IMG/VR virus record: IMGVR_UViG_3300005965_000002 | Location: 186,001-250,000 of that record | Length of the DNA: 64,000 bases | Reading direction: 5' to 3' (one strand) | The notes under the pieces: generated by a model | Databases searched by the model: none | What the model was told of the DNA's origin: nothing | Seen by the model: the letters and a program-made list of their open reading frames with translations, nothing else | Made by a program: the position numbers and the translations under genes | Part shown: one piece after another, positions 1 to 64,000 of the stretch | Numbering within the stretch: the stretch's first letter is position 1 | Layout of the letters: each line of letters starts with the position of its first letter

Positions 1-2
1 CA

Positions 3-890
3 GATGGGACTGTAGGTAAAGGTAAAGAACCAAGTTATCCTGGTAAAGTTTTAAAGGGTTACGTATATAGATTTCAGGAAGGCAGGCTTAATATAAATGA
101 TACAGAACGAGTGCAGTTAGATAGCGTTGTATCAGCTCAGGTAGAGTTAGAAAGAAGGCAGAGAGAGCTGTCGAACGCAAGAGATGAAAGCGCGGTAGAA
201 AAGTTGAACAGGGAGATAAGACAGCTCCAGAACGACATATTAAAAGATACTCTTCAAAGAGCTAATAATATAGTAAGCGGACCAAAGACCACAGGGCTAT
301 ATGATGTTGACTTAGCTCAAAAGAAAGCCATAACTATAGATAATGCAGGGACACAAGATGCAATAGTTTCTAATGAGCTATTAATGATAACAGACGAAAC
401 CGTTCCTTATACCGATTTAAATGGATACAGGCATATAGGGGCTTTTCCTTATGGGGCCAATTTAAAACTGGTAAGAGGCGGAATTACAGATGCTTTTAAC
501 AGAGCGGATGAGACAGATGCACAGGTATCTAGATTAGTCACTGCTGGTCCCTATCAGGAAGTTAAAACTAATGTATACAGGAATAATAACGATGAAACTA
601 TATATCAGTTTGGTAGAGATTCTTTGGAAGAAATAGACGAAAAAACATTTAATCAGCTAATAGAGAACCAGCAAAAAGCAGTGGAAGATGCTGAGCAAGA
701 TAGAAGAAACGGAGTGAAGGTAAGGCCAGATTTTAAAAATGATCCTAACTACAATCCTAAAACTCCCTTAAAAGCGGAGAAAACTACGGATGTTATTGTG
801 AACGCAAGTCCTAGAAATACCGGTGACTCTTCAATAGGTATCAGACCGGGACGCCAAGAGCGGCCTTCATCAGGAAATACCTTAGTGTAA
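3..890 (+). CDS. C-terminal part of a virion structural protein entering from upstream, possibly baseplate hub (5' truncated)
   Basis: The frame of ORF 111..890 is open back to position 3 (DGTVGKGKEPSYPGK...), so the gene starts outside the window. The hub call rests only on position directly before the spike gene and is inference. Confidence 0.45.
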   Translation, partial: DGTVGKGKEPSYPGKVLKGYVYRFQEGRLNINDTERVQLDSVVSAQVELERRQRELSNARDESAVEKLNREIRQLQNDILKDTLQRANNIVSGPKTTGLYDVDLAQKKAITIDNAGTQDAIVSNELLMITDETVPYTDLNGYRHIGAFPYGANLKLVRGGITDAFNRADETDAQVSRLVTAGPYQEVKTNVYRNNNDETIYQFGRDSLEEIDEKTFNQLIENQQKAVEDAEQDRRNGVKVRPDFKNDPNYNPKTPLKAEKTTDVIVNASPRNTGDSSIGIRPGRQERPSSGNTLV

Positions 891-902
891 TAAGGAAAAA
901 AT

Positions 903-2942
903 ATGTTACAAGCAAAAGACTTATCATTAAGTGGTAGAAGAGTTCCTTCGGGTGACAGGCCACCACCAGGCTTCAGAAAACGCAATGATATGACCTTCCA
1001 GATGGGTCTGGTCAGATTAGTCAATGTCGAAAAAATGAGAATGAATATTGAGCTGTTTGATCGTAGGGGTACTCATATTAATATACCGATCAGTCAGCCC
1101 TACTCGGGTCCGGGTAGTTATATAGCTTCTACTCCTGAAATAGGATCAATTGTTTTATTAGCAGTCCAGGAAAATCTAACTATTCCTATAATGTACTTAC
1201 CTAATTATGCTTCAGCTCTTGATCCTACTCATACTCAAATGTGGCCCGATAGCGTTGATATTTTTGCGGATAATGATTACTTCTATAGAATGCCTCAGCT
1301 CCGAAAGGGAGAAATTGGATTAGGATCTTCTGAGGGTATCGATATACTCCTAAATGATAGTTTCTCTGTCCAAAACAGTTTAGGTGATAAGCTTGAGCTT
1401 AGGAGAGCAGATAAATCTTTCATCCTTACCGCAAGAAATAGCTATTTCTTTAATGGCGGAATTTGGCTAAATTCAGGTATAATTTATCGGAATAGTCTAG
1501 GGAAGGAAAACACTCAGGACGGCCAATTTGCCCAAAGGATCCCGCTTGAGGATGGTAGGTCTGCTTTTGCCTTGAAATATTCCGGAAAGGGTGCCGAAGG
1601 TGATTACTTTTCTGAATATTTAATAGAAGCGGAAGAAAAGACTAGTGGGGATGTACCCAGTAACGACGTTAGCCATTATAAGAACATTGGGGCCCGGGTA
1701 CCTATAGCTGTCTTCAGTCTTGGAAACTTTTCAGGAAACAATCCCTATAAGAGAAAATCTTATGGTAAGCTGCTGGGGGTATCTCTATTTAACGACGGGT
1801 TTGCTGAGGATGGCGCTTTTGATTTAAGGGCTTTAAGTAATGAGGATCCAAAGCGCTACGGTATGGCAGTTACTCTGTATAAGCCTGAAAGAAGGAATTA
1901 TGAGACCGGGGCTTTTTTCGGTATAGATAAAGAGGGTCACTTTTATCAGCATATACCTGCAGCTTCTGGCGGAGGTTTAGGGCGAGGACGCTCTATGTCT
2001 ATTCTTGCCAGAGGCAATAAAAAAGAAGTCTGGGGACAAGAGACTCAATACGGAAATTCATGGGATTTAGTCACCGAAGGCGGAATACGGTGGGTAGTCG
2101 GAAGGCATAATGATAGAGAGTCTGATTATAAGCAAAGAAGCATTGATATTAGGACGAGCTCATCTGTTTACTTTCAGTTCGGAGAAGATGTTGATACCTC
2201 TATTTTTGATATTGATACCATTAACAGTAAAAACCCACAACCAATTACCAATTTTAAGAAATACTCTAAGATAGAGCGCCAGGATAGAGCTGAACGAACA
2301 GAGGTTGCTGGTAATAAAGAAGCCATTGTTGGGGGGAGTGATAAACTTCATATTTCTGGAATGAAGCAGGTTGTCATTTCAGGGAGTAATACAGTCCAGG
2401 TAGGTAACGGAATGAACGTTACAGTAGGCGATGTTTACTCAGTTAAGGTAACTAAAGAGTGCCAGGAAACCTTTGGTAGTAGGGTGACTACGATAACAGC
2501 GGGCAGCAATGAGCTCGTTATAGACCCAAAACCAAACCCAGCCCGGGGAGATATAATTGAACGAATCAAAAGCGTTAGGGGAAATAGAACTCTTACAATA
2601 GAAAAAAACGGAAATATCGAAGAAACTATTAATGGGCGGGGAAATAAAGAATTTAGTACTAGAAATGGTAATTTTTCTGCGGATATCGCCACTCGTGGAG
2701 ATATTACTTTAAAAACTAATTCCGGAAAGATAGTTTATGAGACAGGGACAGGTTCCATAGATTTAAGAGGTAGACGAAAGATATTGTTACAGACTGCGGC
2801 TAAAGTAGAACTAGATGGCTCAAGTGTTGAGTTAAAAGGATCTGGCGGGCTGCTCAGTGGGGTGATTACAGAAAGATCCCATTTCGATTATGTAACGGGT
2901 GCTCCTTTGCAGCCCTCACGCACAGTAAAAGCGACTTTATAA
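903..2942 (+). CDS. Baseplate central spike protein (gp5/gpV/VgrG-like), 679 aa
   Basis: N-terminal OB-fold-like segment (GLVRLVNVEK...QPYSGPGSYIASTPEIGSIVLLA). C-terminal ~8-residue V/I-x-G beta-repeats (EVAGNKEAIVGGSDKLHISGMKQVVISGSNTVQVGNGMNVTVGD) typical of gp5 C-terminal helices. AAGGA upstream of the ATG. Confidence 0.8.
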   Translation: MLQAKDLSLSGRRVPSGDRPPPGFRKRNDMTFQMGLVRLVNVEKMRMNIELFDRRGTHINIPISQPYSGPGSYIASTPEIGSIVLLAVQENLTIPIMYLPNYASALDPTHTQMWPDSVDIFADNDYFYRMPQLRKGEIGLGSSEGIDILLNDSFSVQNSLGDKLELRRADKSFILTARNSYFFNGGIWLNSGIIYRNSLGKENTQDGQFAQRIPLEDGRSAFALKYSGKGAEGDYFSEYLIEAEEKTSGDVPSNDVSHYKNIGARVPIAVFSLGNFSGNNPYKRKSYGKLLGVSLFNDGFAEDGAFDLRALSNEDPKRYGMAVTLYKPERRNYETGAFFGIDKEGHFYQHIPAASGGGLGRGRSMSILARGNKKEVWGQETQYGNSWDLVTEGGIRWVVGRHNDRESDYKQRSIDIRTSSSVYFQFGEDVDTSIFDIDTINSKNPQPITNFKKYSKIERQDRAERTEVAGNKEAIVGGSDKLHISGMKQVVISGSNTVQVGNGMNVTVGDVYSVKVTKECQETFGSRVTTITAGSNELVIDPKPNPARGDIIERIKSVRGNRTLTIEKNGNIEETINGRGNKEFSTRNGNFSADIATRGDITLKTNSGKIVYETGTGSIDLRGRRKILLQTAAKVELDGSSVELKGSGGLLSGVITERSHFDYVTGAPLQPSRTVKATL

Positions 2943-3559
2943 TGCCTGTAGTGCCAACAGCTATAACAGCAGCTATTAATGCTCAATTTGCTGCCGTTGG
3001 GTTTTCCGGTAGAAACGACTTTGATATCGCAGTTGCTATTGGTAATGGGGTAGGAAATTACATGATTACTCCAAATTTAGTAACGGGCACCTTATCAGGT
3101 ACAGCGGGCCCTACTTCAAGCGTAAGTAGCTTGGCTGTGATAGGGCTAGTACCCCAAGTAATGTCTGGCTTTATGGTACAAAGAGCAGCCGGAAGCGATG
3201 TTCGGGGTAGAGATGTCTTTAAATTTTTTAATGCCGTATCTACTGGGATAGTGACCGTGCTACAGACTGCTTTTTTAACAGGTACCGCTGTAGGGATAGG
3301 GCCTGGTGGAGGGATAGGGAGATTCACCACCGTTAATGAACAGGCTATTTCCAGTCTGGTTAATGCACAGTTTGTGGCTAAAAATATAACGGGCAGGGAT
3401 GCATTTAAGATAGCTAATGCGATAGGATTTGGTATCGCAAACCATTTAAGAACGTCAGTTACTTTTTCATTAGTAGCTATGGGAGCCGTAGCGCCTGTTC
3501 CGCCTGTTGGTCCGGTACCAGTCGCTGGGATTCCTACTGTAACTACAAAGATTAGTTAA
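2942..3559 (+). CDS. Small Gly/Ala-rich structural protein made of three internal repeats; candidate spike-tip protein
   Basis: TAATG overlap with the spike stop. Three ~65-aa repeats, each containing G-R-[ND]. Confidence 0.6.
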   Translation: MPVVPTAITAAINAQFAAVGFSGRNDFDIAVAIGNGVGNYMITPNLVTGTLSGTAGPTSSVSSLAVIGLVPQVMSGFMVQRAAGSDVRGRDVFKFFNAVSTGIVTVLQTAFLTGTAVGIGPGGGIGRFTTVNEQAISSLVNAQFVAKNITGRDAFKIANAIGFGIANHLRTSVTFSLVAMGAVAPVPPVGPVPVAGIPTVTTKIS

Positions 3560-3570
3560 TAGAGGATTAC

Positions 3571-6500
3571 ATGTCATCAGAAGTATATAATTTAGTAACG
3601 CTTGATGTAGACAAAACAGTTACTCGCGGGGCAAGAGTCAGTTTTAAAAATAGCCCCACGACACCTCCCCTTATTGCAGTAGCGGATGCGGACCTATGCT
3701 GCACAGGCGCTAACTATTTAGTTCGTTCCTCTTTGGAAGGTAACAATCTTAAAGGTTATGCCAAATTTAATAAAAATAGTTCATTAGTGGAAAACGTTAC
3801 CGGAATAGAAGGAATTACCGGTGGAGATATAATTAGAAATGATTCCGATAATACTTTCTATACTGTAACAGGAATACAGGGGGATAGCCTCTATTTAACT
3901 TCTCGATACCAGGGGGATACCTCTGAAGGGCCAGCGACTCTTAGAAAAGTCAGACTAGGAAGCGCAAAATTCGAGTATTTAAAAAGTTATCAAGATGATA
4001 ACACTTTAGTTTATAATCAAGCAGATCAGGTATGGGAGCCCCTAGGCATCGAGATGAAGGGCCCTGTTGAAACCAGTAGCTCAGTATTAAAACCCTTTAG
4101 CGGAGACGAGCTAGGAATTCAGTTTCAAAAATCGGAAAACCCGAATGAGCCAGATTTAGCCACGGTAAAAAGTGTTTATAAGACTTTAGTATCAAGGACT
4201 CAAAGAGAGATACAGGATCTTTCTTTATCCCCTATTCCATACCCCCACGAAAGCCTAAAGGTTTATTTTGGCCCTGATGGTAATGTGGAATTAAAGGAGG
4301 AAGGAAAAGATTATGTAGTAAACTATTCTTCTAACCCTACTCTGTTATCTTCCCATCCACCTTTTGAAGATAGACAAGTTGCTTATATCAAATTCCTGGA
4401 AGAATTAGACAATACTACTCAAATAGAGTCTTTAGCTGGAAACTTCCCAGGTTCTTTCAGTATTATAAAGCGAGATGTCATTCCCGGGTCAGATGATTTA
4501 GTAACACCCATTCAGGATATTATATCGGGTACCGAAGACATTAAAGTTGGAGGTGAGACTCAGACCAGGTATAAGGATTATGACATCGATTACCCAAGTG
4601 GTAACGTTACCTTCATTGAGCATCAGAATTCAGAACTACTAATAGATAATATCACTTTCCCCACCAATTTGATTTGGGACGGGGTTAGCATAATAAGGGG
4701 TGTGACTAAGGATAAAGTAGAGGATGAATCAAATCTAATAATCCCACCAGTAACAGGTTTACCAGGAATTTCCGAAACACTATACTTCGAAGATAATGAT
4801 TCTAGAGCATTGGTAAAAAACGCTGACTATATACTAGAGTACAATTCTGGAGCTATAAGCATAGAAACAGATCTGGAAGAAGGAAGCGCACTACTACTTT
4901 CATACTTCGTAGAGGGAGAGGATCAAGAAAAAGAAGACCTGCCGCTTACAAACATTAGAACTGATAAGTTTCCTATACAACCGGACACATTAACGTTAAT
5001 CAAAAAATGGCGCAACAGTGAAACTCAAAAAACGGGTACTACAGTTTTAGTAGAGGGCGTGGATTATGAGATATTTTATTTGACAGGAAAAATTAGATTA
5101 TTGCGGACTATCGAAGGGGAAGAGATTAGGAGTTTGCAGGCCACATATACGCCCCTTACTCAGATAAATGCGATAATCCAGCCTACAGGGTCCCCAGGAT
5201 TTTATCAGTTTACTTTAGTAGATGATATTCTTGATAACGTGGATGTAAGCAATCTCAGGTTTCTGGTGAGAAACCCATCGGTATCAATAGCCTCTGAAGA
5301 TCCCTTTAAGGACGCTGGTGATCCTGATAGGTATAGCTTTGAGAATGATATAGAGCAGATTACTGCTGTAAAAATAAGAGGGAAAGAAGAATTTAATGTT
5401 GAAGATATTAGTTATGATCCTAAAACAAAAGAGATACAACTAGGTAAATCCCAAAATGCTGAGATAACAATGGAGCAGTATGACGTGGCGTTAGCTACCT
5501 ATAGGTACACGTCTGACACTGTTCCTTACGCTCCTGTTATACCCTTTTTCCCAATTTTTGCTGAGGGAAGTGACTCTTTTGTTATAGAGGGGTTTGATAA
5601 GACAGATGTTATTAGAACAGGGATGGTGATTCGGATAGATAATTTTGATCCGGAGAATACATACTATTTCAAAGTGAAATCGATATCTTATGATGGGGAT
5701 AATACCACAGTAACTATCTCAGGAATTTTTCCCGAAAATATTACAAATCCAACATTTTTCTTGTTTGATGATTTTATTACATGGGAATCTTTGCCTAGCG
5801 GGACACTAGTGGACAGAACGTCCTTAATAGGTTCGACACAGCTACGGTTCAAGAATAACCCGCTCTCGGTATTAAATCAAATGCGTAATGATAAGATACT
5901 GATGATCAATGATTCCTTTATCCATACTATTCTGTCAGCCGAAGTAGATGAAAGTGATCCGGATATCATAAATGTTTCCGTATTCCCAGCCCTACAGGAC
6001 GCGCCCTCTGGCACTGTAGTGGTGTCAAACACTCCCGTATATTCTGAAGGGGATACTGATCTTTTTGCAGAGTATCCTGTCTTGGATGACCCGGCAGAGC
6101 CTGCTTTTAGAATATCTTATAATGCTCCTGAAGGTTATGAGGGATCCGGAACTATAGCGGTGGATACAGAGAAGATCATACTTAGGGAGAACGTAGAAGG
6201 TAATGTAAATCCTAACTCTTATGAGTATAAATTTAGCGACTATTCTAATATTCGGGAATTAGCTGAGGCTATTGATGATACCCAGTCTACTTTTCCCTCT
6301 ATTAATAGTAAGATACCAAGTTATAGGCCTTTTACTTTTAACCCCGATGGGGTTGAAGAGTACTACCTGCCATCAAATAATTATAGCGCAGATTTAGTTA
6401 TTCCTTTCGAAGAAGGAGAAAAAGAAAATCTGCCTTATATGATCACAGTAACTCCCGAGTTATTTAAATGGAAGCTCGTTAGTGCCTACAAGAACAGGGA

Positions 6501-9500
6501 ATATTTCGAGGTAGAAGACAGAGACAGGACCGACCTTTTTAGTTCAGGAGCTCTGATAGCCTTTAAGACCAGAGATACGGGTACTGATTATTTTTACGAA
6601 GTAAAAGAATCAGAGTACGACGACAGCAGTGATCCTGCGAAGACAAAAGTAACCATTAAAGGGACTTTTTCTGATAATTTAATTAATCCCTATATTTATC
6701 GTTATGCTCGGCCTTCTTGGAGGAATGTTGTTACTGATATTGTGTCTATAGATAGGGATAATTCTATAGTTATTTTTTCAGGTGACATCTCTAGAACTGT
6801 AAAAGTAAATACTTTGGTGAGATTTGGTAGTACTTATGTTTATTCTATAAATAAAATAGAAGTTATTTCTGGAAATACTTTGGCATACTTAGAACCAAAC
6901 ATAGATCTAAATGTAAGAGATGAAAAATTTTTTAACTATGTTGAGTTTTCTGATGTCCCTGTAATTCTAGATGGAGTTACCAGACAACCCAATTTTACAA
7001 TTACTTACAAGGCTCCTAGCGGGTATGTGGGAAAAGGCTATGTTGAAATAACAGATGATTTTTTAAAACTTACAGAAGTTTTAGATGGATCGAAAAGCGC
7101 TGACAAAGAGTTTAAGTTTTCGGACTACAATGATCTTAACCAACTAGTAGCTGACATTGATTCTTTTGATGACTTTAACATCCCAGGATATTCCCCTTTT
7201 TCTGCTGATGCGAGCGCCTACGAGGAAGAGCTTGAAGCTGGTAAACTGGAAACATTTTCTTTAGCAGAGACTCCAAAGACAGAAGTTTCGTATAATGTAA
7301 AAATTGCTAAATCTACATTTGAAATTACTTACACAAGCCCTGTTGGATATAGCAATACGGCTAAAATTGAGTTTTACAGTGACCAGATGAAAGTAATCGA
7401 ATCCGGATCTGGAAGCGATATTAAAACTTCTACCATAACATTTGTCGGGAAATCCATATATGACATAGTATCTGAGATTCAAGATATTGAATCTTTAGTG
7501 CCTGGTAACAATCCTTTTTCGGTTGACCTAAAGAATACAGAGGAATTTGTAGGTAGAGGCGATCCAGGTAAATATCAAGTTGCAGGGAACCCGGAAAAGG
7601 TTACGCTAGATAATCCTTATCGAGTAAAATGTATTGTTTTTGAAGATTGGTGGTCCCAACTTATACGGATTAATGAAAATAGATTAGTGGAAAACAATGA
7701 TTATACCATTGAAGGGGGCTCTGTTGTACTAAGTGATACAGTAGAAAAAGGTGATAGATTCCGAATAAGCTATATGGGACTAGACACCTTACCGCAGAGT
7801 GGTGGAGAGGCTATTACATGTAGCTGCAGGTTTATCTCAGTTCTGCCTGAAGGGTACAGAGTCGATGTTTATATGGATTATTTAAATATCGATCAATTTT
7901 ACCTACAGACTCTTACTGAAAGATTTTTCTTAGAGATAGTCACAGCCCCACAGGTTGAACAGTTATTAAGGACAAAAACCGGTGGTGGTGGTAACGGTGC
8001 AGATACTGGAGATAGCGGGGAGATTCCGGTATACGAAGGTGGAGCAGTCAATAGTCAGTACCGGCTTAGGGACGAACAGATAAAGAAAGAACTATATCTA
8101 AAAATATTTGAGTGGTACAAGCAGCGTCGGAGGAATTTTACCTCTGAGGCTCAGTTAATAATGGGATTTAAATACGGCAACTGTCCCCATGTTGCTTATC
8201 AGGACGGGAGGTTTACTTTATCGGATAGCGCTGTTGAGGGACCTCAATACTCAATGATCACTAATAGCGATATAGAACAAATTAATAATGACTCCTCTAG
8301 ATTTTTCCCTCTTGGGTATGATGGCAGTGCTCCTGTTTATATAGACAGATTAGGTGATAAGTATATATCCTATAACGAAGTCTATCCTTACAATGTTAGG
8401 TATGTTTTCGAGGATGGATCTCCTGATGTACTAGAGGGTAGAGTCAAGTCCGTAAATCCTTATTGGACTCAAAATTTAGATTTCGAAATTTTGCAAAATG
8501 AATCCAATACTATTGTGGCACCGTATAATATGCCATTTGAGGAGTATGATAGAACATTCTTTTCCGACGATAAGAAGACGAACTTTTTGAAGAGAATTTC
8601 AGTAGGTGACAAATTTAGGATAGAAGGAAAGAAAAACAGGTATACCATAGGAAAAATAGAAGTAGGTAAGGATAGTAGAGTAGGAGGCACTTATGAAGTG
8701 CTGGTTATGGAGGACGGTAAGTATTTCACTGAAAGCGGCATTCAGACAATTGCTATACAGGTAAAAGAAGATGGAAGAAAAGTAAGGGAAGAAGTAGTAA
8801 AAGAATTTTTTGGTGACCAGGTAAAAACAAAAAGTTTTTCAGAATTTGAGTCCTTCTATGCAGGAGAAGGCTATAAATTAGAGGTGCAAACATTTAATCC
8901 AGCTTTTTTCCCAGCGTATGATGATAATTTTAATTTGGGTGTAAAGATAGAAGGAAAAGACATTGATGGGAAGGTCCCAAATAAAAATCAAATCAAAAAA
9001 TTTGGGCGTTTTAATTTCTTTGCTGCTCTTTTTGCGCTAGTACCTGGCGAATATGATCCAGCAGAAAACTTTAGATTACAAGCCGGGCACTTAGATGAAG
9101 ATTCTTTGACTTTCGTGCCTGAAGAAACTATTACTGTAAACATCGCTGATTTGAATTATTTCCAGGAAAGAAATGTAATTAACGTACAGGACGCTCTGTA
9201 TAAGAATACGGATGGTGACGCTGATGATAATGATAAGCCTGGGTTGAGTAAATATTTCTATCTTTCCCTGGAGCGCGTATACGTAGCAGGCTCAGAAGAA
9301 GGATATGTAGAAGGATTTGTTCTTAGATCAAGGGATAAAAATAAAGTCTTTAGATTTTTATTAGAAGATGGATTAGACGTAGCTGACCAGTATGGATATA
9401 GAGATATTGATGAAACTACGGGCAATAGTATAGTATACGAAAATTTCTATGATCCCAATAATATTTATAGATGGCTTCTTAAAGAGCAGCAGGCATGGCT

Positions 9501-12500
9501 TACGGAGGAAGCAATAATTAGAGATGTTTTTGATGTAAGCGATAAAATTGGTAGAGCTTTTGAGGCCGCTATCCTAAACGGATCCATAAGTGGTTTTAAA
9601 GACGATCTTATAAGTATAAGTAATGTACTAGATGTGAGAATCCCAAGGTATATGGACCACTTACTATTCCTTACCGGAATGACTTCGGAACAGGGTCCTA
9701 TTGAAAGGACAATGGAAGAGGTTATTATCTCTGAGACTGGTGAGCTTAGTTTTGCTTCCCCTGCTATTAAGGAATCTTATGAAGACGCAGCAGGAAAGAC
9801 AGGGACAAAAGGAGCAATCCAGGTATATCAGGATTTTTTGAATGAGCAGAATTTAGCGATATCGGTAAATGCTAGTAACAGGTCTATATGGATCACGGAC
9901 TATATCAGGTGGGTTTTGAGCCTAAATGAAGGAACGGTTTTTCAGAAAGAAGCACGCAGGCAGTACGATTTGTTGAGGCAAGATATTGATATAGGTTTCT
10001 TATCTTTTGATGCTGTGTCTTTGCGGTATAACCAGAACCCGGAAGCATATCTATTATCTAATCCTAAGTACGGAGTTTATAGCTATTCTAATTCTGGCCC
10101 GTCATTAGTGCTCCAGGTAGAAGCAGACAGTGTAAGTAATTCAGAAGATCAAGGTGTCAGAACATTCGTATTTCCATTTAGAGAGCACACAACCCTAAGC
10201 TCGTTAATTTCAGCCGTAAACAGCCAAGCTAAAGTTGGTAATGAACAGCTCTTTTCTGCTCAGCTAATCTTTGCTCATTACCCTAAAGGAAACTATACAA
10301 CTCAGAGGTTGGTATATACGGATGGTTTATTAAGCATAGATGATGACACTGTCTCGATACAGGCTTCTAACGTTTCTGACCACAGAAAAAATGATAGTAG
10401 AGTGCTTTTCCTTGATAAACGTAGGGAGCAGCGTCTTATCCTCGATAATGCCGATAGTACCGCTATTGAGCCGTTTCCTACTTATGTAAGTAACGGAGAC
10501 CCAAATAAGAAATTCATAGACGATCTGAATATTAAAGTACCCGGCAGGTGGGCTCGGGTACCGGAAGATTTTCCTGAAGGCTATTTTGATGTCCTTAAAA
10601 TAGGTCCTTATAATTCAAATTGGTCTATTTCCTATACCTTTGAAGATACTTATAAGGATGGAACAACAAGGGACGACATTACTACGCCAGAAGATGTTAT
10701 CGATAGGTATAACGAGCAAAGCCGGGTAGATATAGATAAAGATACATGGGAAGTTCTTCTATCTCGTGGTAACAAGAGTCGCCCCGAGACTTTCCTCTTG
10801 AAGAAATTAATAATCACGAAGAAAGGCGTTACCTCGTTCGATGAGGAATTCGACTTAAGGAGATACGAGGATATCTCCAGTCTTGTTACCGCTATTAATT
10901 CTGCTAAAGATGATCAGGGTAATAGGCTTTTCAAAGCCGAGGTCGTAGGAGAAGAAAACATTCAAGGCAGAATGAAAAGTTATGAGCTAAAGGCGGACTA
11001 TGAGAGGCAGATATTGAAGGTATTAGTTGGGGTAGACGTAGATACTACCGATACTGAATCAGTCCAATATTATCTAAGAGATTTTCCGGTGGGATGGAAG
11101 GTGGCAACTGTAGAATTAGACCCGGGGCAAACCGCTACTATAGAAATTAACCCTAAAAGATATAGTTTACTTGAAAATTATGCTTTTTTACCGGAGCCCC
11201 CAGAGCAGGCCCGGGATACCGCTCTTTCTAACCAGAAAATAGATATTTTGCCTTTTGATCTTTATACATGGGCGGAAAACGGGTCATATAAAATCGAGTA
11301 CGAGGTGTCTGGGGACACAGTAATCAAAAATAGTTTAATACTATCAAGCGATAGAGGTACTTGTACGATACCTCTCAAGGAAGAAGAGCTTTTATACGAT
11401 TATTCTGGTGACGGCAAGGGTTTAATTAACAGGATCAACAGAAATCCTGATTGTAACAGGTATTGGTATGCAAATCTAAAATTTGGAAGAAAGGGAAAAA
11501 ATAATTTTGTGTACACCTATCTTCCTAAGACTAAATCTACCTCTGTGCCTAAAGCATCTTTAGAGGATTTATACCTGGATAAAGATTCTGCTTTAACAAT
11601 AGAATCCGATGGGATCAATTTTGAATATCAGGTAGTTCCTACGGATACTCTACCATCTCCGATAGATCTAGACACAGTATATGAGTCTAAGCAATTAAAT
11701 TTAGAAGCTGATATAGGTGCTATAAGGTTAAGCTTTGGGGATGGGTACACTAACAGTACTCAGGGGACTTACACGATAGACGGAACAGCAGAGACCCTAT
11801 CTTTTTCAGTGAGCTATGAGTATGATTATGAATATTCGGTATCATTTAATCTATCATCTTATACCTTAGACGACTTAAAAGATGCTATTAATGGTGAGCG
11901 GGATCCTGTTACTAATACTGATTTATTTAACGCTTCCCGTGGCGTAGGGGTGCCAGAATCTGAACCAGCAAGTAAGTTGGTTGTACAGTCAGGGGATCTT
12001 CCGGGTACGTTGCTGAAATCTGATTCTCCTTCTGAGGCTATAGTTATTTCCTTATTACCCCCGGATCCTTCGTACACGGTTAGATCGGCTAGGTATTCTG
12101 TATCCCCTGGTGGGACACTTACATTACAGGCTACCTTAAGGTACACAGGAACATTTAATCCTCCTGCATTTAATCTATTAAGCGCGTCTTATGGTACTTT
12201 GCAGAATCTTACTGAGGCTATCGGAGACCTAAAACCGGATTCAGCCTTTAATAGTATATTTAATGCTGAGCTGTTAATACCAGATGATGATTCTACTGAT
12301 TTATTAGATTCGGGAGGCGCTCAAGCGTTAGGGGAGTTCTCATATTTACGTTTACAATCAGTTAAATCATACGATATTACTAATATTACTTTAAACGGAT
12401 TAGTATCCTCTATTAACAATGATGCTGATAGTACCGGGTTTACGGCTACCGCTGTTGAAGGGTATGGTACTTATCCAGCTAAGTATTTAGTGCCTAGTTC

Positions 12501-13236
12501 TACGGCACAAACTGCTGATGAATCAATAGAGCTAGTAATTGATTTAAGAAATCAGACGGGATTGCGGCTGTTGAATATGGACACACCAGCATCCTATGAA
12601 GTTAGCGGTACTGGTTTAAATAAGAGTTTGACTGTAAATAAAGATAATAAAACAAAAGTTTTTAAGCTTACGACTAAACAGCTTAACACTATTAGAGATA
12701 ACTTATCTGGTAGTGTGCTGTCAGGATTACAGGAGATAGGAATATACCCAATACTTCTAGAAAGTAATCAGTTCGGCTTACTAAATAATGTTGATAGTAA
12801 TGATCTACCAATAAATGCTCCTCCAAGTTCTGGAGCTCATGTTTATTTTGGATTTCTTTCTGACATCCGTTTTTATCAGATTTCTGATAAAAATTTGGAT
12901 GCACAGCTATCGTACATTAAACGTAGGCTGGCAAAGCCCTGGAAAGACAGCGAAGGTAATTTCATTCCCGATTATTATAATAGTGATAATTACTATGACT
13001 TTGAGTACGGAATTAGTAGGGATCAATTTTTAAGCTTTTTAAGGGATACCAGGTTTACACAATTAGCCAACAGCATAATAAATGAAGAGCTTAATAATAA
13101 AGCCTATCTGTGGCTTTATTTAAAATTTCACAGGGAGTTCGGATGCGACCAACAGGTAAAGGTACTGACCAAACAGATAGAGGAAGACGAGGAGTCAGGA
13201 AATCAACTGGGGATAGCACCAATAAGTGGAGAGTAA
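3571..13236 (+). CDS. Giant (3221 aa) repeat-rich virion/baseplate protein
   Basis: Uninterrupted 9.7 kb ORF with GAGG upstream, between spike and wedge genes. Repeated L-x-E/K-x-x-DY-x-I-x-Y-x-x-G modules and repeated F-x-L/F-x-x-Y-x-x-L-x-x-L-x-x-AI[ND] modules. Confidence 0.7.
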   Translation: MSSEVYNLVTLDVDKTVTRGARVSFKNSPTTPPLIAVADADLCCTGANYLVRSSLEGNNLKGYAKFNKNSSLVENVTGIEGITGGDIIRNDSDNTFYTVTGIQGDSLYLTSRYQGDTSEGPATLRKVRLGSAKFEYLKSYQDDNTLVYNQADQVWEPLGIEMKGPVETSSSVLKPFSGDELGIQFQKSENPNEPDLATVKSVYKTLVSRTQREIQDLSLSPIPYPHESLKVYFGPDGNVELKEEGKDYVVNYSSNPTLLSSHPPFEDRQVAYIKFLEELDNTTQIESLAGNFPGSFSIIKRDVIPGSDDLVTPIQDIISGTEDIKVGGETQTRYKDYDIDYPSGNVTFIEHQNSELLIDNITFPTNLIWDGVSIIRGVTKDKVEDESNLIIPPVTGLPGISETLYFEDNDSRALVKNADYILEYNSGAISIETDLEEGSALLLSYFVEGEDQEKEDLPLTNIRTDKFPIQPDTLTLIKKWRNSETQKTGTTVLVEGVDYEIFYLTGKIRLLRTIEGEEIRSLQATYTPLTQINAIIQPTGSPGFYQFTLVDDILDNVDVSNLRFLVRNPSVSIASEDPFKDAGDPDRYSFENDIEQITAVKIRGKEEFNVEDISYDPKTKEIQLGKSQNAEITMEQYDVALATYRYTSDTVPYAPVIPFFPIFAEGSDSFVIEGFDKTDVIRTGMVIRIDNFDPENTYYFKVKSISYDGDNTTVTISGIFPENITNPTFFLFDDFITWESLPSGTLVDRTSLIGSTQLRFKNNPLSVLNQMRNDKILMINDSFIHTILSAEVDESDPDIINVSVFPALQDAPSGTVVVSNTPVYSEGDTDLFAEYPVLDDPAEPAFRISYNAPEGYEGSGTIAVDTEKIILRENVEGNVNPNSYEYKFSDYSNIRELAEAIDDTQSTFPSINSKIPSYRPFTFNPDGVEEYYLPSNNYSADLVIPFEEGEKENLPYMITVTPELFKWKLVSAYKNREYFEVEDRDRTDLFSSGALIAFKTRDTGTDYFYEVKESEYDDSSDPAKTKVTIKGTFSDNLINPYIYRYARPSWRNVVTDIVSIDRDNSIVIFSGDISRTVKVNTLVRFGSTYVYSINKIEVISGNTLAYLEPNIDLNVRDEKFFNYVEFSDVPVILDGVTRQPNFTITYKAPSGYVGKGYVEITDDFLKLTEVLDGSKSADKEFKFSDYNDLNQLVADIDSFDDFNIPGYSPFSADASAYEEELEAGKLETFSLAETPKTEVSYNVKIAKSTFEITYTSPVGYSNTAKIEFYSDQMKVIESGSGSDIKTSTITFVGKSIYDIVSEIQDIESLVPGNNPFSVDLKNTEEFVGRGDPGKYQVAGNPEKVTLDNPYRVKCIVFEDWWSQLIRINENRLVENNDYTIEGGSVVLSDTVEKGDRFRISYMGLDTLPQSGGEAITCSCRFISVLPEGYRVDVYMDYLNIDQFYLQTLTERFFLEIVTAPQVEQLLRTKTGGGGNGADTGDSGEIPVYEGGAVNSQYRLRDEQIKKELYLKIFEWYKQRRRNFTSEAQLIMGFKYGNCPHVAYQDGRFTLSDSAVEGPQYSMITNSDIEQINNDSSRFFPLGYDGSAPVYIDRLGDKYISYNEVYPYNVRYVFEDGSPDVLEGRVKSVNPYWTQNLDFEILQNESNTIVAPYNMPFEEYDRTFFSDDKKTNFLKRISVGDKFRIEGKKNRYTIGKIEVGKDSRVGGTYEVLVMEDGKYFTESGIQTIAIQVKEDGRKVREEVVKEFFGDQVKTKSFSEFESFYAGEGYKLEVQTFNPAFFPAYDDNFNLGVKIEGKDIDGKVPNKNQIKKFGRFNFFAALFALVPGEYDPAENFRLQAGHLDEDSLTFVPEETITVNIADLNYFQERNVINVQDALYKNTDGDADDNDKPGLSKYFYLSLERVYVAGSEEGYVEGFVLRSRDKNKVFRFLLEDGLDVADQYGYRDIDETTGNSIVYENFYDPNNIYRWLLKEQQAWLTEEAIIRDVFDVSDKIGRAFEAAILNGSISGFKDDLISISNVLDVRIPRYMDHLLFLTGMTSEQGPIERTMEEVIISETGELSFASPAIKESYEDAAGKTGTKGAIQVYQDFLNEQNLAISVNASNRSIWITDYIRWVLSLNEGTVFQKEARRQYDLLRQDIDIGFLSFDAVSLRYNQNPEAYLLSNPKYGVYSYSNSGPSLVLQVEADSVSNSEDQGVRTFVFPFREHTTLSSLISAVNSQAKVGNEQLFSAQLIFAHYPKGNYTTQRLVYTDGLLSIDDDTVSIQASNVSDHRKNDSRVLFLDKRREQRLILDNADSTAIEPFPTYVSNGDPNKKFIDDLNIKVPGRWARVPEDFPEGYFDVLKIGPYNSNWSISYTFEDTYKDGTTRDDITTPEDVIDRYNEQSRVDIDKDTWEVLLSRGNKSRPETFLLKKLIITKKGVTSFDEEFDLRRYEDISSLVTAINSAKDDQGNRLFKAEVVGEENIQGRMKSYELKADYERQILKVLVGVDVDTTDTESVQYYLRDFPVGWKVATVELDPGQTATIEINPKRYSLLENYAFLPEPPEQARDTALSNQKIDILPFDLYTWAENGSYKIEYEVSGDTVIKNSLILSSDRGTCTIPLKEEELLYDYSGDGKGLINRINRNPDCNRYWYANLKFGRKGKNNFVYTYLPKTKSTSVPKASLEDLYLDKDSALTIESDGINFEYQVVPTDTLPSPIDLDTVYESKQLNLEADIGAIRLSFGDGYTNSTQGTYTIDGTAETLSFSVSYEYDYEYSVSFNLSSYTLDDLKDAINGERDPVTNTDLFNASRGVGVPESEPASKLVVQSGDLPGTLLKSDSPSEAIVISLLPPDPSYTVRSARYSVSPGGTLTLQATLRYTGTFNPPAFNLLSASYGTLQNLTEAIGDLKPDSAFNSIFNAELLIPDDDSTDLLDSGGAQALGEFSYLRLQSVKSYDITNITLNGLVSSINNDADSTGFTATAVEGYGTYPAKYLVPSSTAQTADESIELVIDLRNQTGLRLLNMDTPASYEVSGTGLNKSLTVNKDNKTKVFKLTTKQLNTIRDNLSGSVLSGLQEIGIYPILLESNQFGLLNNVDSNDLPINAPPSSGAHVYFGFLSDIRFYQISDKNLDAQLSYIKRRLAKPWKDSEGNFIPDYYNSDNYYDFEYGISRDQFLSFLRDTRFTQLANSIINEELNNKAYLWLYLKFHREFGCDQQVKVLTKQIEEDEESGNQLGIAPISGE

Positions 13237-13361
13237 TTAAACCTCAAGAGCGTACGTCTCCTATTTTAGATGAAATGATGGCTCCGATTATATCGGCTGT
13301 CGATAGAACTATAGATATTGAAAAAGAGAATCTTTTGCAGAAGATAAAGAGGACTGTATGA
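13143..13361 (+). CDS. Possible small protein (72 aa) overlapping the end of the giant gene
   Basis: Fills the 121-nt gap after the giant gene and ends in an ATGA overlap with the next gene. ATG 13143 has GGGAG 5 nt upstream. The C-terminal half looks like an amphipathic helix. Confidence 0.4.
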   Translation: MRPTGKGTDQTDRGRRGVRKSTGDSTNKWRVIKPQERTSPILDEMMAPIISAVDRTIDIEKENLLQKIKRTV

Positions 13362-15067
13362 AGGTCAGATTTTCTCCCAGCAGGGGATCAGAACTCGTAA
13401 AACCTAAGATAGAAGAAGATACTACGGCTGTATCATTTTCTGATTTATTAGGATTTACTGTGCAGCCTTCAAGTACGGCGTTTGCCGAGCGGTCCCCTGG
13501 GACGACAACTAGCAGCTACGACTGGAAGAATTGGACTCTTAACTTTGGGTTGTCGGATGTACAAAAATTTGTTAATGGGGCAGATTATGTGCTCTCTACT
13601 TTACAGATAATCTCAGAAACTATTAGTAGTACAGCAAAGATATTAAGGTTATTTTCAAACGACTTAAAGTCTGTCTCAAGGCTATTAAAAACTGTATCAA
13701 ATGCCCTGGTAAGTAGTATTCGTGGTTTCACCGAGTCTTTGGCGTCCACGCCACTAGCCGTTACCCTGATTCTACCTGATGTGGATAAACGAAAATCCGG
13801 GTTTGTTAATCCAATAAATATGGGATTTCAAGAGTTTAAAACGAGGGTTTCTAGTGCTTGTTTGAACCCAAATGATCCAGGAGCTCCAAAATTTGAAGAG
13901 CCGGATCAGGTTGGTGGTATAGTGGTTGCAGGTATCGCAGGCCAGAACGACCCTAATGCTTTGTTTGACACTTTACGTAATTTTGACATTTTATCGAGGT
14001 TCTTCAGCTTTAAAAACCCGAATTTATCATCTCCACAAAACGTGACATTAAAAGCAGGGAGATACGGTAAGGACGATAGGTTTGGTGTAAAGGTCATATG
14101 GGACCACCCAGGGACACTCGGTATTAAAAATTTCGCCATTTTCCGTAGCAGATACCATAATGGTTATATAAGTAATGTGGAATACAACGGGAAACCGGTA
14201 ACAATAAATGTATTTGAGGATGAAGATTTTAATAATAACGAGCCGGTTATTAAGTCAGCCTTGTTGACTCGGCCTAAATTTAGTTATATAGATTACGAAG
14301 TCGAAGAGGGCGTTCAGTATCACTATGTAGTATACAGTTTACCTAGTAAGGATTATCTGGAAAAAGTACCTGTAATGAAATCTTTAAAAAGTCCATTAGC
14401 GTCAAATAGGGTATCCATTGTTGCAAGAAACTGCATTCCTGTCTCTGAGCTAAGAGAAAAGTTGTTACTGGATGTAGACGGAAATCCTGTAGATCCTGAT
14501 TTTTTTGACTCCGAATGGATATCCCTCAACGTCAGGTCTCTCTTAGGAACTGAATTTGAAAATATTTTGAGACGATTAGAAAGATACGTTGATATCTTTA
14601 ACGGCTGGGTAACTACAGGAAGTGATGCCATAACGCAGTATGTTGACTTTTATTCTAACAGAATAAGGCAGTATACTAATATAATAAAAACTATACAAGA
14701 TACAATACAAACAATATCACAGTATCGACTTGGGGGCAGTATACTTTATTTAGAATTAGAATTGGAAAATGGTGGTATTGAGAATTTTGTGCGCCGGTTT
14801 AATGATGCTACTATTAGTCCGGATGTTCTTGAATTGGATGGAATTTATTTCGGAATAGTAATAGTTTATGGTTTTCCAAACTTTAATAGCCGCACGTATA
14901 AGCTATATTTCCCGCAGGAAGAAATAGATCAATTGCAGACGAGATTAGATATGAGTAAATCTTCTAAAGAATTTTTTAATAAGGAAAAAGAAAGAATAAA
15001 AGAACTGATCGACAGTAGCGATAATGCTTTTTCTTTCTTAAAAGAAACATTATTTGGCGGAGATTAA
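13358..15067 (+). CDS. Virion structural protein with a central fibronectin type III-like domain
   Basis: SPQNVTLKAG...VKVIWDHPG...KNFAIFRS...SYIDYEVEEGVQYHYVVYS follows the FN3 pattern. The flanks are helical. GAGG upstream. Confidence 0.55.
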   Translation: MKVRFSPSRGSELVKPKIEEDTTAVSFSDLLGFTVQPSSTAFAERSPGTTTSSYDWKNWTLNFGLSDVQKFVNGADYVLSTLQIISETISSTAKILRLFSNDLKSVSRLLKTVSNALVSSIRGFTESLASTPLAVTLILPDVDKRKSGFVNPINMGFQEFKTRVSSACLNPNDPGAPKFEEPDQVGGIVVAGIAGQNDPNALFDTLRNFDILSRFFSFKNPNLSSPQNVTLKAGRYGKDDRFGVKVIWDHPGTLGIKNFAIFRSRYHNGYISNVEYNGKPVTINVFEDEDFNNNEPVIKSALLTRPKFSYIDYEVEEGVQYHYVVYSLPSKDYLEKVPVMKSLKSPLASNRVSIVARNCIPVSELREKLLLDVDGNPVDPDFFDSEWISLNVRSLLGTEFENILRRLERYVDIFNGWVTTGSDAITQYVDFYSNRIRQYTNIIKTIQDTIQTISQYRLGGSILYLELELENGGIENFVRRFNDATISPDVLELDGIYFGIVIVYGFPNFNSRTYKLYFPQEEIDQLQTRLDMSKSSKEFFNKEKERIKELIDSSDNAFSFLKETLFGGD

Positions 15068-16493
15068 TATGGGATACAGGCGTGATAACATAAATAATCT
15101 TTCTAAGATCGATAGGGTTGATGATTTAATTGATTATCAGGATCTTCTGGAGGTTGCCAGCCAAACTCAGGAGCACAGAAGCCTCTATATCGAGCATCTT
15201 CGGGTAGAGCAACGTAGGTATGAAAAAAGGATTAAAGAGCTCACTCGGCAAAGGTCCCAACAAATTCTACTCAAGGATATACTTACAAAGACAGATAACC
15301 CTGAGGAGACTTTAAAAACTTATAGGCCATCGGTCTTCCACGTACCTAAGCCCGATCAGTCATTAGAGAAATTTGATTACTCAAAGATTTATGGGCCTAA
15401 TCCCTCCTTTGATATGAAATCTGTAGCTCAGGAAGAGATAAGAGACGTAATCCGAGCTATTGATATAGCTATTAGAGATATTGATTATGAGCTATCCAAA
15501 ACCGACTTATTTGAAAGACGGACTTCGTATATAATAAAAAAACTCCAGTCTCAGGAAAGTAGCCTAAATAAAGCTAAGCTTACTAGCGGGGCAAGGTATA
15601 AAAATATTGTTCAGAATATATCTGATATAAACAATGTGATCAGTAAGGTGAGTAGCTTAATATTTGTTTTAGAAGATATACCTGAGAATTTTACCACTGA
15701 AAGTGAATCTAAGAAGTTCGAAACCGAGTTTAACCAAAAAACTTTTTCATATAATTTGGAGCGTAGGGCACTAATTGAAATTTCTGAGGATTATATAGAA
15801 GATTACCCCGAGCAGACAGTAGCAACTACTTATATTATCGATTTAAGAGTTTACGTGGAATCTTTACCACAGCAACTCACAGTCATAATGCCTCAGAAAG
15901 AAGAGGTATTAAAGACATTAAAAGTATTTTTAAAGAGAGCTATATCCGATAAGATCAGAATAAAAGGAAAACTTGAGGCTTTGGCTGGGGAAAAACATAA
16001 TGCTGAGATAAATAAGAGGGTCAAAGATCTAAAGGATGAGCTTAATACGCAGTTAGCTACAGACGCTATAAATGATATAGTTGATAAGTCACTCACACAA
16101 GATGTAGCTCGCCAAGCCACACAGAGACTAAAAACAGCCACTGATAATAGAATTAGGCGCTTTCGAGAAAGACTAAAAAAGGCAAACACTGTAGAGCTCA
16201 TAAATGATTTCAAGTATGAATATTTAAACTGGGGATCTCTTTTTAAGAGAACCGAGGAAAAGGATCGTACAGGTGATCAGACTTTAGAAGAGTATTGGAG
16301 AGAAGAGCTTAGACAAAAATATGGAGGTGACATACCTTTTTGTGACGAGGTGCGTCTTCTGGACGGCAGCTTCGCTAAAAAGACAGATGTGATATTAGAC
16401 TCAGAATCAGGCACATATATTAGGCGGCAAGATAAGAAAAATCAAGAAATTATAGATGAAAATCTGGCGAATGACCCTCGCCAGAGGATTTAA
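15054..16493 (+). CDS. Hypothetical charged coiled-coil protein (479 aa)
   Basis: Long ORF rich in E/K/R/L within the baseplate operon. The true start may be ATG 15069. Confidence 0.6.
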   Translation: MAEINMGYRRDNINNLSKIDRVDDLIDYQDLLEVASQTQEHRSLYIEHLRVEQRRYEKRIKELTRQRSQQILLKDILTKTDNPEETLKTYRPSVFHVPKPDQSLEKFDYSKIYGPNPSFDMKSVAQEEIRDVIRAIDIAIRDIDYELSKTDLFERRTSYIIKKLQSQESSLNKAKLTSGARYKNIVQNISDINNVISKVSSLIFVLEDIPENFTTESESKKFETEFNQKTFSYNLERRALIEISEDYIEDYPEQTVATTYIIDLRVYVESLPQQLTVIMPQKEEVLKTLKVFLKRAISDKIRIKGKLEALAGEKHNAEINKRVKDLKDELNTQLATDAINDIVDKSLTQDVARQATQRLKTATDNRIRRFRERLKKANTVELINDFKYEYLNWGSLFKRTEEKDRTGDQTLEEYWREELRQKYGGDIPFCDEVRLLDGSFAKKTDVILDSESGTYIRRQDKKNQEIIDENLANDPRQRI

Positions 16494-16505
16494 TTATCTA
16501 CTAAT
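16491..16505 (+). promoter_or_regulatory. Candidate late-promoter motif TAATTATCTACTAAT
   Basis: Same motif recurs at 29761, 41149, 49000 and 50616, always in short gaps before structural genes. Confidence 0.55.
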
Positions 16506-16520
16506 TAAAAGACCTTCCAT

Positions 16521-17270
16521 ATGTCACAAGATTTTAAAATACAGAATAGATGCGATCATAAGATAAATTGGGAGGAAGGAACTCTTTCTTCTGATAGAAA
16601 ACGCATAGATGTCACTTATCGAATAGCTTCTAAATCATCTGTTTCGTTACGAATAAATAATGTAGCTATTCCAACCTCGAATTATAAAATAGTAAAAGAC
16701 GTAACGGTAGTCGATACTGAAAAGCCTTTTTATATACTAATGAACAATAAAATAAGGCATAATAACCCTCTGGTCGAGGTAAAGTACGTAACTTTTTTAA
16801 ATAGATGCCCAAAATGCCAGGGTACTAAATTTTTGGATGATATTGCTTATAGTTCATCTGGGGATATTACACAAGTAAAAGATGAATTTTTATTGTTACA
16901 AACAGTAGAGAAGTACATAGTTACAAATATAAGAAGTAACAAATTTCATTCTTGGATGGGAACTAACCTCCATGAATTAGTAGGTACAAAGATACTGGAC
17001 ATGGAATTACTACGGAATAAAGTTGTAGATGAAGTAAACTCGGCTATAGAAAAGCTAAAGGATATTCAGAGGCAGTTAGTCTCTACCGGAAGGCCGGTAA
17101 GTGCGGGTGAGCTTTTTGGTGAATTGATATCAGTAGACCTCACCCAGGATTTCGAAGATTTAAGCATAATATCAGTAACCGTAAGATTTACAGCTCAAAG
17201 CGGAAAAAGGCTAAACTATACGCAATTACTGGAGCTGGCAGATCTAAGGCAAAGGATTAACTTCTCATGA
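16521..17270 (+). CDS. gp25/GPW-like baseplate wedge protein with N-terminal extension
   Basis: LLQTVEKYIVTNIRSNKFHSWMGTNLHELVG matches the gp25-family core. It lies directly before baseplate J. The N-terminal part carries C-D-H and C-P-K-C. Confidence 0.7.
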   Translation: MSQDFKIQNRCDHKINWEEGTLSSDRKRIDVTYRIASKSSVSLRINNVAIPTSNYKIVKDVTVVDTEKPFYILMNNKIRHNNPLVEVKYVTFLNRCPKCQGTKFLDDIAYSSSGDITQVKDEFLLLQTVEKYIVTNIRSNKFHSWMGTNLHELVGTKILDMELLRNKVVDEVNSAIEKLKDIQRQLVSTGRPVSAGELFGELISVDLTQDFEDLSIISVTVRFTAQSGKRLNYTQLLELADLRQRINFS

Positions 17271-20200
17271 CTATAGCTGCTCCTATTATTGAGTACCCTA
17301 TGACCGATTGGACTGGCAGCGGTACTGATAAATATTACACATCTGAATTGATACAGATAATATCGGGCACTGTTCCTGTGACTACTGCTGACGTTCAGGA
17401 ACTAGGCTCTATAATTACTGTAGAGTTTAGGTACAGAATTACCTCAGGCGGCACTACTTCGCCTTATTCTAACTTTAGCAATGCTGGAATCACAGTAGGT
17501 AGCACTCTTAGCACGGCTACTGAAATTCCCTGGTCGCTAAACACAGAAGGTATAGTTAGCTTCGATGTTGATGATACTATAGAGTTTGAATTAAAAACAG
17601 TAAAAAGAATTTCAAACAATCAGGGTGCTGGTTATGTATCCGAAGAGAGCTCCCTATCAAAGGTAACAGTAGGGATTATTGCAGAAGATAAAATCACGGC
17701 TTCTGTCATAGAACCTACTGGAACCAGATTAGAGCGTGCTAGGGATTACATAAAGGTATTTGTCCCGGTTAATTCTTTAAAGACAAACAGAGACAATGAT
17801 CTTGTAGGCGTAAACTTTTACATTTCATTAGATGCCGGTGGTGGAGTAAACGGTTACCAAAAGATAAATCAATCCTATATTGTTGAAGCAGATGTGTCGG
17901 AAACAGAATCGGAAGTATTACAGGTTTCATCAACGGAAGATACTACTAATAACCTGACGGTTACAACTACAAAAACCCGTCAGGTGCAAAGAGAGTACGT
18001 AACTTACACTATCAATTCAACAGTATTGAATAGACTTGTATCCGAGAATAAAATTAGGAATGTATTTTTGGATAACGATGCTACTTTAAACCCGGACATA
18101 GTTTATTATTTTGTAACCACTGCTCTTTCCTTTGATAAGTCATTAAAGCAGGTCGTCGAGAGTAATTACTCGGTTGAACTTGAGGGTGAATTCCTGGAAT
18201 ATGCTACAGATTTTCAAAGCATACCGGGTAGAAATAATTCGGATATAATTTTTTCTGTAACAAAAACTCTTACTACTGATAATAATACTGTTAATGTAAT
18301 AGGCGGTTCTGTTGTAAGAGACATATTAGATCCCGTAGCATTAGAATTTTCTAAGTATTACATAATTCAGGATTTTATATTCAAGACGCTATCAGTGGAT
18401 ACGCTTATAGATTTTGACGACGCCGATGGAGATGGTGTCAGTGATCCCATCGAAACTAATATAGATAAGCGAAACTTAGCCGACGCTCTCGGGATTAGGG
18501 ATGGGGCAAATTTACAGTTAATTATAAATGAACAGTTCGATAAAAGAGCTGCAAACTGCAATATCACACGACGAGATCCGATACAGGCTACAGGTAAAGT
18601 AACTTTTTTTGTATCGAATGCCCCGACAAATGATATAATCATTCCAGCAGGTACTCAGGTAAGCACAGCGGCTGACCCGACTACGGGCTCAACATCCGTG
18701 GCTTTTACTGTAGTAGGGACAAAATTAATTGATTCTTCAAATCCTGACTTTTACTATAATCCTACTTTAAGAAGATACGAAATTGAGGCTGACGTAAGGG
18801 CTGTGCTCGGCGGGTCTCAAGGTAATGTACCAGCTGGGTCTATAGAAAGAGCTACTGGATTACCTAGTAATATCCAGGTAACTAATACTAATCCCACTAA
18901 CTACGGCGCTAATAGAGAAACTAATAGAGAGTTGTCCGAAAGAATAAAGCTAGCTATAGCTGGTGTGGATTCAGGTACAGAGGGTGGCTACAAGAAAACG
19001 AGCGAAAGCGTTCCCGGGGTACAGCAGGCCCGAGTAGAAAAAGCTGGTGATGAATTAATGGTTAGAGATTTGGATATCTCCAGCAGAAGACATTTGGGCG
19101 GTAAAGTAGACATATACATTAAAGGCGAGAGAAGACGCCAATACATTGATCAGGTAGCCTTTAAATTTGAGTACCCCACCGACACATTCGGTAAGCTCAG
19201 CGGGGAGAGATTTTACGTAATTAATGCTAATGAATTTAGAATCCAAACCCGGAATACAAAAGTTACGGCCACTAATCCTATTATTTCGGTTTCTAATGTT
19301 AGAAATGTAACTAGAGGATCAGATTATGATATAAGCGGGTACCGTATTATAGGGGATGGGGATACCGTAATTTTAGAAAATAATCAGACCAATAATAGAA
19401 TAGGTATGGCTACATTAGATGTGATAGAGGTAAACTACAGCTATCGAAGCTCTAATGTAATTACTCTGGAACATCAACCCGTAAATACTATTATTTCTGT
19501 AACTGATTCAGATGGTAATCTGGTAGATGAAGCAGAATATAGGTTAGTGAGACTGGAAGATCCGCTGCTAACGGGGGAGTCCTCTATTTCTAAATATGGT
19601 ATAGAATTCTTATTCGACTCTCAAAATGACGTAAATGAATTTAGACAGATAGATGATGAGCAACATGACATGTTTCTCGATATACCGATATCTTTGTCTT
19701 TAAAGGGTGTAGATATTGATTCCATTACGGTTTTGAACGCGGATGACGAATCCATAGTCTATAAAAAAGATATAGACTATGAGGTTACCGGAGGGACGCA
19801 GGTCATACCAACACAATTATCCCTGCTGCCTAATAGTGCGATTAGGCAAGGACAAAGAATCTCTGTATCTTATAGAGCAAATGAAAATTTTGAGGTCACA
19901 TACCAAGCCAACTCATTGGTTGAGCAAGCTCAAGAAGAAGTAGAAAAGTTAAAGCACGCAGATGCCGATGTTGTTGTTAAACAAGGGATAGGAAATAGAG
20001 TCGATATCAGCGCCCGTGTTATAAAAGATGGAAGGTTAGATAGTAGGTATTTAGAATCTGATCGAACTGTTTTAAAATCTAGAATACAAACAGCCGTAGC
20101 TAACTATGTACAAAAGCTCAGGATGGGGGAAACCTTTACTCAGGCCTCACTGGTAAATGTTATCCGTAGCGTACCTGGGGTAAAAGATATAAAATTGCCC

Positions 20201-20665
20201 TTAATACGAATGATGAAACGTAACGGGTCTTTTATTCCTCTCGATGATTTAGGGAATCTTTCATTTGAAGTTTTCCAGAAAACTAGCAGCAGTGGGGTGC
20301 CCTCGTATAGGACACTTGATAGTGTTCTTACTTACCGGACTTCAGAAAACGGCGGGCCTGATCACCTTTTCCGTACCGTTTACGAGGATAATATCAGCTT
20401 AATGCTTGTAGATGACCCGACTGAGGTATCGCATGGTCCTGGTAGAGCTTATATACAGTCTGATGGTAGGATCATAGTCAGTACAAAAGACGGGGCCCCT
20501 CCACAAAGTAAATACTATAAAGCTGCCTATTACGTTTTATACCCAAATGATGTTAATGTAGCTGAGGATATAGAAACCACGGAAATTGAATACCTAGTGG
20601 TGGACTCAGCTAGTTTAAAAGATTTAGAAATTATAACTGAGCAAGTTACCAGAAGAGGATTATAA
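17267..20665 (+). CDS. Baseplate J-like (gp6/gpJ) wedge protein, 1132 aa
   Basis: ATGKVTFF...IPAGTQVST, VLGGSQGNVPAGSI...VTNTNPTNYGANRETNRELSERIKLAIAGVDSGTEGGY...VPGV...GGKVDIYI are characteristic Baseplate_J motifs. Extra N-terminal and internal beta-sandwich domains are present. Confidence 0.9.
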   Translation: MTIAAPIIEYPMTDWTGSGTDKYYTSELIQIISGTVPVTTADVQELGSIITVEFRYRITSGGTTSPYSNFSNAGITVGSTLSTATEIPWSLNTEGIVSFDVDDTIEFELKTVKRISNNQGAGYVSEESSLSKVTVGIIAEDKITASVIEPTGTRLERARDYIKVFVPVNSLKTNRDNDLVGVNFYISLDAGGGVNGYQKINQSYIVEADVSETESEVLQVSSTEDTTNNLTVTTTKTRQVQREYVTYTINSTVLNRLVSENKIRNVFLDNDATLNPDIVYYFVTTALSFDKSLKQVVESNYSVELEGEFLEYATDFQSIPGRNNSDIIFSVTKTLTTDNNTVNVIGGSVVRDILDPVALEFSKYYIIQDFIFKTLSVDTLIDFDDADGDGVSDPIETNIDKRNLADALGIRDGANLQLIINEQFDKRAANCNITRRDPIQATGKVTFFVSNAPTNDIIIPAGTQVSTAADPTTGSTSVAFTVVGTKLIDSSNPDFYYNPTLRRYEIEADVRAVLGGSQGNVPAGSIERATGLPSNIQVTNTNPTNYGANRETNRELSERIKLAIAGVDSGTEGGYKKTSESVPGVQQARVEKAGDELMVRDLDISSRRHLGGKVDIYIKGERRRQYIDQVAFKFEYPTDTFGKLSGERFYVINANEFRIQTRNTKVTATNPIISVSNVRNVTRGSDYDISGYRIIGDGDTVILENNQTNNRIGMATLDVIEVNYSYRSSNVITLEHQPVNTIISVTDSDGNLVDEAEYRLVRLEDPLLTGESSISKYGIEFLFDSQNDVNEFRQIDDEQHDMFLDIPISLSLKGVDIDSITVLNADDESIVYKKDIDYEVTGGTQVIPTQLSLLPNSAIRQGQRISVSYRANENFEVTYQANSLVEQAQEEVEKLKHADADVVVKQGIGNRVDISARVIKDGRLDSRYLESDRTVLKSRIQTAVANYVQKLRMGETFTQASLVNVIRSVPGVKDIKLPLIRMMKRNGSFIPLDDLGNLSFEVFQKTSSSGVPSYRTLDSVLTYRTSENGGPDHLFRTVYEDNISLMLVDDPTEVSHGPGRAYIQSDGRIIVSTKDGAPPQSKYYKAAYYVLYPNDVNVAEDIETTEIEYLVVDSASLKDLEIITEQVTRRGL

Positions 20666-20667
20666 AG

Positions 20668-23600
20668 ATGGCCACAAACCTCGGTGATGATGTTTTTAGC
20701 GTATATGACGGACTTTCTTATGCCTATGATAAGGTATTCTTCCAACCCGGAAAGCCTCCTCTTGCTGCAGAGCTTAATGATGCCCAGCAGTTTGTTGAAC
20801 TACTTTCACAAAAGAGCACGGGGCACTTACCCTCTGGGTGGTTAACCAGTAGGTCTCACTATACTTCTTCTGAATTAGTGAATAAGTTTTACACTCAGAA
20901 CCCAAAAGGAGCCAAACCAGAGGTAGCTTTGGTAAACGGTTGGCCAATCTATGTAACCAACACGGATACTGAACTAAAGCACGTAAACTCTATAGATTTT
21001 AATGATTTTGAGTTACGCTCAGGTACGCGAGTAGACGGAGTTTTCCTTGAAGTATGGAGAAAGAAAATAGCTCCTAATAGAGATGATATGGATGCTTCGT
21101 CAGCTAAGCCTCAGCCCATACGTATCACCAACGATATTAATAGTGTTGATATGCTTGATAACAATATTGGATGGGCTGTCGGGGATAATGGAGTCATTTT
21201 AAAGACTACAGATGGCGGTAACAATTGGGTTTCTAAAGAGGCTCCTGTTTCTGTAAGTTGGAAGGCTGTCAAATTTCTAAACAGCTCTATTGGGTTTGCC
21301 GTGGGTTCTGGCGGATACATCATTAAGAGCTTAAACGGCGGACAAACCTGGTTTACGGTAGATACCGACATAAACGATACGTTGAACGATATAGTGATTT
21401 TAGATTCTAAAAATGTGGTGGCAGTTGGTAATAACGGCACGGTTCTATTAGCATCCGATGGTTTAACTTTTAATGTGATTACTCAGACTTCAGGGGTCAC
21501 GGAAGATTTTAACGGTGTATTTTTCTTTGATACATCTGTGGGGTGGGTCGTAGGAAATAATGGCACACTTCTTATTTCTTTAGATGGCGGTAGATCCTGG
21601 ACTAAACAAACCATTACTGATTCAGATACAAATGCTAAGATTGAGAAAAATCTAAATTCTGTTGGTTTTTATAATTTAAATGATGGGATTATAGTAGGTG
21701 ATGATGGCCTAATCCTAAAGAGCACAGATGGTGGGTATAACTGGGCTAACGTGAGCGGCAGAATATGGACAGGATCCGAATATAAGTCCCTAGTTCAGAT
21801 AGACCCACGAAAAGAGAACCATCTAAATAAAGTGTTTATTAGCAGAAACTTTCCGTTAAATTTTACCATTTCAGTTTATTCTTCATCTAAGAATTTTTTC
21901 ACTGGTGCCACATATAAGATATCTCCTGCAAGTAGTCCGAATTCGTTAGTGCTTGAGTGGAGAGGTGTGCAGGACGGAAAGTCTTACTCAAAGGTATTAG
22001 ACCTTGAGGTATACGCATCATCAGAAGAACTGAGAGATGCTATCAATAATATAACAAGTCCTTATTTAGCATCAGATGTGGGTTTACCCTATGACGATAG
22101 AAGAAAAACAAGAGTTTTCGAGTCTATCGTAAACTTCGCCCCCATTGCTTCTCCGTCAAATATTAACCCTATATCTGGAACGATACCTTCCAGGACAACT
22201 ACTAATATCAACTTTTCTATTGAGGATAGAGCATGGATAGCCGGTAATGACGGCACCGTACTGACCACGGTTAATAGCGGTTCTAGGTGGCAAATATCAG
22301 ATACCGGTAAGGGTATAGACTTTTATGGTATAGAATTCATAGACGAGAATTTAGGTTGGGTGGTAGGTGCCGAGGGTTTTATCCTAAAGTATGACCCGGA
22401 AAACCAGACTAACAATTATGAAGAGCAGACTACGGATTTAAGTGTGGAGACTACAGAGAGAATATATCCGGAGGGAAATATCTTATCAGACGCCGAAGAT
22501 TTCCTTGAGGATTTAATGGTCGATCCTAATGTGGGTGTTGAAACCTCCAGGAGAGTCCAAATTCAGTACCGTATTCGGATAGTGGATGGAGTGGATCCTT
22601 TTAATTATCCTGAGGCAGGGTTAGGTGCTCAGTACGTATACAGCCAAGGGCCTAACAATAATGCATCGGATGCGGGTAGCTACACGTTTAAGAATATGGG
22701 CAGTGAGAATGGAGACTACGGGCTTTGGAGAGCTCGGTGCAGGAACACCTTTGATGGGTTTACTTGGGCTGTCCCAATGTTTTTTGTGTCAAGAAGGAAT
22801 TCGTCCCCTTTTAATATAGAGTCTAATATTAATGGTTCTACCTATTTTGAATTAGGAGCTGTCCGCCCGGATGGTCTAACATATGAAGAGATTGTAGATA
22901 CTGATATTGTAGATCTTAGAAGAAAGTTAAATATCAATTCCTATAGTCATTTGCTTGAGCAAAATTTGGACTCTCTGCTAAGCAATAATCTTAGGACAAA
23001 GCTCGATAATAGAGATAACCGTGGTACTCAATTTAGCACAAGTATAATGGGGGTTGACTCTTATGAGGGAATTTCTTCCATTGGAAATTTAGCTACAGGA
23101 GGAGTTTCTTCAACAGCGGTTGTTCGAGAAGATGTTAAGCAATTGAATCCTACAATAGCATTGACCGAAACAGAGCTCACTTTTGGACCCCGCGAAAAGG
23201 CTCTGTATCATAACGACTTGGCTTTTTATAGCGCTGTCGTCGTACGTGATGGTGAAGTTACTACTGAGCCTGTGGAAGGTACCTGGGAGGGTTTGGGTAC
23301 AAATACGGTAACTTTTGTTTTGAGTGATGCTAATGTTGCAGAAAACAACATCGAATATAGATTTACAGCCAGCTACATAGACTACTCAGGTACAGGTTTA
23401 TCCAAGGTCCCCCACAAGCCTTTAGGTATTCTCTACGTACCGGATGCCACGGGCAACTCCAGATTTTATCGAGGTATAAATACTCGTGACGTGTCCCAGA
23501 CCATTGAGACTTTAGCGGAAAGAGTAACCGGGTATCCTGATTATACCGTGGCCTATTCCGGTAGGACCATTTTGGATAATAAAGAATCCAGAGATCTGTA

Positions 23601-25143
23601 TAAGTTAGCCGTAACCTCGGATGAGGGTAGTACTTCTTATAACAGATCAGTACGTACCTTTAAAGGACAACAATTTAGAGGGTCATTGGTAGAATACCAT
23701 TATTTCTATCGGACAAGTGCTCCCACCAGAACTTTGGAAATACCGAAAAACGTAAACAATTATAGTGTGTTTTCTGTTCGTCAGGTAAAAGGAGTAAATG
23801 GATCCCTTTATAAGATTTCTAATAGTTATGCTAAGGGGGAAACACTTAGAGACTGGAAAATTAATGATCTGAATCAGTCGGTGAATAGCAATATTATTAT
23901 TTATCTTGATGAGTCATTCACTATACCTGCTGATACTGTGGTAGAAGTGATAATGGAAGTTAATACGGCACCATCCTCTTTATACTCTGATTTAGGTATC
24001 ACAGTTACCAATGAGGGTGATAATCAGGGAAGTTTACGTGCTCCGTATATCGCAAACTATAATGTAGGATCAAAAGGCATAGGCGGACTATACAGCTCCA
24101 TCCTATTTCCAGTTTTTATCAATGATCAGCAGAATTATATAGAGGTCGATTTAAATAATCAAAAAAAAATAAATCAAGATGAGCCCTATACGGGGTTTCC
24201 GGCTTTTTCTGGTATGGGAGAATTAGAAGATGGGTCAATTCTTGGTGTAAGCACAATTCAAACCGATGACAGCAACCATCAGCTCTATGTTTGGTACCAG
24301 GAGAATACCGGAAAAAAACAATTTTCTGCTTTACCCATTTCAAGCATTACAGGTACAACGGACGACCCGGATAATACCGGACTAGGAACATCAATAATCA
24401 GGCTGAATATAGACCCTAGAGTTACCCTCAGCCAGAAGCTGGTGTACGTGCCTATGCTCGTTAAGCAGACTACTCTACCTAATTTAGGAGATACTAGCGT
24501 AGCATACGCTACATATTATTACAGGCCCTATCAAACATTGAATACATTACCGGAGTCACTATCTGTAGAAATAATGAAGTCTTTTGAGAATGTTTACGTA
24601 TCTAACCTCGGAACTGGCGGTACTCCAATAATTAGAGGGGAGCCGTACCAGAACCCTATTGAGCATATTCCTGTGAATGACCCTGGATTTCTGAATGAGA
24701 ACATATTTTCAAATGTTGATGATTTAGATTTTATTAATTATAGTATTGATTCAGGGTTTGTTAAACTGCCCGCTATAATCTCCAGGACATTGGGAAAAAC
24801 AATTACTCTATCAAATCCTAATAATGTGGGGGATAGCCTGGGTAGGGCTTTCTACTCAGAGTGCTCCGAAAATTTCAGGGTACAGGCTGAGGATTTAACT
24901 ATTGCTACTCCAAGAAAAGTTTTTATACCAATGATCGCCAGAATAAGGTCAGCCGTAACAGAGCCTTTTGTTAGGGGAGAGCTGGTGCTGTTGGTAGTCT
25001 CAAAGGTGTATAAAGCTAGAATCGAAAACTCTACTGGTTTTTATGAGGACGAGAATGAGGAATACCAGCCCGGTTACATAGAGGAAGCTGATACTGCAGT
25101 AGGTGTATACCGCCTGGCAAATAAACCCATTGTTCGGATGTAA
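20668..25143 (+). CDS. Baseplate/fibre protein (DUF4815-like N-terminus) with an inserted 7-bladed YCF48/BNR-type beta-propeller
   Basis: N-terminal VFFQPGKPPLAAELNDAQ. Seven W/F-x-VG-x-x-G-x-I-x-x-[TS]-x-[DN]GG-x-x-W-type blades at ~21133-22400. Paralogous to 50642..54211. Confidence 0.75.
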   Translation: MATNLGDDVFSVYDGLSYAYDKVFFQPGKPPLAAELNDAQQFVELLSQKSTGHLPSGWLTSRSHYTSSELVNKFYTQNPKGAKPEVALVNGWPIYVTNTDTELKHVNSIDFNDFELRSGTRVDGVFLEVWRKKIAPNRDDMDASSAKPQPIRITNDINSVDMLDNNIGWAVGDNGVILKTTDGGNNWVSKEAPVSVSWKAVKFLNSSIGFAVGSGGYIIKSLNGGQTWFTVDTDINDTLNDIVILDSKNVVAVGNNGTVLLASDGLTFNVITQTSGVTEDFNGVFFFDTSVGWVVGNNGTLLISLDGGRSWTKQTITDSDTNAKIEKNLNSVGFYNLNDGIIVGDDGLILKSTDGGYNWANVSGRIWTGSEYKSLVQIDPRKENHLNKVFISRNFPLNFTISVYSSSKNFFTGATYKISPASSPNSLVLEWRGVQDGKSYSKVLDLEVYASSEELRDAINNITSPYLASDVGLPYDDRRKTRVFESIVNFAPIASPSNINPISGTIPSRTTTNINFSIEDRAWIAGNDGTVLTTVNSGSRWQISDTGKGIDFYGIEFIDENLGWVVGAEGFILKYDPENQTNNYEEQTTDLSVETTERIYPEGNILSDAEDFLEDLMVDPNVGVETSRRVQIQYRIRIVDGVDPFNYPEAGLGAQYVYSQGPNNNASDAGSYTFKNMGSENGDYGLWRARCRNTFDGFTWAVPMFFVSRRNSSPFNIESNINGSTYFELGAVRPDGLTYEEIVDTDIVDLRRKLNINSYSHLLEQNLDSLLSNNLRTKLDNRDNRGTQFSTSIMGVDSYEGISSIGNLATGGVSSTAVVREDVKQLNPTIALTETELTFGPREKALYHNDLAFYSAVVVRDGEVTTEPVEGTWEGLGTNTVTFVLSDANVAENNIEYRFTASYIDYSGTGLSKVPHKPLGILYVPDATGNSRFYRGINTRDVSQTIETLAERVTGYPDYTVAYSGRTILDNKESRDLYKLAVTSDEGSTSYNRSVRTFKGQQFRGSLVEYHYFYRTSAPTRTLEIPKNVNNYSVFSVRQVKGVNGSLYKISNSYAKGETLRDWKINDLNQSVNSNIIIYLDESFTIPADTVVEVIMEVNTAPSSLYSDLGITVTNEGDNQGSLRAPYIANYNVGSKGIGGLYSSILFPVFINDQQNYIEVDLNNQKKINQDEPYTGFPAFSGMGELEDGSILGVSTIQTDDSNHQLYVWYQENTGKKQFSALPISSITGTTDDPDNTGLGTSIIRLNIDPRVTLSQKLVYVPMLVKQTTLPNLGDTSVAYATYYYRPYQTLNTLPESLSVEIMKSFENVYVSNLGTGGTPIIRGEPYQNPIEHIPVNDPGFLNENIFSNVDDLDFINYSIDSGFVKLPAIISRTLGKTITLSNPNNVGDSLGRAFYSECSENFRVQAEDLTIATPRKVFIPMIARIRSAVTEPFVRGELVLLVVSKVYKARIENSTGFYEDENEEYQPGYIEEADTAVGVYRLANKPIVRM

Positions 25144-25146
25144 TAC

Positions 25147-26223
25147 ATGGAAATTCGTTTAGGAAAAAACAATGTCATTAGAAGAGTTAAGGATGGACAA
25201 GGCAATACTAAGTACATCGTTAACTTAGGTACTATCATATATAACAATGTATTTAAGACATTAGATAACCTTGAAATTCCTATTTTTAATGAATCCATAT
25301 TTAGATTGCCTGATGATGCCAATAAGTACGCTGCTGTAAACGCTTACTATAATGTAGAGCAAGGCAGGTTCATATTTAAGACAGTCAAGAAGTCTATCTC
25401 AAATATCGGCTCTGTTAAGTCTGATGTAGTATATAATTCACTTCCTATCTGCCAGTTCATTTTAAGGCAAGTAGACCCTACTTTTGAAGTTATTCAAGTC
25501 TATGAGTATTCACAAGCTGCTACTTTTAGTATCTCAGATTCTCTAGAAAAAGGAGAAAAGGGGCTGCAGGGTCCTTTAGGGCAGACAGGAGCTCAAGGAG
25601 AAACAGGAGCTTTAGGCATAACAGGAGCTTTAGGAGAAATAGGATATACGGGTATACAAGGACCTACAGGCGTAGGTGAGACAGGGTATCACGGCCCGCA
25701 AGGAGAAACAGGGTGGTATCCCGATCTTGATTTAACTTTTCACTTAAAATTTAAGAGTGCAGATACGGTGCAGGTCGATTACTCCGTTTATGAAAAAGAT
25801 TTTCAATGGATTTCTAGTGGTGCCTCCTATTTTTCTACAGAGACAGGAATAATTGATAATGCCCATTTTGCTCAGTACGTCGGTGGGACTTCTAGATATT
25901 TAAGAAATGAATACATTGGTATCGGTAAGTCAGGTATAGGTTCAACCGGTTCTTTTTCTATGTGGTTCCGTCTTGACGTTCCGCCAATTCCTTCTTTTAC
26001 GTATAGCATAGATTCACAAGTATCTACGAAGGTACGGTTTCAGGATACTTCTGAGAATTATCCGTCGAACTGGTTCTGGGAATTTGGTGGAATAAATAAG
26101 ACCAGCACCGGTACAGATATCCCTGTCATTGATTTTGAATCCTCAGGATCATATGAGGTTTCATTGACGGCTACTAACAATTATGGATCTAATAAAGTTA
26201 CTCAAATTGTAGTGGTTCCATAA
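25147..26223 (+). CDS. Collagen-like protein 1: shared N-terminal domain + Gly-X-Y repeat + N-terminal half of a LamG-like domain + PKD domain
   Basis: GEKGLQGPLGQTGAQGETGALGITGALGEIGYTGIQGPTG..., then DLTFHLKF...DYS...GSFSMWFRLD, then PSFTYS...FQDTS...WFWEFG...GSYEVSLTATN. Confidence 0.75.
   Translation: MEIRLGKNNVIRRVKDGQGNTKYIVNLGTIIYNNVFKTLDNLEIPIFNESIFRLPDDANKYAAVNAYYNVEQGRFIFKTVKKSISNIGSVKSDVVYNSLPICQFILRQVDPTFEVIQVYEYSQAATFSISDSLEKGEKGLQGPLGQTGAQGETGALGITGALGEIGYTGIQGPTGVGETGYHGPQGETGWYPDLDLTFHLKFKSADTVQVDYSVYEKDFQWISSGASYFSTETGIIDNAHFAQYVGGTSRYLRNEYIGIGKSGIGSTGSFSMWFRLDVPPIPSFTYSIDSQVSTKVRFQDTSENYPSNWFWEFGGINKTSTGTDIPVIDFESSGSYEVSLTATNNYGSNKVTQIVVVP
25552..25719 (+). repeat. Collagen-like Gly-X-Y repeat (13 triplets, a GV interruption, then 5 more)
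   Basis: Read directly from the translation. Thr occupies the Y position in 7 triplets. Confidence 0.9.
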
Positions 26224-26744
26224 TGGATAGAATATTAGCAATGATTCCGTTAAAAGATGGGCACGCCTTTAAGTCTGAGGTTTTAAGGGGCTTGTGCAAG
26301 CAAACAGTGCCTGTTGATATAATGGCTGTTTCTAGACCTAAAAGCGAAAGGCATCGTAATATTCCTGCGGGATATATATCGATGTCAGAATGTAGAAATA
26401 TAGCAAAAGAAGAGGGTTTGGAGCAATACAATTCTGAATATTTTCTTTTGCTCAATAGAGACGTGGTATTAAAAAGAGACACAGATATTGAGGATATGAT
26501 AAATTTTCTTCAGTTTAATAGAGATTTTGGAGCTGTAGCTATAAATACTAGAAAAAAAGAAATCCGATTATTGGTTGATAATACTCATACAGATATAGCA
26601 TGCATGGTAATAAGAAGAAGTATATTGGAGAAGATTACTTTTCATAATGAAAAACATTGTAATTGCAGATGCGTGTGTGGCTATATAAGATCTAACGGTT
26701 TGAGTGTGGGCTACATAGACCATAGAAAATGTCCGGAGATTTAA
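26223..26744 (+). CDS. Minimal GT-A fold (GT2-like) glycosyltransferase
   Basis: Ordered GT2 landmarks: ILAMIP, LRGLCKQT, SECRNIA, EYFLLLNRDVVL (DxD position reads N-R-D), FGAVA, DIACMVIRRSILEKITF. Coupled to both neighbours (TAATG and TAA-ATG). Confidence 0.65.
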   Translation: MDRILAMIPLKDGHAFKSEVLRGLCKQTVPVDIMAVSRPKSERHRNIPAGYISMSECRNIAKEEGLEQYNSEYFLLLNRDVVLKRDTDIEDMINFLQFNRDFGAVAINTRKKEIRLLVDNTHTDIACMVIRRSILEKITFHNEKHCNCRCVCGYIRSNGLSVGYIDHRKCPEI

Positions 26745-29700
26745 ATGCTAGATTCTGTTTATTTTGTAGACCTATCAGCTACGGGTACTAGCCACGCAGG
26801 TACACCAAAAGATCCTTTTTCTTATGAGGATTTTTCTAATATTGTTGGGCCTTCAACTGATGATGAGCTTTTCTATTTTAAGGGCCAATATACTATTACA
26901 TCTGCATCACCAGCATTTAATACGGGTGGCGGTAATAAAAGAATAATAGCATGGGACTTAGAAGAGTTTGGTCCTTGGAGATTAAAGGTAGAAGACTTTT
27001 CTAAATTTTCATTAGGATCTACTTTTATCATAGAAGATGGTATCCTTTTAATAGATGACACAGGGGATATATCTTTTGACTTATTTCAACTAGAAAACGT
27101 CTATTTATATAGAAAAACATCTACAATTACAGACAAATTTATATTGGGAGGCTCGGCTGCTTCTAATATCTATATGTCCACAGTACAGATAGATGGAATT
27201 TTAGAGTACGACACCGGATCCATAACTACTAGTTGTCTTAAGGTAGAGAACGGTATATCAATTCCTTCTACAGCATCCACCGCAGCACTAACCTATTCTA
27301 CTTACAACGGAGATTCTACTGCAGTTACTCCTGATCCTGGATTCTCAGGGTATTTTAACTTTGCGAACAACCAGGATTTATTTGATTTTACGGGAATTAC
27401 GGACATAAATGATGACCCGCAGTTCCCTTCCGGGATTACTGTATCCGACCCTTTTAATGACCCCATTACCTTCTTTTTTGACGGTAATCCCAAAGTTAGA
27501 TCCCAGGGTGCCTTTTATAGCAATGGGGCTAATCCAATAGTTTATGTAGATTTGAATAGTGGTGTCCCCGCTGGTAGTGGGACTTCCGGATCCCCCTATA
27601 ATTTTACTCAATTTTATTCTGACCTGGATACCCGGTCATATGACACGGGTACGATTATTAAGCTTAAAGGGATGGCACAAACTACTAATTATATTTCTAT
27701 AGGCCAAAGATCGTTTGAGGGACATCTACTATTAGAAAGGTGGGAGAGTAGTATCCCCTGGGGAATTCATACTACGGATGGTATATCAAATAGAGGTATA
27801 TCAAGAGGCGGAATATTTAAAACTGATGCCGATTTTATTAATACATTGGATTTGTCGAATACCTACTTAGAGGCAAATAGAGTAATACTGTATTCTACTG
27901 ATAGAGGTGCTAAGATTAAAGGATCTACAGTGATAAGTTCTGGCACCCCAACAAGGATAGGTGACTGCTACACTCCCGAGATATACCTATTTGTCGATTC
28001 TAATTACATAGATTCCGGGGTAGCGGATGTCGGGTCAGATGTTTTTGTGTGGTATTTTGGGTTGTCCACAGCGTTTAGCCAAGCCTCTAATTCCGAATCT
28101 GACTTTTTTGATCCTTCTGAGGGTATTATTAAGACCTTTCAATTAGATGATTGCGTTTTTGGTGTCACTCCCTCAGTGGTTTCTTTTTCTACTACTTTCG
28201 ATGAAAATAATTACTTATACCCTTCCGATATATATAATAGCATCACTACTACCTCTTCAGATTATAGCACGAAATCAGGTTACTCTACTGGTATCTCAGG
28301 CAATCCCAGATACGGGGTGGGTGCCTACTATTTTCCGGAGGTGGTAGCTTCCTTTACAGCGTCCCCTACTTCAGGCGGTATACCGTTAGAAGTGAATTTT
28401 AATAATGACTCTACAGGTATTATAACTGAATACTCATGGGATTTTGGAGATGGTACTACTTCTACAGAAGAAAACCCTGTAAAGACTTATACCAGTGCGG
28501 GTACTTATACGGTTACGTTGACAGTTACTGGGTTAGAAGGGATTACTGATACTTTTACTAGAACTGATTATATTATAGCAGTTGATTCACTCACAGCTGG
28601 GTTTTCAGGATCACCTTTATCTGGATCAGAGCCCCTCACTGTTAATTTTACGGATAGCTCAATCGGTGACATAAGTTATCGTATATGGAATTTTGGTGAT
28701 GGTACGGCTTTAGAAGATGTAACCGATCCATCTCATACTTATAGTAATCCAGGAACATATACCGTCTCTCTTACAGTGCGTGATGCAGATTCTAATGAAG
28801 ATACAGAAACTAAAACAGATTATGTAGAAGTATCCTCTGGACCTTTAACTGCTAATTTCACGGGTACCCCACAATCTGGAGAAAAACCACTTACTGTTAA
28901 TTTTACAGATAATTCTGCGGGCAGTATTACATACAGATTGTGGGATTTTGGAGATGGGAATACGCAAGAAAACGTTACTGACCCATCTCATACTTATAGC
29001 GACTCCGGCGTTTACACAGTTTCTTTAACTATTAGAGATGCATCTCTCAATCAAGATATAAAAACAAGAACCGAGTATATAACAGTTACAGAGCCGCCTC
29101 TAAATGCTGATTTTTCTGCTAGTCCTGTTTTTGGCACTGAGCCTTTATCAGTATCTTTTACAGATAGCTCTACAGGGGATATATCTTATAGGCTATGGAC
29201 CTTTGGTGACGGGACTTCTGAAGAAGATACCGTAAACCCCTCCCATACATATACCAGCCCTGGTTTATACACAGTCAGCCTGTTGGTGAGGGATCCTTCA
29301 TTAGAAGAAGATTTAGAGACAAAGGTTAACTACGTAACTGTAGGTGAAGATTTTATAGTAGCCGACAAGGTTTTGATGGAATCCAGTAATGCTTCTACAG
29401 GGGATTATTGGAAGATATACATAGATGACCAGAAAAGATTTGTTTTTGAGACCAATGTATATATATGGAGAACTGTAGATCCTCAAGCTGAGATTAAAAA
29501 ATGGACGTTTATCCAATTTTTACCGCATAAAGATACCATGTACGTTGGGAAATACAGCTCTGGTTGGAAAAAAGTAGATCTTGTTAAATTCATTAACGGG
29601 TCTCCGGATACTCCAACCAGCACCAGAACGTATGTCGTTCCGAATTCTACATTTAAGATAGACGACATTCAAATATGGGATAAAGAAGTAAACAAAAAAA

Positions 29701-29753
29701 CCCATTTTCAGCAAAATAGGGGTAAAGCGGGATTACTGGATAATCGATCCTAA
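26745..29753 (+). CDS. Adhesin-like protein: two beta-helix-like modules + 4 PKD domains + C-terminal half of a LamG-like domain
   Basis: WDLEEFGPWR module. Four F-x-G/A-x-P-x-x-G-x-x-PL-x-V-x-F-x-[ND]-x-S-x-G...WxFGDG...GxYTVxL repeats. Terminal WKIYID...KWTFI...YVG...KIDDIQIWDK. Confidence 0.75.
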   Translation: MLDSVYFVDLSATGTSHAGTPKDPFSYEDFSNIVGPSTDDELFYFKGQYTITSASPAFNTGGGNKRIIAWDLEEFGPWRLKVEDFSKFSLGSTFIIEDGILLIDDTGDISFDLFQLENVYLYRKTSTITDKFILGGSAASNIYMSTVQIDGILEYDTGSITTSCLKVENGISIPSTASTAALTYSTYNGDSTAVTPDPGFSGYFNFANNQDLFDFTGITDINDDPQFPSGITVSDPFNDPITFFFDGNPKVRSQGAFYSNGANPIVYVDLNSGVPAGSGTSGSPYNFTQFYSDLDTRSYDTGTIIKLKGMAQTTNYISIGQRSFEGHLLLERWESSIPWGIHTTDGISNRGISRGGIFKTDADFINTLDLSNTYLEANRVILYSTDRGAKIKGSTVISSGTPTRIGDCYTPEIYLFVDSNYIDSGVADVGSDVFVWYFGLSTAFSQASNSESDFFDPSEGIIKTFQLDDCVFGVTPSVVSFSTTFDENNYLYPSDIYNSITTTSSDYSTKSGYSTGISGNPRYGVGAYYFPEVVASFTASPTSGGIPLEVNFNNDSTGIITEYSWDFGDGTTSTEENPVKTYTSAGTYTVTLTVTGLEGITDTFTRTDYIIAVDSLTAGFSGSPLSGSEPLTVNFTDSSIGDISYRIWNFGDGTALEDVTDPSHTYSNPGTYTVSLTVRDADSNEDTETKTDYVEVSSGPLTANFTGTPQSGEKPLTVNFTDNSAGSITYRLWDFGDGNTQENVTDPSHTYSDSGVYTVSLTIRDASLNQDIKTRTEYITVTEPPLNADFSASPVFGTEPLSVSFTDSSTGDISYRLWTFGDGTSEEDTVNPSHTYTSPGLYTVSLLVRDPSLEEDLETKVNYVTVGEDFIVADKVLMESSNASTGDYWKIYIDDQKRFVFETNVYIWRTVDPQAEIKKWTFIQFLPHKDTMYVGKYSSGWKKVDLVKFINGSPDTPTSTRTYVVPNSTFKIDDIQIWDKEVNKKTHFQQNRGKAGLLDNRS
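28343..29342 (+). repeat. Four tandem PKD-domain repeats
   Basis: Four ~83-aa units with WDFGDG/WNFGDG/WTFGDG cores, similar at both protein and DNA level. Confidence 0.9.
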
Positions 29754-29760
29754 CATTAAA

Positions 29761-29775
29761 CCATGATCTATTAAT
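29761..29775 (+). promoter_or_regulatory. Candidate late-promoter motif CCATGATCTATTAAT
   Basis: Shares the ATCTATTAAT core with the other copies. Lies in the 64-nt gap before the 2xPKD gene. Confidence 0.5.
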
Positions 29776-29817
29776 ATTTTTCCCTTATCATTACATGCAG
29801 CGAATAGATGAGGGAAT

Positions 29818-30288
29818 ATGAGTTTAGATGCGGCTTTTACAGTAAATTCAAATGTAGGCGCGGCTCCTTTTAGTGTAACTTTTTCATCTACACTTTTAGA
29901 GGGCACAGCTTCTTCCTATTTGTGGGATTTTGGGGATGGCACCACTAGTACTCAAGCATCTCCTACACATACTTACAATAACTTAGGCTTATATACTGTT
30001 AAGCTTACAGTTTCTAATAGTAGTACTTCAGAGTCTATTACCCTCACAAAAAATAAGCATATAATTGTTGTAGCTGTAGATTTTGAAGCTATCCCTGTAC
30101 AGGGATATGCTCCGTTGTCGGTAAAATTCACCGACAAAAGCACAGCTCCTACGGGTTTTTCTATTGCTTCAAGATCCTGGAGCTTTGGAGATGGGTCTAG
30201 TGCGGTCACATCTCAAAACCCTGTCCATTCGTACTCGCAACCGGGTACATATGCTGTTGATCTACAGCTTACGGTAAAGAGGACATAA
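29818..30288 (+). CDS. Small protein of two PKD domains only
   Basis: AAFTVNSNVGAAPFSVTF...YLWDFGDG...GLYTVKLTV and VDFEAIPVQGYAPLSVKFTDKS...WSFGDG...GTYAVDL. Confidence 0.85.
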   Translation: MSLDAAFTVNSNVGAAPFSVTFSSTLLEGTASSYLWDFGDGTTSTQASPTHTYNNLGLYTVKLTVSNSSTSESITLTKNKHIIVVAVDFEAIPVQGYAPLSVKFTDKSTAPTGFSIASRSWSFGDGSSAVTSQNPVHSYSQPGTYAVDLQLTVKRT

Positions 30289-30289
30289 A

Positions 30290-33200
30290 ATGAGCATCGT
30301 TTATGTATATAAGAAGGCTACTGGGGCTAATAACGGTACTAGTTGGACAGACGCTTATACCGAACTTTATACAGCGGTTAATAATGCCTCTGCGGGGGAT
30401 GAGCTTTGGGTAGCGCAAAGCAACGGTTTCCTTGAGTGGTACCATCCGGGACCTGGTGTTTCTCCTAGCACTGAAGTAATAACAGTAAATAAGCCTTTAA
30501 CCATCTACGGTGGGATGCCCGTAGGTAGCACTTCTATTAGTGAAAGAACTTTCGATAAAAAAAGTATACTTAACGGGCAAAGTAACTCTTTTCATTCCCT
30601 ATTAAAGCTCGAAATTAGTACAGGCGAGTTTATATTAGATAATTTTGACATAGTGAATTTTGGTACTACGTCATCATACCCCATTATAGTGGACGGTACT
30701 GGCCCGGAAATAACACAGGTTAAGTTTAAAAATTGTTTATTTGAAGGTAATGTGTCTTCTGTAGCTTGTGTATATGAATTAGCTTCAAATAATTCTGTTT
30801 TGGCTATAGAAAATTGTTATTTCACCAGGAATGAAGGCAAACTTTCTTCCTGTATTTCTAAAAATAGTATCTTAGCACTTTATGTAAATAATTCAGCATT
30901 TTTTAATAATAAGGCTGATTCTACGACAACTACACAGTCGGGAGCAATCTATTCTATATATGAGACAACGATAGACAACTGCGTTTTTAAAGAAAATGAA
31001 GGTGATCTCGCAGGAGCAGTTTATATAGTTAATTACGGGGCTTATACAATAGATATAAATCATTGTGTTTTTTACAAAAATAAATCAACTGCAAATCCTG
31101 CCCTATATGGAAGTGGGGGGGCTCTTCGTATAGCAACTAAAAGTGATGAAAGCGTAAAGAACTCTATCTTTTGGGAAAATGAGAGCACGTTATCTTCAAA
31201 CGGTAACCAGATATATGTAATAAATACAAGTTCTACAACTGTATCCTTTGAAGTGCAGCATTGTTGTATTCAGGACGGTATCTCGACAGGAGCAGTACTA
31301 ACAGAGAATAGTCCAGGAAACATAGTTGTTTCAGATGACGGCACGCTAGTCATAACTGACCCACTATTTAGAGAACCTTCTTTATTTGGGTTTGATGCTC
31401 ATTCTTTTCTTTGTGAAGGCCAAGCTTTAGACGGTTTAGATATAGGTATTGTAGGAAACGATGTATCGGATTTTGAGTTTTTTCCCACTTCTGGATTTTC
31501 GCCTCTATCTACTACAGCCGTTTCGACCGGTAGGTATAAATGGGGTTATGAATTTGATTTCTTATGGGAAATAGATGGGGTTTCAAAAACAGATCCGCTT
31601 CCCACATATAACCTTGAAGAAGCAAAATATTATAATGTTTCCTTACATACTAAGGTAGTAGAATTTTCAGTTTATTTATGTGGCTTTTCCTCTGCCTATA
31701 AATATGAGGATTCCTCGATAAAATTATCCTATTTAAATGTAGAAACTAATATTAATCCCTCTTTTACTGTAACTCCTATAGAGGGTGATGTACCATTAAA
31801 TGTAAAATTTACTGACACCACTACGGGTACAATTACTTCTTGGCTGTGGTCTTTCGGAGATGATGGGACGGATACCGATCAAAATCCTGATCGTACTTTT
31901 GCAGCAAATGGTCTCTATGATGTAGAATTAACGGTTACCGGTCCTGAGGGTAGTTTTTCTACTAATCTATTCGAGCAAACAGGAGAAGACTATATTAATG
32001 TAAGACCTGTAGCGGATTTCAACCTAAGTTCTTCTATTATATCTATTGGTGACACTGTTAATTTTACTGATCAGTCATTAGTGACCATATGCGGATGGGT
32101 TTGGTCGTGGTATAAAAAAGGGAGCTCGCCTGAGGACGGGGAAATATTTTATTCTACAGAACCGGAAGCTTTAAACTGGCCCTATGAAGATCCTTCCCTA
32201 ACTTTTTCAAGTCCTACGTTCTCTCCCGGGGAGACATATGTAGTTTCGTTAAAGGTTTATAGTCCTTATGAAGGGACTGTTATCGATGATGAAGCGAATA
32301 TTAGCAATAATACAACCACTAAAGAAGTGACTATACTTGCTGAAGTTTCCGCTAATTTTACTTTTACTCCTAATACAGGCCAGCAGCCATTAACTGTAAA
32401 TTTTGAGGATACCTCTACCGGAGGTGCAGATGCTTGGAGTTGGGATTTTGGTGACGGGGACACATCTACCAGTCAGGATCCTAGTCATACCTATACCGAA
32501 AATGGTTCCTATACTGTTACACTTACGGCTACACGTACTAGCCCGGCTTCTACCGATACTATTACTAAAACTGTAAATGTTTCCCCTAGGGCTGAATTTG
32601 AAGCTAGCCCAGTTTCAGGATACACCCCGCTAACCGTGCAGTTTACTGATAAGTCGGTGACTACAGTAACTAACTGGCAGTGGTATTTTGGAGATGGTAC
32701 CTCAAGTAGTTCTCAGAACCCCACAAAGACTTACAACCAAACTGGGACTTATACTGTTGAACTCATAGTTACAGGTCCTGGGGGGTCAGGATCAGCTACT
32801 AAAACAGATTACATTACTGCTGACTTCCCGGGAGATGCATACTATGTAGACTTAAACAAAACAGCTTCTGGGGCAGGCACGGAGACCGACCCTTTTAATT
32901 ATGAAGATTTTAGTAGTAGAACAACAAGCGCTGATAACTCCTTGGAGTATAAAATTAGAGGTTCATTAAATCTACAACAAGGTGTTCATTCTTCTTCTAC
33001 AATTGGAGAATCGAATATAGTAATGACGCCTTGGGATTTAGATAGGTATGGTCCTTGGCGATTACATGTGTCTTCATCAAACTTTGATAATCTAAATATA
33101 TCAGCAAAGAAAATTTCTGGTGCTATCCTAGCTACTGATTTAGATATTTCGTCTGGGGATCCCGTAAGATTCAATTTATACCTATGTGGATCCACTATAG

Positions 33201-34297
33201 AAAACACTCATATAGTTTCACATGATAGATTATTTTTTACACTTTACGGGGATGCGTACATATGTGGTAGTAATATAGTCGGGCCCAGTGGGAATAAAAC
33301 TCTTCTCGATATAAATAGCGAAGAGGATTCTGATCCTGTTCAATTTTCTATTAAAGACTCTATTATAGATTTTAAGGATTTAGGAGTAACGGGAGATAGC
33401 GCTAAGCTAGAGGGGTCCATCCTGAGGACAAGCAACACATCTTTTAACTATGGTGGAATAAATAGAATTGGGGATTTACATGGTATCACGGGTATTCATG
33501 TGGATCCACAATTTGATTTTGATATACCAGAGGCGTGGCCTGATTGGAACGCTGGAGCTAATGCCTCTACTAGCCCAGATGACTCAACAAAGTGGGCAAG
33601 GTGGTCTACCTGGGGTAAATTAGTACGGGTAGGCAGCAGTGAGTATACGGAGATACCCACGGGTTTATTTGAGAATGATAGGCTAGGTATAGGTGCTCTA
33701 TATTTTGATACTAACCCAACATTTACGGTTAACTATACAGAAGGTAACCTTGTTAGTGTACTGGATAGACCAGAAAAAACTTGTAATCAATTTATAGCGA
33801 TAGGGTGGGTAAAAAACCCATCTGTTTCTGACGGCAAAATTATTTATCCTATAGCTGTGTCAGATATGTACGGGAATGTCCTTGGAGATGATGTTGCTTC
33901 TTTTAAAATAGGAATAAAAAGGGAAGACGAGGACTATCGTCTTGTTTATTCCGGAGCGCAGTCTTTGCTAATAAATAGATCTAATAGAATAGATTTAGCT
34001 GATAATAAATGGCATTTTTTGAGCTATGTTTGTGTTAATGATGAAGGGTTAATGAAGTTCTATGTCGATGGTATTGAGGTTCCTTCTGATACGGATACGG
34101 ATGATGAGGGTTTTACAAAGAATATAGCCAGGTCTAAATTTGTGCGCATAGGAGGAGGGGATGTCTATAGCCCCTACCTTACTCAAGAGAGTTCTGCTAT
34201 ATCGCTGTATAATTGGAGAGTAGGATTTAATTTTACCATTCATCAAGAATGGCTAAAAGAGTTAATGGAAATAGATAAAACAAACTTGGGTATATAA
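30290..34297 (+). CDS. Adhesin-like protein: PMP-like right-handed beta-helix + ~5 PKD + W[DN]x4GPW module + LamG-like domain
   Basis: N-terminal YVYKKATGANNGTSWTDAY...GDELWVAQ and FxxN/GAI-type repeats. PKD cores. WDLDRYGPWR. C-terminal FIAIGWVK...KWHFLSYV...KFYVDG...LYNWRV. Confidence 0.75.
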   Translation: MSIVYVYKKATGANNGTSWTDAYTELYTAVNNASAGDELWVAQSNGFLEWYHPGPGVSPSTEVITVNKPLTIYGGMPVGSTSISERTFDKKSILNGQSNSFHSLLKLEISTGEFILDNFDIVNFGTTSSYPIIVDGTGPEITQVKFKNCLFEGNVSSVACVYELASNNSVLAIENCYFTRNEGKLSSCISKNSILALYVNNSAFFNNKADSTTTTQSGAIYSIYETTIDNCVFKENEGDLAGAVYIVNYGAYTIDINHCVFYKNKSTANPALYGSGGALRIATKSDESVKNSIFWENESTLSSNGNQIYVINTSSTTVSFEVQHCCIQDGISTGAVLTENSPGNIVVSDDGTLVITDPLFREPSLFGFDAHSFLCEGQALDGLDIGIVGNDVSDFEFFPTSGFSPLSTTAVSTGRYKWGYEFDFLWEIDGVSKTDPLPTYNLEEAKYYNVSLHTKVVEFSVYLCGFSSAYKYEDSSIKLSYLNVETNINPSFTVTPIEGDVPLNVKFTDTTTGTITSWLWSFGDDGTDTDQNPDRTFAANGLYDVELTVTGPEGSFSTNLFEQTGEDYINVRPVADFNLSSSIISIGDTVNFTDQSLVTICGWVWSWYKKGSSPEDGEIFYSTEPEALNWPYEDPSLTFSSPTFSPGETYVVSLKVYSPYEGTVIDDEANISNNTTTKEVTILAEVSANFTFTPNTGQQPLTVNFEDTSTGGADAWSWDFGDGDTSTSQDPSHTYTENGSYTVTLTATRTSPASTDTITKTVNVSPRAEFEASPVSGYTPLTVQFTDKSVTTVTNWQWYFGDGTSSSSQNPTKTYNQTGTYTVELIVTGPGGSGSATKTDYITADFPGDAYYVDLNKTASGAGTETDPFNYEDFSSRTTSADNSLEYKIRGSLNLQQGVHSSSTIGESNIVMTPWDLDRYGPWRLHVSSSNFDNLNISAKKISGAILATDLDISSGDPVRFNLYLCGSTIENTHIVSHDRLFFTLYGDAYICGSNIVGPSGNKTLLDINSEEDSDPVQFSIKDSIIDFKDLGVTGDSAKLEGSILRTSNTSFNYGGINRIGDLHGITGIHVDPQFDFDIPEAWPDWNAGANASTSPDDSTKWARWSTWGKLVRVGSSEYTEIPTGLFENDRLGIGALYFDTNPTFTVNYTEGNLVSVLDRPEKTCNQFIAIGWVKNPSVSDGKIIYPIAVSDMYGNVLGDDVASFKIGIKREDEDYRLVYSGAQSLLINRSNRIDLADNKWHFLSYVCVNDEGLMKFYVDGIEVPSDTDTDDEGFTKNIARSKFVRIGGGDVYSPYLTQESSAISLYNWRVGFNFTIHQEWLKELMEIDKTNLGI

Positions 34298-34306
34298 GAG
34301 GGCGTA

Positions 34307-37300
34307 ATGGCGATTATTTATGTAAATGAAAGCGCAAGCGGTTCAAATAATGGTACTACTTGGACTGATGCTTACACTAGCCTAGTTACAGCTTTATCCT
34401 CGGCGACTGACGGGGATGAGTTGTGGGTGGCCCAAGGTACATATTCACCAGGAGGGGCAGCGGGTGACTTTTTTGACGTTGCTGTTTCCAACCTAAGTAT
34501 ATACGGAGGGTTTCGAGGGGATGAAGTAAATAAGAATCAGAGAGATAGAACAAGATTTGAATCCATTCTCGACGGCGACGGTGTAAATGAAGCGATATTA
34601 AAAAATACAAACACAACATATCCATCCACTCTAATAATAGACAGTCTGTATTTTGAAAATTGCGCAGGTGATTTTTTCTTATCAGCTTTAGTCTTTAATT
34701 ATTCAGGAACAGACGGAGACGATAACTTAGAAGTATACAATAGCGTGTTCCGCAATAATAGCGGTTTCGACGGCGGTGCCGTTACAATTATAGGAAACGC
34801 ATTTTATTCTTATTGGAAAATAGAGAATTGTGAGTTTTATAATAACACAGCCTCACGCAATGGTGGGGCTATTTATGTGGGTGGTACATATGTTGGCGGT
34901 ACAAATATTAGGAATTGTATGTTTCATAACAATTCTGCTGTTAGAGGCGGTGCCGTTTATATTAGTACAAGACTAAATGTCTTGGAATCTTGTGCGTTCT
35001 ATAATAATACCGTGACAGAGAACGGTGGTGCTGTATACAATACGTTAACAACAGCAACCTTCAGAAACAATTCTTTCTACGGGAATACAGCGGGTATTAA
35101 CGGTGGAGCACTTTTCATAGTTAACTCAAATACAGACCCTTATAATTGTGTTTTTTATGGTAACACCGCTACTTCCTCAGGTAATGACATTTATGTAGAT
35201 CCTTTTGTTTTAGGTTCCGAAATAAACTATTGCTCTGCTACGTCTTTATCCGCACCTGATGTAGTAAATATTACAATTGGTAGTAGTAATGTAGCTGGAG
35301 ATCCAAATTTTGTCGATCCTTCTAATGGCGACTTAAGGTTAAAGTATACATCACAATGCATTGACGCTGGAGATGGAGATAACGCCACTACATACGACAT
35401 CGAAGGGAATCCAAGAGTCCAGGTAAAAACTAGTCCTGCTGGCACAGGGTCTCCCAATTATACAGATATGGGAGCCTATGAGTTTTCAGATGCTGTGAAA
35501 AGATATTACGTACAGCTTAGTAACTCATACACGTCTACAGGCCATACAGGTTCATATAATGATCCATACTCTTATGAAGATTTTGTAAGTAATATTTCCG
35601 CTGCTACAGGTAGAGCTATCTATCTTTTAAAGGGGACAAGGTCCTCATCCCTATCGGATATTACCGCTACCTCTCTTTATCAAGTAAGCCTTATCGCTTG
35701 GGACTTAAATGAGTACGGTCCCTGGAGAATACTACAGCCATCGAATGCTTTTGATGTAGATGCTTATATGCAAGATGGTATTGTAGATGCTGAGCGCATT
35801 TACTCTCTTAATGGAAGTAAGAGAATGTATATGCAGGGTAGTGCCGCGTCTACGACCGACTATATAGCGGGTACCCACGAACAAACTAATTTCGTAAATA
35901 CGGGTACGTCTAATCCGTTTACAGTAGAGACAGGAGACACAGCTACTGTCGATAGGTGCATCTTCAATGGTAATGAGGTTTTTGTAGATACCGGCGCTAC
36001 ATTTACCGTATCTAACAGTGTCAGTAATATTATTACCGGAGGAGCCTTTCTCACGGGCACAGGCACTATTAGCTCCTCTAATATGACATACGGATGGAAT
36101 CCTCCAGTTCTGCCGAGTAACACGAGTACAGATCTAACTGTATTTTCCTTAGATGGAGGTACTAGCCCAGCAACAATAAGTGATACTGCTGGGGTAGGGT
36201 ATGACGACGGATGGGCTAATGGTGAGTCTATATTTGTTAATCTATCCGTATCTTCTACAGGTAATGATGGTTACTATGGGGAAAATGCTGTAGGACTAAC
36301 CGAATTTATAGCAGCACTTTCGGATGGTCTAACATTTTATTTAAGAGGAAAAGCAAGTCTTCCAAGTTCTACGAATATCACAATAACATCAGGCACAGCA
36401 TCTTTTAAAGCCTGGAATCTTTCTAAGTATGGACCGTGGAAGTTAGAGATTAATAAGAATGCTGTAGGAGGTTTTTCCTCTGGCAGAGTCAACATGCAAG
36501 GTGGAAGTATAAGAAATAATTATTCAGGGGGAGCGGGTGACTTATTTCTTAATAACGGAGAAGATCTTTACATAGAGTCGGTTGGTAATCAATCAACTAT
36601 TTACGGTAACTTAACTAGATGTACCCTTAATTTTGATACGAGAGTACTTGTACAAAGTGACAGTAGCGCAACTTTTAATAATTGCATACTGAATAAAACA
36701 GGGTCGGCTAAGCTAGATTGTCAGAATGTAGGCGTAGACTTGATAATTAGCAATAGCATATCTGATGCGTCTAACTTCGCGGATTTGGTAGATGATAACT
36801 CAAGCGGTGGAGCCCTAGTATATGGAGAAGATAACACCTTTAACTGGACGGCTCCTACATTACCAGATTGGGATACCTCAGACTATAATGAATATCGATT
36901 AGCGGGATCGCCGTCAGCTATTTATTATGGTGTGCAGAGTTTTCTTACCACGATTTACGTAGACATAGCAAGTAGTAATGATACCTCTCTTACAGAAGGC
37001 GGTGATAGCTCATCCCCGGCATCTTACATATATTTAAATGATGTTATCTCTAGGATGCGCGGAGGGGATTTTAGGCTAAAAGGCGTGAGGGATATCACGA
37101 ATACTGCTGCCGATGAGATTTATTGGTTAAATGAGGGTATACCGTATAGAAACAACCTTTTATCTGATTGGGATAATGATACCGAAGGGCCCTGGAGATT
37201 AAGAGCCGACAAAGTTACCCTTAGTGGGGTAAACTTATTTAATGGTATCATATACTCGGATAAGCATGTTTATCTAACTGGATACACTATAGAGCCCTAT

Positions 37301-40300
37301 ACCGACACAACTTACTTTAGAGATGTCTTTGTAAGGGCGAGTGACCAGATAATAATAGGGTCTGGGGGATATGAGTTCTACGGCGACACGCTTCTTTCCG
37401 AAGCTAATCCCATAGCTTTTGTAGAGACAGTACCTCTAAGCCAGAACAATACCTGGTCTTATATAAACGATGGTTTTGTAGGCGGTGAATATAACACTTG
37501 GTGGAGTACCGATTTTAGAACAGGTACTGACGCATGGGAGCTTGAGGAAATACCCGAAGGTAGTGATAACTGGGTAGCGGTTCAGAATAGTTCTGTAAAT
37601 GTAAGGCTGACTCCTACGGGAGTAGCTTTAACTGGAGATTTTGTTTATAGATTCTGTATAGTAGATTCTAAAACTGGATTAGGAAATAGATCAGAAAAGT
37701 TTTATATATATGACGATACTGCGGGAACAGCTCGAGGCGGAATTGAATTCAGTATGGGCACAAATGTGCTCGAATTTGTAGATGCTTCCTTAGTAACTCT
37801 CGATTCTGTTATAGTGCCTACGGATCTTTATGACAAAATCTATATAGAGTTAAGGAGAAAAGATGGCGTAATTACTGCATCTTACTCCCCATATGTGCCA
37901 GATAATTATACGGATTTTTCTGGATCGTATACTTATGCCGACCCACATTACATAGTAATGGAGGGTGGTGATGTTATAGGTGCAGGCTGCTTTGCTCTGC
38001 AGGTTGAGGGTTCTACACCAGGGGATACTTCTAGTTTACCATATGGAGCAAAAGACCTTGATGCTATTCTAAAGGATTCTGTAATAGATACTCTCACTGT
38101 TTCTGAATCTTCATGGTCTTTTAATAGCATAAGTCTTTCTTATATAGCACAAACAGATAGTACGTGGTCAGCTAGTGGCTTAGTGTATTCCGGAACCAAT
38201 CAGTCTGGATGGGTTTCAGCTACTTGGCCAGCTTGGTCCTCCGTTTTATCTAATACAAAGGCAGATTTTGGGCTTTCTGTTATAGGATCAGGAATCACTC
38301 TATCAGGTTCAGGAAATTATACCAATTATAATGAGGGTCTGTGGGGAGAAATTAGAACAAATGTTGGGGCGTATTACTTTGATACAGCTCTAAATTTTAC
38401 GGCTTCTCCCACTCTAGCCTATTTTAGCCCTACTAACCCGGCACCTGTTACATTTACAGCAATTGATGATACGGGCGCTACCTCATGGAGATGGGATTTT
38501 GGGGATGGTACTGATTTTTATACTACCGATCCTTTATTTAAAAACCCGACCCACAGCTATACGTCAGAAGGTGTGTTTACTGTCTCCTTGACTATAAACG
38601 AATCCCCTGTTACTACAGTTACTAAAGCGGGATACATAATAATTCTTAGGACTCTAGAAGCTACCATAGTAGCTGATCCTCGTTTTTACTATGGGGCTAT
38701 ACCTCCTGGCGGGCTTCCTGTAGATTTTGGAGTAACTAACCCCACTAGGACATTAGATCCTACACCTGCTGGGGTTTACCCTGGTTTTTCCTGGGATTAT
38801 GGAGACGGATCTGCTGTAGTCACAGGATTAACGGGGCCTTCCCACGATTTTACTTCTTATGGAACGTTTAATGCACAATTAACAGTAAGAGACATAGGAG
38901 TTTCGGGTCTAGATTCCACAAAGCAGCTCACATCATTTGATATTGATGTTAAGATTTATAATCTAACTATATCTGTAAGCCCTACTTTAGGTAAAAAGCC
39001 TTTAGTTGTCAATTTTACAGCGACGCCTGCCTCTGGATTTTCTCCTGTGTCCTATCATTGGATATTCAGAGATGGGGCGGAATCATCCTCTCAGAGCCCG
39101 ACGCATCAGTATACAACTGAAGGAGTGTATGATACAGTACTGATAATAGATCAAGGTTTTGCTACTCAACAGATATTTAGCTCGGATGCAAGTTATCCAG
39201 GAGTCGATGTTGTTGACCCTGATATGCAAGTAATTGTATCCAGCGTTGATTCTGTTTTTACCGTATCTCCTATTTATGGGTATATTCCTTTAACCGGCTT
39301 GTTTGAAGACAATAGTATAGGTAATATAACCGGTTGGCAGTGGGATTTTGATGATGGCTCCTCTCAGGTACTAGGGGAAACAGGACTTTTTCATATCTAC
39401 GACACGGCTAATACATATAATCCTACACTTACCGTGTATGATATATACGGTCTTACGGATACATCTTCTGCAGAGGTGATAGCATTATCTCCTTTAGATA
39501 TAGATGTCTCAGATTCGACACCAACCGTAACTCAGTCAGTAACCTTCAGCCCTGTTAATGATACTTACGCTAATCAATGGGTGTGGGATCTTATTTATGT
39601 GGATCCAATACTCGGAGAGATAACAATAGATCGAAAAACAACTTCTACACAAGCTGACAGAAACTACGTAAAAGATATAGTAGTACCTGGTGATTATAAA
39701 ATCCAACTTACTATTACGGATGACCTGGGTAACTCGTATAGTAAAATCGAATCTTTTACAGCATCCGAAAATATCAGCATCGTCACTGATCCTTCTCCCG
39801 CTACAGGAGAAGTTCCTTTAGAGGTTGATTTTTCTACTTCTGGTTTGGACCTGACAGGAATTAATAGTATTAAATGGGATTTAAATGGTGATGGGACAAC
39901 GGATTCAACAAGCGATACTTCTTCTTATACTTATAATACTCCGGATACTTATTCTTCTACCCTGGTAGTAGAGTGGCATATTGAGGATGTTGACAACTCA
40001 GCGCTATCTACTACGGTGTCTATCCAGAGAGGAATTTTTGTAATAGCCGGTCAGAATCCTCTTGTGATTTCGATTTCTGCTAATCCCTTACATGGACATA
40101 AACCTCTTGTGTCTACTTTTGCAGGATCTGCAAATAATAGCGTTTCTACCTGGAAGTGGGAAGTAAGAAAAGCATCGACCTCATATACTACTATCGGTTC
40201 AACACAGCAGATTACATATACTTTTTCTGAGTCCGGTGAGTACTCGGTTAGACTTACAGTTACGGATGTGTATGGGGAAACTGATTCTGCTACTGTAAGA

Positions 40301-40495
40301 ATAACTGTCGTAAACGATATCTCCACTTACGATAGAGCCCCGGATCCAGATAAGTTAATGGAGATTACCGGGCCTGGGCAGCTTCAGATTTTTAATGGTG
40401 GTAGAGGCGTACGCTTTAGGATACCGAGTGGGGAAACAAGCCAAAAACCCTATGGCTTTAAGAGATCCAACGGGCCTAGCCATATATATGATTAG
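34307..40495 (+). CDS. Large adhesin-like protein (2062 aa): PMP-like beta-helix + three W[DN]x4GPW modules + ~7 PKD domains
   Basis: YVNESASGSNNGTTWTDAY...GDELWVAQGTY. Five FxxN...GGA[IVL] repeats. DPNFVD...DLRL...CIDAG...DMGAYEF (choice-of-anchor-Q-like end). C-terminal PKD array. Confidence 0.78.
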   Translation: MAIIYVNESASGSNNGTTWTDAYTSLVTALSSATDGDELWVAQGTYSPGGAAGDFFDVAVSNLSIYGGFRGDEVNKNQRDRTRFESILDGDGVNEAILKNTNTTYPSTLIIDSLYFENCAGDFFLSALVFNYSGTDGDDNLEVYNSVFRNNSGFDGGAVTIIGNAFYSYWKIENCEFYNNTASRNGGAIYVGGTYVGGTNIRNCMFHNNSAVRGGAVYISTRLNVLESCAFYNNTVTENGGAVYNTLTTATFRNNSFYGNTAGINGGALFIVNSNTDPYNCVFYGNTATSSGNDIYVDPFVLGSEINYCSATSLSAPDVVNITIGSSNVAGDPNFVDPSNGDLRLKYTSQCIDAGDGDNATTYDIEGNPRVQVKTSPAGTGSPNYTDMGAYEFSDAVKRYYVQLSNSYTSTGHTGSYNDPYSYEDFVSNISAATGRAIYLLKGTRSSSLSDITATSLYQVSLIAWDLNEYGPWRILQPSNAFDVDAYMQDGIVDAERIYSLNGSKRMYMQGSAASTTDYIAGTHEQTNFVNTGTSNPFTVETGDTATVDRCIFNGNEVFVDTGATFTVSNSVSNIITGGAFLTGTGTISSSNMTYGWNPPVLPSNTSTDLTVFSLDGGTSPATISDTAGVGYDDGWANGESIFVNLSVSSTGNDGYYGENAVGLTEFIAALSDGLTFYLRGKASLPSSTNITITSGTASFKAWNLSKYGPWKLEINKNAVGGFSSGRVNMQGGSIRNNYSGGAGDLFLNNGEDLYIESVGNQSTIYGNLTRCTLNFDTRVLVQSDSSATFNNCILNKTGSAKLDCQNVGVDLIISNSISDASNFADLVDDNSSGGALVYGEDNTFNWTAPTLPDWDTSDYNEYRLAGSPSAIYYGVQSFLTTIYVDIASSNDTSLTEGGDSSSPASYIYLNDVISRMRGGDFRLKGVRDITNTAADEIYWLNEGIPYRNNLLSDWDNDTEGPWRLRADKVTLSGVNLFNGIIYSDKHVYLTGYTIEPYTDTTYFRDVFVRASDQIIIGSGGYEFYGDTLLSEANPIAFVETVPLSQNNTWSYINDGFVGGEYNTWWSTDFRTGTDAWELEEIPEGSDNWVAVQNSSVNVRLTPTGVALTGDFVYRFCIVDSKTGLGNRSEKFYIYDDTAGTARGGIEFSMGTNVLEFVDASLVTLDSVIVPTDLYDKIYIELRRKDGVITASYSPYVPDNYTDFSGSYTYADPHYIVMEGGDVIGAGCFALQVEGSTPGDTSSLPYGAKDLDAILKDSVIDTLTVSESSWSFNSISLSYIAQTDSTWSASGLVYSGTNQSGWVSATWPAWSSVLSNTKADFGLSVIGSGITLSGSGNYTNYNEGLWGEIRTNVGAYYFDTALNFTASPTLAYFSPTNPAPVTFTAIDDTGATSWRWDFGDGTDFYTTDPLFKNPTHSYTSEGVFTVSLTINESPVTTVTKAGYIIILRTLEATIVADPRFYYGAIPPGGLPVDFGVTNPTRTLDPTPAGVYPGFSWDYGDGSAVVTGLTGPSHDFTSYGTFNAQLTVRDIGVSGLDSTKQLTSFDIDVKIYNLTISVSPTLGKKPLVVNFTATPASGFSPVSYHWIFRDGAESSSQSPTHQYTTEGVYDTVLIIDQGFATQQIFSSDASYPGVDVVDPDMQVIVSSVDSVFTVSPIYGYIPLTGLFEDNSIGNITGWQWDFDDGSSQVLGETGLFHIYDTANTYNPTLTVYDIYGLTDTSSAEVIALSPLDIDVSDSTPTVTQSVTFSPVNDTYANQWVWDLIYVDPILGEITIDRKTTSTQADRNYVKDIVVPGDYKIQLTITDDLGNSYSKIESFTASENISIVTDPSPATGEVPLEVDFSTSGLDLTGINSIKWDLNGDGTTDSTSDTSSYTYNTPDTYSSTLVVEWHIEDVDNSALSTTVSIQRGIFVIAGQNPLVISISANPLHGHKPLVSTFAGSANNSVSTWKWEVRKASTSYTTIGSTQQITYTFSESGEYSVRLTVTDVYGETDSATVRITVVNDISTYDRAPDPDKLMEITGPGQLQIFNGGRGVRFRIPSGETSQKPYGFKRSNGPSHIYD

Positions 40496-40503
40496 GATAT
40501 GAT

Positions 40504-41151
40504 ATGTTAAAAAGTAAAAAGAACACGATAAATGCTTCTTTAAAACCAACTATATCTAAGGGGACTGTTAGAATAAATGCGGGTTCCTTTGTATTTGATA
40601 ATAATTGGATAAATTTTAGAGGCAAACTGTTTAAGCTAGATGACTATATAGGTAGGGTCTTAGCTCCGCCTAGGACAAGGTTTTTTAATGATCGAAATTA
40701 CGCTTTCTATTTAGTTATTGGATTAGATAAAAATGGGGAGCTGACTTATTTAGAGGGTAACCAGGTAAAGTTTTCTTCTATTAAGTCTGTACCAGTACCG
40801 TCTGTGATAGATATTATTCCTCTTGTGGGGCTTATTGTTATTCAGGATGGCTCTAGAGATCTAAACTTTGGCTACAAACCTTTGAATGATTCCAATGTCA
40901 TATTTTTTTCTGGTGCCGGTAATGTCCTCGATAAAGATAAAAAGGGAATTCAGGGAGAATCAAATAGATCATATGGGTATACAGGGCTGTTGGGGGAGAC
41001 AGGAATAGAGGGAGAGCGGGGCGCAAAAGGCTTGAGGGGTGAGACTGGAATAATTGGCCCTACTATTTATGGGGATCGGGGGGAAACCGGTACTAAAGGT
41101 ATGACAGGAATTAACTGGAATATACATATTCCCTTTGAATTCTTTCTCTAA
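40504..41151 (+). CDS. Collagen-like protein 2: shared N-terminal domain + Gly-X-Y repeat, no C-terminal domain
   Basis: GYTGLLGETGIEGERGAKGLRGETGIIGPT...GDRGETGTKGMTG. The N-terminal domain aligns by eye with 41180 and 25147. Confidence 0.78.
   Translation: MLKSKKNTINASLKPTISKGTVRINAGSFVFDNNWINFRGKLFKLDDYIGRVLAPPRTRFFNDRNYAFYLVIGLDKNGELTYLEGNQVKFSSIKSVPVPSVIDIIPLVGLIVIQDGSRDLNFGYKPLNDSNVIFFSGAGNVLDKDKKGIQGESNRSYGYTGLLGETGIEGERGAKGLRGETGIIGPTIYGDRGETGTKGMTGINWNIHIPFEFFL
40945..41115 (+). repeat. Collagen-like Gly-X-Y repeat (about 17 triplets, two interruptions)
   Basis: Read directly from the translation. Thr at the Y position in 6 triplets. Confidence 0.9.
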
Positions 41152-41163
41152 TTATCTAATAAT
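41149..41163 (+). promoter_or_regulatory. Candidate late-promoter motif TAATTATCTAATAAT
   Basis: Overlaps the upstream stop codon exactly as at 16491 and 49000. Confidence 0.55.
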
Positions 41164-41179
41164 AACTTTGGCTTAAAAT

Positions 41180-42409
41180 ATGGCATTTAGAACTAGAAAA
41201 GTAGCTGATTTCTCTACCCTTAATAAAGATGTTAATGTCCACGGCGAGAATGTCGTGTCCATTAAAGGGGGCTCTGTTGCTATCGGAGATACCTGGATAC
41301 AGTTTAAAGGTACTAAAATTGATCTCCAGGATTTTGTAGAAAAGTATATAACCAATTCAAGAAGGTTGTTTAATCAGCGATTTGGTGTGCTTTATGTATT
41401 GATAGCGATTAACGAGAAAGCACAGTTAGAAGTAATACCTAGTATATCGTATAACAAGACATCGACCGGTGATGTTAAAGTTTTTCCTAGTTTATCGAGT
41501 AAATTACCTATAATGGTAGTTAAGCTTACCCAAGATGGAAGCTACGGGTTAACCGGTATTAGTAGAATAACTGAAAGCGATGTAGAACAGTACTTAGGGT
41601 ATGGTAATTTTACTCTGAGGGGCCCTCAGGGAGAAACAGGGGGTCTTGGCAGTACCGGTTTTCAAGGACTTACCGGTTTTATCGGAGCTACTGGTTATTC
41701 TGGTCCTACAGGGCTACAAGGAGAGACCGGAATTAATAGTTTTTCTGTAAAAGGGTATCCTGGAGTTAGAGGAGAGCAGGGGGAGAGCCTTCCAGCTTTT
41801 GAACCGACCAGATATGCGATTCCAGTAGCAAATTTTGTAGGTGCCCCTTTAAGCGGAGAAGCAAGTCTTTCTGTATCCTTTACCGATTTATCAAACGGAA
41901 ATCCAACTTCCTGGCTATGGGATTTTGGGGATGGAAATACTTCTACTCAACAGAATCCGACTCATAGTTACGCTTCAGCTGGGACATATACTGTGTCTTT
42001 GGTAACTACGAGCCCAGCTGGTGAGGATCAAGAGATTAAATATGATTACATAACAGTTACCGAAGCATTAGCTGCTGATTTTGCGGTAACCCCCACAGAA
42101 GGTGACGAGAGAGTAACTACATTTAATTTTGATGGCAGTTTCTCAGCCGGAACGATAACTTCATATAGTTGGGATTTTGGAGATTCAATTTCTGCTACGG
42201 GAGAGACTGCGACCCATGTTTATAATGGGGTATCTGGTCAAATTACAGTATCCCTTACAGTAACGGGGCCTTCTGGCTCAGATACTGTATCAAAAACTAT
42301 TACTGTGGACGGGTACATAATACAGAGCACAACAGATGACGATGAAGATACCTGGCAGGATACAGCGGATAGTTCAGAGGATAATGTACAAAATTCATCG
42401 GAGGAATAA
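41180..42409 (+). CDS. Collagen-like protein 3: shared N-terminal domain + Gly-X-Y repeat + 2 PKD domains + acidic tail
   Basis: GPQGETGGLGSTGFQGLTGFIGATGYSGPTGLQGETGIN...GYPGVRGEQGES, two WxWDFGD PKD units, and a D/E-rich end. Confidence 0.8.
   Translation: MAFRTRKVADFSTLNKDVNVHGENVVSIKGGSVAIGDTWIQFKGTKIDLQDFVEKYITNSRRLFNQRFGVLYVLIAINEKAQLEVIPSISYNKTSTGDVKVFPSLSSKLPIMVVKLTQDGSYGLTGISRITESDVEQYLGYGNFTLRGPQGETGGLGSTGFQGLTGFIGATGYSGPTGLQGETGINSFSVKGYPGVRGEQGESLPAFEPTRYAIPVANFVGAPLSGEASLSVSFTDLSNGNPTSWLWDFGDGNTSTQQNPTHSYASAGTYTVSLVTTSPAGEDQEIKYDYITVTEALAADFAVTPTEGDERVTTFNFDGSFSAGTITSYSWDFGDSISATGETATHVYNGVSGQITVSLTVTGPSGSDTVSKTITVDGYIIQSTTDDDEDTWQDTADSSEDNVQNSSEE
41621..41788 (+). repeat. Collagen-like Gly-X-Y repeat (13 triplets, interruption, 4 more)
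   Basis: Read directly from the translation. Thr falls at Y in every second triplet of the first 12. Confidence 0.9.
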
Positions 42410-44293
42410 ATGTCCAGCAATTCAACTGATAAACATATTTTGGCCATAACTGGGACGACCGCTCAGTTGTTCTGTGGCACACAAGCTCAGACTTTAAAAA
42501 GTCCTCAAATAGCAATAGAAACTACATCGGATATAAGACAATCCTTTGACTCTCGTCTGGTATTTAGAAATGCTTGTGGATGGTTTAGGCACGGAGCTGT
42601 ATTGGATGACCTGGACGCCAACAAAATGGTAGGCGGTCTTCATCGAGCAAGGAACCTGACACAGATAGAAGCTGATCTGGATTACCCTGCTACTGGCTGG
42701 ACTAGTTTAAGAGCATGTGGGATGCTAGCTTATGTGTGGGATGATGATAAGTATTATAAATTAGAGAGCGATCTTACAACCTGGACAGAATTAAAATTCG
42801 ATGTCACGCAACTTAATGACTTAAATGACGTTCAGATAAACTCTGTTGCTAAAAACCAGGTCTTGGTGTACGACACCGCTAACTCTAAATGGAATAACAT
42901 AGCCTACTCCTTAGCTAATTTGCCGGATACTACTGTTAGTTCTCCTGCTGAAAATCATATATTAAAATATGATAGTAGCACATCAAAATGGATCAATGCC
43001 GTCAACTCTTTGACTAATTTATCTGATACTAGTATCGGTTCTCCGTCAGGAGATCAGTACCTAAAGTTTAATGGTGGCTCTTCTAAGTGGGAAGCTGCTA
43101 CTCTTAGTCTTAATCTTGATGATATAGCTGATGTAGATATTACATCGGTTGAAGATGGTAGCATGCTTTATTATGACGGTACTAATAAAAGTAAATGGGT
43201 GAATACTACGACTTTAAGTATATCTTCGACAGGAAAATTGACTGTTAATTGTGACGATACCTTGTTTTGTGGAACTATAACTTTATATAGGTCAGATGAT
43301 CCCCATTACGGTCTTTTTATAAAAGATAATGTAACTTCTAGATATATAGACTTAAGTATTTCAGATTCTGACTATATGTATTTCCGCGCTGTATCAGATT
43401 CCACTACTCAACCTATTATTAACTACGAATACGTCTTAAGCGACTCTACGTCCGATAGTGGTAGCGAACCCGCCCATTTAATGGAATACTCTATATCTGG
43501 TGGGTCGAAAGTAGTTAACAGGGATTTATTAAGGATTGATAATGGTTCTGCGGGTTCTAAAGTTATACTCACTCGTTTGCGAGGAGATGGGGAGCTAAAT
43601 TTAAATTTTTATGGTGACGCAGACTTTGGTGGACATACGGTAGGTAGAAAGATGCTTCATTTTCAGTTACACGATGATGGTTTTTCTAATCCAGCTATGT
43701 CTGCAGATGATAACCCACTAGAAAAAACTATAGGAATTATAAAACCTATTTACGATGACGTCATGTACGGATCTGGGCACGGAGGGTTGAACATTACATC
43801 CTACAGTGATTCATCTATATCTATGATATTATGTGGTGTTTCACCATCGCCCCCTACTTATGACGGTTACCCTTCTAATACTGAAGCCGTAGTAACCGTA
43901 GTGGCAGCCACTACTTCAGGGGGATCCTTAGCCTCTTTAGTGGCAGCCGATAATGCGTTCGCCGTGCTTAATAGAGACAGAGGATTACTGTTAGTAAAAG
44001 GAAATGGAGATTTAATTATTGATGGTTCTCAATCGTCCTATGACGCAGAAGACGATTTACAGTTAGTGGAAACTGCAAAACTTACATTAGCCGGGATAAC
44101 AGAGGGTGTCATTGATAAGTACAAAGAAAGACTTAATTCTCTGGGCATCATGCACGGTAACTTAATTAATGTACGTAAGATGCACGCCCTGGAGTTAGGT
44201 GCGTTAGGTCAGATGATGAATATGGTCAGAGGTTTAGCGGAAAAAATAGGTGTCTCGGAAGACGAGCTTTTTGCCATGTCTAAAGTTTATTAA
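42410..44293 (+). CDS. Tail fibre-like protein with tandem shaft repeats and a possible C-terminal chaperone-like region
   Basis: GGAGG SD. Four L-x-[DN]-[LI]-x-D-x-x-I/V...L-x-[YF]-[DN]...KW repeats. C-terminal NLINVRKMHALELGALGQM...helix resembles intramolecular-chaperone-type ends. Confidence 0.65.
   Translation: MSSNSTDKHILAITGTTAQLFCGTQAQTLKSPQIAIETTSDIRQSFDSRLVFRNACGWFRHGAVLDDLDANKMVGGLHRARNLTQIEADLDYPATGWTSLRACGMLAYVWDDDKYYKLESDLTTWTELKFDVTQLNDLNDVQINSVAKNQVLVYDTANSKWNNIAYSLANLPDTTVSSPAENHILKYDSSTSKWINAVNSLTNLSDTSIGSPSGDQYLKFNGGSSKWEAATLSLNLDDIADVDITSVEDGSMLYYDGTNKSKWVNTTTLSISSTGKLTVNCDDTLFCGTITLYRSDDPHYGLFIKDNVTSRYIDLSISDSDYMYFRAVSDSTTQPIINYEYVLSDSTSDSGSEPAHLMEYSISGGSKVVNRDLLRIDNGSAGSKVILTRLRGDGELNLNFYGDADFGGHTVGRKMLHFQLHDDGFSNPAMSADDNPLEKTIGIIKPIYDDVMYGSGHGGLNITSYSDSSISMILCGVSPSPPTYDGYPSNTEAVVTVVAATTSGGSLASLVAADNAFAVLNRDRGLLLVKGNGDLIIDGSQSSYDAEDDLQLVETAKLTLAGITEGVIDKYKERLNSLGIMHGNLINVRKMHALELGALGQMMNMVRGLAEKIGVSEDELFAMSKVY
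42812..43204 (+). repeat. Four ~33-aa fibre shaft repeats
   Basis: LNDLNDVQI...VLVYDTANSKW / LANLPDTTV...ILKYDSSTSKW / LTNLSDTSI...YLKFNGGSSKW / LDDIADVDI...MLYYDGTNKSKW. Confidence 0.85.
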
Positions 44294-44298
44294 TAATT

Positions 44299-47200
44299 AT
44301 GAGAAATATTAGTCAAATATCAAATCAAGATAGAGTCGGTGAAAGTAGAACCGATACTGGGATCGAGTTTCAAAAGAACCTTCGTGAGGTAACTAATAAT
44401 ATCCAAGCGAGGCTGCTGAGAAATCTACCTAGTAATTATCCCCGGACTACAAACACCAATCTTGCTTTACTGTATAAAGCTATAGCTGAGGAAATAGCGC
44501 GTCTACAGGTTAGCCTTTCTAATATTAACTTAGATCAATACCACGAAGGTACAAGAACCAAGTACCTTTATCAGATACTCGGGGATTTGCTGTTTTTGGG
44601 TGAAAGATCCATAAATGAGAAGCTAACTGATGTAGAATACAGAGAGTATCTTTTAAAAATACGTAATGCATACCTTGGCGGTAGCGGTAAGGATAATTTA
44701 GAATCATCTGTATCCGAAATTTTAGGTCTTCCCGTAAAATTGAAAGAGTTGTATCTTGAGCTGCGTAAGCCAGACACAGTGTACAACCTAAAGGATACAA
44801 ACAAAATCTTCTTTGATATATTAATGGATTCAGTTTCCGCCAGTTCCAACATCGGAGACTTGTTAGAAGATTTGAATTTCTTTATTAGCCTTATCAGACC
44901 GGCTCATGTTTTGTATGACACTAGGTTGATATGGACTGACGAATTTAAAAATAACGATCAAAAATGTACCTTTGAGTACGTTACTAACCCTATTGCAGAA
45001 ACTGTTTACGACACAGAAATAGCTTATGTAGTAACGTACGATTTAAAGAAGCTATATAAGTTAGAGAGCTCGGGAAGCGGCAGCGGTTACGGAGTGATAA
45101 CAAAAATAGAAGGCGATACTGAAAAAATCATATTAGAAGATGGTAAAGTATTAATATACAGTTCTGATACCGATTACTTTGAGAAAGATGGGAGTGAAGT
45201 AAGCAGTGCTTCTTTAAGTGATTTTTCCGTCGGGGATCCTGTAGAATATTCTGCTACTAAAGATTCTTCTTCAAATTCCTCAGTTATTAAATCTGATTGG
45301 TCCTACTCCGGTACGATCTCTGATATTGATGAATCGCTATCAATAATTACTTTATCCGATAACTCTAAAATTGTATATAACTCTGATACATTGTTCTATA
45401 CCAGGGATGGAAACGGAGAATATAGAACATTCTTTTCTACTATAGAAATCGGTGACGAACTTGTATTTAAGGCAGAGAAATTTACATCGGAGTTTACCTT
45501 CTACAACACTCCTGAAGAAGTAAAAGATAATTATTACGCCCAGTTTGACCGCACAGTTAGATCTAAGCCTTACTTTCAGGAGAATGTAAAGAAGAAGCTA
45601 AAAACCATCAATAATCTTTCTGAAGGTTATCATGTAATAAATGAGAATGGTGTAGCTAAGGTAGTAAAAGTAGATGGAAGCTTTTACAAGTTTTTAAACG
45701 AGAAGTACTATAAAGAGATTTCAGTAACTCGGTTTGATCTTTTCATAGACGGGGTTTTTAAGCAAGAGCTAGAGTATGAGGAACCGGAGATTGTACCAAG
45801 CTTATCAGAGATAAAAAGCATCTTCATAGATGTATACGGTTATACTGAGATAATAGAGCCTGATTCGAATTGGGAAATTAAAAAGACTACCACTAAGAAG
45901 TATAAAGAGGCGCAGGATGGCGGCTCTTTGATGACTACTTCTGACGATAGTATGCATTTATGCGACAGAAAGGGGTCATGTTACCTTACCCCCTTCTATG
46001 AAGATACAAGAAAATATTTCACCTGGCCAAGTCTACAGCTAATATCAGGATTTATAAAAATAGATTACGATACCGATGAAGACGGAGATAATGCTGAGGA
46101 TAAATTAATAGATGGTTATTCTGAAGACACCACTGGAAAAAGTACACCTGCTTATTTTAATATTTCTTCAGACCCCAACTCTTATTCCATGCCCTCATTG
46201 CCAATGTTCAGTGCAGAGGGGGATCTAGCTGAAGCATCAGATCTAGTAGTTTACTTAGATGGGCTAAAGGTAGATAACGCAATATCCTCTGTAGACCCCT
46301 GGACTGGGGAGGTGACATTAAATTTTCTCCCGCCATATTATACGACATTACGTATAGACTATTATTACGCAAAAAGATATCCGAACCCAGTACAATACCG
46401 GGAAGAATTTAAAACCGATATTGTTGATGATGAGGAAAATGTAGGTGGTGAATTTTCCATTATACCTCAGAATGGAGTGGTAAAGAGGCTTTATTGGCCG
46501 TACGAGATATCGGATCCATTAATGTATGGTGACTCTAGGGATTACAATGTAAATTTGTTTCCTATACTAAATCGAGAGGGACATTTAGCTGATGTTGATG
46601 ATATTAAGGTATCGGTGGGGTATACGGTAGTTGCAGGGACACTAGAAGCCGATGAAGGTAGTTCTTCTTTAACTTCTACAGAAACTAATTGGGATGAAGT
46701 CCAAGATAATGATACAGTAATTATCGAGGCCCCTAATTATTTAGATCAAGAGATAATCTATAATATTAATTCTGTAGAATCTAGTGAAGAAATAACTATT
46801 GATGCTAATTTTGGTGTAGACTCGGGGACTTATTCGTACAAAATTATACGATATGTAACAGTAGAAAACGCAGTAGAATCAGTAAGGCCTTTATTGGGTC
46901 ATGTTAGGATTAACTTTTTACCACCTTCTGGGTCAATAATAAAGTTTGATTACTACTATACGCACTTTGAAAGAAAGTATAGATTTGTCCCTGATTTTGT
47001 AGATGCTTTTTCAAGAACTACAGATACCGCTTGGGTATATAATGGATCAGGGTATCTACTAGATGCCTTTTATGGTCCTAGGTTTGGCTATAGCCATATC
47101 TATGACCAAGGGGTTACTGGTATACAAGAGCCAGTCATTGACTTTGAAAAAATTAAAAAAATAGGATATCGGTATAGAGCTTTCATGCTTTCCGAAAGCT

Positions 47201-49002
47201 CTGTGCTTAATTCCCCTGAGACTCTTATTCTCGATGGTTATGAAAAGTATGGCACGCAGGCCTCTTTAAAGTCCAATAGAAATTTATTAGATCAGTACGG
47301 GCTCACTTTTAGTCCTGAATATCTATTGGACAAAGATAAGAATGTCATTCTTAATGATAAATATTTGGAAAAAGAATTACCTGCAAATACTGTGCTGTAT
47401 GAGGGCACTCCTCTTTTTATAGAAACATTCACAGATGACGGGCATTATAAGAGATTTATACTCCCTGATGGAGAAGATACTTATGAGGAGGCTGATGAAT
47501 ACACTCACGACCTTAAGGCTGGATTTAGTATTATAGATCCAGATCAATCAGGATTCATCGATGAAAACCCTATTTGCGAATATGATAAAAACGAAAAACT
47601 GAATTTTTATTCTGACCTCAAGATAGTTGAGTTTGATAATGGGGGCTATGACGCACATCTGGCATCCATTTCAGAAGGTAGCAGATCTCTACCTTTCTCT
47701 TTTTCATATGTGGATATCTATTATCCTAATAGAGAGCTCAGAATTAACGATTATCTGGATTATATAAATCTGCTTCCTTCAGAAATTGAGACAGGTAGAG
47801 CCCAGACATTAAACGGATCTAAGACCATCAAAGCCATAGATAAAAATTGGCTTACTCTCCATAGAGGTGATGCAATCACTTTTAAGGAAGTACCCATAAC
47901 TGAATGGGATGATGATTCCAAAGAATACGTGACCACATATGAGGATGTAGTATATACTGTAGTTGAGATCATCGATTATCAAACAGTAAGGCTGCACACC
48001 AGTTTTAAACATAAAACGGGACGCTATGATTATCAGATAGTTAGAGATTCTGTGATTGCTGTGGACGTGTTGCTGCCGGGCGGTAACTATGTAGTGAATA
48101 ACGGCGTAACAGGTAAGGTTGGAAATCTAAATAGAGAGCTCGTATTTAAAGAATCTACTGGGTTTGGCTATGGCTTACCAGAGTCCGTACTAAAAAATTT
48201 ACCTGGATATTCAGGTGCTGGTTTTTCCTTGAATTTTCCGGATCCTGACCCCGATCCTTATCCTCGTAGCCCAGACAACCCTTATATTACAGGTTTACCC
48301 GCAGGATCTGAGCTATTAAGCTCTGAGATTATTAAATGGGATGGAAGTTCAGTCTATAATGTAACAGGTTCTCTGTCAGGATTCACAGGACCAAGTGGGG
48401 CTGTTGATCTCGGTTTGACTGGTCCTACGGGATCTTATAACCCCCTAATAGTAACCGACGATGACAAATATTTTGTCCCAAGTGCTGTAACTGGTACATA
48501 CGCCTCCTATAGTGAAGCAGAATACAGGGTACAATGGAGAGATTGGGATCAGGACTTAGTGCTTATTTCTTTTGGCGGGGGGACTGGTGCTGGTGGAGAA
48601 ACCTCTCCTAGTGGTATTTTATTAGAAGATCCTATTAACATGACCGATGATATAGGGGACAGTATAAGAAGAAGTTATTGGGATCCTAATAAGTATAGAG
48701 CTGGAGAAACAGGTATTATTCATAATTACTATTTTGGAACATTATTAGAGATGTCTGAAGACGAGGACTCTACTGTAGATACTACTTTAAATACGGACGC
48801 TCTCATAGCGTTAGATAGCAATGAGGCTATGTATTTAGATTATCTCTATTTAAATGACCCCTATACTGGAATTAATAACGCCGTATCTGCTTTAAATTTA
48901 AATAGCGATACATATCCTCTCTATACTAGGTTCGTAAGAGAAATATTACACGATAACTCCCTTAAGGTCACAGAAATTAAAGAGTTCGGTAGAACGAGCT
49001 AA
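44299..49002 (+). CDS. Baseplate wedge gpI-like protein with a long C-terminal extension (1567 aa)
   Basis: N-terminal LLYKAIAEEIARL...LYQILG...DVEYREYLLKI...LESSVSEILG...FFISLIRPAHVL is the gpI/tail protein I layout. Two OB-like repeats and two NAV/ISSV...G-x-V-x-x-NFLPP repeats follow. Confidence 0.65.
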   Translation: MRNISQISNQDRVGESRTDTGIEFQKNLREVTNNIQARLLRNLPSNYPRTTNTNLALLYKAIAEEIARLQVSLSNINLDQYHEGTRTKYLYQILGDLLFLGERSINEKLTDVEYREYLLKIRNAYLGGSGKDNLESSVSEILGLPVKLKELYLELRKPDTVYNLKDTNKIFFDILMDSVSASSNIGDLLEDLNFFISLIRPAHVLYDTRLIWTDEFKNNDQKCTFEYVTNPIAETVYDTEIAYVVTYDLKKLYKLESSGSGSGYGVITKIEGDTEKIILEDGKVLIYSSDTDYFEKDGSEVSSASLSDFSVGDPVEYSATKDSSSNSSVIKSDWSYSGTISDIDESLSIITLSDNSKIVYNSDTLFYTRDGNGEYRTFFSTIEIGDELVFKAEKFTSEFTFYNTPEEVKDNYYAQFDRTVRSKPYFQENVKKKLKTINNLSEGYHVINENGVAKVVKVDGSFYKFLNEKYYKEISVTRFDLFIDGVFKQELEYEEPEIVPSLSEIKSIFIDVYGYTEIIEPDSNWEIKKTTTKKYKEAQDGGSLMTTSDDSMHLCDRKGSCYLTPFYEDTRKYFTWPSLQLISGFIKIDYDTDEDGDNAEDKLIDGYSEDTTGKSTPAYFNISSDPNSYSMPSLPMFSAEGDLAEASDLVVYLDGLKVDNAISSVDPWTGEVTLNFLPPYYTTLRIDYYYAKRYPNPVQYREEFKTDIVDDEENVGGEFSIIPQNGVVKRLYWPYEISDPLMYGDSRDYNVNLFPILNREGHLADVDDIKVSVGYTVVAGTLEADEGSSSLTSTETNWDEVQDNDTVIIEAPNYLDQEIIYNINSVESSEEITIDANFGVDSGTYSYKIIRYVTVENAVESVRPLLGHVRINFLPPSGSIIKFDYYYTHFERKYRFVPDFVDAFSRTTDTAWVYNGSGYLLDAFYGPRFGYSHIYDQGVTGIQEPVIDFEKIKKIGYRYRAFMLSESSVLNSPETLILDGYEKYGTQASLKSNRNLLDQYGLTFSPEYLLDKDKNVILNDKYLEKELPANTVLYEGTPLFIETFTDDGHYKRFILPDGEDTYEEADEYTHDLKAGFSIIDPDQSGFIDENPICEYDKNEKLNFYSDLKIVEFDNGGYDAHLASISEGSRSLPFSFSYVDIYYPNRELRINDYLDYINLLPSEIETGRAQTLNGSKTIKAIDKNWLTLHRGDAITFKEVPITEWDDDSKEYVTTYEDVVYTVVEIIDYQTVRLHTSFKHKTGRYDYQIVRDSVIAVDVLLPGGNYVVNNGVTGKVGNLNRELVFKESTGFGYGLPESVLKNLPGYSGAGFSLNFPDPDPDPYPRSPDNPYITGLPAGSELLSSEIIKWDGSSVYNVTGSLSGFTGPSGAVDLGLTGPTGSYNPLIVTDDDKYFVPSAVTGTYASYSEAEYRVQWRDWDQDLVLISFGGGTGAGGETSPSGILLEDPINMTDDIGDSIRRSYWDPNKYRAGETGIIHNYYFGTLLEMSEDEDSTVDTTLNTDALIALDSNEAMYLDYLYLNDPYTGINNAVSALNLNSDTYPLYTRFVREILHDNSLKVTEIKEFGRTS

Positions 49003-49014
49003 TAATCTATTAAT
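49000..49014 (+). promoter_or_regulatory. Candidate late-promoter motif TAATAATCTATTAAT
   Basis: Same motif as at 16491, 29761, 41149 and 50616. Confidence 0.55.
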
Positions 49015-49074
49015 CAAAAGTACATATATAGAGTGTATCTCTATATCTAAATTAAAATTTAAGTGAGGAGCATC

Positions 49075-49656
49075 ATGGCCCTGTTTAAAGAGATTTTAAA
49101 GAAAACCAAGCCACTAGGAATGTTGTTTGGTTCGGCGTTGCGTTACCAAGAGGAAGGTCCCAAGGTGAAGGGTCATCTTACTATACATTTGTATGAGGGT
49201 GGCAAAGAGATCTATTCATATGAAAAGCACAATATTATTGTGAATAGTGCTTCTATTCTTATTGCTCAATTGTTAAAAGATAATACAGAACCCGATAACG
49301 GGATTTCTTATCTTGGGGTCGGCAGCGGATCTGGTGGTTGGGACCCTTTTGACCCACCCGCCCCTACTACCTCTCAGACTCAATTAGAGAATGAGTTCTC
49401 AAGAAAATCTATTGATTTAAAGAGCTTTGTAGATCCTGACACTGGAGAGCCCACAACAACTCCTACGAATATAGTCGATTATTCGGTCACATTTGGGGAA
49501 GCTGAAGCCGTAGGTCCTATTATGGAGCTTGCTTTATTCGGTGGTGACGCTACATCTTCTTTGAATTCGGGGACAATGGTAAATTGGAGAACCTTCCCGG
49601 TGATCAATAAGACAAACTCTATGATCATGACTATTATTTTTAGAATTACTTCATAA
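49075..49656 (+). CDS. Stand-alone tail-fibre anchor/collar-like domain protein
   Basis: HNIIVNSASILIAQLL...ISYLGVGSG...TQLENEFSRK...AVGPIMELALF...NWRTFPVINKT follows the layout of myophage fibre N-terminal anchor domains. GAGGAG precedes ATG 49075, which is preferred over the GTG at 49063. Confidence 0.55.
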   Translation: MALFKEILKKTKPLGMLFGSALRYQEEGPKVKGHLTIHLYEGGKEIYSYEKHNIIVNSASILIAQLLKDNTEPDNGISYLGVGSGSGGWDPFDPPAPTTSQTQLENEFSRKSIDLKSFVDPDTGEPTTTPTNIVDYSVTFGEAEAVGPIMELALFGGDATSSLNSGTMVNWRTFPVINKTNSMIMTIIFRITS

Positions 49657-49657
49657 T

Positions 49658-50629
49658 ATGAAGCATTTACTTAAAAAGATATCATATAGTAGGTCCAAGG
49701 TAATAGGGCATGTTAAGATAAAGGATGATAGCTTAGCTATCCTATCGGAAAACAGCTCTGTACGGTATATTCTGAATGGTTGCGAGGTGTTTACCGGGCC
49801 TTTAAGAGAAGCATCCAAGGACGTAAACACCTCTGTCATAGCAAGTTTAGTGGCGGTTCTAAAGAGTGATGACGATAGCAAATTAAGTTTTTATTCGGGG
49901 GACTGGAAGAGCGCCCCCGATCATTATTTAGAAAAGACAGTAAACTATATAAAGGCCTCTATAGATGAAAATAAATTTTCTGTCTATAAAAAAGCTACTG
50001 ATGCTAAGAACATGGAAAAGGCGCTAAATATTGACGTAGCTATGCCGACAGATATTCAGGAGGCGGATAAGGTAATAAAAAACAACACGGTAGTACTGTG
50101 CTCTATAATGAGAGATGCTATGCGCGTGTTGCAGAAAGCCTTGGATCATGGTACCCTTTTATGTAGGAAAAAATTGGTACCAAGCATGTGGGGGGCAAAA
50201 GATACTCAAAAGTTTATTAATGAGATCAAATATCAAATTATCGATAATAAGTGTCTTTGGTCACAAATGGAAATTCTTTATGTAACCATGACAAAGGCCG
50301 TCAATAGGTTAGTAATAAAACTGAATGAGAATTTAAAAGAAAATGCTCAATTTATTACTGAAGTAATTATTCCTGATATCATAAAATGCTACGAGGATAT
50401 GAAAACAATTATAGTAAAAGCGGTAACGATACTCACTCCTCTTATTTACGTTGATGACATTTTTCATAAGAACACCACATATCCCGCTACTTGGTTTTTT
50501 ACGGAAGAAGTATTAGACGGGTTACGGGAAGAGTATAACAAGCTAATAAAGTTCTTGACCCAAATACCTGTTATTGAGACTAAAGTAATCTACCCGTTAG
50601 ATTTTTATAAACTTCAGATATCCTATTAA
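49658..50629 (+). CDS. Hypothetical protein (323 aa, largely helical)
   Basis: Long ORF tightly packed in the operon. No recognisable domain. Confidence 0.6.
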   Translation: MKHLLKKISYSRSKVIGHVKIKDDSLAILSENSSVRYILNGCEVFTGPLREASKDVNTSVIASLVAVLKSDDDSKLSFYSGDWKSAPDHYLEKTVNYIKASIDENKFSVYKKATDAKNMEKALNIDVAMPTDIQEADKVIKNNTVVLCSIMRDAMRVLQKALDHGTLLCRKKLVPSMWGAKDTQKFINEIKYQIIDNKCLWSQMEILYVTMTKAVNRLVIKLNENLKENAQFITEVIIPDIIKCYEDMKTIIVKAVTILTPLIYVDDIFHKNTTYPATWFFTEEVLDGLREEYNKLIKFLTQIPVIETKVIYPLDFYKLQISY

Positions 50630-50630
50630 T
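50616..50630 (+). promoter_or_regulatory. Degenerate copy of the candidate late-promoter motif (AGATATCCTATTAAT)
   Basis: CTATTAAT core conserved. Lies 11 nt before gene 50642. Confidence 0.35.
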
Positions 50631-50641
50631 AGGAAATCCTA

Positions 50642-53600
50642 ATGAGCGATAATTTTGGAACAAATCAGAATCGTGTATTAGACGTAGAGAATCGTAGCCT
50701 GGACAATGTTGTATTCCAGAATAGGATCCCAAGTCTTACGTCTGAACTCAACCTAATAAATCAGATATCAAACGATAAGACTCAAAAGGTTCTGAAGTCT
50801 ATATATCCTTCCGGTTGGTTGAAGGTAGATAGTATAGATCAGTTATCTGATAGCATTACTGAGAATAATGCTAGAAGTGGACAGGTTCTATGCTCTTCCT
50901 CTTATGGATCTAATACCTTTAAATTAGTATCTACGGATATGTCGAATGTAGCGGTAGTTAATGGGTGGCCTATATTAATTCAAAAGACAATTCCTGAAAA
51001 ACCATATGACCTAGTTAAAGATCTTATTTCCATAAAATTGCCCCCTAATTCTGGTTCATACAGGTATGATGTAGTTTTTCTAGAAGTATGGAGAAAACTT
51101 GTAGGAGAAAGTGATTTAATATACCCGTACGGAAATGTCCAGGCTCCCTCTTCCTTAGATAAACAGATAGTATGGGATAGTGTCGGGATTGAAACCACAA
51201 AGAGAGTGCAGCTACAGTATAGAATTAGAGATAAAATAGACAGTGCCTATACTAGCAATATTGATTTTAACCAGTACCCCGAAGGGTTAGGTTCACCTCA
51301 GATAAAAGCTATAGGGGGAAACCCAGACGGAACCTTTACTACTTACTCTTTTACTAATGCAGGAGTAAAAGATCCGGGATTATATATAGCCGGGACAGGA
51401 TCAGATGCTGACAAAATAGCTTTAAATACAGTAGACGGTTTTGTGTATGCTATTCCAATGTTTGTCGTCTACAGAAGAGCTAACTATGATTATAGCACAA
51501 ATAAAATCCATGGTGCTAAAGTAACTAGTAATAATACTCGTTCCGACCGTCCTGATGGTAAAAAATTAGATTTAATATATAGTTCAGATATTGTAGACCT
51601 GCGACATACGTCACTGTCTAGTAACGGTAACCTGGATAGCATTTTAAAGAGAAGTTTCAGAAAACTAATATCAGGAAATCTGAGAACAAAAATAGGAAAA
51701 GTATTTGGGAACTCTGGGTCTAGGTATACGGCTTCCGGGGGCTCCGAGATACTTAAAATAGAGCAACTGAACGGGAGCGGTAGTTTACCAAACATTGGAA
51801 GCGGAAGTGATTCTGGTGCAAATTCTGTAAAAAGAACACAATTTTCTTTTGCTTCGGGTTACTCAAAAAGAAACGTAGTTCAACTTGATATCTCTCCCGA
51901 AAGTACATGGCATACTAACGAAATAAATCTTAACACTTATTTTATCCAATCTTTCGGGACTATAACAGACGTGACTGGAATTTTTTATGTAGATAGTTCA
52001 AGCAGTCCCGCGACTAGCGACGGTATCGATATCAGTTGGGATTATGCTGATCCTGATCCAAGCGATAAAGTCTATGTAAAATATAAAGCAACTACTATCT
52101 ATAAATTAGTTCAGAATAATTCATATTCTAATACAGACCAGATAATTGAAAAAGACGCTAACTCTATAACACTTGCTAGTGGAAGAAAATTAGATGTATC
52201 AGGAACTGTCTCTTATAAATCTAAAGATTTAGAGGGCAATACGGAGGCAATAACTAGTGTTGACTTATCTGTAAATGATTATATAGAATACGAAGATGAT
52301 CCCTATATAGAGTTTACAAACCAAGCACCTATAAGCGGTAAAAGCACTACAGATGTGAAAGTTTTTGTAGAGTTTGACTTTTACTATAACGAGAGCAATA
52401 ACGGTTTTAAGGATTTGCCTAAAAAGATACTAGAGGTTAATAAAGATTATCGAGTGCCTATTCCTGTCAGAAATAGCGATGTCTTGTTGAGGTATGATAA
52501 TGACCTCAATCTATTAGAGTTTAATAACGGTTTAGCCTCCGATGGTACCTCCGAGAACGATTATGTTCATTATGCAGGTGGTAACGAAACTGAAAATTAC
52601 AATTTTGGTGTGGACTTAGTAATCCACCGAACAATCGACGTTAGATCTGGAGGATTTTCTATAGAGTGCGAGAACGGAAAATTAAACGGGTATCCGGTTT
52701 TAGGCGTAAAAACAGTACAGTATAAAGAACTCGGAACTTGGTCAGACCCTATTTCCTTTAGTCTACAAATGGAAAGAACTACTTCTTCAATTTTTTATAT
52801 AAAAAGTACAGGATTATCTGACGGTTCTTATGAGTTTAAAATAACACTCTCTGTAGGATCTAATGAATTTGGGTCGTTTAAGTTTTTCGAAACAAGTCAT
52901 CAAGCAAGAGGTGTCGTAGATACGTATGAATTAATAGAGATTGATGCTTCGGCTGTTAGTAACGGATCGGCAGATTGGGTAGTTGAAAGCTTAGACAAGC
53001 CTTTCATAGCTTTTTCCTCAAAGACATTTAATTCTAACCCTGTAGAATCACAAGCATATGTATATGTTAGAAGATCTGATCACTCAACTTATTATGCTGC
53101 TGAATCCTTCGAGCTGTACCACCCATCAGCAACTAGTGACCCTGCTAATAGCTTTTTACCGGTAGAACCCGATCAATATGGAGAAGATTATTTACCAAAC
53201 AGATTAAAAATAAAACTGAGAAATCCTTTGGAAATTCTTGATGTAAAAGTAGTAGCACTCGTACGAAGCTACGTAGAGTCTGGAGAGGGCGCTTATAATT
53301 TCGTTTTGAATGTTTCTCCGTATCAGGGAAGGTTAGAGTTATCAACAGATAAGTTTTACGGAAAAATAGTAGCGCAAGGCCCAGCGCTAATAACCACATC
53401 AGGGTCTGGTAAAATTAGTAACTACACCTACTCTAAGGGTTCTGTAACAGTAATAAATAACTCAAGAACAGTTAATGGAAAAAATACTGATTGGGTCCAG
53501 GACTCAGGAGCTACTTTTAACGTTCTTTCAGGGGACTACATTTCGATCAATGGTTCCAATTACTATAGAATTGAAGAGGTTCAACCTACACACCTGACTT

Positions 53601-54211
53601 TATCAGAAAAGTTCTACTCACCCTCTGGGGCTCCTTCTGCAAATTCATCATATCAGATTGTAAGACTTGATGTCCCAAAAAGTTATTTAGCTAATGTAAT
53701 CGATAGAATGCCAACCCTTAAGTTAGAAAATGATTACCAGGCTAAATCTACCCTTATGGATGTAGGAAATATTGAAACTGATATATATGAAACAAATCCT
53801 CGTTTAGTAGGCCAATCACCTCTTGATGCCGCTACAAATGATTTTACGGTGGGTGATTCATCAAGTATAAGGTTGCGTGGCTTTTCTAATTTTAAGCTTA
53901 CTTTGTCAAACTCCTCAGAATTTTTTGGTAAGAAAACTACTTCTATAGAATATGAAAAAATGAAAGCTATGATTGATGATAGCTCTTTAGAGTGGAGTAC
54001 CGAAGAAGGAGTAAAAAAGGTTTATCAATCCTATATCCTTAACGCTGCGGTTAGCAGTAATCCCTCAGATTTAAGTGGTAAATTATATATGGTTGTTATT
54101 GCTAACGAAACAGGATTAAAAAGCGGAGCAACTATCCTAAATGGAAATTCAGAAATAGATGTTGTCGATTTGTTCGAGTTAGAGGGAAGACCGATCATTA
54201 AAACTGTATAA
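50642..54211 (+). CDS. Baseplate/fibre protein (DUF4815-like N-terminus), paralog of 20668..25143
   Basis: Shared blocks: VFQ...SELN, AVVNGWPI, VFLEVWRK, IYPxGN, GxETxxRVQxQYRIR, PEGLG, DGFxxAxPMFxVxRRN, RPDG...DIVDLR. Confidence 0.7.
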   Translation: MSDNFGTNQNRVLDVENRSLDNVVFQNRIPSLTSELNLINQISNDKTQKVLKSIYPSGWLKVDSIDQLSDSITENNARSGQVLCSSSYGSNTFKLVSTDMSNVAVVNGWPILIQKTIPEKPYDLVKDLISIKLPPNSGSYRYDVVFLEVWRKLVGESDLIYPYGNVQAPSSLDKQIVWDSVGIETTKRVQLQYRIRDKIDSAYTSNIDFNQYPEGLGSPQIKAIGGNPDGTFTTYSFTNAGVKDPGLYIAGTGSDADKIALNTVDGFVYAIPMFVVYRRANYDYSTNKIHGAKVTSNNTRSDRPDGKKLDLIYSSDIVDLRHTSLSSNGNLDSILKRSFRKLISGNLRTKIGKVFGNSGSRYTASGGSEILKIEQLNGSGSLPNIGSGSDSGANSVKRTQFSFASGYSKRNVVQLDISPESTWHTNEINLNTYFIQSFGTITDVTGIFYVDSSSSPATSDGIDISWDYADPDPSDKVYVKYKATTIYKLVQNNSYSNTDQIIEKDANSITLASGRKLDVSGTVSYKSKDLEGNTEAITSVDLSVNDYIEYEDDPYIEFTNQAPISGKSTTDVKVFVEFDFYYNESNNGFKDLPKKILEVNKDYRVPIPVRNSDVLLRYDNDLNLLEFNNGLASDGTSENDYVHYAGGNETENYNFGVDLVIHRTIDVRSGGFSIECENGKLNGYPVLGVKTVQYKELGTWSDPISFSLQMERTTSSIFYIKSTGLSDGSYEFKITLSVGSNEFGSFKFFETSHQARGVVDTYELIEIDASAVSNGSADWVVESLDKPFIAFSSKTFNSNPVESQAYVYVRRSDHSTYYAAESFELYHPSATSDPANSFLPVEPDQYGEDYLPNRLKIKLRNPLEILDVKVVALVRSYVESGEGAYNFVLNVSPYQGRLELSTDKFYGKIVAQGPALITTSGSGKISNYTYSKGSVTVINNSRTVNGKNTDWVQDSGATFNVLSGDYISINGSNYYRIEEVQPTHLTLSEKFYSPSGAPSANSSYQIVRLDVPKSYLANVIDRMPTLKLENDYQAKSTLMDVGNIETDIYETNPRLVGQSPLDAATNDFTVGDSSSIRLRGFSNFKLTLSNSSEFFGKKTTSIEYEKMKAMIDDSSLEWSTEEGVKKVYQSYILNAAVSSNPSDLSGKLYMVVIANETGLKSGATILNGNSEIDVVDLFELEGRPIIKTV

Positions 54212-54222
54212 TGGGATAGAAA

Positions 54223-55380
54223 ATGAGTACTATAGAGGAAAGACTATATAAGGCAGTAATGGCCGCAGATGCAAAAGATGTTTTAGATGCTCAGCCCGCT
54301 AATAATCCGACAGTACTAAGGTACTATTATTATGAGACGTCTATAGCCGCAAATGATATTAATCAAATAGATTATGATAGAGTATTTGAGGTTGTGTCAA
54401 AAGCCAATGATCCATCAGCTATTAAGAATGTTATATCTCGTTTAGAAAAAAGCTTAACTGGTGGTGATAAAGGTGATAATTTTGGTTGGACTAATTTGGT
54501 AGTTAAGGCTGATAACTATAATGGAAGAACGGTTGTATACAGATGCGGCTTGCGTAGAGATGGGCAGCAAGTTATTAACGCAAATAGAAAAGCGATTTCT
54601 GAAGATGGCGCTAATATAAATCTGGATGATTTCGAGAATAAATTTAACTTATTTGTAAGTCAGTTTGGCGGCAAATATGTGAATGTGCAGTTTGGTCCAA
54701 ATGATTATTTTGTAGAAGGTGAGCCGGAAGAAGAACATTTAAAAATGTTATTGAAAGCCGACATTAACTATAATAGGAAGAATAAGCCTGGCCAAAGCGG
54801 GGTGCAAAAGACATCGCAAGAGTTTATGAGAGATTTATCAAATCTTAGATTATTTTTGATACCGCAGAACCAGCTTGCGTCTCCTGATTATCAATTAGCA
54901 CAGACAGATGAGTTTGCTGGTATACCAGGGCAGTTAGAAAAATTAAAACAGATAGCAGATAAGAGATTAAAGGAACTAGGCTCAGAGCAACCGGAAGAAG
55001 AATCCCTGGGAGAAAAGATGAAAACGGATAAACCGAATAAACCTAAAGAACCAATGACTACTGAAAAATCGAAAGATAAATATGTACAAGCCTCTGTTGA
55101 CGACTACACCCATGAGTATACTGGCGGGTTTGATATTATGCAGAGGTTAGTGAGAGACCAGCATAAAAAAATGAAAGTCCGTAAAGAAGCTCAGGATACC
55201 TCCAAGCAAATGCACCAGAAGGCTAAGAAGTACGAAGAAATTGCTAAGGTATTAAAGGACACTTCCCAGAAATTACAGCAAGTAGAAAAAACGGTTGAAC
55301 AAACTGAGTCCGCATATTCCCCTAATAAGTATGCCTCAATGACACAGCGCGTTTTAAAAAAGTATATGCAGGAATTGTAA
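54223..55380 (+). CDS. Hypothetical protein (385 aa) with charged/coiled C-terminus
   Basis: Long ORF that is the last gene before the replication module. No recognisable domain. Confidence 0.6.
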   Translation: MSTIEERLYKAVMAADAKDVLDAQPANNPTVLRYYYYETSIAANDINQIDYDRVFEVVSKANDPSAIKNVISRLEKSLTGGDKGDNFGWTNLVVKADNYNGRTVVYRCGLRRDGQQVINANRKAISEDGANINLDDFENKFNLFVSQFGGKYVNVQFGPNDYFVEGEPEEEHLKMLLKADINYNRKNKPGQSGVQKTSQEFMRDLSNLRLFLIPQNQLASPDYQLAQTDEFAGIPGQLEKLKQIADKRLKELGSEQPEEESLGEKMKTDKPNKPKEPMTTEKSKDKYVQASVDDYTHEYTGGFDIMQRLVRDQHKKMKVRKEAQDTSKQMHQKAKKYEEIAKVLKDTSQKLQQVEKTVEQTESAYSPNKYASMTQRVLKKYMQEL

Positions 55381-55390
55381 AAAAGTAAAC

Positions 55391-55410
55391 AGGTTTAATC
55401 AGATAAACCT
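55391..55410 (+). terminator. Hairpin AGGTTTA-atcaga-TAAACCT, weak terminator candidate
   Basis: Perfect 7-bp inverted repeat 10 nt after the last structural gene, followed by AATGTTTTT. The stem is AT-rich. Confidence 0.3.
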
Positions 55411-55550
55411 AATGTTTTTAAAAAAGTTAATGAGTCCCCGTTTTTGGATTTTTTCTAAAAAAATAGTTTTTGATGCTTTAAGTTCGTATTGCTGATCAGT
55501 ATATTAATACGAGCACAAATAGTTTATAGATTAAGAGGACCACAGATTAA

Positions 55551-57314
55551 ATGGCGAGCTTTGCAAAAAGACCTTCCAATCTTGATACCATCCTAGCCAT
55601 CCGATCTAAAAAGGATCTCAAACTCAAACCTAATAAGTATCTAAAAGATACTACTGAGTTGAGATACTACCAAATAGTCGGGTGCCTTCATTTTCTCCTA
55701 CTCTCCAGATTTATTCTTGGCGATAGCGCCGGTTTAGGTAAAACCCTGCAATCTATATCGGGGTATGTCTTCTCTCTTATAAGACACCCAGGCCTAAAAC
55801 TTCTAATCGTTACTCAAAAATCTGCTCGTTATCAATGGAAAGAGGAATTTGATAAATTCACTCAGGGCATCACGTCTCATGTAGTACAAAACACATGGGG
55901 CAAGGTAGTAGGTGATGATATTTTTGGGGAGCCGAAAGAGCTAAGAAAAAAAGGCTACAAGGTAGAAACATTAACCGGACTTGATGCCCGAATAGCCCAG
56001 TATCAAACCATCGATACTGATGTGCTTATCGTTAACTGGTACGCTGTTCAGAATGAGGCAAAAATACTCTGTGAGAACAGACTGCCCGATTATATGGTAA
56101 TTTTCGATGAAATTCAGGAAATAAAAAACAACGAAACAGTAGCTTATTTAGGCGCTCAGTATCTGGTAAAGCACTCTGTTAAGGCGGCAGGTCTCAGTGC
56201 TACTATCATTAAGAATAGGCTCGAAGAAGCATATAATATATTTGAAGCTATTATCCCCGGTATCTTTGGTGGTAAACAGAAGTTCCTAAAGCATTACACG
56301 AATCAGAAAAAAATAAAGATGAGGCGTGGGGGCCGTACCCGCTTTATTAATAAGATAGCATCTTACAAAAATTTGGGTGATTTCAAGGAAGTAATACGCC
56401 CCTATTTCTTGATCCGCAGAACCTCGGAGGTAGCCTCAGAGCTGCCTAGTTTAATATCCAAGCGGGTACTCCTGGATATGGACGAAGACCAGTTTTCTCT
56501 GTATAAGGAAGCTTTGGCTGGTGATGTATATCGTCGGATAGTAAAAAAGCGATACTTCGAGTTTAAAGAGCTGGTTGAATCCAAAGAACAGCCTACTGAT
56601 AAAGAATTAGAGAAGCTTGAAAAATTAGAGACTCAGTATGATGAGTCTACTATGGAAGATTGCATGTGGAAGAATAAAGCGGCTTCTCTCACATATTGCC
56701 AGATGATATCCAACGGCCCCCAGTGGCTGGATGAAGATGAAAAGGGCTCCAGTGTAAAAGAAGAAGAGTTTAAGCGTATATTTGAACAAGAGTTGTGCGC
56801 AGAGAAAGTGATCGTTTTCACTCGTTTCGAGTCTGGAGTAAAAAGGCTGGAAAAGATTTTAGAAAATCTTGGGTTAAAGTCGGTTAAAGTGACCGGGACT
56901 ATGAACCAGAAGAAAAGGGACGCGGCTCGTCATGCTTTTCAAAACGATGATGATGTAACAGCTATCATCATTACTTCTGCAGGTTCTGCTGCAATCAATT
57001 TGCAAAAAGCCAATGTTTTATTGTTTTATGACACTCCATGGAGTTATGGAGATCTGTATCAAACTATAGGTAGAGCTCAGCGTATTGGTAGTATGCATGA
57101 GCATGTTTATGTGCTTCATTTTGTTGCTAAGGGTACCATCGATGAGCATGTTTTGAATGTGTTAAAAGATAAGAAAAAGCTTATTAATGAAGTAATGGGA
57201 GATATAGCCGAAGGCTCTCTGGAATTTGATAAAAATAAGGAATTGTTCGTTGAGGAGGAAAGTGATATCGATGCCCTCTTTGACGCTGTTTTTGACTACC
57301 AAGAGGAAAAATGA
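55551..57314 (+). CDS. SNF2-family (SF2) helicase/ATPase
   Basis: ILGDSAGLGKT (motif I), IFDEIQ (II), LSATIIKN (III), KVIVFTRF (IV), SAGSAAINLQKAN...DTPW...QTIGRAQRIGS (V/VI). Confidence 0.92.
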   Translation: MASFAKRPSNLDTILAIRSKKDLKLKPNKYLKDTTELRYYQIVGCLHFLLLSRFILGDSAGLGKTLQSISGYVFSLIRHPGLKLLIVTQKSARYQWKEEFDKFTQGITSHVVQNTWGKVVGDDIFGEPKELRKKGYKVETLTGLDARIAQYQTIDTDVLIVNWYAVQNEAKILCENRLPDYMVIFDEIQEIKNNETVAYLGAQYLVKHSVKAAGLSATIIKNRLEEAYNIFEAIIPGIFGGKQKFLKHYTNQKKIKMRRGGRTRFINKIASYKNLGDFKEVIRPYFLIRRTSEVASELPSLISKRVLLDMDEDQFSLYKEALAGDVYRRIVKKRYFEFKELVESKEQPTDKELEKLEKLETQYDESTMEDCMWKNKAASLTYCQMISNGPQWLDEDEKGSSVKEEEFKRIFEQELCAEKVIVFTRFESGVKRLEKILENLGLKSVKVTGTMNQKKRDAARHAFQNDDDVTAIIITSAGSAAINLQKANVLLFYDTPWSYGDLYQTIGRAQRIGSMHEHVYVLHFVAKGTIDEHVLNVLKDKKKLINEVMGDIAEGSLEFDKNKELFVEEESDIDALFDAVFDYQEEK

Positions 57315-58000
57315 GCTGTCCTTACTGTAATGATGCAGGGTTTATAAATAAGATAAGAAAAACGAGAGATAGGCATGGAAATGAAATGGAGAAGAACGCT
57401 TCTCTACCCTGTCTGTGCAGAATAAACCCCTCGATCAGTAAAAAATATAAGGTGCTCTCCGGCACCCCCGATGCTGTTCCTGCTGATATTAAAGAAGCAG
57501 TAAAAACTCTCGGGTTCAGGCACCTGTTGGTGGTAGGACCAGAGCAGCTCTTCCTATATGCTGTAAGGGCTTTCATTGCTTGCCCTCTATATTTTTCCTG
57601 GCGCTCTTTTATCATACTCAACGGCTATGAGATGATAAAAGATTTCCATAGTGCAGGAGCTCAAGAGGGGCGCAGCCTAAATGATTTATTAGAATACGAT
57701 CTTTTAGTACTTACATGTTTTGCTACTGCAAGTATGGCTCCTATGAAGGAAGCTGTGTATCAAGTCATAAGAGATAGGATTGTACGAAATAAGCCGGTAT
57801 GGATCTTTGCAGCTTCCGTACGAGATTTTGAGCTCAGCCAAGAATTTTCTAAGGATCTATTCGATGTAATGAAAAGAGCTCAATTCAAATCATTTAGTGT
57901 AGATAAGTTCAAATTTCAGCAGACAGTTTCAAGAACTGCCTACCACCAAGCATTGATCGCTCAAAAAAGGGAAGCTCAGGAAGACGCTGGGAGCTATTAA
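57311..58000 (+). CDS. DnaC/DnaI-like helicase loader homolog with degenerate ATPase motifs
   Basis: N-terminal CPYC...CLC zinc motif. Loader-like layout LLVVG...YDLLVL...VYQVIRDRIVRNKPVWIF. Directly upstream of DnaB. Confidence 0.6.
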   Translation: MSCPYCNDAGFINKIRKTRDRHGNEMEKNASLPCLCRINPSISKKYKVLSGTPDAVPADIKEAVKTLGFRHLLVVGPEQLFLYAVRAFIACPLYFSWRSFIILNGYEMIKDFHSAGAQEGRSLNDLLEYDLLVLTCFATASMAPMKEAVYQVIRDRIVRNKPVWIFAASVRDFELSQEFSKDLFDVMKRAQFKSFSVDKFKFQQTVSRTAYHQALIAQKREAQEDAGSY

Positions 58001-58043
58001 AATATTAGTATTTAGCTTCATTTTTCAGATTAACTGTTAAAAT

Positions 58044-59579
58044 ATGATTACATTAGATACCATTTTCAGATCTGTTCTGAATTTCAAAACTGCTGACGGA
58101 AAACCTACCCTATCCCAAGAGGATTTGGTTAAGAATTTCCGGTCGCTGCAGAAGATTATTCCTAGTACGCCAGAGGATCCAGCGTATAAGAGGCTCTACA
58201 CTTTTTTATATGATTTTCTGAAGAAGTGTGAAGGAGAGTTTTTAGAGCTTCCTTCTTATCAGTATACGAAAAAGTACTTTGAGGATAGGGAAGGAAACGA
58301 AGCAGTACTCGCTGTATTAGAGCGGATAAAAAATGAGAGGCCCTGTGAGGGCGAAGAATTCAGAAGTATACTGCGTGAGTATAAAGAGGACCAGGCGCTT
58401 GAGGAGTTAGAGTACGTTTTAAATAATGTTAATAAAATAGCTAGAGTAGGCCTTGAGGTAGGGGTTGGAAGAAATAAAAAGAAGATAGAAGGTTTAGAAG
58501 CAGCTATAGGATACTTTGCAGAAAAATCCCGTAAGCTTCGGCAAAACCGTACGAACATTGTCACCCAATCCCAGATTATATCCAAGAAGAGTGCAGAGAG
58601 CGTTAAGAAAAAATACCAGCAAGTAAAAACAGAACCCGAAGATGTAATGGGTATCCCAACCGGTATCGATGCTATAGATAAAAACTGTAACGGTTTGGGA
58701 AGATCTCAGTTAATGCTCGTAGGTGCTTTTACCGCTCACGGTAAGACAACGTTTTCCATGAATATGGCATATCAAGCCATCATCTCTGGGTGGAATACCT
58801 GTTATGTTTCTCTGGAAATGTCTCACGACGAGATACGTGATAAATTTTACACACTCCATACGTGTCACCCTAAATTCCGCACATTGTATCCTCATCTTAG
58901 CCACGTAGTAGGAAAAATCAACGTCAACGACGTAACGTATGGGTTGCTCAGAGATGAAGAAGAAGAGCTCTTTTACATAGCCTCTGAGGACTTCGGTAGC
59001 ATAGAGAGCAATGGGTATGGGATGTGTGATCTGTGGCAACCGGAGAAAACGCTTACCACGTTGGGAGATATAGAATTTCATCTTCTTGACGTGCAGCAGC
59101 AATTTAAGGCAGGTGATCGTGATCTAGAATTTTGCGTCATTGACTATATCACTCTTTTAGGCATTGATAAGGACATGAAGAGTCATGACCATAAGCAGGA
59201 TATGAACAATATAATTAAAAGCTTGAAGCGGACCTGCTTGACCTTCAACCATGGCGCTGGTATAAGAATGGTTTCCCCTTTCCAGATCAGCCGTAGAGCT
59301 TTTCTTGAAGCTAAAAAGAACGAGGGCCGCTATGACGCTACTGCTTTAGGTGACTATAACGAAGCTGAAAGATCGGCTGATATAGTAGTATCCCTGTATG
59401 TAGATGAAGAAATGAGGGAAAGCGGACAGACCCGTATACAGAATCTTAAGAGTAGAAGAGATAAGCATTTCCCTACATGCATAGCCAATGTTAATCAGGC
59501 TAATGGCTGTATTACAGATAGGATAGAGTTAACGGATGAAGATCCTGTAGAAATCATCGGACAGGTATATGGGCTATAA
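58044..59579 (+). CDS. dnaB: DnaB-like replicative helicase
   Basis: Walker A GAFTAHGKTT, Walker B CVIDYITLL, and SPFQISR, ERSADIVVSL, NLKSR (SF4 H-motifs). Confidence 0.9.
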   Translation: MITLDTIFRSVLNFKTADGKPTLSQEDLVKNFRSLQKIIPSTPEDPAYKRLYTFLYDFLKKCEGEFLELPSYQYTKKYFEDREGNEAVLAVLERIKNERPCEGEEFRSILREYKEDQALEELEYVLNNVNKIARVGLEVGVGRNKKKIEGLEAAIGYFAEKSRKLRQNRTNIVTQSQIISKKSAESVKKKYQQVKTEPEDVMGIPTGIDAIDKNCNGLGRSQLMLVGAFTAHGKTTFSMNMAYQAIISGWNTCYVSLEMSHDEIRDKFYTLHTCHPKFRTLYPHLSHVVGKINVNDVTYGLLRDEEEELFYIASEDFGSIESNGYGMCDLWQPEKTLTTLGDIEFHLLDVQQQFKAGDRDLEFCVIDYITLLGIDKDMKSHDHKQDMNNIIKSLKRTCLTFNHGAGIRMVSPFQISRRAFLEAKKNEGRYDATALGDYNEAERSADIVVSLYVDEEMRESGQTRIQNLKSRRDKHFPTCIANVNQANGCITDRIELTDEDPVEIIGQVYGL

Positions 59580-60120
59580 GGATTTAAAGGCCGTAAAGGA
59601 GGAAATTAAAAAGCATGTTTCCCTAAAAGACATACTTATAGAGTCAGGGAAAATAAATGGTATATTACCCGAAGAGCAGTTCTCTTGTACATTCCATGGA
59701 GCAGATTTTAAAAAGAGTGCTAGATATTACGAAGAATCAGATACATGCCATTGTTTCACATGTCATAAGAGTTGGGACCTATACTCTTATTTACAGCAGC
59801 GGGATACATTAACGTTTAAGCAGACGCTTAATTACCTATTAAAAACATACCGTATTGATATATCTAAGCTCCCCGATGCAATCTCTACTAATACAAACCT
59901 ACGTAAGCAAAATAAACAGGGTTATGACAATAAGAAATTATTCCTTTTTAAAGTAAAGGATATGATTTCTAGTTTTGAAAACAAAATACCGGCTGAAAAA
60001 TATATCCGGTTAGTTTACGCCTATATGGTTATCAAGTATTCATTCAAAGAAGAGAATGAATTTTTAGAGAACGCTCTAAAATTAAAAAGAGCGGTGGAGA
60101 AGATCAGTAAGGAGATTTAG
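59569..60120 (+). CDS. Stand-alone primase-type CHC2 zinc-finger protein
   Basis: CTFHG...SARYY...CHCFTC...DLYSYLQ...TFKQTLNYL matches the DnaG zinc-binding domain. No TOPRIM region follows. Confidence 0.8.
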   Translation: MGYKDLKAVKEEIKKHVSLKDILIESGKINGILPEEQFSCTFHGADFKKSARYYEESDTCHCFTCHKSWDLYSYLQQRDTLTFKQTLNYLLKTYRIDISKLPDAISTNTNLRKQNKQGYDNKKLFLFKVKDMISSFENKIPAEKYIRLVYAYMVIKYSFKEENEFLENALKLKRAVEKISKEI

Positions 60121-63100
60121 ATGCCGAAGATGGATATGGGATTAGCTACCAGGGAATTAGATATGTTTGTGGATGATAATGTCAAAGATATTATTGACCT
60201 ACATCCATGGATGCAAGACAAAGAATTTAAGTTATTGACTGATAGAAAAGAGATAGAAAATTATATCTATAGCTTAATAGAGAATGGTATCGCTGCTCTA
60301 GATCTTGAAACCACATCGTTGAACACTCGGGTAATAGACGGTGAGATCGTCGCCAAGCTTGTCGGTATTTGTTTAGCCCCAAGCGCTAACGAATCCGCTT
60401 ACATACCTGTAGGGCACGAGGGATATGATGATAATGTCTCCTATGAATTTGCTGTCCATATGCTTAAGCTCCTCTGTCTATCCGATTGCCGTTTAATATT
60501 CCATAATTTTAAATATGACGGACAAGTTCTGTACAATCACGGCATCAAGATGCTTGATCCTGATCAGATAGAGGATACGCTGCTGATGGCTGCGGTCGAA
60601 GATGCTTCACGAAAAAATAAACGTCTGAAGTACCTATCTGAGCATCTTTTGGGAAGGCCCATGCTTGAGATAAGTAACCTGGGTGTAGAAGGGTCAAAGA
60701 AAAAAGTAGTAAGTTTTACCGATGTATCGCCTAAAAAAGCGGTTATATACGGCGGCTCTGATGCTATGAATACGTTCGCCCTATATGAGTATTTAGCTAA
60801 GAGCTTAAATAAGCAGGACCCGAATGGGGCTGGAGGCCCCTGGCTCGTATACAACAAGATTGAGAAAAGAGCCGTGTTTCCGGTGATGGAGATGGAGCGC
60901 AATCTTGTAAAAATGAACAGGAAAAAATTAGAGGCAATTCGTGATGAGATACATCTAAAGGTAAAAGACTGTGTTACTAATATCTATAAGTTAGCTGGTA
61001 GAGAATTTGATATAGCTAGCGGCAAACAGTTAGGTGAAGTTCTTTTCGATGAAATGGGTGTAAGATACCCGGAAAAAGAAAAGAACGATAACGGTACGTA
61101 TAAGACCGACGAAAAGACTTTAGAGAAGATTAAAGATGAGTCCCCGCTAGTACAATACATTTTAAACTACCGGTCCTACCAAAAAACCCTTTCCACCTAT
61201 GTGAATAACTTCCTCAAAAACATGGATAGTAATGATGAGGTGAAATTTCAGTTGAATCAGGTACAAGCGGATACTGGAAGATTTTCAGCCTCAGGTGGAG
61301 CAGGTTTGGAAAAGGACGGTTATTCAGGGGTGAATTGTCAGAATATTAGTACCTATAATAAGAAGGACCCCACCTCATTTGATCTTAGAGATTGTGTGGA
61401 AGCGCATGAAGGCTATAAGATTGTTGCTATCGACTACAGCGGAGAGGAACTGCGTATAGCCACAAACTTGTCAAAGGAGCCAAAATGGGTAGATGAGTTT
61501 AATAACGGTACCGGCGATATCCATACTATTACTGGCAGGGCTATTCATGGAAGAGAAAATATTACAAAAGCAGAACGTTCGACTGGAAAAGTCTTAAACT
61601 TCCTCACATTGTATGGCGGAGGAGCGCTAGGATTTTCCCAGCAGGCAAAAATTCCATTAGAGACTGCTAAAAAAATGCAGTATAATTTCTTCAAAAGTCT
61701 GCCCGGCTTGAAAAAATGGATAGATCTTGAAGCCGCTAGATCTAGAAAAAGAGGTTATAGTAAAACGGCCTTTGGTAGAAGAAGGAATCTTAGTTTTTTC
61801 TACGAATCAACAGATCGGTATACAAAATCCCAGGGAGATAGAAGAGCAGTCAATAGTGCCGTCCAAGGATGCCTACAACCACATGAGAGGTGTTTAACTA
61901 ATAAAGGCTATTTGCCTATAGCTGAAATTCAGAGAAGGCTATCTATAGGACAACCTTTAAAAGTATGGACAGGTACTTCTTGGGAAGATTTTACAGTGCT
62001 TAATAGAGGTGAGTGCCAGTGGGCCCAGATTAAGTTAATAAATGGTATGGTTCTGGATTGTGACACACGCCATGAAGTTTTAACTGTAGGTAAAAATGGA
62101 TATGAATTTAAAAAATACGAGGATTTAGATGAGACTACTAATATCTGTGTCTCCGCACCGAATTGCCTGGAATTTGGTGAAATACCGGAAAAAAAGAAAT
62201 TTAGCGGGGGGAGTGCACATAACTCAAAAGATATCAGGTTAAAAGATAAAAAAGATTTTGAATTTATTTCCTTTTTTATGGGGATTTTAATTGGAGACGG
62301 AAATACTCGCGGTTTTATAGATGGAAACAAATGCTCTACTACAATTTCTTTTGGAAGAAATAAAATAGAAGAATATTATCGAGTACTTCAAGAAGGATTT
62401 ACCCGTATAGGAGTTACTCTTGCCCCTTACCGAAAAACTAAGGAAGCTAAAGGAGAAAGTTATCAAGCAGATATTTCTTCTAAAGCTTTAATTGAATTGT
62501 TAAAATATTACGGATATAATCAGGCTAATTCAAAGACTAAGAGAGTTCCTACGCTATTGTATGAGTGCCCGGTATTTATGAGACGTGCTTTTATCAAGGG
62601 ATGTTTATTATCAGATGGTAGCAGAAGCGCTAAGAATAGATATGGTATACATAATAAAAATGAAAAATTATTACTGGATATACAGCTTTTAGCTTGGACT
62701 ATCGGATTAGCTTCTTATGTAAAAAATAGAAAAGACGGTAGTTCAATTTTGCTGTGGTCGGATCTCTCTTTGGTTGAGGAGACCTTTGGTTTAAGTGTAA
62801 GAAAAAGAAAAACGGGGGGATCAATGTTACTCCCAGGTTTTCTTTATGATGAAGTTTATGATTTATTGAAAGATAAGGACTATGCTAAAGTTAATAGTGA
62901 CAAGGCACTTGTAAGTCATATAAAAAATAAGAAAAAAATACTTGTTCCTACTGTAATTAAACTATTAAAAAAGTATAATTGTGAATTGCCAACAATTTAT
63001 TACCATTATCCTTTAGAAATAAAGAACCAAATAGATACAATATCTAATACTTATACTTTATCAGTAAAATCTCCTTTACATAGATTTGACTCAGCTGGGA

Positions 63101-64000
63101 TTATAAGTAAAAATACAGGGGCTGACGTTATTAAAATAGCATTATATCGCGTCTGGAAGTGGATCTATGATAATGGATATGAGAATGAAGTGAAGATACT
63201 CATGCCCGTCCACGATGAAATTGTATTTGAGTTGAAGGGTGAATGGGAAAAGCTTGATTATTATATCCCGGAATTAGTTAGAATCATGAAGCTGGATGAC
63301 CTGGTGGAAAAATTAGGTTGGGATGTGCGCTTTGAACTCGATGCTGAATTTGGAGATACTTGGAAAGTGGAATACGACTATTACAAGATAAAAGCGGGGA
63401 AACAAGAATACGGCCCTGCTAAAGATGCAGAACAGAATGAAGAATTTATATCAGATGAGATAAAAAATGAAAACACAATTGAAAATATGTCTTCAAACTT
63501 TAACCCCTCTGAGGAAGGAAAGGAGAATACTTCAGAGGAAGTATCGGAAAAAATAACCGCTGCAGAAAAACTTACCGTAAGTCAGCCAGTACAAAAATTG
63601 CCTCAGGAAGAATATGAAGCTCACCCGATTACACTAAATGATTCTACAGTGCACCATTTTGTGGTAACTATAAGAGATCAAATTAATAAAAAAGCAAACG
63701 ACTCGGGAAAAAGTACGGATCTACTTGATAACTTAGAAAAAGAAACAGATAAGGCTGAAATATCTAACGGTTCAAATTTATTAGACCGCTTGGATGACGA
63801 TGACTACTTCGTCTATCCAATATCAAAAAACAAGTTAGATTTTGTAATTTCAGAGCAGTTTGCTACGGTATTAAGGTTATTAGTGCATGGAAACGATGTG
63901 TTTGTAGGCCCTAAAAAGAGAATAAAATTGAAGCTCCCGGATGGACAGGTAGCCTATGTTTGTAGAAAAAAAGTATCAATCGATGCGTTCGTTTTTGCAT
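60121..64000 (+). CDS. polA: Family A DNA polymerase with 3'-5' exonuclease, intein and C-terminal extension (3' truncated, missing from ORF track)
   Basis: Manual translation from ATG 60121 (AAGGAG upstream) has no stop to the window end. ExoI ALDLETT, ExoII FHNFKYD, ExoIII YGGSD, motif A DYSGEELR, motif B RSTGKVLNFLTLYG, motif C VHDE. Confidence 0.93.
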   Translation, partial: MPKMDMGLATRELDMFVDDNVKDIIDLHPWMQDKEFKLLTDRKEIENYIYSLIENGIAALDLETTSLNTRVIDGEIVAKLVGICLAPSANESAYIPVGHEGYDDNVSYEFAVHMLKLLCLSDCRLIFHNFKYDGQVLYNHGIKMLDPDQIEDTLLMAAVEDASRKNKRLKYLSEHLLGRPMLEISNLGVEGSKKKVVSFTDVSPKKAVIYGGSDAMNTFALYEYLAKSLNKQDPNGAGGPWLVYNKIEKRAVFPVMEMERNLVKMNRKKLEAIRDEIHLKVKDCVTNIYKLAGREFDIASGKQLGEVLFDEMGVRYPEKEKNDNGTYKTDEKTLEKIKDESPLVQYILNYRSYQKTLSTYVNNFLKNMDSNDEVKFQLNQVQADTGRFSASGGAGLEKDGYSGVNCQNISTYNKKDPTSFDLRDCVEAHEGYKIVAIDYSGEELRIATNLSKEPKWVDEFNNGTGDIHTITGRAIHGRENITKAERSTGKVLNFLTLYGGGALGFSQQAKIPLETAKKMQYNFFKSLPGLKKWIDLEAARSRKRGYSKTAFGRRRNLSFFYESTDRYTKSQGDRRAVNSAVQGCLQPHERCLTNKGYLPIAEIQRRLSIGQPLKVWTGTSWEDFTVLNRGECQWAQIKLINGMVLDCDTRHEVLTVGKNGYEFKKYEDLDETTNICVSAPNCLEFGEIPEKKKFSGGSAHNSKDIRLKDKKDFEFISFFMGILIGDGNTRGFIDGNKCSTTISFGRNKIEEYYRVLQEGFTRIGVTLAPYRKTKEAKGESYQADISSKALIELLKYYGYNQANSKTKRVPTLLYECPVFMRRAFIKGCLLSDGSRSAKNRYGIHNKNEKLLLDIQLLAWTIGLASYVKNRKDGSSILLWSDLSLVEETFGLSVRKRKTGGSMLLPGFLYDEVYDLLKDKDYAKVNSDKALVSHIKNKKKILVPTVIKLLKKYNCELPTIYYHYPLEIKNQIDTISNTYTLSVKSPLHRFDSAGIISKNTGADVIKIALYRVWKWIYDNGYENEVKILMPVHDEIVFELKGEWEKLDYYIPELVRIMKLDDLVEKLGWDVRFELDAEFGDTWKVEYDYYKIKAGKQEYGPAKDAEQNEEFISDEIKNENTIENMSSNFNPSEEGKENTSEEVSEKITAAEKLTVSQPVQKLPQEEYEAHPITLNDSTVHHFVVTIRDQINKKANDSGKSTDLLDNLEKETDKAEISNGSNLLDRLDDDDYFVYPISKNKLDFVISEQFATVLRLLVHGNDVFVGPKKRIKLKLPDGQVAYVCRKKVSIDAFVFA
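61870..63114 (+). mobile_element. Intein with LAGLIDADG homing endonuclease in polA (415 aa)
   Basis: Interrupts NSAVQG/TGADVIK. Begins CLQPHERCLT and ends HRFDSAGIISKN before Thr. Endonuclease motifs FMGILIGDG and AFIKGCLLSDG. Confidence 0.93.

What the first reader, a model, noticed from the sequence alone, without database searches (positions are those of the whole stretch)
2942..3559. Pseudo-threefold small protein coupled to the spike gene: a non-PAAR spike-tip candidate
Seen: three repeats, AINAQFAAVGFSGRNDFDIAVAIGNGV / FMVQRAAGSDVRGRDVFKFFNAVSTGI / LVNAQFVAKNITGRDAFKIANAIGFGI, each followed by a Gly-rich beta segment. The start overlaps the spike stop (TAATG) and there is no PAAR motif. 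Known: trimeric spikes are capped by a monomer with internal pseudo-threefold symmetry (PAAR, T4 gp5.4) encoded next to the spike. Inference: this is an unrelated, hydrophobic, helix-containing solution to the same job.
Basis: partly seen in the sequence, partly recalled or inferred. Interest (0 to 1): 0.6.

Follow-up and report, generated by a model that had tools for sequence, protein, structure and literature searches.

The report
Non-PAAR cap for a phage spike
A 205-residue protein made of three internal repeats, encoded right after the tail-spike gene of a huge uncultured phage, belongs to an unannotated viral family that is predicted to sit as one copy on the tip of the three-chain spike, doing the job usually done by the unrelated PAAR proteins.

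Summary
ORF 2942..3559 (+) encodes a 205-aa protein whose ATG overlaps the stop of the upstream 679-aa gene (TAATG). It has three real internal repeats: profile-profile P values are 2e-9 to 4e-11, with scores of 46-56 against 18 or less for shuffled controls. Each repeat is modelled as helix, G-R-D turn, helix, beta hairpin (AlphaFold2 pLDDT 82).

It matches no Pfam family, has no PAAR motif, and matches no solved fold. It belongs to a family of at least 182 clusters of about 200-aa proteins. Every member looked up is a metagenomic "hypothetical protein".

The upstream gene is a gp5-like beta-helical spike. In 20 of the 22 places examined (the window and 21 related loci), the family member lies directly after a spike gene or within two genes of one. 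These spikes range from 222 to 740 aa, and most share a C-terminal motif (...H-x-D-Y-I-T-G-A-P...).

A 3:1 complex prediction passed: ipSAE 0.75, best control 0.00. The three G-R-D turns each touch residues 661-667 of one spike chain.

Verdict: a probable new, non-PAAR spike-tip family, supported by computation only. The contig is a 258-kb fragment of a huge phage from hypersaline lakes, and no PAAR gene was found on it.

The parts
3..890 (+). C-terminal 295 aa of an 826-aa gene (genome 184410..186890) directly upstream of the spike. It is conserved in this position (811-857 aa) in related loci. It may be the hub partner, but its function is not established.
   Evidence: only a faint PHROG hit
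903..2942 (+). Central spike gene, 679 aa, gp5-like beta-helical trimer
   Evidence: All 10 aligned homologs hit Pfam Gp5_trimer_C (best 8.9e-5) and 8 of 10 hit phrog_430, the gp5 hub/lysozyme family. The C-terminal profile's PDB hits are mostly spikes of contractile injection systems, including VgrG, the PVC spike and phage central spikes, all at weak E-values. The gene lies between the sheath and Baseplate_J genes.
2292..2837 (+). Beta-helix part of the spike (residues about 464-645)
   Evidence: Range of the Gp5_trimer_C and phrog_430 matches. Repetitive G-N-x strands are visible in alignment A3. The trimer of residues 520-679 was modelled with pLDDT 80-91.
2859..2933 (+). Conserved spike C-terminal motif G-V-I-T-x-x-S-H-x-D-Y-[IV]-T-G-A-P-L-x-x-S-x-T-V-K-A (residues 653-677). 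The predicted contact residues 661-667 are at nt 2883..2903.
   Evidence: H660, D662, T665, G666 and A667 are invariant, and Y663, I664 and P668 nearly invariant, in alignment A3. A clear version of the motif ends 16 of the 19 tabulated spikes (222 to 690 aa) found beside family members. Interface.
2942..3559 (+). Spike-tip candidate, 205 aa (P0001), with start codon overlapping the spike stop
2948..3145 (+). Repeat 1 (residues 3-68): helix, G-R-N turn, helix, beta hairpin. Predicted spike contacts are residues 20-29 (nt 2999..3028).
3146..3331 (+). Repeat 2 (residues 69-130). Predicted spike contacts are residues 86-95 (nt 3197..3226).
3332..3556 (+). Repeat 3 (residues 131-205), including the near-invariant A-P-V-P-P-V-G-P hairpin loop. 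Predicted spike contacts are residues 148-157 (nt 3383..3412).
3571..13236 (+). Giant 3221-aa gene directly downstream. Large genes (877 to over 3300 aa) hold the same position in the closer relatives. Its function is unknown, and it is not shown to be part of the spike-tip pair.

Best explanation
ORF 2942..3559 encodes a monomeric cap for the tip of the phage's trimeric central spike.

The protein is one chain built from three diverged copies of a unit of about 65 residues: helix, tight Gly-Arg-Asp turn, helix, Gly-rich beta hairpin. One molecule therefore offers three equivalent faces. In the predicted complex, each turn docks on the conserved F-D-Y-V-T-G-A loop (residues 661-667) at the C-terminal end of one of the three spike chains. 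This matches the 3-fold spike with a single pseudo-3-fold cap, as PAAR and T4 gp5.4 do, but with an unrelated alpha/beta fold and no metal site.

The six helices would form the base that faces the spike. The three hairpins would point away from it and form the distal end that meets the host envelope. This orientation is an inference, drawn from which residues do and do not appear in the interface. The gene is translationally coupled to the spike gene.

Shown: the repeats, the family, the synteny, the co-occurring spike motif, and the absence of PAAR on this contig. Predicted: the 3:1 binding and its interface. Inferred: presence in the virion, and a role in stabilising or sharpening the tip and in first contact with the membrane. 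The unusual hydrophobicity and basic pI are suggestive of the membrane role.
For: Internal threefold repeat: hhalign P 2e-9 to 4e-11 against shuffled scores of 18 or less. The AlphaFold2 model has 3 x (helix-helix-hairpin) at pLDDT 81.8, pTM 0.77.

The upstream gene is a gp5-like spike. It sits in a sheath ... spike ... Baseplate_J tail module.

Complex prediction: ipSAE 0.75 (runs 0.73/0.75/0.76), best of three controls 0.00, verdict 'supports binding'. That mark was reached by 58 of 80 solved complexes and 2 of 110 mismatched pairs. The runs agree in at least 97% of contacts, and partner pLDDT is at least 74.

On the cap side, the interface holds three of the family's eight nearly invariant glycines (G23, G89, G151). 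On the spike side it holds the invariant or nearly invariant D662, Y663, I664, T665, G666 and A667, flanked by H660 and P668.

Synteny: the family member follows a spike gene directly (gap -1 to +65 nt) in the window, L001-L013, the P0002 contig, L019, L023, L024, L026, L028, L029 and L031. It lies one or two genes after the spike in L020 and L025.

Sixteen of the 19 tabulated spikes, ranging from 222 to 690 aa, end with a clear version of the same motif. In LR745208 the two genes are 243 kb apart, but both are kept and the spike-like gene ends in a related motif.

The spike has no HxH motif near its C-terminus. By the rule cited in PMC12407873, such spikes are expected to carry a separate tip protein. 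No PAAR or PAAR-like Pfam match exists on the 258-kb contig.
Against: Nothing here is experimental. Presence in virions is unknown.

The complex score is the model's own confidence, and it used my own shallow alignments (10 and 18 rows), which lie outside the tool's calibration. I could not inspect coordinates, so the orientation of the hairpins is inferred only from the contact list.

The full-length spike monomer model failed (pLDDT 37). The identification of the spike therefore rests on weak but consistent profile hits.

The contig is estimated to be only 55% complete, so a PAAR gene could lie off-contig. I also had no positive control for detecting gp5.4-type tips.

The G-R-D turns are not conserved in distant subfamilies, where only the Gly is, and no clean covariation with the spike motif was seen.

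In LR745208 the family member is not next to the spike.
Confidence: 0.6

Rival explanations
1. It binds the spike C-termini, but as an assembly factor. It would act as a trimerisation clamp or chaperone that templates or protects the three chain ends during folding and then leaves, so it would not be part of the virion.
For: The predicted 3:1 interface, the synteny and the translational coupling fit this reading as well as they fit a structural cap. Beta-helical phage proteins often need dedicated folding helpers; this rests on general knowledge and was not tested here. In some loci a small Zn-ribbon gene sits between the spike and the family member, which shows that the module can hold accessory genes.
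Against: By the account in PMC12407873 and PMC13250141, proteins encoded in this position that bind the spike end (PAAR, gp5.4, phiKZ gp163.1) are virion components. A single-chain pseudo-trimer is the solution expected for a permanent 3-to-1 symmetry adaptor. Length (185-210 aa) and architecture are strictly conserved over at least 182 clusters.
Confidence: 0.15
2. It is a tail or baseplate component, or an ejected protein, that does not contact the spike tip. It might instead bind the hub, the tape measure or the giant downstream protein. On this reading the complex prediction is a false positive favoured by matching symmetry.
For: The score is a model's confidence obtained with untested alignments. 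A giant gene always follows in the closer relatives. In LR745208 the family member is unlinked from the spike.
Against: All three controls scored 0.00, and the runs agree in at least 97% of contacts. The contacts fall on the most conserved residues of both proteins. Distant members with no giant neighbour still sit beside small spikes that carry the same C-terminal motif.
Confidence: 0.13
3. It is an integral membrane protein expressed in the infected cell, for example a holin-like or superinfection-exclusion protein, and is not a virion part.
For: GRAVY is +0.63, about 3.7 sd above the genome's ORFs. The best structural neighbours are membrane transporters, though only at Z 4-5.3. One relative gave a marginal holin PHROG hit at E 0.0012.
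Against: The modelled helices are 14-19 residues long, and a third of the chain is beta hairpin. The best 19-residue hydropathy window is only 1.75. The Z scores lie below the tool's stated noise level for helical proteins. The gene is embedded in, and translationally coupled within, the late tail operon in about 20 loci. A specific complex with the spike is predicted.
Confidence: 0.05

Closest known systems
PAAR-repeat proteins, including T4 gp5.4 and phiKZ gp163.1 (Shneider et al. 2013 from my own knowledge; PMC12407873; PMC13250141)
   Same: A single chain with internal pseudo-threefold symmetry, encoded right after the spike gene. [quoted passage not shown]
   Different: No PAAR motif and no Pfam PF05488 or PF13665 match. 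It is twice the size, at 205 aa against about 95. The modelled fold is alpha/beta (six helices plus three hairpins), not an all-beta cone. No PAAR structure appears among the fold matches. It has no Cys and one His, so no Zn site is possible. It contacts the spike through loop turns on a dedicated spike motif. It is strongly hydrophobic.
RB43 orf205w, a putative non-PAAR spike tip (PMC12407873)
   Same: A precedent for a phage replacing PAAR with an unrelated protein encoded in the same locus. Its first 220 residues are described as an alpha/beta mix.
   Different: It is about 690 aa with a long helical tail. The family profile finds nothing in the RB43 genome even at E <= 10. Its own structure and binding are still unresolved.
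Fused apex domains of P2 gpV and phi92 gp138 (HxH iron-binding tip; Browning et al. 2012 as cited in PMC12407873)
   Same: The spike here also carries a short conserved C-terminal element beyond the beta-helix.
   Different: No HxH motif, only a single conserved His (H660). The element is predicted to be a docking site for a separate cap, not the final tip.
phrog_5576 (PHROG family of unknown function, 65 positions)
   Same: 30 of 134 family members match it, best E 2.2e-13. Its length equals one repeat unit.
   Different: P0001 itself does not match. The matched stretch is only about 25 residues of the second helix of a repeat. The family has no annotation, and I could not retrieve its members.

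Membership tests
PAAR-repeat superfamily (Pfam PF05488 / PF13665) | Sequence match to the PAAR profile, i.e. P-A-A-R-like repeats | tested here: not met
   No Pfam hit for P0001 at E <= 1. No PAAR family appears among the top Pfam families for 134 relatives. No PAAR motif is visible in the sequence.
PAAR-repeat superfamily (Pfam PF05488 / PF13665) | All-beta conical fold with a Zn site near the apex (His/Cys ligands) | tested here: not met
   The AF2 model holds six helices and three hairpins. The protein has 0 Cys and 1 His. No PAAR chain appears in the Foldseek or VIA lists.
PAAR-repeat superfamily (Pfam PF05488 / PF13665) | Internal pseudo-threefold symmetry in one chain | tested here: met
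   hhalign between thirds gives P 2e-9 to 4e-11, with controls scoring 18 or less. The secondary structure is periodic.
Spike-tip protein (functional class, any fold) | Gene next to the central spike gene | tested here: met
   Directly downstream of a spike gene in the window and 17 loci or contigs, and within two genes in 2 more. One locus (L022) shows no recognisable spike in the fetched stretch, and one genome (LR745208) has the pair unlinked.
Spike-tip protein (functional class, any fold) | [quoted passage not shown] | tested here: inconclusive
   Prediction only: ipSAE 0.75 against best control 0.00, with a symmetric three-site interface. There is no experiment, and the alignments lie outside the tool's calibration.
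Spike-tip protein (functional class, any fold) | Present in the virion at the tip (about one copy per particle) | not testable with these tools
   No cultured phage with the family was found. tblastn of five members against 50,697 phage records gave nothing. Only the uncultured record LR745208 matches the family profile.
gp5/VgrG-type central spike (for the upstream gene 903..2942) | C-terminal trimeric beta-helix | tested here: met
   Gp5_trimer_C hits in 10/10 homologs (best 8.9e-5, below Pfam's cut-off) and phrog_430 hits in 8/10. PDB profile hits are mostly CIS spikes. The trimer model has pLDDT 80-91.
gp5/VgrG-type central spike (for the upstream gene 903..2942) | N-terminal OB-fold domain | tested here: inconclusive
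   The full-length AF2 model failed (pLDDT 37). Only residues about 30-100 form moderately confident strands. The small spike in L020 gives a weak Phage_base_V OB hit at E 0.0027.
Self-tipped spikes (P2 gpV / phi92 gp138 type) | HxH iron-binding motif near the C-terminus | tested here: not met
   No HxH appears in the last 45 residues of any of the 19 tabulated spikes.
Integral membrane protein | Hydrophobic helices long enough to span a bilayer (about 20 residues) | tested here: not met
   Modelled helices are 14-19 residues. The maximum 19-residue hydropathy is 1.75. No dedicated transmembrane predictor was available.

The most novel reading that the evidence does not exclude
A widespread, entirely unannotated family of alpha/beta pseudo-trimeric proteins (at least 182 clusters at 50% identity) is a second, independent evolutionary solution to capping contractile-tail spikes. 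It would co-evolve with a dedicated spike C-terminal docking motif (...D-x-I-T-G-x-P...) and replace PAAR across a large clade of uncultured phages, from about 35-kb genomes to huge ones. Its hydrophobic, basic body may take an active part in entering the host membrane.
Probability: 0.5. Interest if true: 0.72.

Novelty: new variant of a known kind. Interest (0 to 1): 0.62.

Why it matters
Spike tips are the first part of a contractile tail to meet the host envelope. For T4, the tip protein decides whether some LPS mutants can be infected (PMC12407873). PAAR tips are also the handle used to load cargo on T6SS spikes and on engineered injection systems.

Nearly all known tips are PAAR proteins, and the one reported exception (RB43) is unresolved. 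A second tip family would do three things:
- It would fill a gap in the annotation of many uncultured and huge phages.
- It would give structural biologists a defined pair to solve.
- It would offer another attachment module for engineered contractile injection systems.

The family comes with a clear fold prediction, a defined docking motif on the spike, and a testable 3:1 interface.

Tried and rejected
- The full-length spike monomer fold was unusable (pLDDT 37).
- tblastn of P0001, the spike, and four distant family members against 50,697 phage records found no match.
- The family profile found nothing in Tunturi_5, phage G, RB43 or Nostoc phage A-1(L). Tunturi_5 gp243 is also 205 aa, but this is a coincidence.
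- phrog_5576 gave no match in four phage genomes.
- A PDB sequence search with the family profile gave only noise: an uncharacterised protein at E 0.024, and globins.
- Fold searches found nothing meaningful. Foldseek against PDB gave E of 0.32 or worse. The wide VIA search gave at best Z 5.3 to membrane transporters, below the tool's noise level for helical proteins. BFVD gave one unnamed 207-aa viral protein (E 5e-3), probably a family member. ESM Atlas returned only viral hypothetical clusters.
- The near family has no relative in 185,579 prokaryote genomes.
- I looked for simple covariation between the G-R-D turns and the spike motif and found none. The spike Asp stays where the cap Arg-Asp is lost.
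- The membrane-protein reading was considered and judged unlikely (see rivals).
- The Pfam DUF3842 hits in 2 of 134 relatives were judged incidental.
Full report
**Setting**

The window is bases 186001-250000 of a single 258,580-bp virus contig. CheckV rates the contig about 55% complete, so this is a fragment of a huge phage. All large ORFs run on the + strand.

Upstream of the window lies a tail sheath gene (phrog_2839, E 1e-28). Inside the window, ORF 17267..20665 is a Baseplate_J protein (E 1.3e-17). Its nearest relatives are in a 485-kb uncultured phage (LR745208), the 309-kb phage Tunturi_5, and phage G. The finding therefore sits in the baseplate part of a contractile-tail operon. The DNA is held by hypersaline-lake and microbial-mat metagenome runs from five studies.

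**The observation**

ORF 2942..3559 encodes 205 aa (P0001). Its ATG overlaps the TAA of the 679-aa ORF 903..2942 (TAATG).

I compared the three thirds of the family alignment by hhalign. They matched at P 1.9e-9, 3.5e-11 and 1.6e-10, with scores of 46-56. Reversed or column-shuffled targets reached at most 18. The repeat is real and is not an effect of the Gly/Ala/Val-rich composition.

AlphaFold2 with the 18-row alignment gave pLDDT 81.8 and pTM 0.77, with three copies of helix, helix, beta hairpin. The protein is unusually hydrophobic (GRAVY +0.63; genome ORFs -0.46 +/- 0.30). It is basic (pI 10.5), has no Cys and has a single His. There are no Pfam or PHROG hits and no PAAR motif.

**The family**

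A word-based search found 17 homologs of 43-68% identity, all about 205 aa and all from metagenomes.

A profile search of 1.84 billion cluster representatives found 182 clusters at E <= 1e-3 and 69 at E <= 1e-10. Nearly all are 185-210 aa and match end to end, so the three-repeat architecture is fixed.

In the 134-member alignment, the nearly invariant positions are glycines: G23, G89 and G151 (one in each helix-helix turn), and G53, G56, G59, G122 and G181 (in the hairpins). The Arg-Asp that follows the turn Gly is conserved only in the closer subfamily.

Thirty of the 134 members match phrog_5576, a 65-position PHROG of unknown function that is about one repeat long. The Pfam scan gave no meaningful family.

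Every cluster member looked up is a metagenomic 'hypothetical protein'. ESM Atlas neighbours are viral hypothetical clusters of about 200 aa with the same predicted fold; one of them is 62% bacterial, mainly Myxococcota.

No solved structure resembles the model. Foldseek gave E of 0.32 or worse. The exhaustive VIA search gave at best Z 5.3, below its stated noise level.

**The upstream gene is a spike**

All 10 aligned homologs of the 679-aa protein hit Pfam Gp5_trimer_C (best 8.9e-5), and 8 of 10 hit phrog_430, the T4 gp5 family.

A profile of the last 80 residues hits mostly spikes of contractile injection systems in the PDB: the AlgoCIS spike chain, a phage Gp5, the A-1(L) central spike, the PVC spike and VgrG. 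E-values are weak and the matches lie in the beta-helix part.

The full-length monomer model failed (pLDDT 37). The trimer of residues 520-679 was modelled with pLDDT 80-91 inside the complex job.

The spike has no HxH motif near its end. By the rule summarised in PMC12407873, such spikes are expected to carry a separate tip protein. No PAAR or PAAR-like Pfam match exists on the contig, though the contig is incomplete.

**Synteny**

I examined 22 places: the window, 20 related loci or contigs, and the genome LR745208.
- In 18 of them (the window, L001-L013 apart from the identical L005, the P0002 contig, L019, L023, L024, L026, L028, L029 and L031), the family member follows a spike-like gene directly, with gaps of -1 to +65 nt. 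For P0041 and P0060 the upstream gene is cut by the contig end, but it is long and adjacent; these two are not counted.
- In L020 and L025 the spike lies one or two genes upstream, with a small Zn-ribbon gene in between. Together with the 18 direct cases, this gives 20 linked places.
- L022 has the Zn-ribbon gene directly upstream but no recognisable spike in the fetched stretch.
- LR745208 is the other exception. Its family member lies beside an HNH endonuclease at about 227 kb, and a spike-like gene lies at about 470 kb.

The spikes range from 222-aa gpV-like proteins (weak Phage_base_V OB hit) to 740 aa. Of the 19 tabulated, 16 end with a clear version of one motif: G-[VI]-[IVL]-T-x-x-x-[HD]-x-D-x-I-[TS]-G-x-P-x-x-[GS]-x-T-V. 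The L003, L019 and L028 spikes keep only a T-G-x-P or I-T-G remnant. The LR745208 spike-like gene ends in a related sequence...D-L-D-P-L-T-G-I-P-F....

In L020 the gene order is spike, Zn-ribbon gene, family member, gp25-like wedge, J-like wedge. The family member therefore occupies the slot where PAAR genes usually lie in small myophages.

**Complex prediction**

I submitted three copies of spike residues 520-679 plus one copy of P0001, each with its own alignment. The scores were ipSAE 0.73, 0.75 and 0.76. All three controls scored 0.00 (two unrelated partners, and one unrelated protein in place of the spike). The tool's verdict is that the model supports binding but does not show it.

That mark was reached by 58 of 80 solved complexes and 2 of 110 mismatched pairs, although my alignments fall outside the calibration. 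The runs agree in at least 97% of contacts, and partner pLDDT is at least 74.

The interface is what a symmetry adaptor should look like. Residues 661-667 (F-D-Y-V-T-G-A) of each spike chain touch residues 20-29, 86-95 and 148-157 of P0001. These are the three helix-helix turns, one turn per chain. They include the most conserved residues of both families.

The hairpins are absent from the contact list. From the topology I infer that they point away from the spike and form the distal end. I could not see coordinates, so this stays an inference.

**Comparison with what is known**

Functionally this is a spike tip, like PAAR, T4 gp5.4 and phiKZ gp163.1 (PMC12407873, PMC13250141). By sequence, size, fold and lack of a metal site it is not a PAAR protein; the membership rows give the tests.

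A non-PAAR tip has been proposed once, for RB43 orf205w (PMC12407873). The family profile finds nothing in RB43. It also finds nothing in Nostoc phage A-1(L), whose baseplate structure shows a small spike with a C-terminal loop and no tip (PMC10966104).

I found no paper describing this family. The paper library does not hold most subscription journals, so this is not proof that none exists.

**Verdict**

The interpretation passed both of its own refutation tests. The most likely reading (about 0.6) is a new, non-PAAR, pseudo-trimeric spike-tip family that docks on a dedicated spike C-terminal motif.

The main alternatives are a spike-end assembly factor that is not in the virion (about 0.15), another tail component with a false-positive complex (about 0.13), and a membrane protein (about 0.05). 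All the evidence is computational, and the decisive work is biochemical and structural.

Noticed in passing
window 3571..13236: A 3221-aa ORF starts 12 nt after the tip candidate. Large genes (877 to over 3300 aa) hold the same position in the closer relatives, but not in small-phage relatives. The only family hit is a sub-threshold Flagellin_IN match. Whether it is a fibre, a baseplate part, or cargo carried by the tip is unknown.
   Followed up: partly
L020 2088..2396; L022 4647..5000; L025 4586..4993: In three distant loci, a small Zn-ribbon-like protein (102-135 aa, C-D-[IV]-C-G-K ... C-x-[DE]-C) is encoded immediately upstream of the family member, between it and the spike where a spike is present. 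It has no Pfam or PHROG hit. It may be an accessory or assembly factor.
   Followed up: partly
LR745208.1 about 226745-227293 (-) and about 470.5-472.6 kb (-); loci L017, L018, L033, L034: In this 485-kb uncultured phage, the family member sits next to an HNH homing endonuclease. It lies 243 kb away from a spike-like gene that still ends in a related C-terminal motif (...D-L-D-P-L-T-G-I-P-F...). The pair is unlinked but both genes are retained.
   Followed up: partly
window 2859..2933 and spike C-termini in L001-L031: Most spikes of very different length (222-690 aa) share a C-terminal motif of about 25 residues (...[HD]-x-D-x-I-T-G-x-P-x-x-[GS]-x-T-V...). It has no PDB sequence match, and it marks spikes that come with this cap family. 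It could serve as a search key for the system.
   Followed up: partly
phrog_5576 versus family members (e.g. P0046 residues 150-175): The only library family that touches this protein family is a 65-position PHROG of unknown function, about the length of one repeat. This raises the possibility of single-repeat relatives that cap a spike as true homotrimers. Its members could not be retrieved.
   Followed up: partly
window 20668..30288: Downstream baseplate and fibre genes carry cell-surface-binding modules. These are a 1491-aa protein with BNR/YCF48-like propeller repeats (E 4e-31), a collagen-repeat plus PKD protein, a weak GT2-like 173-aa protein, and two PKD-rich proteins (E 2.5e-63 and 4e-29).
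   Followed up: no
whole window and genome G000: The contig is 258,580 bp, about 39% GC, and estimated 55% complete. All large ORFs of the window lie on one strand, with steadily rising cumulative GC skew. Near-identical DNA occurs in hypersaline-lake and microbial-mat metagenomes from several studies. IMG/VR holds an 81-kb fragment with an identical copy of the gene (L005).
   Followed up: partly
L014 17879..18496 (Tunturi_5 gp243): Tunturi_5 has a hypothetical protein of exactly 205 aa in its baseplate module. The family profile does not match it, so the equal length is a coincidence.
   Followed up: yes

What the first reader, a model, noticed from the sequence alone, without database searches (positions are those of the whole stretch)
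25720..29750. A LamG/concanavalin-like domain apparently split between two genes
Seen: gene 25147 has the opening of a LamG-like fold (DLTFHLKF...DYS...TGIIDNAHF...SRYL...GSFSMWFRLD, 25720-25977) and then switches to PKD. Gene 26745 ends, after four PKDs, with the rest (KVLMESS...WKIYID...FVF...KWTFIQF...YVG...FKIDDIQIWDKEV, ~29343-29750). The GT gene sits between them. Inference: either relics of a fissioned ancestor, or the halves re-associate in trans as a natural split-domain clasp docking the adhesin onto the collagen stalk.
Basis: partly seen in the sequence, partly recalled or inferred. Interest (0 to 1): 0.7.

Follow-up and report, generated by a model that had tools for sequence, protein, structure and literature searches.

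The report
Phage fibre domain split across genes
In a group of very large phages, one lectin-like (LamG) domain is always encoded as two pieces on two neighbouring tail-fibre genes, and modelling predicts that the pieces snap together, which would be a natural plug-and-socket joining a variable protein to a collagen-like stalk.

Summary

Together they are predicted to form one interdigitated sandwich: score 0.93, best of 3 controls 0.00. That mark was reached by 58 of 80 solved complexes and 2 of 110 mismatched pairs (rough here, own alignments). Runs agree in at least 90% of contacts and partner pLDDT is at least 87.

The split is old and conserved. I found 39 N-piece proteins and 28 C-piece cluster representatives, none fused. 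All 10 loci with enough downstream sequence carry both genes, nine of them distinct.

In most relatives the partner is only PKD plus the C-piece; the GT-like gene and the long N-terminal part are lineage-specific. I read this as a natural two-gene split LamG domain acting as a docking joint. It is not a relic. There is no experimental evidence.

The parts
25147..26223 (+). Gene P0001, 358 aa: the collagen-stalk fibre protein that carries the N-piece of the split domain.
   Evidence: ORF. There are 39 full-length homologues of 352-400 aa with the same architecture. The gene always follows the gp6/Baseplate_J-like gene and the BNR gene.
25147..25551 (+). P0001 res 1-135: conserved N-terminal domain with no family match. 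I presume it anchors the protein to the baseplate.
   Evidence: No Pfam hit. It is 46-70% identical in the homologues. Its role is inferred from its position next to baseplate genes.
25552..25713 (+). P0001 res 136-189: collagen-like region of 18 Gly-X-Y triplets, presumably a trimeric stalk.
   Evidence: Pfam Collagen, E 2.8e-7. PHROG tail-fibre collagen hits. The Gly columns are invariant in 39 homologues.
25714..25980 (+). P0001 res 190-278: the N-piece, corresponding to the first ~5 strands of a LamG-like jelly roll. It ends at SFSMWFRLD.
   Evidence: The region is strongly conserved (A6). Alone it scores pLDDT 49.9 and pTM 0.24. In the complex it scores pLDDT 83. ESM Atlas shape matches reach TM 0.60-0.67 to Laminin_G_3 clusters.
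26014..26211 (+). P0001 res 290-355: PKD domain placed directly after the split point.
   Evidence: Pfam PKD_4, E 3.4e-7. PKD core residues are invariant in all 39 homologues.
26223..26744 (+). P0002, 173 aa: small, weakly GT2-like gene between the two halves. It is not part of the conserved pair.
   Evidence: Pfam Glycos_transf_2, E 0.004, below the cut-off. Present in L005. Absent between the pair in L003, L004, L007-L009 and L011-L013.
26745..29753 (+). Gene P0003, 1002 aa: the partner protein that carries the C-piece at its extreme C-terminus.
   Evidence: ORF. An identical copy lies on IMG/VR contig L001.
26745..28346 (+). P0003 res 1-534: variable 'cargo' region, with paralogues in the next two fibre genes.
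   Evidence: phmmer gives E 6e-13 to P0007 and E 2e-12 to P0006. No Pfam hit. This region is absent from the ~218-aa partners of most relatives.
28347..29339 (+). P0003 res 535-865: four PKD domains.
   Evidence: Pfam PKD_4, E 2.5e-63, 4 stretches.
29358..29696 (+). P0003 res 872-984: the C-piece, corresponding to the C-terminal two thirds of a LamG-like jelly roll (KVLMESS...FKIDDIQIW).
29697..29750 (+). P0003 res 985-1002: C-terminal amphipathic helix, predicted to pack over the N-piece like a latch.
   Evidence: Helix at model residues 126-142. Residues 125, 128, 132, 135-136 and 139-140 lie in the predicted interface. L139 is nearly invariant.
33806..34162 (+). Comparator: an intact, unsplit Laminin_G_3 domain at the C-terminus of the next fibre protein, P0006 (30290-34297).
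   Evidence: The six-frame Pfam scan of the genome gives 27.5 bits, E 4.6e-7. Pfam on P0006:1100-1335 gives 27.3 bits.

Best explanation
P0001 and P0003 each carry an incomplete part of one LamG/concanavalin-A-like beta-sandwich.

P0001 sits next to the baseplate genes and forms a collagen-like, presumably trimeric, stalk. Just after the collagen it carries the first ~5 strands of the sandwich, which cannot fold alone. P0003 ends with the remaining ~9 strands and a C-terminal helix.

After translation from neighbouring genes, the N-piece strands insert between the C-piece strands. SFSMWF (P0001 270-275) lies between WTFIQF and FKIDDIQI of P0003, and the first strand of P0001 pairs with the last strand of P0003. 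The helix closes over them. The result is one two-chain domain that joins the proteins non-covalently.

Each chain has a PKD domain at the cut. The arrangement is therefore topologically a LamG domain with a PKD-PKD insertion in one loop, cut between the two PKDs.

The C-piece is constant while the N-terminal side of its carrier varies from one PKD to about 1000 residues. This suggests the split domain serves as a plug-and-socket that hangs interchangeable modules on a conserved stalk.

Shown here: the domain anatomy, the conservation, the synteny and the fold assignment of the C-piece. Predicted: the complex. Inferred: the stoichiometry (3:3), the place in the virion and the docking role.
For: 1. 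Fold.
- The C-piece model is confident: pLDDT 86.8, pTM 0.78.
- The alignments skip the first ~40-80 residues of the target domains. Examples are agrin 1pz9 57-181 of 185, SAP 43-204 of 204 and TSPN 81-215.
- ESM Atlas agrees.
- In the isolated model the last strand, FKIDDIQIW, has no partner.

2. The N-piece needs a partner.
- With a 39-sequence alignment it still scores pLDDT 49.9 and pTM 0.24 alone.
- It scores 29 beside unrelated proteins and 83 beside the C-piece.

3. Complex.
- Score 0.93; best of 3 controls 0.00.
- The mark was reached by 58 of 80 solved complexes and 2 of 110 mismatched pairs. These counts hold only roughly here, because my own alignments were used.
- The three runs agree in at least 90% of contacts, and the partner pLDDT is at least 87.
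- There are about 250 contacts, in an interleaved strand pattern.
- The invariant W88 of the N-piece contacts the strand that begins with the invariant W61 of the C-piece (residues 61-63).

4. Selection.
- 39 N-piece proteins and 28 C-piece cluster representatives are all intact.
- C-piece interface residues are more conserved than the rest: 0.54 against 0.43, p = 0.001.

5. Co-occurrence.
- 10 of 10 loci with enough downstream sequence hold exactly one gene of each kind (the window and its identical copy L001 counted once; L001 adds nothing independent, so nine loci are distinct).
- The C-piece gene is always downstream. It is directly adjacent in 7 of these loci.

6. Never fused.
- Every C-piece hit starts at the same boundary and ends the protein.

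7. Variable cargo on a constant C-piece.
- Carriers range from 127 to 1108 aa, with unrelated N-terminal parts.
Against: - There is no experimental evidence of binding, of expression or of presence in the virion.
- LamG membership is not supported by sequence: Pfam, PDB sequence searches and hhalign are all negative.
- Structure predictors can assemble two fragments into a familiar fold from memory. The high score therefore shows joint compatibility with a LamG fold more surely than it shows binding.
- The C-piece is modelled confidently on its own, so it might be stable without a partner.
- N-piece interface residues are not more conserved than its other residues.
- Adjacent fibre genes would be syntenic in any case.
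- The complex model itself could not be submitted to a fold search.
Confidence: 0.68

Rival explanations
1. The two pieces do form one composite LamG domain, but the split has no docking purpose. On this view an ancestral collagen-LamG fibre head acquired a PKD-PKD insertion in a loop and was later cut into two genes by a neutral fission. The composite domain is simply the sugar-binding head of the fibre.
For: - The commonest partner is only PKD plus the C-piece, ~218 aa, with no cargo.
- Unsplit collagen-plus-Laminin_G_3 proteins exist, for example P0122.
- The conserved N-piece motif DYS.YERD lies outside the predicted interface, as a ligand site might.
Against: - At least nine C-piece carriers of 292-1108 aa have unrelated N-terminal extensions. 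This shows that the free N-terminus created by the split has been used repeatedly.
- The split has been kept without re-fusion across families that have diverged to 25-40% identity.
Confidence: 0.2
2. The two stretches are independent domains that do not complement each other. The LamG likeness of the N-piece is superficial, and the predicted complex is an artefact of fold memory.
For: - There is no sequence-level LamG signal in either piece.
- The C-piece folds confidently alone.
- The ESM Atlas model of whole P0001 is poor, at pLDDT 0.54, so its shape matches are weak evidence.
- Predictors are known to score familiar folds from memory (caveat printed).
Against: - The N-piece stays unfolded alone even with 39 aligned sequences.
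- It gains 50 or more pLDDT points only beside the C-piece, while all three controls score 0.00.
- The C-piece aligns only to the C-terminal two thirds of complete domains.
- 10 of 10 loci carry both pieces.
Confidence: 0.1
3. The pieces are decaying relics of a fissioned or disrupted gene, or an assembly or frameshift artefact, with no present function.
For: In this window a GT-like gene and ~865 residues of other sequence separate the halves. That looks like an insertion into a former LamG gene.
Against: - Both pieces are conserved as open frames in dozens of diverged relatives from independent samples.
- Separate start codons and several in-frame stops lie between the genes in L003 and L004.
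- The hallmark residues are invariant.
Confidence: 0.02

Closest known systems
Laminin_G_3 / concanavalin-A-like lectin domains at the tips of phage fibres and collagen-like proteins. Examples here are the intact domain of P0006 in this window and the collagen-plus-Laminin_G_3 protein P0122.
   Same: - The same fold class by structure comparison.
- The same position, distal to a collagen-like stalk in a tail-fibre module.
   Different: - Here the fold is divided between two gene products.
- Neither piece reaches any Pfam LamG threshold.
- A PKD domain sits on each side of the cut, and an extra C-terminal helix covers the N-piece.
Two-chain legume lectins (FRIL; pea and lentil type) and the processing of concanavalin A.
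   Same: A ConA-like jelly roll made of two polypeptide chains held together non-covalently. FRIL is described as a 'two-chain' lectin in PMC13086875. That the pea and lentil lectins are of this type is from my own knowledge.
   Different: The lectin chains come from one precursor that folds first and is then cut by a vacuolar protease. Here there are two genes with their own starts, so the chains must find each other and fold together. Each chain also carries other domains.
Donor-strand complementation in chaperone-usher pili (from my own knowledge of the field).
   Same: An incomplete beta-sandwich is completed in trans by strands of another subunit, giving a very stable non-covalent joint in an extracellular fibre.
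   Different: Pilins lack one strand of an Ig-like fold and receive one strand. Here about five strands of a jelly roll are supplied, roughly a third of the domain. No chaperone is evident.
Genes in pieces in phages: the fragmented NrdA of Aeromonas phage Aeh1, and split inteins in 'fractured genes'.
   Same: Phage proteins split into two genes whose products reassemble. These were found here by title and abstract only (PMC3045599 and PMC2677866).
   Different: - Those splits are caused by a mobile endonuclease or intein and restore an enzyme.
- NrdA assembly uses added interaction domains.
- Here no mobile element is seen, the split is ancient and fixed in a whole clade, and the split domain itself appears to be the joint.
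Branched receptor-binding complexes of phages, built with adaptor or anchor domains such as T4 gp10-like modules (from my own knowledge).
   Same: A conserved docking element lets variable receptor-binding or depolymerase modules be hung on a conserved virion protein.
   Different: - The known anchors are complete N-terminal domains that bind each other.
- Here the constant docking element is C-terminal on the variable partner.
- Here the interface is the hydrophobic core of a single shared fold.

Membership tests
Pfam Laminin_G_3 (PF13385), ConA-like lectin/glucanase clan | A match to the family HMM above the gathering score. | tested here: not met
   There is no hit at E<=10 for P0001:185-285 or P0003:860-1002, nor for the whole proteins. 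The six-frame scan of the genome at E<=10 finds only the P0006 domain.
Pfam Laminin_G_3 (PF13385), ConA-like lectin/glucanase clan | The jelly-roll beta-sandwich fold of LG, LNS or pentraxin type. | tested here: met
Pfam Laminin_G_3 (PF13385), ConA-like lectin/glucanase clan | The domain is formed by one continuous polypeptide. | tested here: not met
   There are two genes with separate starts and stops. No fused homologue occurs among 39 + 28 family members.
Pfam Laminin_G_3 (PF13385), ConA-like lectin/glucanase clan | Profile-profile similarity to intact LamG domains. | tested here: inconclusive
   I ran hhalign of A6, A7 and a padded concatenation against a 4-sequence P0006-type alignment and against P0122. 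The best result was P = 0.01 with probability 4%, although in the expected register (A7 36-75 against 85-130). The LamG profiles available to me were very thin.
Two-chain legume lectins | Both chains are produced by proteolysis of a single precursor. | tested here: not met
   The genes are separate, with intergenic in-frame stops and their own ATG codons. In this window a whole gene lies between them.
Natural trans-complementing split domain (two-gene fold complementation) | Both fragments are conserved and co-occur in the same genomes. | tested here: met
   10 of 10 loci with sufficient downstream sequence carry one gene of each kind. One of them, L001, is an identical copy of the window.
Natural trans-complementing split domain (two-gene fold complementation) | At least one fragment is unable to fold alone, and the pair is predicted to form one domain. 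| tested here: met
   The N-piece alone scores pLDDT 49.9. The complex scores 0.93 against a best control of 0.00, with N-piece pLDDT 83. The mark was reached by 58 of 80 solved complexes and 2 of 110 mismatched pairs.
Natural trans-complementing split domain (two-gene fold complementation) | Physical association of the two polypeptides. | not testable with these tools
   This needs co-expression and pull-down, or a solved structure.
Glycosyltransferase family 2 (for the gene between the halves) | A match to PF00535 above the gathering score. | tested here: not met
   17.5 bits against a cut-off of 23.3, E 0.004, covering profile positions 69-161 only.

The most novel reading that the evidence does not exclude
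A clade of jumbo phages uses a LamG-like jelly roll, encoded as two genes, as a dedicated assembly joint. The N-piece sits on a collagen-like baseplate fibre and stays unfolded until it is captured by the constant C-terminal piece of a partner protein whose N-terminal cargo is freely exchangeable. This would be the first natural two-gene split of a lectin-type beta-sandwich used as a docking device in a virion. It would also be a ready-made natural split-protein pair for engineering.
Probability: 0.45. Interest if true: 0.8.

Novelty: new variant of a known kind. Interest (0 to 1): 0.72.

Why it matters
- **Rarity of the split.** Splits that cut through the hydrophobic core of a single domain, and are then kept for a long evolutionary time, are rare. 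The known natural cases are split inteins, single-strand donation in pili and lectins cut after folding.
- **What this case would add.** A conserved two-gene jelly roll in phage fibres would show a new way for phages to combine a fixed virion attachment with exchangeable outer modules.
- **Consequence for annotation.** It would explain why such half-domains escape family annotation.
- **Practical use.** It would offer a natural, probably high-affinity fragment pair of about 90 + 135 residues for protein engineering.
- **Testability.** The claim can be tested directly with two small constructs.

Tried and rejected
- **Pfam and PHROGs.** Scans of the whole proteins and of each piece gave no LamG hit.
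- **PDB sequences.** phmmer and hmmsearch with single sequences and with small profiles gave only chance hits, such as zinc-alpha-2-glycoprotein at E 0.03-0.2.
- **Comparison with the intact LamG of P0006.** BLASTP of each piece was not significant.
- **hhalign.** Both family alignments, and a padded concatenation, against thin LamG alignments were not significant.
- **Phage GenBank collection.** There was no nucleotide match and no match to the C-piece. P0001 hit only collagen repeats.
- **Own genome.** There are no paralogues of either piece.
- **Word-index protein search with the C-piece.** It found only the protein itself. The exhaustive search was needed to find the family.
- **Laminin_G_3 search in the records behind the relatives' loci.** The records are not held.
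- **Foldseek on the C-piece model.** The family of the top hits was right, but E-values (0.05 or more) and TM-scores were poor. VIA-align was used instead.
- **Fold search of the complex model.** Not possible, because the complex job returns no model id.
- **Read-through, frameshift or another genetic code joining the two genes.** Rejected: several in-frame stops and a frame change lie between the genes in L003 and L004, and a whole gene lies between them in the window.
- **Literature.** Searches found no report of a split LamG or split jelly roll in phage fibres.
Full report
**Context.** The window is bases 186001-250000 of a single 258,580-bp virus record. CheckV estimates its completeness at about 55%. 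All long ORFs lie on the + strand. Upstream of the finding are a baseplate-hub-like protein (903-2942) and a gp6/Baseplate_J-like wedge protein (17267-20665). A 1491-aa protein with BNR/Ycf48-like propeller repeats follows (P0004, 20668-25143). The finding therefore lies in the baseplate and tail-fibre module of a jumbo myovirus-like phage. The phage GenBank collection holds no nucleotide match.

**The observation.** P0001 (25147-26223, 358 aa) consists of four parts:
- a conserved N-terminal domain (res 1-135, no family);
- 18 Gly-X-Y triplets (res 136-189, Pfam Collagen);
- an unassigned stretch (res 190-278);
- a PKD domain (res 290-355).

P0002 (26223-26744, 173 aa) is weakly GT2-like, below Pfam's cut-off. 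P0003 (26745-29753, 1002 aa) has three parts: an unassigned N-terminal 534 residues, four PKD domains, and an unassigned C-terminal ~135 residues.

**Sequence-level LamG tests fail.**
- Pfam finds nothing in either piece, even at E<=10.
- A six-frame Laminin_G_3 scan of the whole genome at E<=10 finds only one place, window 33806-34162. That is an intact domain at the end of the next fibre protein, P0006.
- Searches of PDB sequences give only chance hits.
- BLASTP against the P0006 domain is not significant.
- hhalign against the thin LamG alignments I could build is not significant, although the best alignment is in the expected register.

**Both pieces are conserved families.**
- Searching with the N-terminal domain, and then with a profile of full-length homologues, found 39 proteins of 352-400 aa. 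They are 38-64% identical to P0001, and all share the architecture N-domain, collagen, N-piece, PKD.
- The N-piece is among the best conserved parts. The consensus is YPDLDLLLYLKFKSDD....DYSVYERD..W...GIVDNCH.V.Y.GG.S.Y....GFTG.IQAWV.
- The exhaustive HMMER search with P0003:866-1002 found 28 representatives of 50%-identity clusters at 25-55% identity. In every one the module starts at the same boundary and ends the protein.
- Most carriers are ~218 aa, made of one PKD plus the C-piece. Others are 292-1108 aa, with unrelated N-terminal parts.
- Two (P0034, P0035) have an extra ~190-residue stretch inserted after the first strand of the C-piece.
- No member of either family has the two pieces fused.

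**Synteny.** Profile HMMs of the two pieces were run over all ORFs of the fetched loci.
- Ten loci extend far enough downstream: the window (with its identical IMG/VR copy L001, counted with it) and L003, L004, L007, L008, L009, L010, L011, L012 and L013. L001 adds no independent evidence. Each of the ten holds exactly one N-piece gene, with one C-piece gene downstream of it.
- The two genes are directly adjacent in seven loci, 3-20 nt apart.
- They are separated by the GT-like gene in the window (also in L001, and the GT-like gene follows the N-piece gene in the short contig L005), and by two genes in L010.
- The genes are truly separate. In L003 the stop TAG is followed by a second in-frame TAA, and the next ATG is in another frame. 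L004 has three stops between the genes.

**Structure.**
- With a 22-sequence alignment, AlphaFold2 models the C-piece confidently: pLDDT 86.8, pTM 0.78. The model has nine strands and a C-terminal helix. The conserved last strand, FKIDDIQIW, is left unpaired.
- Foldseek's best PDB hits are LG/LNS domains, but the scores are weak.
- These alignments consistently cover only the C-terminal two thirds of the target domains.
- ESM Atlas shape matches reach TM 0.62-0.64 to viral Laminin_G_3 clusters, and 71 of 100 language-model neighbours are Laminin_G_3 clusters.
- With a 39-sequence alignment, the N-piece alone is not modelled: pLDDT 49.9, pTM 0.24.
- The ESM Atlas model of P0001, itself of low confidence, gives TM 0.60-0.67 to Laminin_G_3 clusters over res 188-280.

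**Complex.** The two pieces, each with its family alignment, were folded together.
- The verdict was that the model supports binding but does not show it.
- The score was 0.93; the best of 3 controls was 0.00.
- The mark was reached by 58 of 80 solved complexes and 2 of 110 mismatched pairs. These counts hold only roughly here, because my own alignments were used.
- The runs agree in at least 90% of their contacts, and the partner's pLDDT is at least 87.
- The N-piece rises to pLDDT 83, against 29 beside unrelated partners.
- About 250 residue pairs touch, and the pattern is interleaved:
  - N-piece 85-90 (SFSMWF) lies against C-piece 61-66 (WTFIQF) and 111-118 (FKIDDIQI);
  - N-piece 55-59 lies against C-piece 110-113;
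  - N-piece 66-68 lies against C-piece 103-106;
  - N-piece 14-15, in the first strand, lies against C-piece 116-117, in the last strand.
- The C-terminal helix also touches the N-piece.
- The invariant Trp of the N-piece (W88 in piece numbering) contacts residues 61-63 of the C-piece, the strand that begins with its invariant Trp (W61).
- C-piece interface positions are more conserved than the others (0.54 against 0.43, p = 0.001). The N-piece is uniformly conserved.

**Interpretation.** The simplest account is one LamG-like sandwich encoded in two genes, which assembles in trans.
- Each chain has a PKD at the cut. The pair therefore equals a LamG domain with a PKD-PKD insertion in the loop after the fifth strand, cut between the PKDs.
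- The split predates the divergence of this phage group and has never been reversed in the sampled members.
- The constant C-piece carries highly variable N-terminal parts. In this window these are a 534-residue region, paralogous to repeats in P0006 and P0007, plus three extra PKDs.
- This fits a docking role on the conserved collagen-like protein P0001.
- The alternative, that the composite domain is just the lectin head and the split is a neutral accident, cannot be excluded.
- The relic reading is contradicted by the conservation.

**Caveats.**
- Predictors may assemble fragments of a familiar fold from memory.
- Synteny of fibre genes is expected in any case.
- Nothing has been measured.

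**Comparison with known systems.**
- Unsplit collagen-plus-Laminin_G_3 proteins exist, for example P0122, and an unsplit Laminin_G_3 domain lies in the neighbouring gene.
- Two-chain ConA-like lectins are known in legumes, but they arise by cutting one folded precursor (PMC13086875).
- Donor-strand complementation in pili completes an Ig-like fold with a single strand (my own knowledge).
- Phage genes in pieces, such as the Aeh1 nrdA, and split inteins reassemble in trans but stem from mobile elements (PMC3045599 and PMC2677866, seen by title and abstract only).
- Full-text searches found no description of a split LamG or split jelly roll in phage fibres.

I therefore rate this a new variant of a known kind, namely natural fold complementation, and of clear interest if confirmed at the bench.

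Noticed in passing
window 33806-34162 (in P0006, 30290-34297): The next large fibre protein ends in an intact, unsplit Laminin_G_3 domain (27.5 bits). Homologous intact domains end proteins in L003 and L009, and one stands alone as a 210-aa protein in L010 (20215-20847). The phage group therefore has both split and unsplit LamG domains in one module.
   Followed up: partly
window 26745-27440, versus P0006 res 850-1079 and P0007 res 400-556, 643-722 and 885-971: The N-terminal module of P0003 (motifs Y.VDL..SGTG...DPF.YEDF...WDL..YGPWRL) recurs once in P0006 and about three times in P0007 (phmmer E 2e-12 and 6e-13). It has no Pfam family, and its fold and function are unknown.
   Followed up: no
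window 29818-30288 (P0008); L003 10823-12034 (P0017): P0008 is a 156-aa protein made only of two PKD domains. In relative L003 the same two PKDs are fused behind an N-terminal module like that of P0003. Modules are shuffled between adjacent fibre genes, apparently at PKD boundaries.
   Followed up: partly
L008 12236-19115; L012 8200-13068; L010 14034-18859; window 26223-26744: Relatives carry clusters of sugar-modification genes inside the fibre module, near where the window has one small GT-like gene. These include GT2 transferases, TylF-like methyltransferases, radical SAM enzymes, a dTDP-sugar isomerase and an epimerase. This hints that the fibres, perhaps the collagen-like or PKD parts, are glycosylated.
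   Followed up: no
proteins P0034 (res ~100-290) and P0035 (res ~700-930), from the exhaustive search: In two C-piece carriers an extra ~190-residue stretch is inserted between the first strand of the C-piece (TIIQSQ) and its second strand (YWRFYID). It has no Pfam match (P0034 tested). So a further insertion lies inside a domain that is already split.
   Followed up: partly
N-piece alignment A6, between P0001 res ~222 and 230: Many homologues carry a variable 13-40-residue insertion rich in G-x-TG repeats (for example GAGYTGVGYTGIGLGDTG) inside the N-piece. It looks like the collagen-like repeat of the same protein.
   Followed up: no
window 41180-42409 and 42410-44293: A second collagen-like fibre protein (409 aa, collagen at res ~142-204) lies 11 kb downstream. 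It is followed by a 627-aa protein that hits only PHROGs of unknown function. It does not match the N-piece profile.
   Followed up: partly
window 3571-13236: A single 3221-aa ORF lies between the baseplate-hub-like gene and the wedge genes. I did not analyse it.
   Followed up: no
whole record G000 (258,580 bp); L001: CheckV-type completeness is given as 55%, so the full genome may be far larger than 258 kb. An 80,945-bp IMG/VR contig (UViG_3300025377_000091) carries a stretch 100% identical to the P0001 region.
   Followed up: no
window 20668-25143 (P0004): A 1491-aa protein with Ycf48/BNR-type beta-propeller repeats (PF14870, E 4e-31) always sits between the gp6-like wedge gene and the P0001-like gene in the nine relatives whose contigs reach that far upstream. 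It is a candidate attachment site for the N-terminal domain of P0001.
   Followed up: no

What the first reader, a model, noticed from the sequence alone, without database searches (positions are those of the whole stretch)
25147..42409. Three paralogous collagen chains of matched length: a possible heterotrimer
Seen: 25147, 40504 and 41180 share an N-terminal domain (VNLGTIIYNN / INAGSFVFDN / IKGGSVAIGD; LPICQFILRQ / IPLVGLIVIQDGS / LPIMVVKLTQDGS) followed by 17-18 Gly-X-Y triplets with short interruptions. Chains 1 and 3 both break after triplet 13. The C-termini differ: half-LamG+PKD, nothing, and 2xPKD. Known: C1q and many animal collagens are A/B/C heterotrimers, while characterised prokaryotic and phage collagen-like proteins are generally treated as homotrimers. 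Inference: one asymmetric stalk presenting different ends, or three stalk types on a common anchor.
Basis: partly seen in the sequence, partly recalled or inferred. Interest (0 to 1): 0.62.

Follow-up and report, generated by a model that had tools for sequence, protein, structure and literature searches.

The report
Three matched collagen-stalk baseplate fibre proteins
A huge uncultured phage, and every relative I could check, carries one copy each of three related tail-baseplate proteins whose thin collagen-like stalks are held at the same length of about 16 nm; whether they form one mixed fibre or three separate fibres is still open.

Summary
The window is part of a 258,580-bp IMG/VR phage record (about half of a roughly 0.5-Mb myovirus-type genome). 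Genes A (25147-26223), B (40504-41151) and C (41180-42409) each encode an N-terminal domain of about 135-147 residues, a 56-57-residue Gly-X-Y tract with a break 12-17 residues before its end, and a different C-terminus.

- **Paralogy:** B and C are clear paralogs. A is a remote one: BLAST finds nothing, hhalign gives E 2.6e-4, and both fold models find the same structures.
- **Fold:** both N-domain models best match the "shoulder" domain that anchors trimeric phage fibres and TssK to baseplate wedges. Z is only 3.5-5.6.
- **Conservation:** about 15 related phages keep exactly one A, one B and one C in fixed synteny, with unchanged tract length. Other collagen proteins of the clade range from 17 to 423 triplets.

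The heterotrimer is neither shown nor excluded. Its stated refuter (free paralog number) fails. The A+B+C fold gave only weak support (0.33 against 0.02) and cannot tell hetero- from homotrimers. By precedent, I favour three homotrimeric stalks on the baseplate.

The parts
25147..26223 (+). Gene A, 358 aa: shoulder-like N-domain, collagen stalk, unassigned beta-rich module, one PKD domain
   Evidence: ORF and translation. Pfam Collagen and PKD. The family of about 20 representatives is mostly 353-398 aa.
25147..25551 (+). A N-terminal domain (residues 1-135), shoulder-like beta fold
   Evidence: AF2 mean pLDDT 85.5. VIA top hits are A-1(L) fibre shoulder Z 5.6, SPP1 gp22 4.7, Mtd 4.2, phage 1358 RBP 4.0 and p2 RBP 3.6.
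25552..25719 (+). A collagen-like tract (residues 136-191): 14 triplets + 2 residues + 4 triplets = 56 residues
25720..26013 (+). A post-helix module (residues 192-289).
   Evidence: Conserved in A3/A6. No Pfam match and no PDB-sequence match.
26014..26211 (+). A PKD domain (residues 290-355)
   Evidence: Pfam PKD_4 E 3.4e-7. Profile hits to ColH PKD domains.
40504..41151 (+). Gene B, 215 aa: shoulder-like N-domain, collagen stalk, 11-residue hydrophobic tail, no distal domain
   Evidence: The family is 214-219 aa in every relative.
40504..40944 (+). B N-terminal domain (residues 1-147), paralog of the C N-domain
   Evidence: BLASTP E 2e-14; hhalign probability 99%
40945..41115 (+). B collagen-like tract (residues 148-204), 57 residues with two short breaks
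41116..41148 (+). B C-terminal tail. The last helix residues plus the first tail residue, T-G-I-N-W, are invariant in 15 sequences.
   Evidence: Alignment A4
41180..42409 (+). Gene C, 409 aa: shoulder-like N-domain, collagen stalk, two PKD domains, acidic tail. It starts 28 nt after B's stop.
   Evidence: The family is 213-409 aa with variable C-termini.
41180..41620 (+). C N-terminal domain (residues 1-147), shoulder-like fold
   Evidence: AF2 mean pLDDT 73.5. The nine best VIA entries (ranks 1-9, HFTV1 and TssK twice each) all belong to the shoulder/TssK N-domain family, Z 5.3-3.3.
41621..41788 (+). C collagen-like tract (residues 148-203): 13 triplets + 5 residues + 4 triplets = 56 residues
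41822..42307 (+). C two PKD domains (about residues 215-293 and 300-376)
   Evidence: Pfam PKD_4 E 1.2e-31, two stretches. The bounds of the second domain are taken from the BLAST alignment.
17267..25143 (+). Context: Baseplate_J-type wedge gene (17267-20665) and a 1491-aa BNR-propeller protein (20668-25143). In the relatives that cover this stretch they lie directly upstream of A.
   Evidence: Pfam Baseplate_J E 1.3e-17 and PSII_BNR; phrog_6; synteny
26223..40495 (+). Context: variable PKD-rich cassette between A and B. It starts with a weak GT2-like 173-aa ORF.
   Evidence: Pfam. Content and length differ among relatives.

Best explanation
A, B and C are three single-copy, paralogous stalk proteins of the baseplate periphery of a roughly 0.5-Mb contractile-tail phage.

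Each has an N-terminal 'shoulder' domain. This is the fold that anchors trimeric receptor-binding proteins, the A-1(L) long tail fibre and T6SS TssK onto the wedge. I infer that it trimerises and docks on the wedge made by the Baseplate_J-type protein and its 1491-aa neighbour. A 56-57-residue collagen-like triple helix follows directly. It would be about 16 nm long (0.29 nm rise per residue, from my own knowledge), with a conserved imperfection, probably a hinge, 12-17 residues before its distal end.

The distal ends differ:
- A has a conserved beta-rich module plus one PKD domain.
- B has only a conserved 11-residue hydrophobic tail, probably a plug for another protein.
- C has a variable end: none, one or two PKD domains plus an acidic tail.

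I think each protein most likely forms its own homotrimer. The stalks would be kept equal because all three must span the same distance in the baseplate. The outer layer they reach may be built by the variable PKD-rich proteins encoded between A and B.

Shown: the domain architecture, the paralogy, the fixed copy number and the fixed stalk length.
Inferred: triple-helix formation, docking on the wedge and homotrimeric state.
For: - **Tail/baseplate module:** hub phrog_430 and wedge phrog_6 / Pfam Baseplate_J lie upstream of A. Replication genes start only at 55.5 kb.
- **Shoulder fold:**
  - In a search of 48,161 chains, the nine best entries for the C model are all of this family: A-1(L) gp34, SPP1 gp22, phage 1358 RBP, Mtd, HFTV1 fibre (two entries), TssK (two) and p2 RBP.
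  - The A model shares its top three hits and also finds 1358 RBP and p2 RBP.
  - The matched part of gp34 is its shoulder (residues 1-155). That domain anchors a homotrimeric fibre to the (gp31)2-gp32 wedge (PMC10966104).
- **Conservation:**
  - Gene order is invariant: J, 1491 aa, A, variable cassette, B, C, 1567 aa.
  - Every IMG/VR record holding A (G001-G010, G012) has exactly two B/C-type N-domains, adjacent to each other.
  - Each of the six tested for A (G001-G005, G012) has exactly one, including the 466,729-bp record rated 98% complete.
- **Stalk length:**
  - A is 56 residues (59-62 only when linker residues happen to read G-x-y). B is 57 (56-60). C is 56 or 57.
  - This holds although non-Gly positions are far more variable than the N-domains (1.98-2.34 against 1.35-1.42 bits).
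  - Other collagen proteins of the clade range from 17 to 423 triplets.
- **Different neighbours:** A abuts the 1491-aa gene (4 nt apart). B starts 8 nt after the 2062-aa gene in this window, though its upstream neighbour differs in relatives.
Against: - Nothing here measures oligomeric state.
- Equal length and a matched break in three separately evolving families is what a mixed helix would predict directly. Under homotrimers it needs an added assumption of a common spacing constraint.
- B as a homotrimer would be a headless stalk.
- The structural matches are weak (Z <= 5.6, Foldseek E >= 0.02). The fold assignment therefore rests on the consistent ranking of one family, not on any single score.
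- No Pfam or PHROG family covers the N-domains.
- The A+B+C co-fold did pass its mark, weakly.
Confidence: 0.55

Rival explanations
1. A:B:C heterotrimer. One chain of each type forms a single pseudo-threefold shoulder and one triple helix. The result is an asymmetric fibre whose tip carries A's module plus PKD, B's short tail and C's PKD arm.
For: - Helix length and break position are matched in all three families over deep divergence.
- Copy number is strictly 1:1:1 in every record that covers both regions.
- Thr occupies the Y position at triplets 4 and 6 in all three consensus tracts.
- B lacks any distal domain.
- Co-fold of A against B+C: ipSAE 0.33 against a best control of 0.02, partner pLDDT at least 71, runs agreeing in at least 69% of contacts. 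The tool rates this 'weak support'. The mark was reached by 58 of 80 solved complexes and 2 of 110 mismatched pairs, but a pass at a score of 0.60 or under, as here, was seen in only 7 of those 80 and in both mismatches.
Against: - The co-fold controls were unrelated proteins, and the tool notes that close cousins of a true partner also pass. A paralog of a homotypic partner would therefore pass as well.
- A is never adjacent to B-C and lies directly after another gene.
- A's N-domain is 12 residues shorter and shows no pairwise similarity to B or C.
- The helices have no complementary charges.
- Break types do not co-vary cleanly between chains. An unbroken C occurs with a broken A and B in G003 and L022.
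- In G008, C alone has a 38-residue insert inside the helix.
- No natural prokaryotic or phage heterotrimeric collagen is on record (PMC8968730).
Confidence: 0.12
2. B and C form a mixed trimer (B2C or BC2), and A forms its own homotrimer. B would then be a stalk-only chain that lowers the number of distal PKD arms per fibre.
For: - B lies directly upstream of C in every one of about 17 contigs, 20-35 nt apart where genes were called.
- Their N-domains are clear paralogs.
- B is 214-219 aa everywhere and ends right after the helix, while C's end varies.
- The helices are 57 and 56/57 residues.
Against: - Tandem paralogous fibre genes that each form their own oligomer are common. An example is phage 80-alpha FibL/FibU, 21% identical N-domains in stacked rings (PMC7048315).
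- B has a chain-specific 4-residue break near the start of the helix that C lacks.
Confidence: 0.15
3. The proteins are not baseplate stalks. They could be neck or capsid decoration fibres, or the Gly-X-Y tracts could be flexible linkers that do not form triple helices.
For: - The shoulder assignment rests on weak Z scores.
- The tracts are poor in Pro (about 4-5%) and short, so intrinsic helix stability may be low.
Against: - The genes sit inside the hub-wedge-fibre module directly after the wedge genes.
- Gly is invariant at every third position across three families. A mere linker would not need that, nor a fixed length.
Confidence: 0.05

Closest known systems
Long tail fibre gp34 of Anabaena myophage A-1(L) (PDB 8KEC; PMC10966104)
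   Same: It is the best structural match of both N-domain models (Z 5.6 and 5.3). The match falls on its N-terminal shoulder (residues 1-155), which anchors a trimeric fibre to the baseplate wedge. By gp number its gene follows the wedge genes (gp31, gp32, then the fibres gp33 and gp34), as A follows the J-type gene and the 1491-aa gene here.
   Different: gp34 continues into a T4 gp37-like arm, not a collagen helix. A-1(L) has one such protein, not three paralogs. There is no detectable sequence similarity.
FibU and FibL of Staphylococcus phage 80-alpha (PMC7048315)
   Same: They are two paralogous baseplate fibre proteins with related N-terminal anchor domains (21% identity). FibU carries a predicted collagen-like segment after the anchor domain and a distal knob.
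   Different: Their anchor is a BppU-like Ig domain of a siphovirus baseplate, not a shoulder fold. The collagen segment is short (residues 178-208). Only FibU is collagenous. No length matching between paralogs is described.
Shoulder-domain trimers: T6SS TssK and the lactococcal phage p2 and 1358 receptor-binding proteins
   Same: Same fold family by ranking. The domain is N-terminal. From my own knowledge, it is the trimer's attachment point to the wedge or baseplate.
   Different: From my own knowledge, those proteins continue into helical or beta-prism necks and a head domain. None has a collagen stalk. All solved examples are homotrimers.
C1q and other A/B/C heterotrimeric animal collagens
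   Same: Three paralogous chains with collagen tracts of matched length and an interruption at a matched position. Copy number is fixed at one each.
   Different: Chain selection in animal collagens is set by a non-collagenous trimerisation domain (PMC8968730). No such hetero-specific domain is shown here. A is not clustered with B-C. Heteromer formation is untested.
T4 gp10, gp11 and gp12 (from my own knowledge, not tested here)
   Same: Three fibrous baseplate-periphery proteins encoded after the wedge genes. They are thought to share ancestry, and each forms its own homotrimer attached to the wedge or to one another.
   Different: They have no collagen tracts, no equal-length stalks and different folds.
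Bacterial and prophage collagen-like proteins (Scl1/Scl2, BclA, E. coli O157 prophage proteins; PMC8968730, PMC3368898)
   Same: Gly-X-Y tracts without hydroxyproline that are Thr-rich and flanked by a globular trimerisation domain. Many are phage tail fibre parts (the PHROG hits are all on the collagen tract).
   Different: From my own knowledge, tract length in those families varies widely between strains. Here it is fixed to within one residue in three paralog families.

Membership tests
Collagen triple-helix repeat (Pfam PF01391) | Uninterrupted or nearly uninterrupted Gly at every third residue over many triplets | tested here: met
   17-18 triplets in each chain. Every helix Gly is invariant in family alignments A3, A4 and A5.
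Collagen triple-helix repeat (Pfam PF01391) | Profile score above Pfam's gathering cut-off (27.2 bits) | tested here: met
   A scores 30.7 and C 27.3 bits. B scores 25.8, just below, because of its two breaks.
Collagen triple-helix repeat (Pfam PF01391) | Three chains actually wind into a triple helix | not testable with these tools
   This needs circular dichroism with melting, or a solved structure.
Phage RBP / tail-fibre shoulder domain, TssK N-domain fold | N-terminal beta-sandwich superposable on solved shoulders | tested here: inconclusive
   One fold family fills the top of both lists out of 48,161 chains, but Z is only 3.3-5.6 and Foldseek E is at least 0.02. The tool warns that Z under 8 may reflect a common arrangement.
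Phage RBP / tail-fibre shoulder domain, TssK N-domain fold | Sequence-level family membership | tested here: not met
   No Pfam family covers the N-domains, and the PHROG matches lie on or start just before the collagen tracts. No tblastn match to B in 50,697 phage records.
Phage RBP / tail-fibre shoulder domain, TssK N-domain fold | Forms a trimer that docks on the wedge (gp6/gp7, TssF/TssG type) | not testable with these tools
   Only context is available: A directly follows the Baseplate_J gene and its 1491-aa neighbour in all 12 relatives whose contig covers that stretch.
Heterotrimeric collagens of the C1q type | Three paralogous chains | tested here: met
   B-C: E 2e-14. A is remote: hhalign E 2.6e-4 and probability 42% against B, plus the same fold hits.
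Heterotrimeric collagens of the C1q type | Matched helix length and matched interruption in the three chains | tested here: met
   56/57/56 residues here and in about 15 relatives. The break always lies 12-17 residues before the helix end.
Heterotrimeric collagens of the C1q type | Obligate co-occurrence at fixed copy number | tested here: met
   One A, one B and one C in every record covering both regions. L011 is undecided because only 10 kb upstream is held.
Heterotrimeric collagens of the C1q type | The three different chains assemble into one helix | tested here: inconclusive
   Co-fold ipSAE 0.33 against a best control of 0.02, rated 'weak support'. The controls do not test against homotrimers.
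PKD domain (PF18911 / PF00801) | Profile match above the cut-off | tested here: met
   A: one domain, 30.7 bits. C: two domains, 109 bits.
   No Pfam match in ten family members at E<=10. The family profile matches only PKD chains in the PDB. The fold of residues 192-289 was not modelled on its own.

The most novel reading that the evidence does not exclude
Some or all of these chains (A:B:C, or B with C) wind into one mixed triple helix. Chain choice would be made by the diverged shoulder domains. This would be the first natural heterotrimeric collagen-like helix outside animals, and an asymmetric phage fibre that shows different ends on one stalk.
Probability: 0.25. Interest if true: 0.8.

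Novelty: new variant of a known kind. Interest (0 to 1): 0.5.

Why it matters
Collagen-like tracts in phage and bacterial proteins usually drift in length. In this clade other collagen proteins range from 17 to 423 triplets. Three paralog families nevertheless hold a 56-57-residue tract, with a break at the same place, across phages whose N-domains are only 35-50% identical. That marks the stalk as a molecular ruler in the baseplate of some of the largest known phages, whose tails have no solved structure.

It also gives a clean, small test system for a long-standing question: can a collagen heterotrimer arise outside animals? The system is three proteins of 215-409 residues with clear domain borders.

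If the stalks are homotrimers, the result still adds a new architecture, shoulder anchor plus collagen neck, to the catalogue of phage fibres. It also marks A and B-C as the conserved bounds of a hypervariable, PKD-rich, probably host-recognition cassette.

Tried and rejected
- **Known phages:** megablast of 24000-44000 against 50,697 phage records gave no match. tblastn of B against the same records gave none. The DNA polymerase finds only a 28%-identical uncultured 485-kb phage, so no named relative is available.
- **PHROG scans:** the matches to A, B and C lie on or start just before the collagen tracts, so they say nothing about the N-domains.
- **Single-protein scans of IMG/VR** found only a second, identical copy of this phage.
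- **The alignment scan with A1** failed for lack of a conserved stretch. Scans with A2 and A4 worked.
- **The Logan contig behind L011** is not held for whole-record search. The 277-aa gene upstream there is not an A homolog, so L011 stays undecided for A.
- **Foldseek** against PDB and BFVD gave no match at E<=0.001 for either N-domain.
- **LamG label:** rejected at sequence level.
- **Helix-encoded chain selection:** net charge is -1 to -6 for A, -5 to +1 for B and -5 to +3 for C. There is no complementarity.
- **Co-variation of break types between chains of the same genome:** patterns follow two or three clades only, too few independent events to count. I did not build a formal test.
- **G008 insert:** the 38-residue insert in C's helix was considered as evidence against a mixed helix. 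It could loop out of either kind of trimer, so it carries little weight.
- **Complex prediction A+B+C** returned 'weak support' (0.33 against 0.02). Its controls are unrelated proteins, so I do not count it for or against homotrimers. Two earlier attempts found the machine busy.
- **Readthrough or frameshift joining B to C:** rejected. The genes are in different frames, 28 nt apart, and each has a conserved N-terminus in relatives.
Full report
**1. What the window is.** The window is bases 186,001-250,000 of a 258,580-bp IMG/VR virus record that CheckV rates 55% complete. The full genome is therefore near 0.5 Mb. One relative, G005, is 466,729 bp and rated 98% complete. All long ORFs are on the + strand.
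- Positions 1-55,400 are a tail and baseplate module.
  - A hub/lysozyme-like protein (phrog_430) lies at 903-2942.
  - A Baseplate_J / phrog_6 wedge protein lies at 17267-20665.
  - Many giant PKD-rich proteins follow.
- Replication genes start at 55,551.
- No named phage is close.

**2. The observation.** Genes A (25147-26223, 358 aa), B (40504-41151, 215 aa) and C (41180-42409, 409 aa) exist as stated.

| Chain | Tract (residues) | Layout | Length |
|---|---|---|---|
| A | 136-191 | 14 triplets + 2 residues + 4 triplets | 56 |
| B | 148-204 | 2 triplets + 4 residues + 10 triplets + 2 residues + 5 triplets | 57 |
| C | 148-203 | 13 triplets + 5 residues + 4 triplets | 56 |

- Pfam finds Collagen in all three, with B just under the cut-off. 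It finds one PKD domain in A and two in C.
- B ends 11 residues after the helix.
- The 'half-LamG' label for A residues 192-289 could not be confirmed.

**3. Are the N-domains related?**
- B and C: yes. BLASTP on the N-domains alone gives E 2e-14. hhalign gives 99% probability.
- A: not by BLASTP and not by a search of its own genome.
- With family profiles, A aligns colinearly to B over 100 columns (E 2.6e-4, probability 42%) and to B+C over 92 columns (E 1.5e-3, probability 17%).
- AF2 models of the A and C N-domains (mean pLDDT 85.5 and 73.5) show the same order of strands.
- I therefore take A as a remote paralog. The evidence is suggestive at sequence level and is supported by fold.

**4. 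What the N-domain is.** Foldseek gave nothing significant. An exhaustive alignment to 48,161 PDB chains puts one fold family on top for both models.

| PDB entry | Z, A model | Z, C model |
|---|---|---|
| 8KEC, cyanophage A-1(L) long tail fibre | 5.6 | 5.3 |
| 2XC8, SPP1 gp22 | 4.7 | 5.2 |
| 4L92, phage 1358 RBP | 4.0 | 4.8 |
| 1YU0, Mtd | 4.2 | 4.0 |
| 2WZP, phage p2 RBP | 3.6 | 3.5 |
| 9H5B / 9H7V, HFTV1 fibre and baseplate | not listed | 4.0 / 3.7 |
| 6N38 / 5M30 / 5Y0E, TssK | not listed | 3.9 / 3.3 / 3.2 |

- Each Z is low, and the tool warns about values under 8. What carries weight is that one family fills ranks 1-9 for C and supplies five of the top 13 for A.
- The matched part of A-1(L) gp34 is its shoulder domain (residues 1-155). 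That domain anchors a homotrimeric fibre to the (gp31)2-gp32 wedge (PMC10966104).
- A occupies the same kind of gene position here, directly after the J-type wedge gene and its 1491-aa neighbour.

**5. Relatives.**
- Searches recovered a C family (21 proteins, 242-409 aa; IMG/VR relatives go down to 213 aa), a B family and an A family.
  - B is 214-219 aa in every member.
  - The A family has about 20 representatives at 50% clustering, mostly 353-398 aa.
- On every contig examined, B lies directly upstream of C.
- All eleven distinct IMG/VR records tested that hold A (G001-G010, G012) hold exactly two B/C-type N-domains, adjacent to each other. Each of the six tested for A (G001-G005, G012) holds exactly one.
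- One record with B-C but no A (G013) holds only 10.7 kb upstream, less than the A-to-B distance in its nearest relative.
- Gene order is fixed: J, 1491 aa, A, variable PKD-rich cassette of 2-14 kb, B, C, sometimes an extra gene or two, then 1567 aa, 197 aa, 323 aa and 1189 aa.

**6. The stalk as a ruler.**
- Across about 15 distinct phages, the tract is 56 residues in A, 57 (56-60) in B and 56 or 57 in C.
  - A reads 59-62 only where linker residues happen to read G-x-y. The coordinate of the helix end stays the same.
- All chains have an imperfection 12-17 residues before the distal end. It is a 2-residue insert, a 5-residue stretch or, in one C subclade, a restored triplet that keeps the spacing.
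- Non-Gly positions are much more variable than the N-domains (entropy 1.98-2.34 against 1.35-1.42 bits). Thr fills 10-13% of the tract, and Thr recurs at the Y position of triplets 4 and 6 in all three consensus tracts.
- As an internal control, other collagen-bearing fibre proteins of the same clade vary freely in tract length.
  - The 1555-codon frame of this genome has 423 triplets.
  - Proteins with the same tip domain in G005 and G010 have 152, 170 or 17-25 triplets.
- The constant length in A, B and C is therefore selected, not a lack of slippage.

**7. Heterotrimer or three homotrimers?**

For a mixed helix:
- Length and break are matched.
- Copy number is fixed at 1:1:1.
- B has no distal domain.
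- The A+B+C co-fold (A scored against B and C) gave ipSAE 0.33, 0.31 and 0.33 against a best control of 0.02. Partner pLDDT was at least 71, and the runs agreed in at least 69% of contacts.
  - The tool rates this 'weak support'. The mark was reached by 58 of 80 solved complexes and 2 of 110 mismatched pairs.
  - A pass at a score of 0.60 or under, as here, was seen in only 7 of those 80 solved complexes and in both mismatched pairs that passed.

Against a mixed helix, or neutral:
- The controls in that job were unrelated proteins, and the tool notes that close cousins of a true partner also pass. A paralog would pass whether or not it is the real partner.
- A is never next to B-C and abuts a different upstream gene.
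- A's N-domain is shorter and far diverged.
- The helices show no charge complementarity.
- An unbroken C coexists with a broken A and B in G003 and L022.
- In G008 only C carries a 38-residue insert inside the helix.
- The nearest architectural analogue is phage 80-alpha FibL/FibU. These are paralogous anchors, one with a collagen-like segment, arranged as separate stacked rings (PMC7048315).

My estimates:

| Reading | Probability |
|---|---|
| Three separate homotrimeric stalks | about 0.55 |
| Mixed B/C trimer with a separate A | about 0.15 |
| Full A:B:C heterotrimer | about 0.12 |
| Not a baseplate stalk | about 0.05 |
| Unassigned | the rest |

**8. Mechanism proposed (inferred).**
- The shoulder trimers dock on the wedge.
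- The 16-nm helix holds the distal ends at a fixed radius or height, with a hinge about 4 nm from the tip.
- A presents a conserved module plus PKD. C presents a variable PKD or acidic end.
- B's invariant T-G-I-N-W junction and hydrophobic tail plug into another component.
- The variable PKD-rich proteins encoded between A and B are the likely outer, host-facing layer.
- These Pro-poor, Thr-rich helices may need clamping at both ends or Thr glycosylation. A weak GT2-like ORF follows A here. Relatives carry glycosyltransferase, methyltransferase or radical-SAM genes in the cassette. This step is speculative.

**9. Verdict.**
- The heterotrimer idea survives its own comparative test but gains no direct support.
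- The architecture (shoulder anchor plus fixed-length collagen neck, in three single-copy paralogs) is a new variant of known phage fibre proteins.

Noticed in passing
Own genome G000:C1:145976-150640 (+), outside the window; held as L052:77-4741: A 1555-codon open frame with no in-frame ATG (TTG at codon 10). It holds 423 Gly-X-Y triplets in 17 runs, the longest of 188 triplets, between non-collagen ends of about 120-130 residues. As a triple helix it would be several hundred nanometres long.
   Followed up: partly
L053 (G005:C1:366500-375500), L054 (G010:C1:1-14700), L055 (G008:C1:40500-43500): The 118-residue C-terminal tip domain of that giant collagen protein recurs in G005 and G010 in several collagen-bearing ORFs just downstream of B-C (988 aa with 152 triplets, and 226-544 aa with 17-25 triplets). 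G010 also has an 831-aa ORF with 170 triplets there. In G008 the tip domain matches the next ORF (199 aa). This is a variable fibre family with free tract length.
   Followed up: partly
window 26223-40495: The stretch between A and B is a variable cassette of PKD-rich giant proteins (1002, 156, 1335 and 2062 aa). Its length (2-14 kb) and content differ between relatives, while both flanks are conserved. It looks like a host-recognition swap region.
   Followed up: partly
window 26223-26744; L012:3680-5650; L011:2980-3654: Enzyme-like genes sit inside the fibre module. Here it is a weak GT2-like 173-aa ORF whose start overlaps A's stop. In L012 they are Methyltransf_21 and two glycosyltransferase-like genes. 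In L011 it is a radical-SAM gene. They may modify structural proteins, for example the Thr-rich helices.
   Followed up: no
window 20668-25143: The 1491-aa protein directly after the Baseplate_J gene carries BNR / PSII_BNR propeller repeats (E 4e-31). It is 45-59% identical in the 13 relatives that hold it. Its position matches that of the second wedge subunit in simpler myoviruses, but no such homology was shown.
   Followed up: no
window 3571-13236: A 3221-aa ORF between the hub-like gene and the wedge genes has no PHROG match at all.
   Followed up: no
L026:15103-16116 (G008, gene C): This C homolog has a 38-residue non-collagen insert after triplet 10 of the helix, followed by 8 more triplets. 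A and B of the same phage have no insert.
   Followed up: partly
P0012 and P0029 (NCBI names): Homologs of C and B are filed in NCBI under metagenome-assembled genomes called Candidatus Altiarchaeales archaeon and Dehalococcoidia bacterium. These are most likely phage contigs binned with cellular genomes.
   Followed up: no
L009 / L010 / L017 / L056 (IMGVR_UViG_3300025377_000091, 80,945 bp): A second IMG/VR record carries A, B and C at 100% amino-acid identity. It is the same phage assembled as a shorter contig.
   Followed up: no
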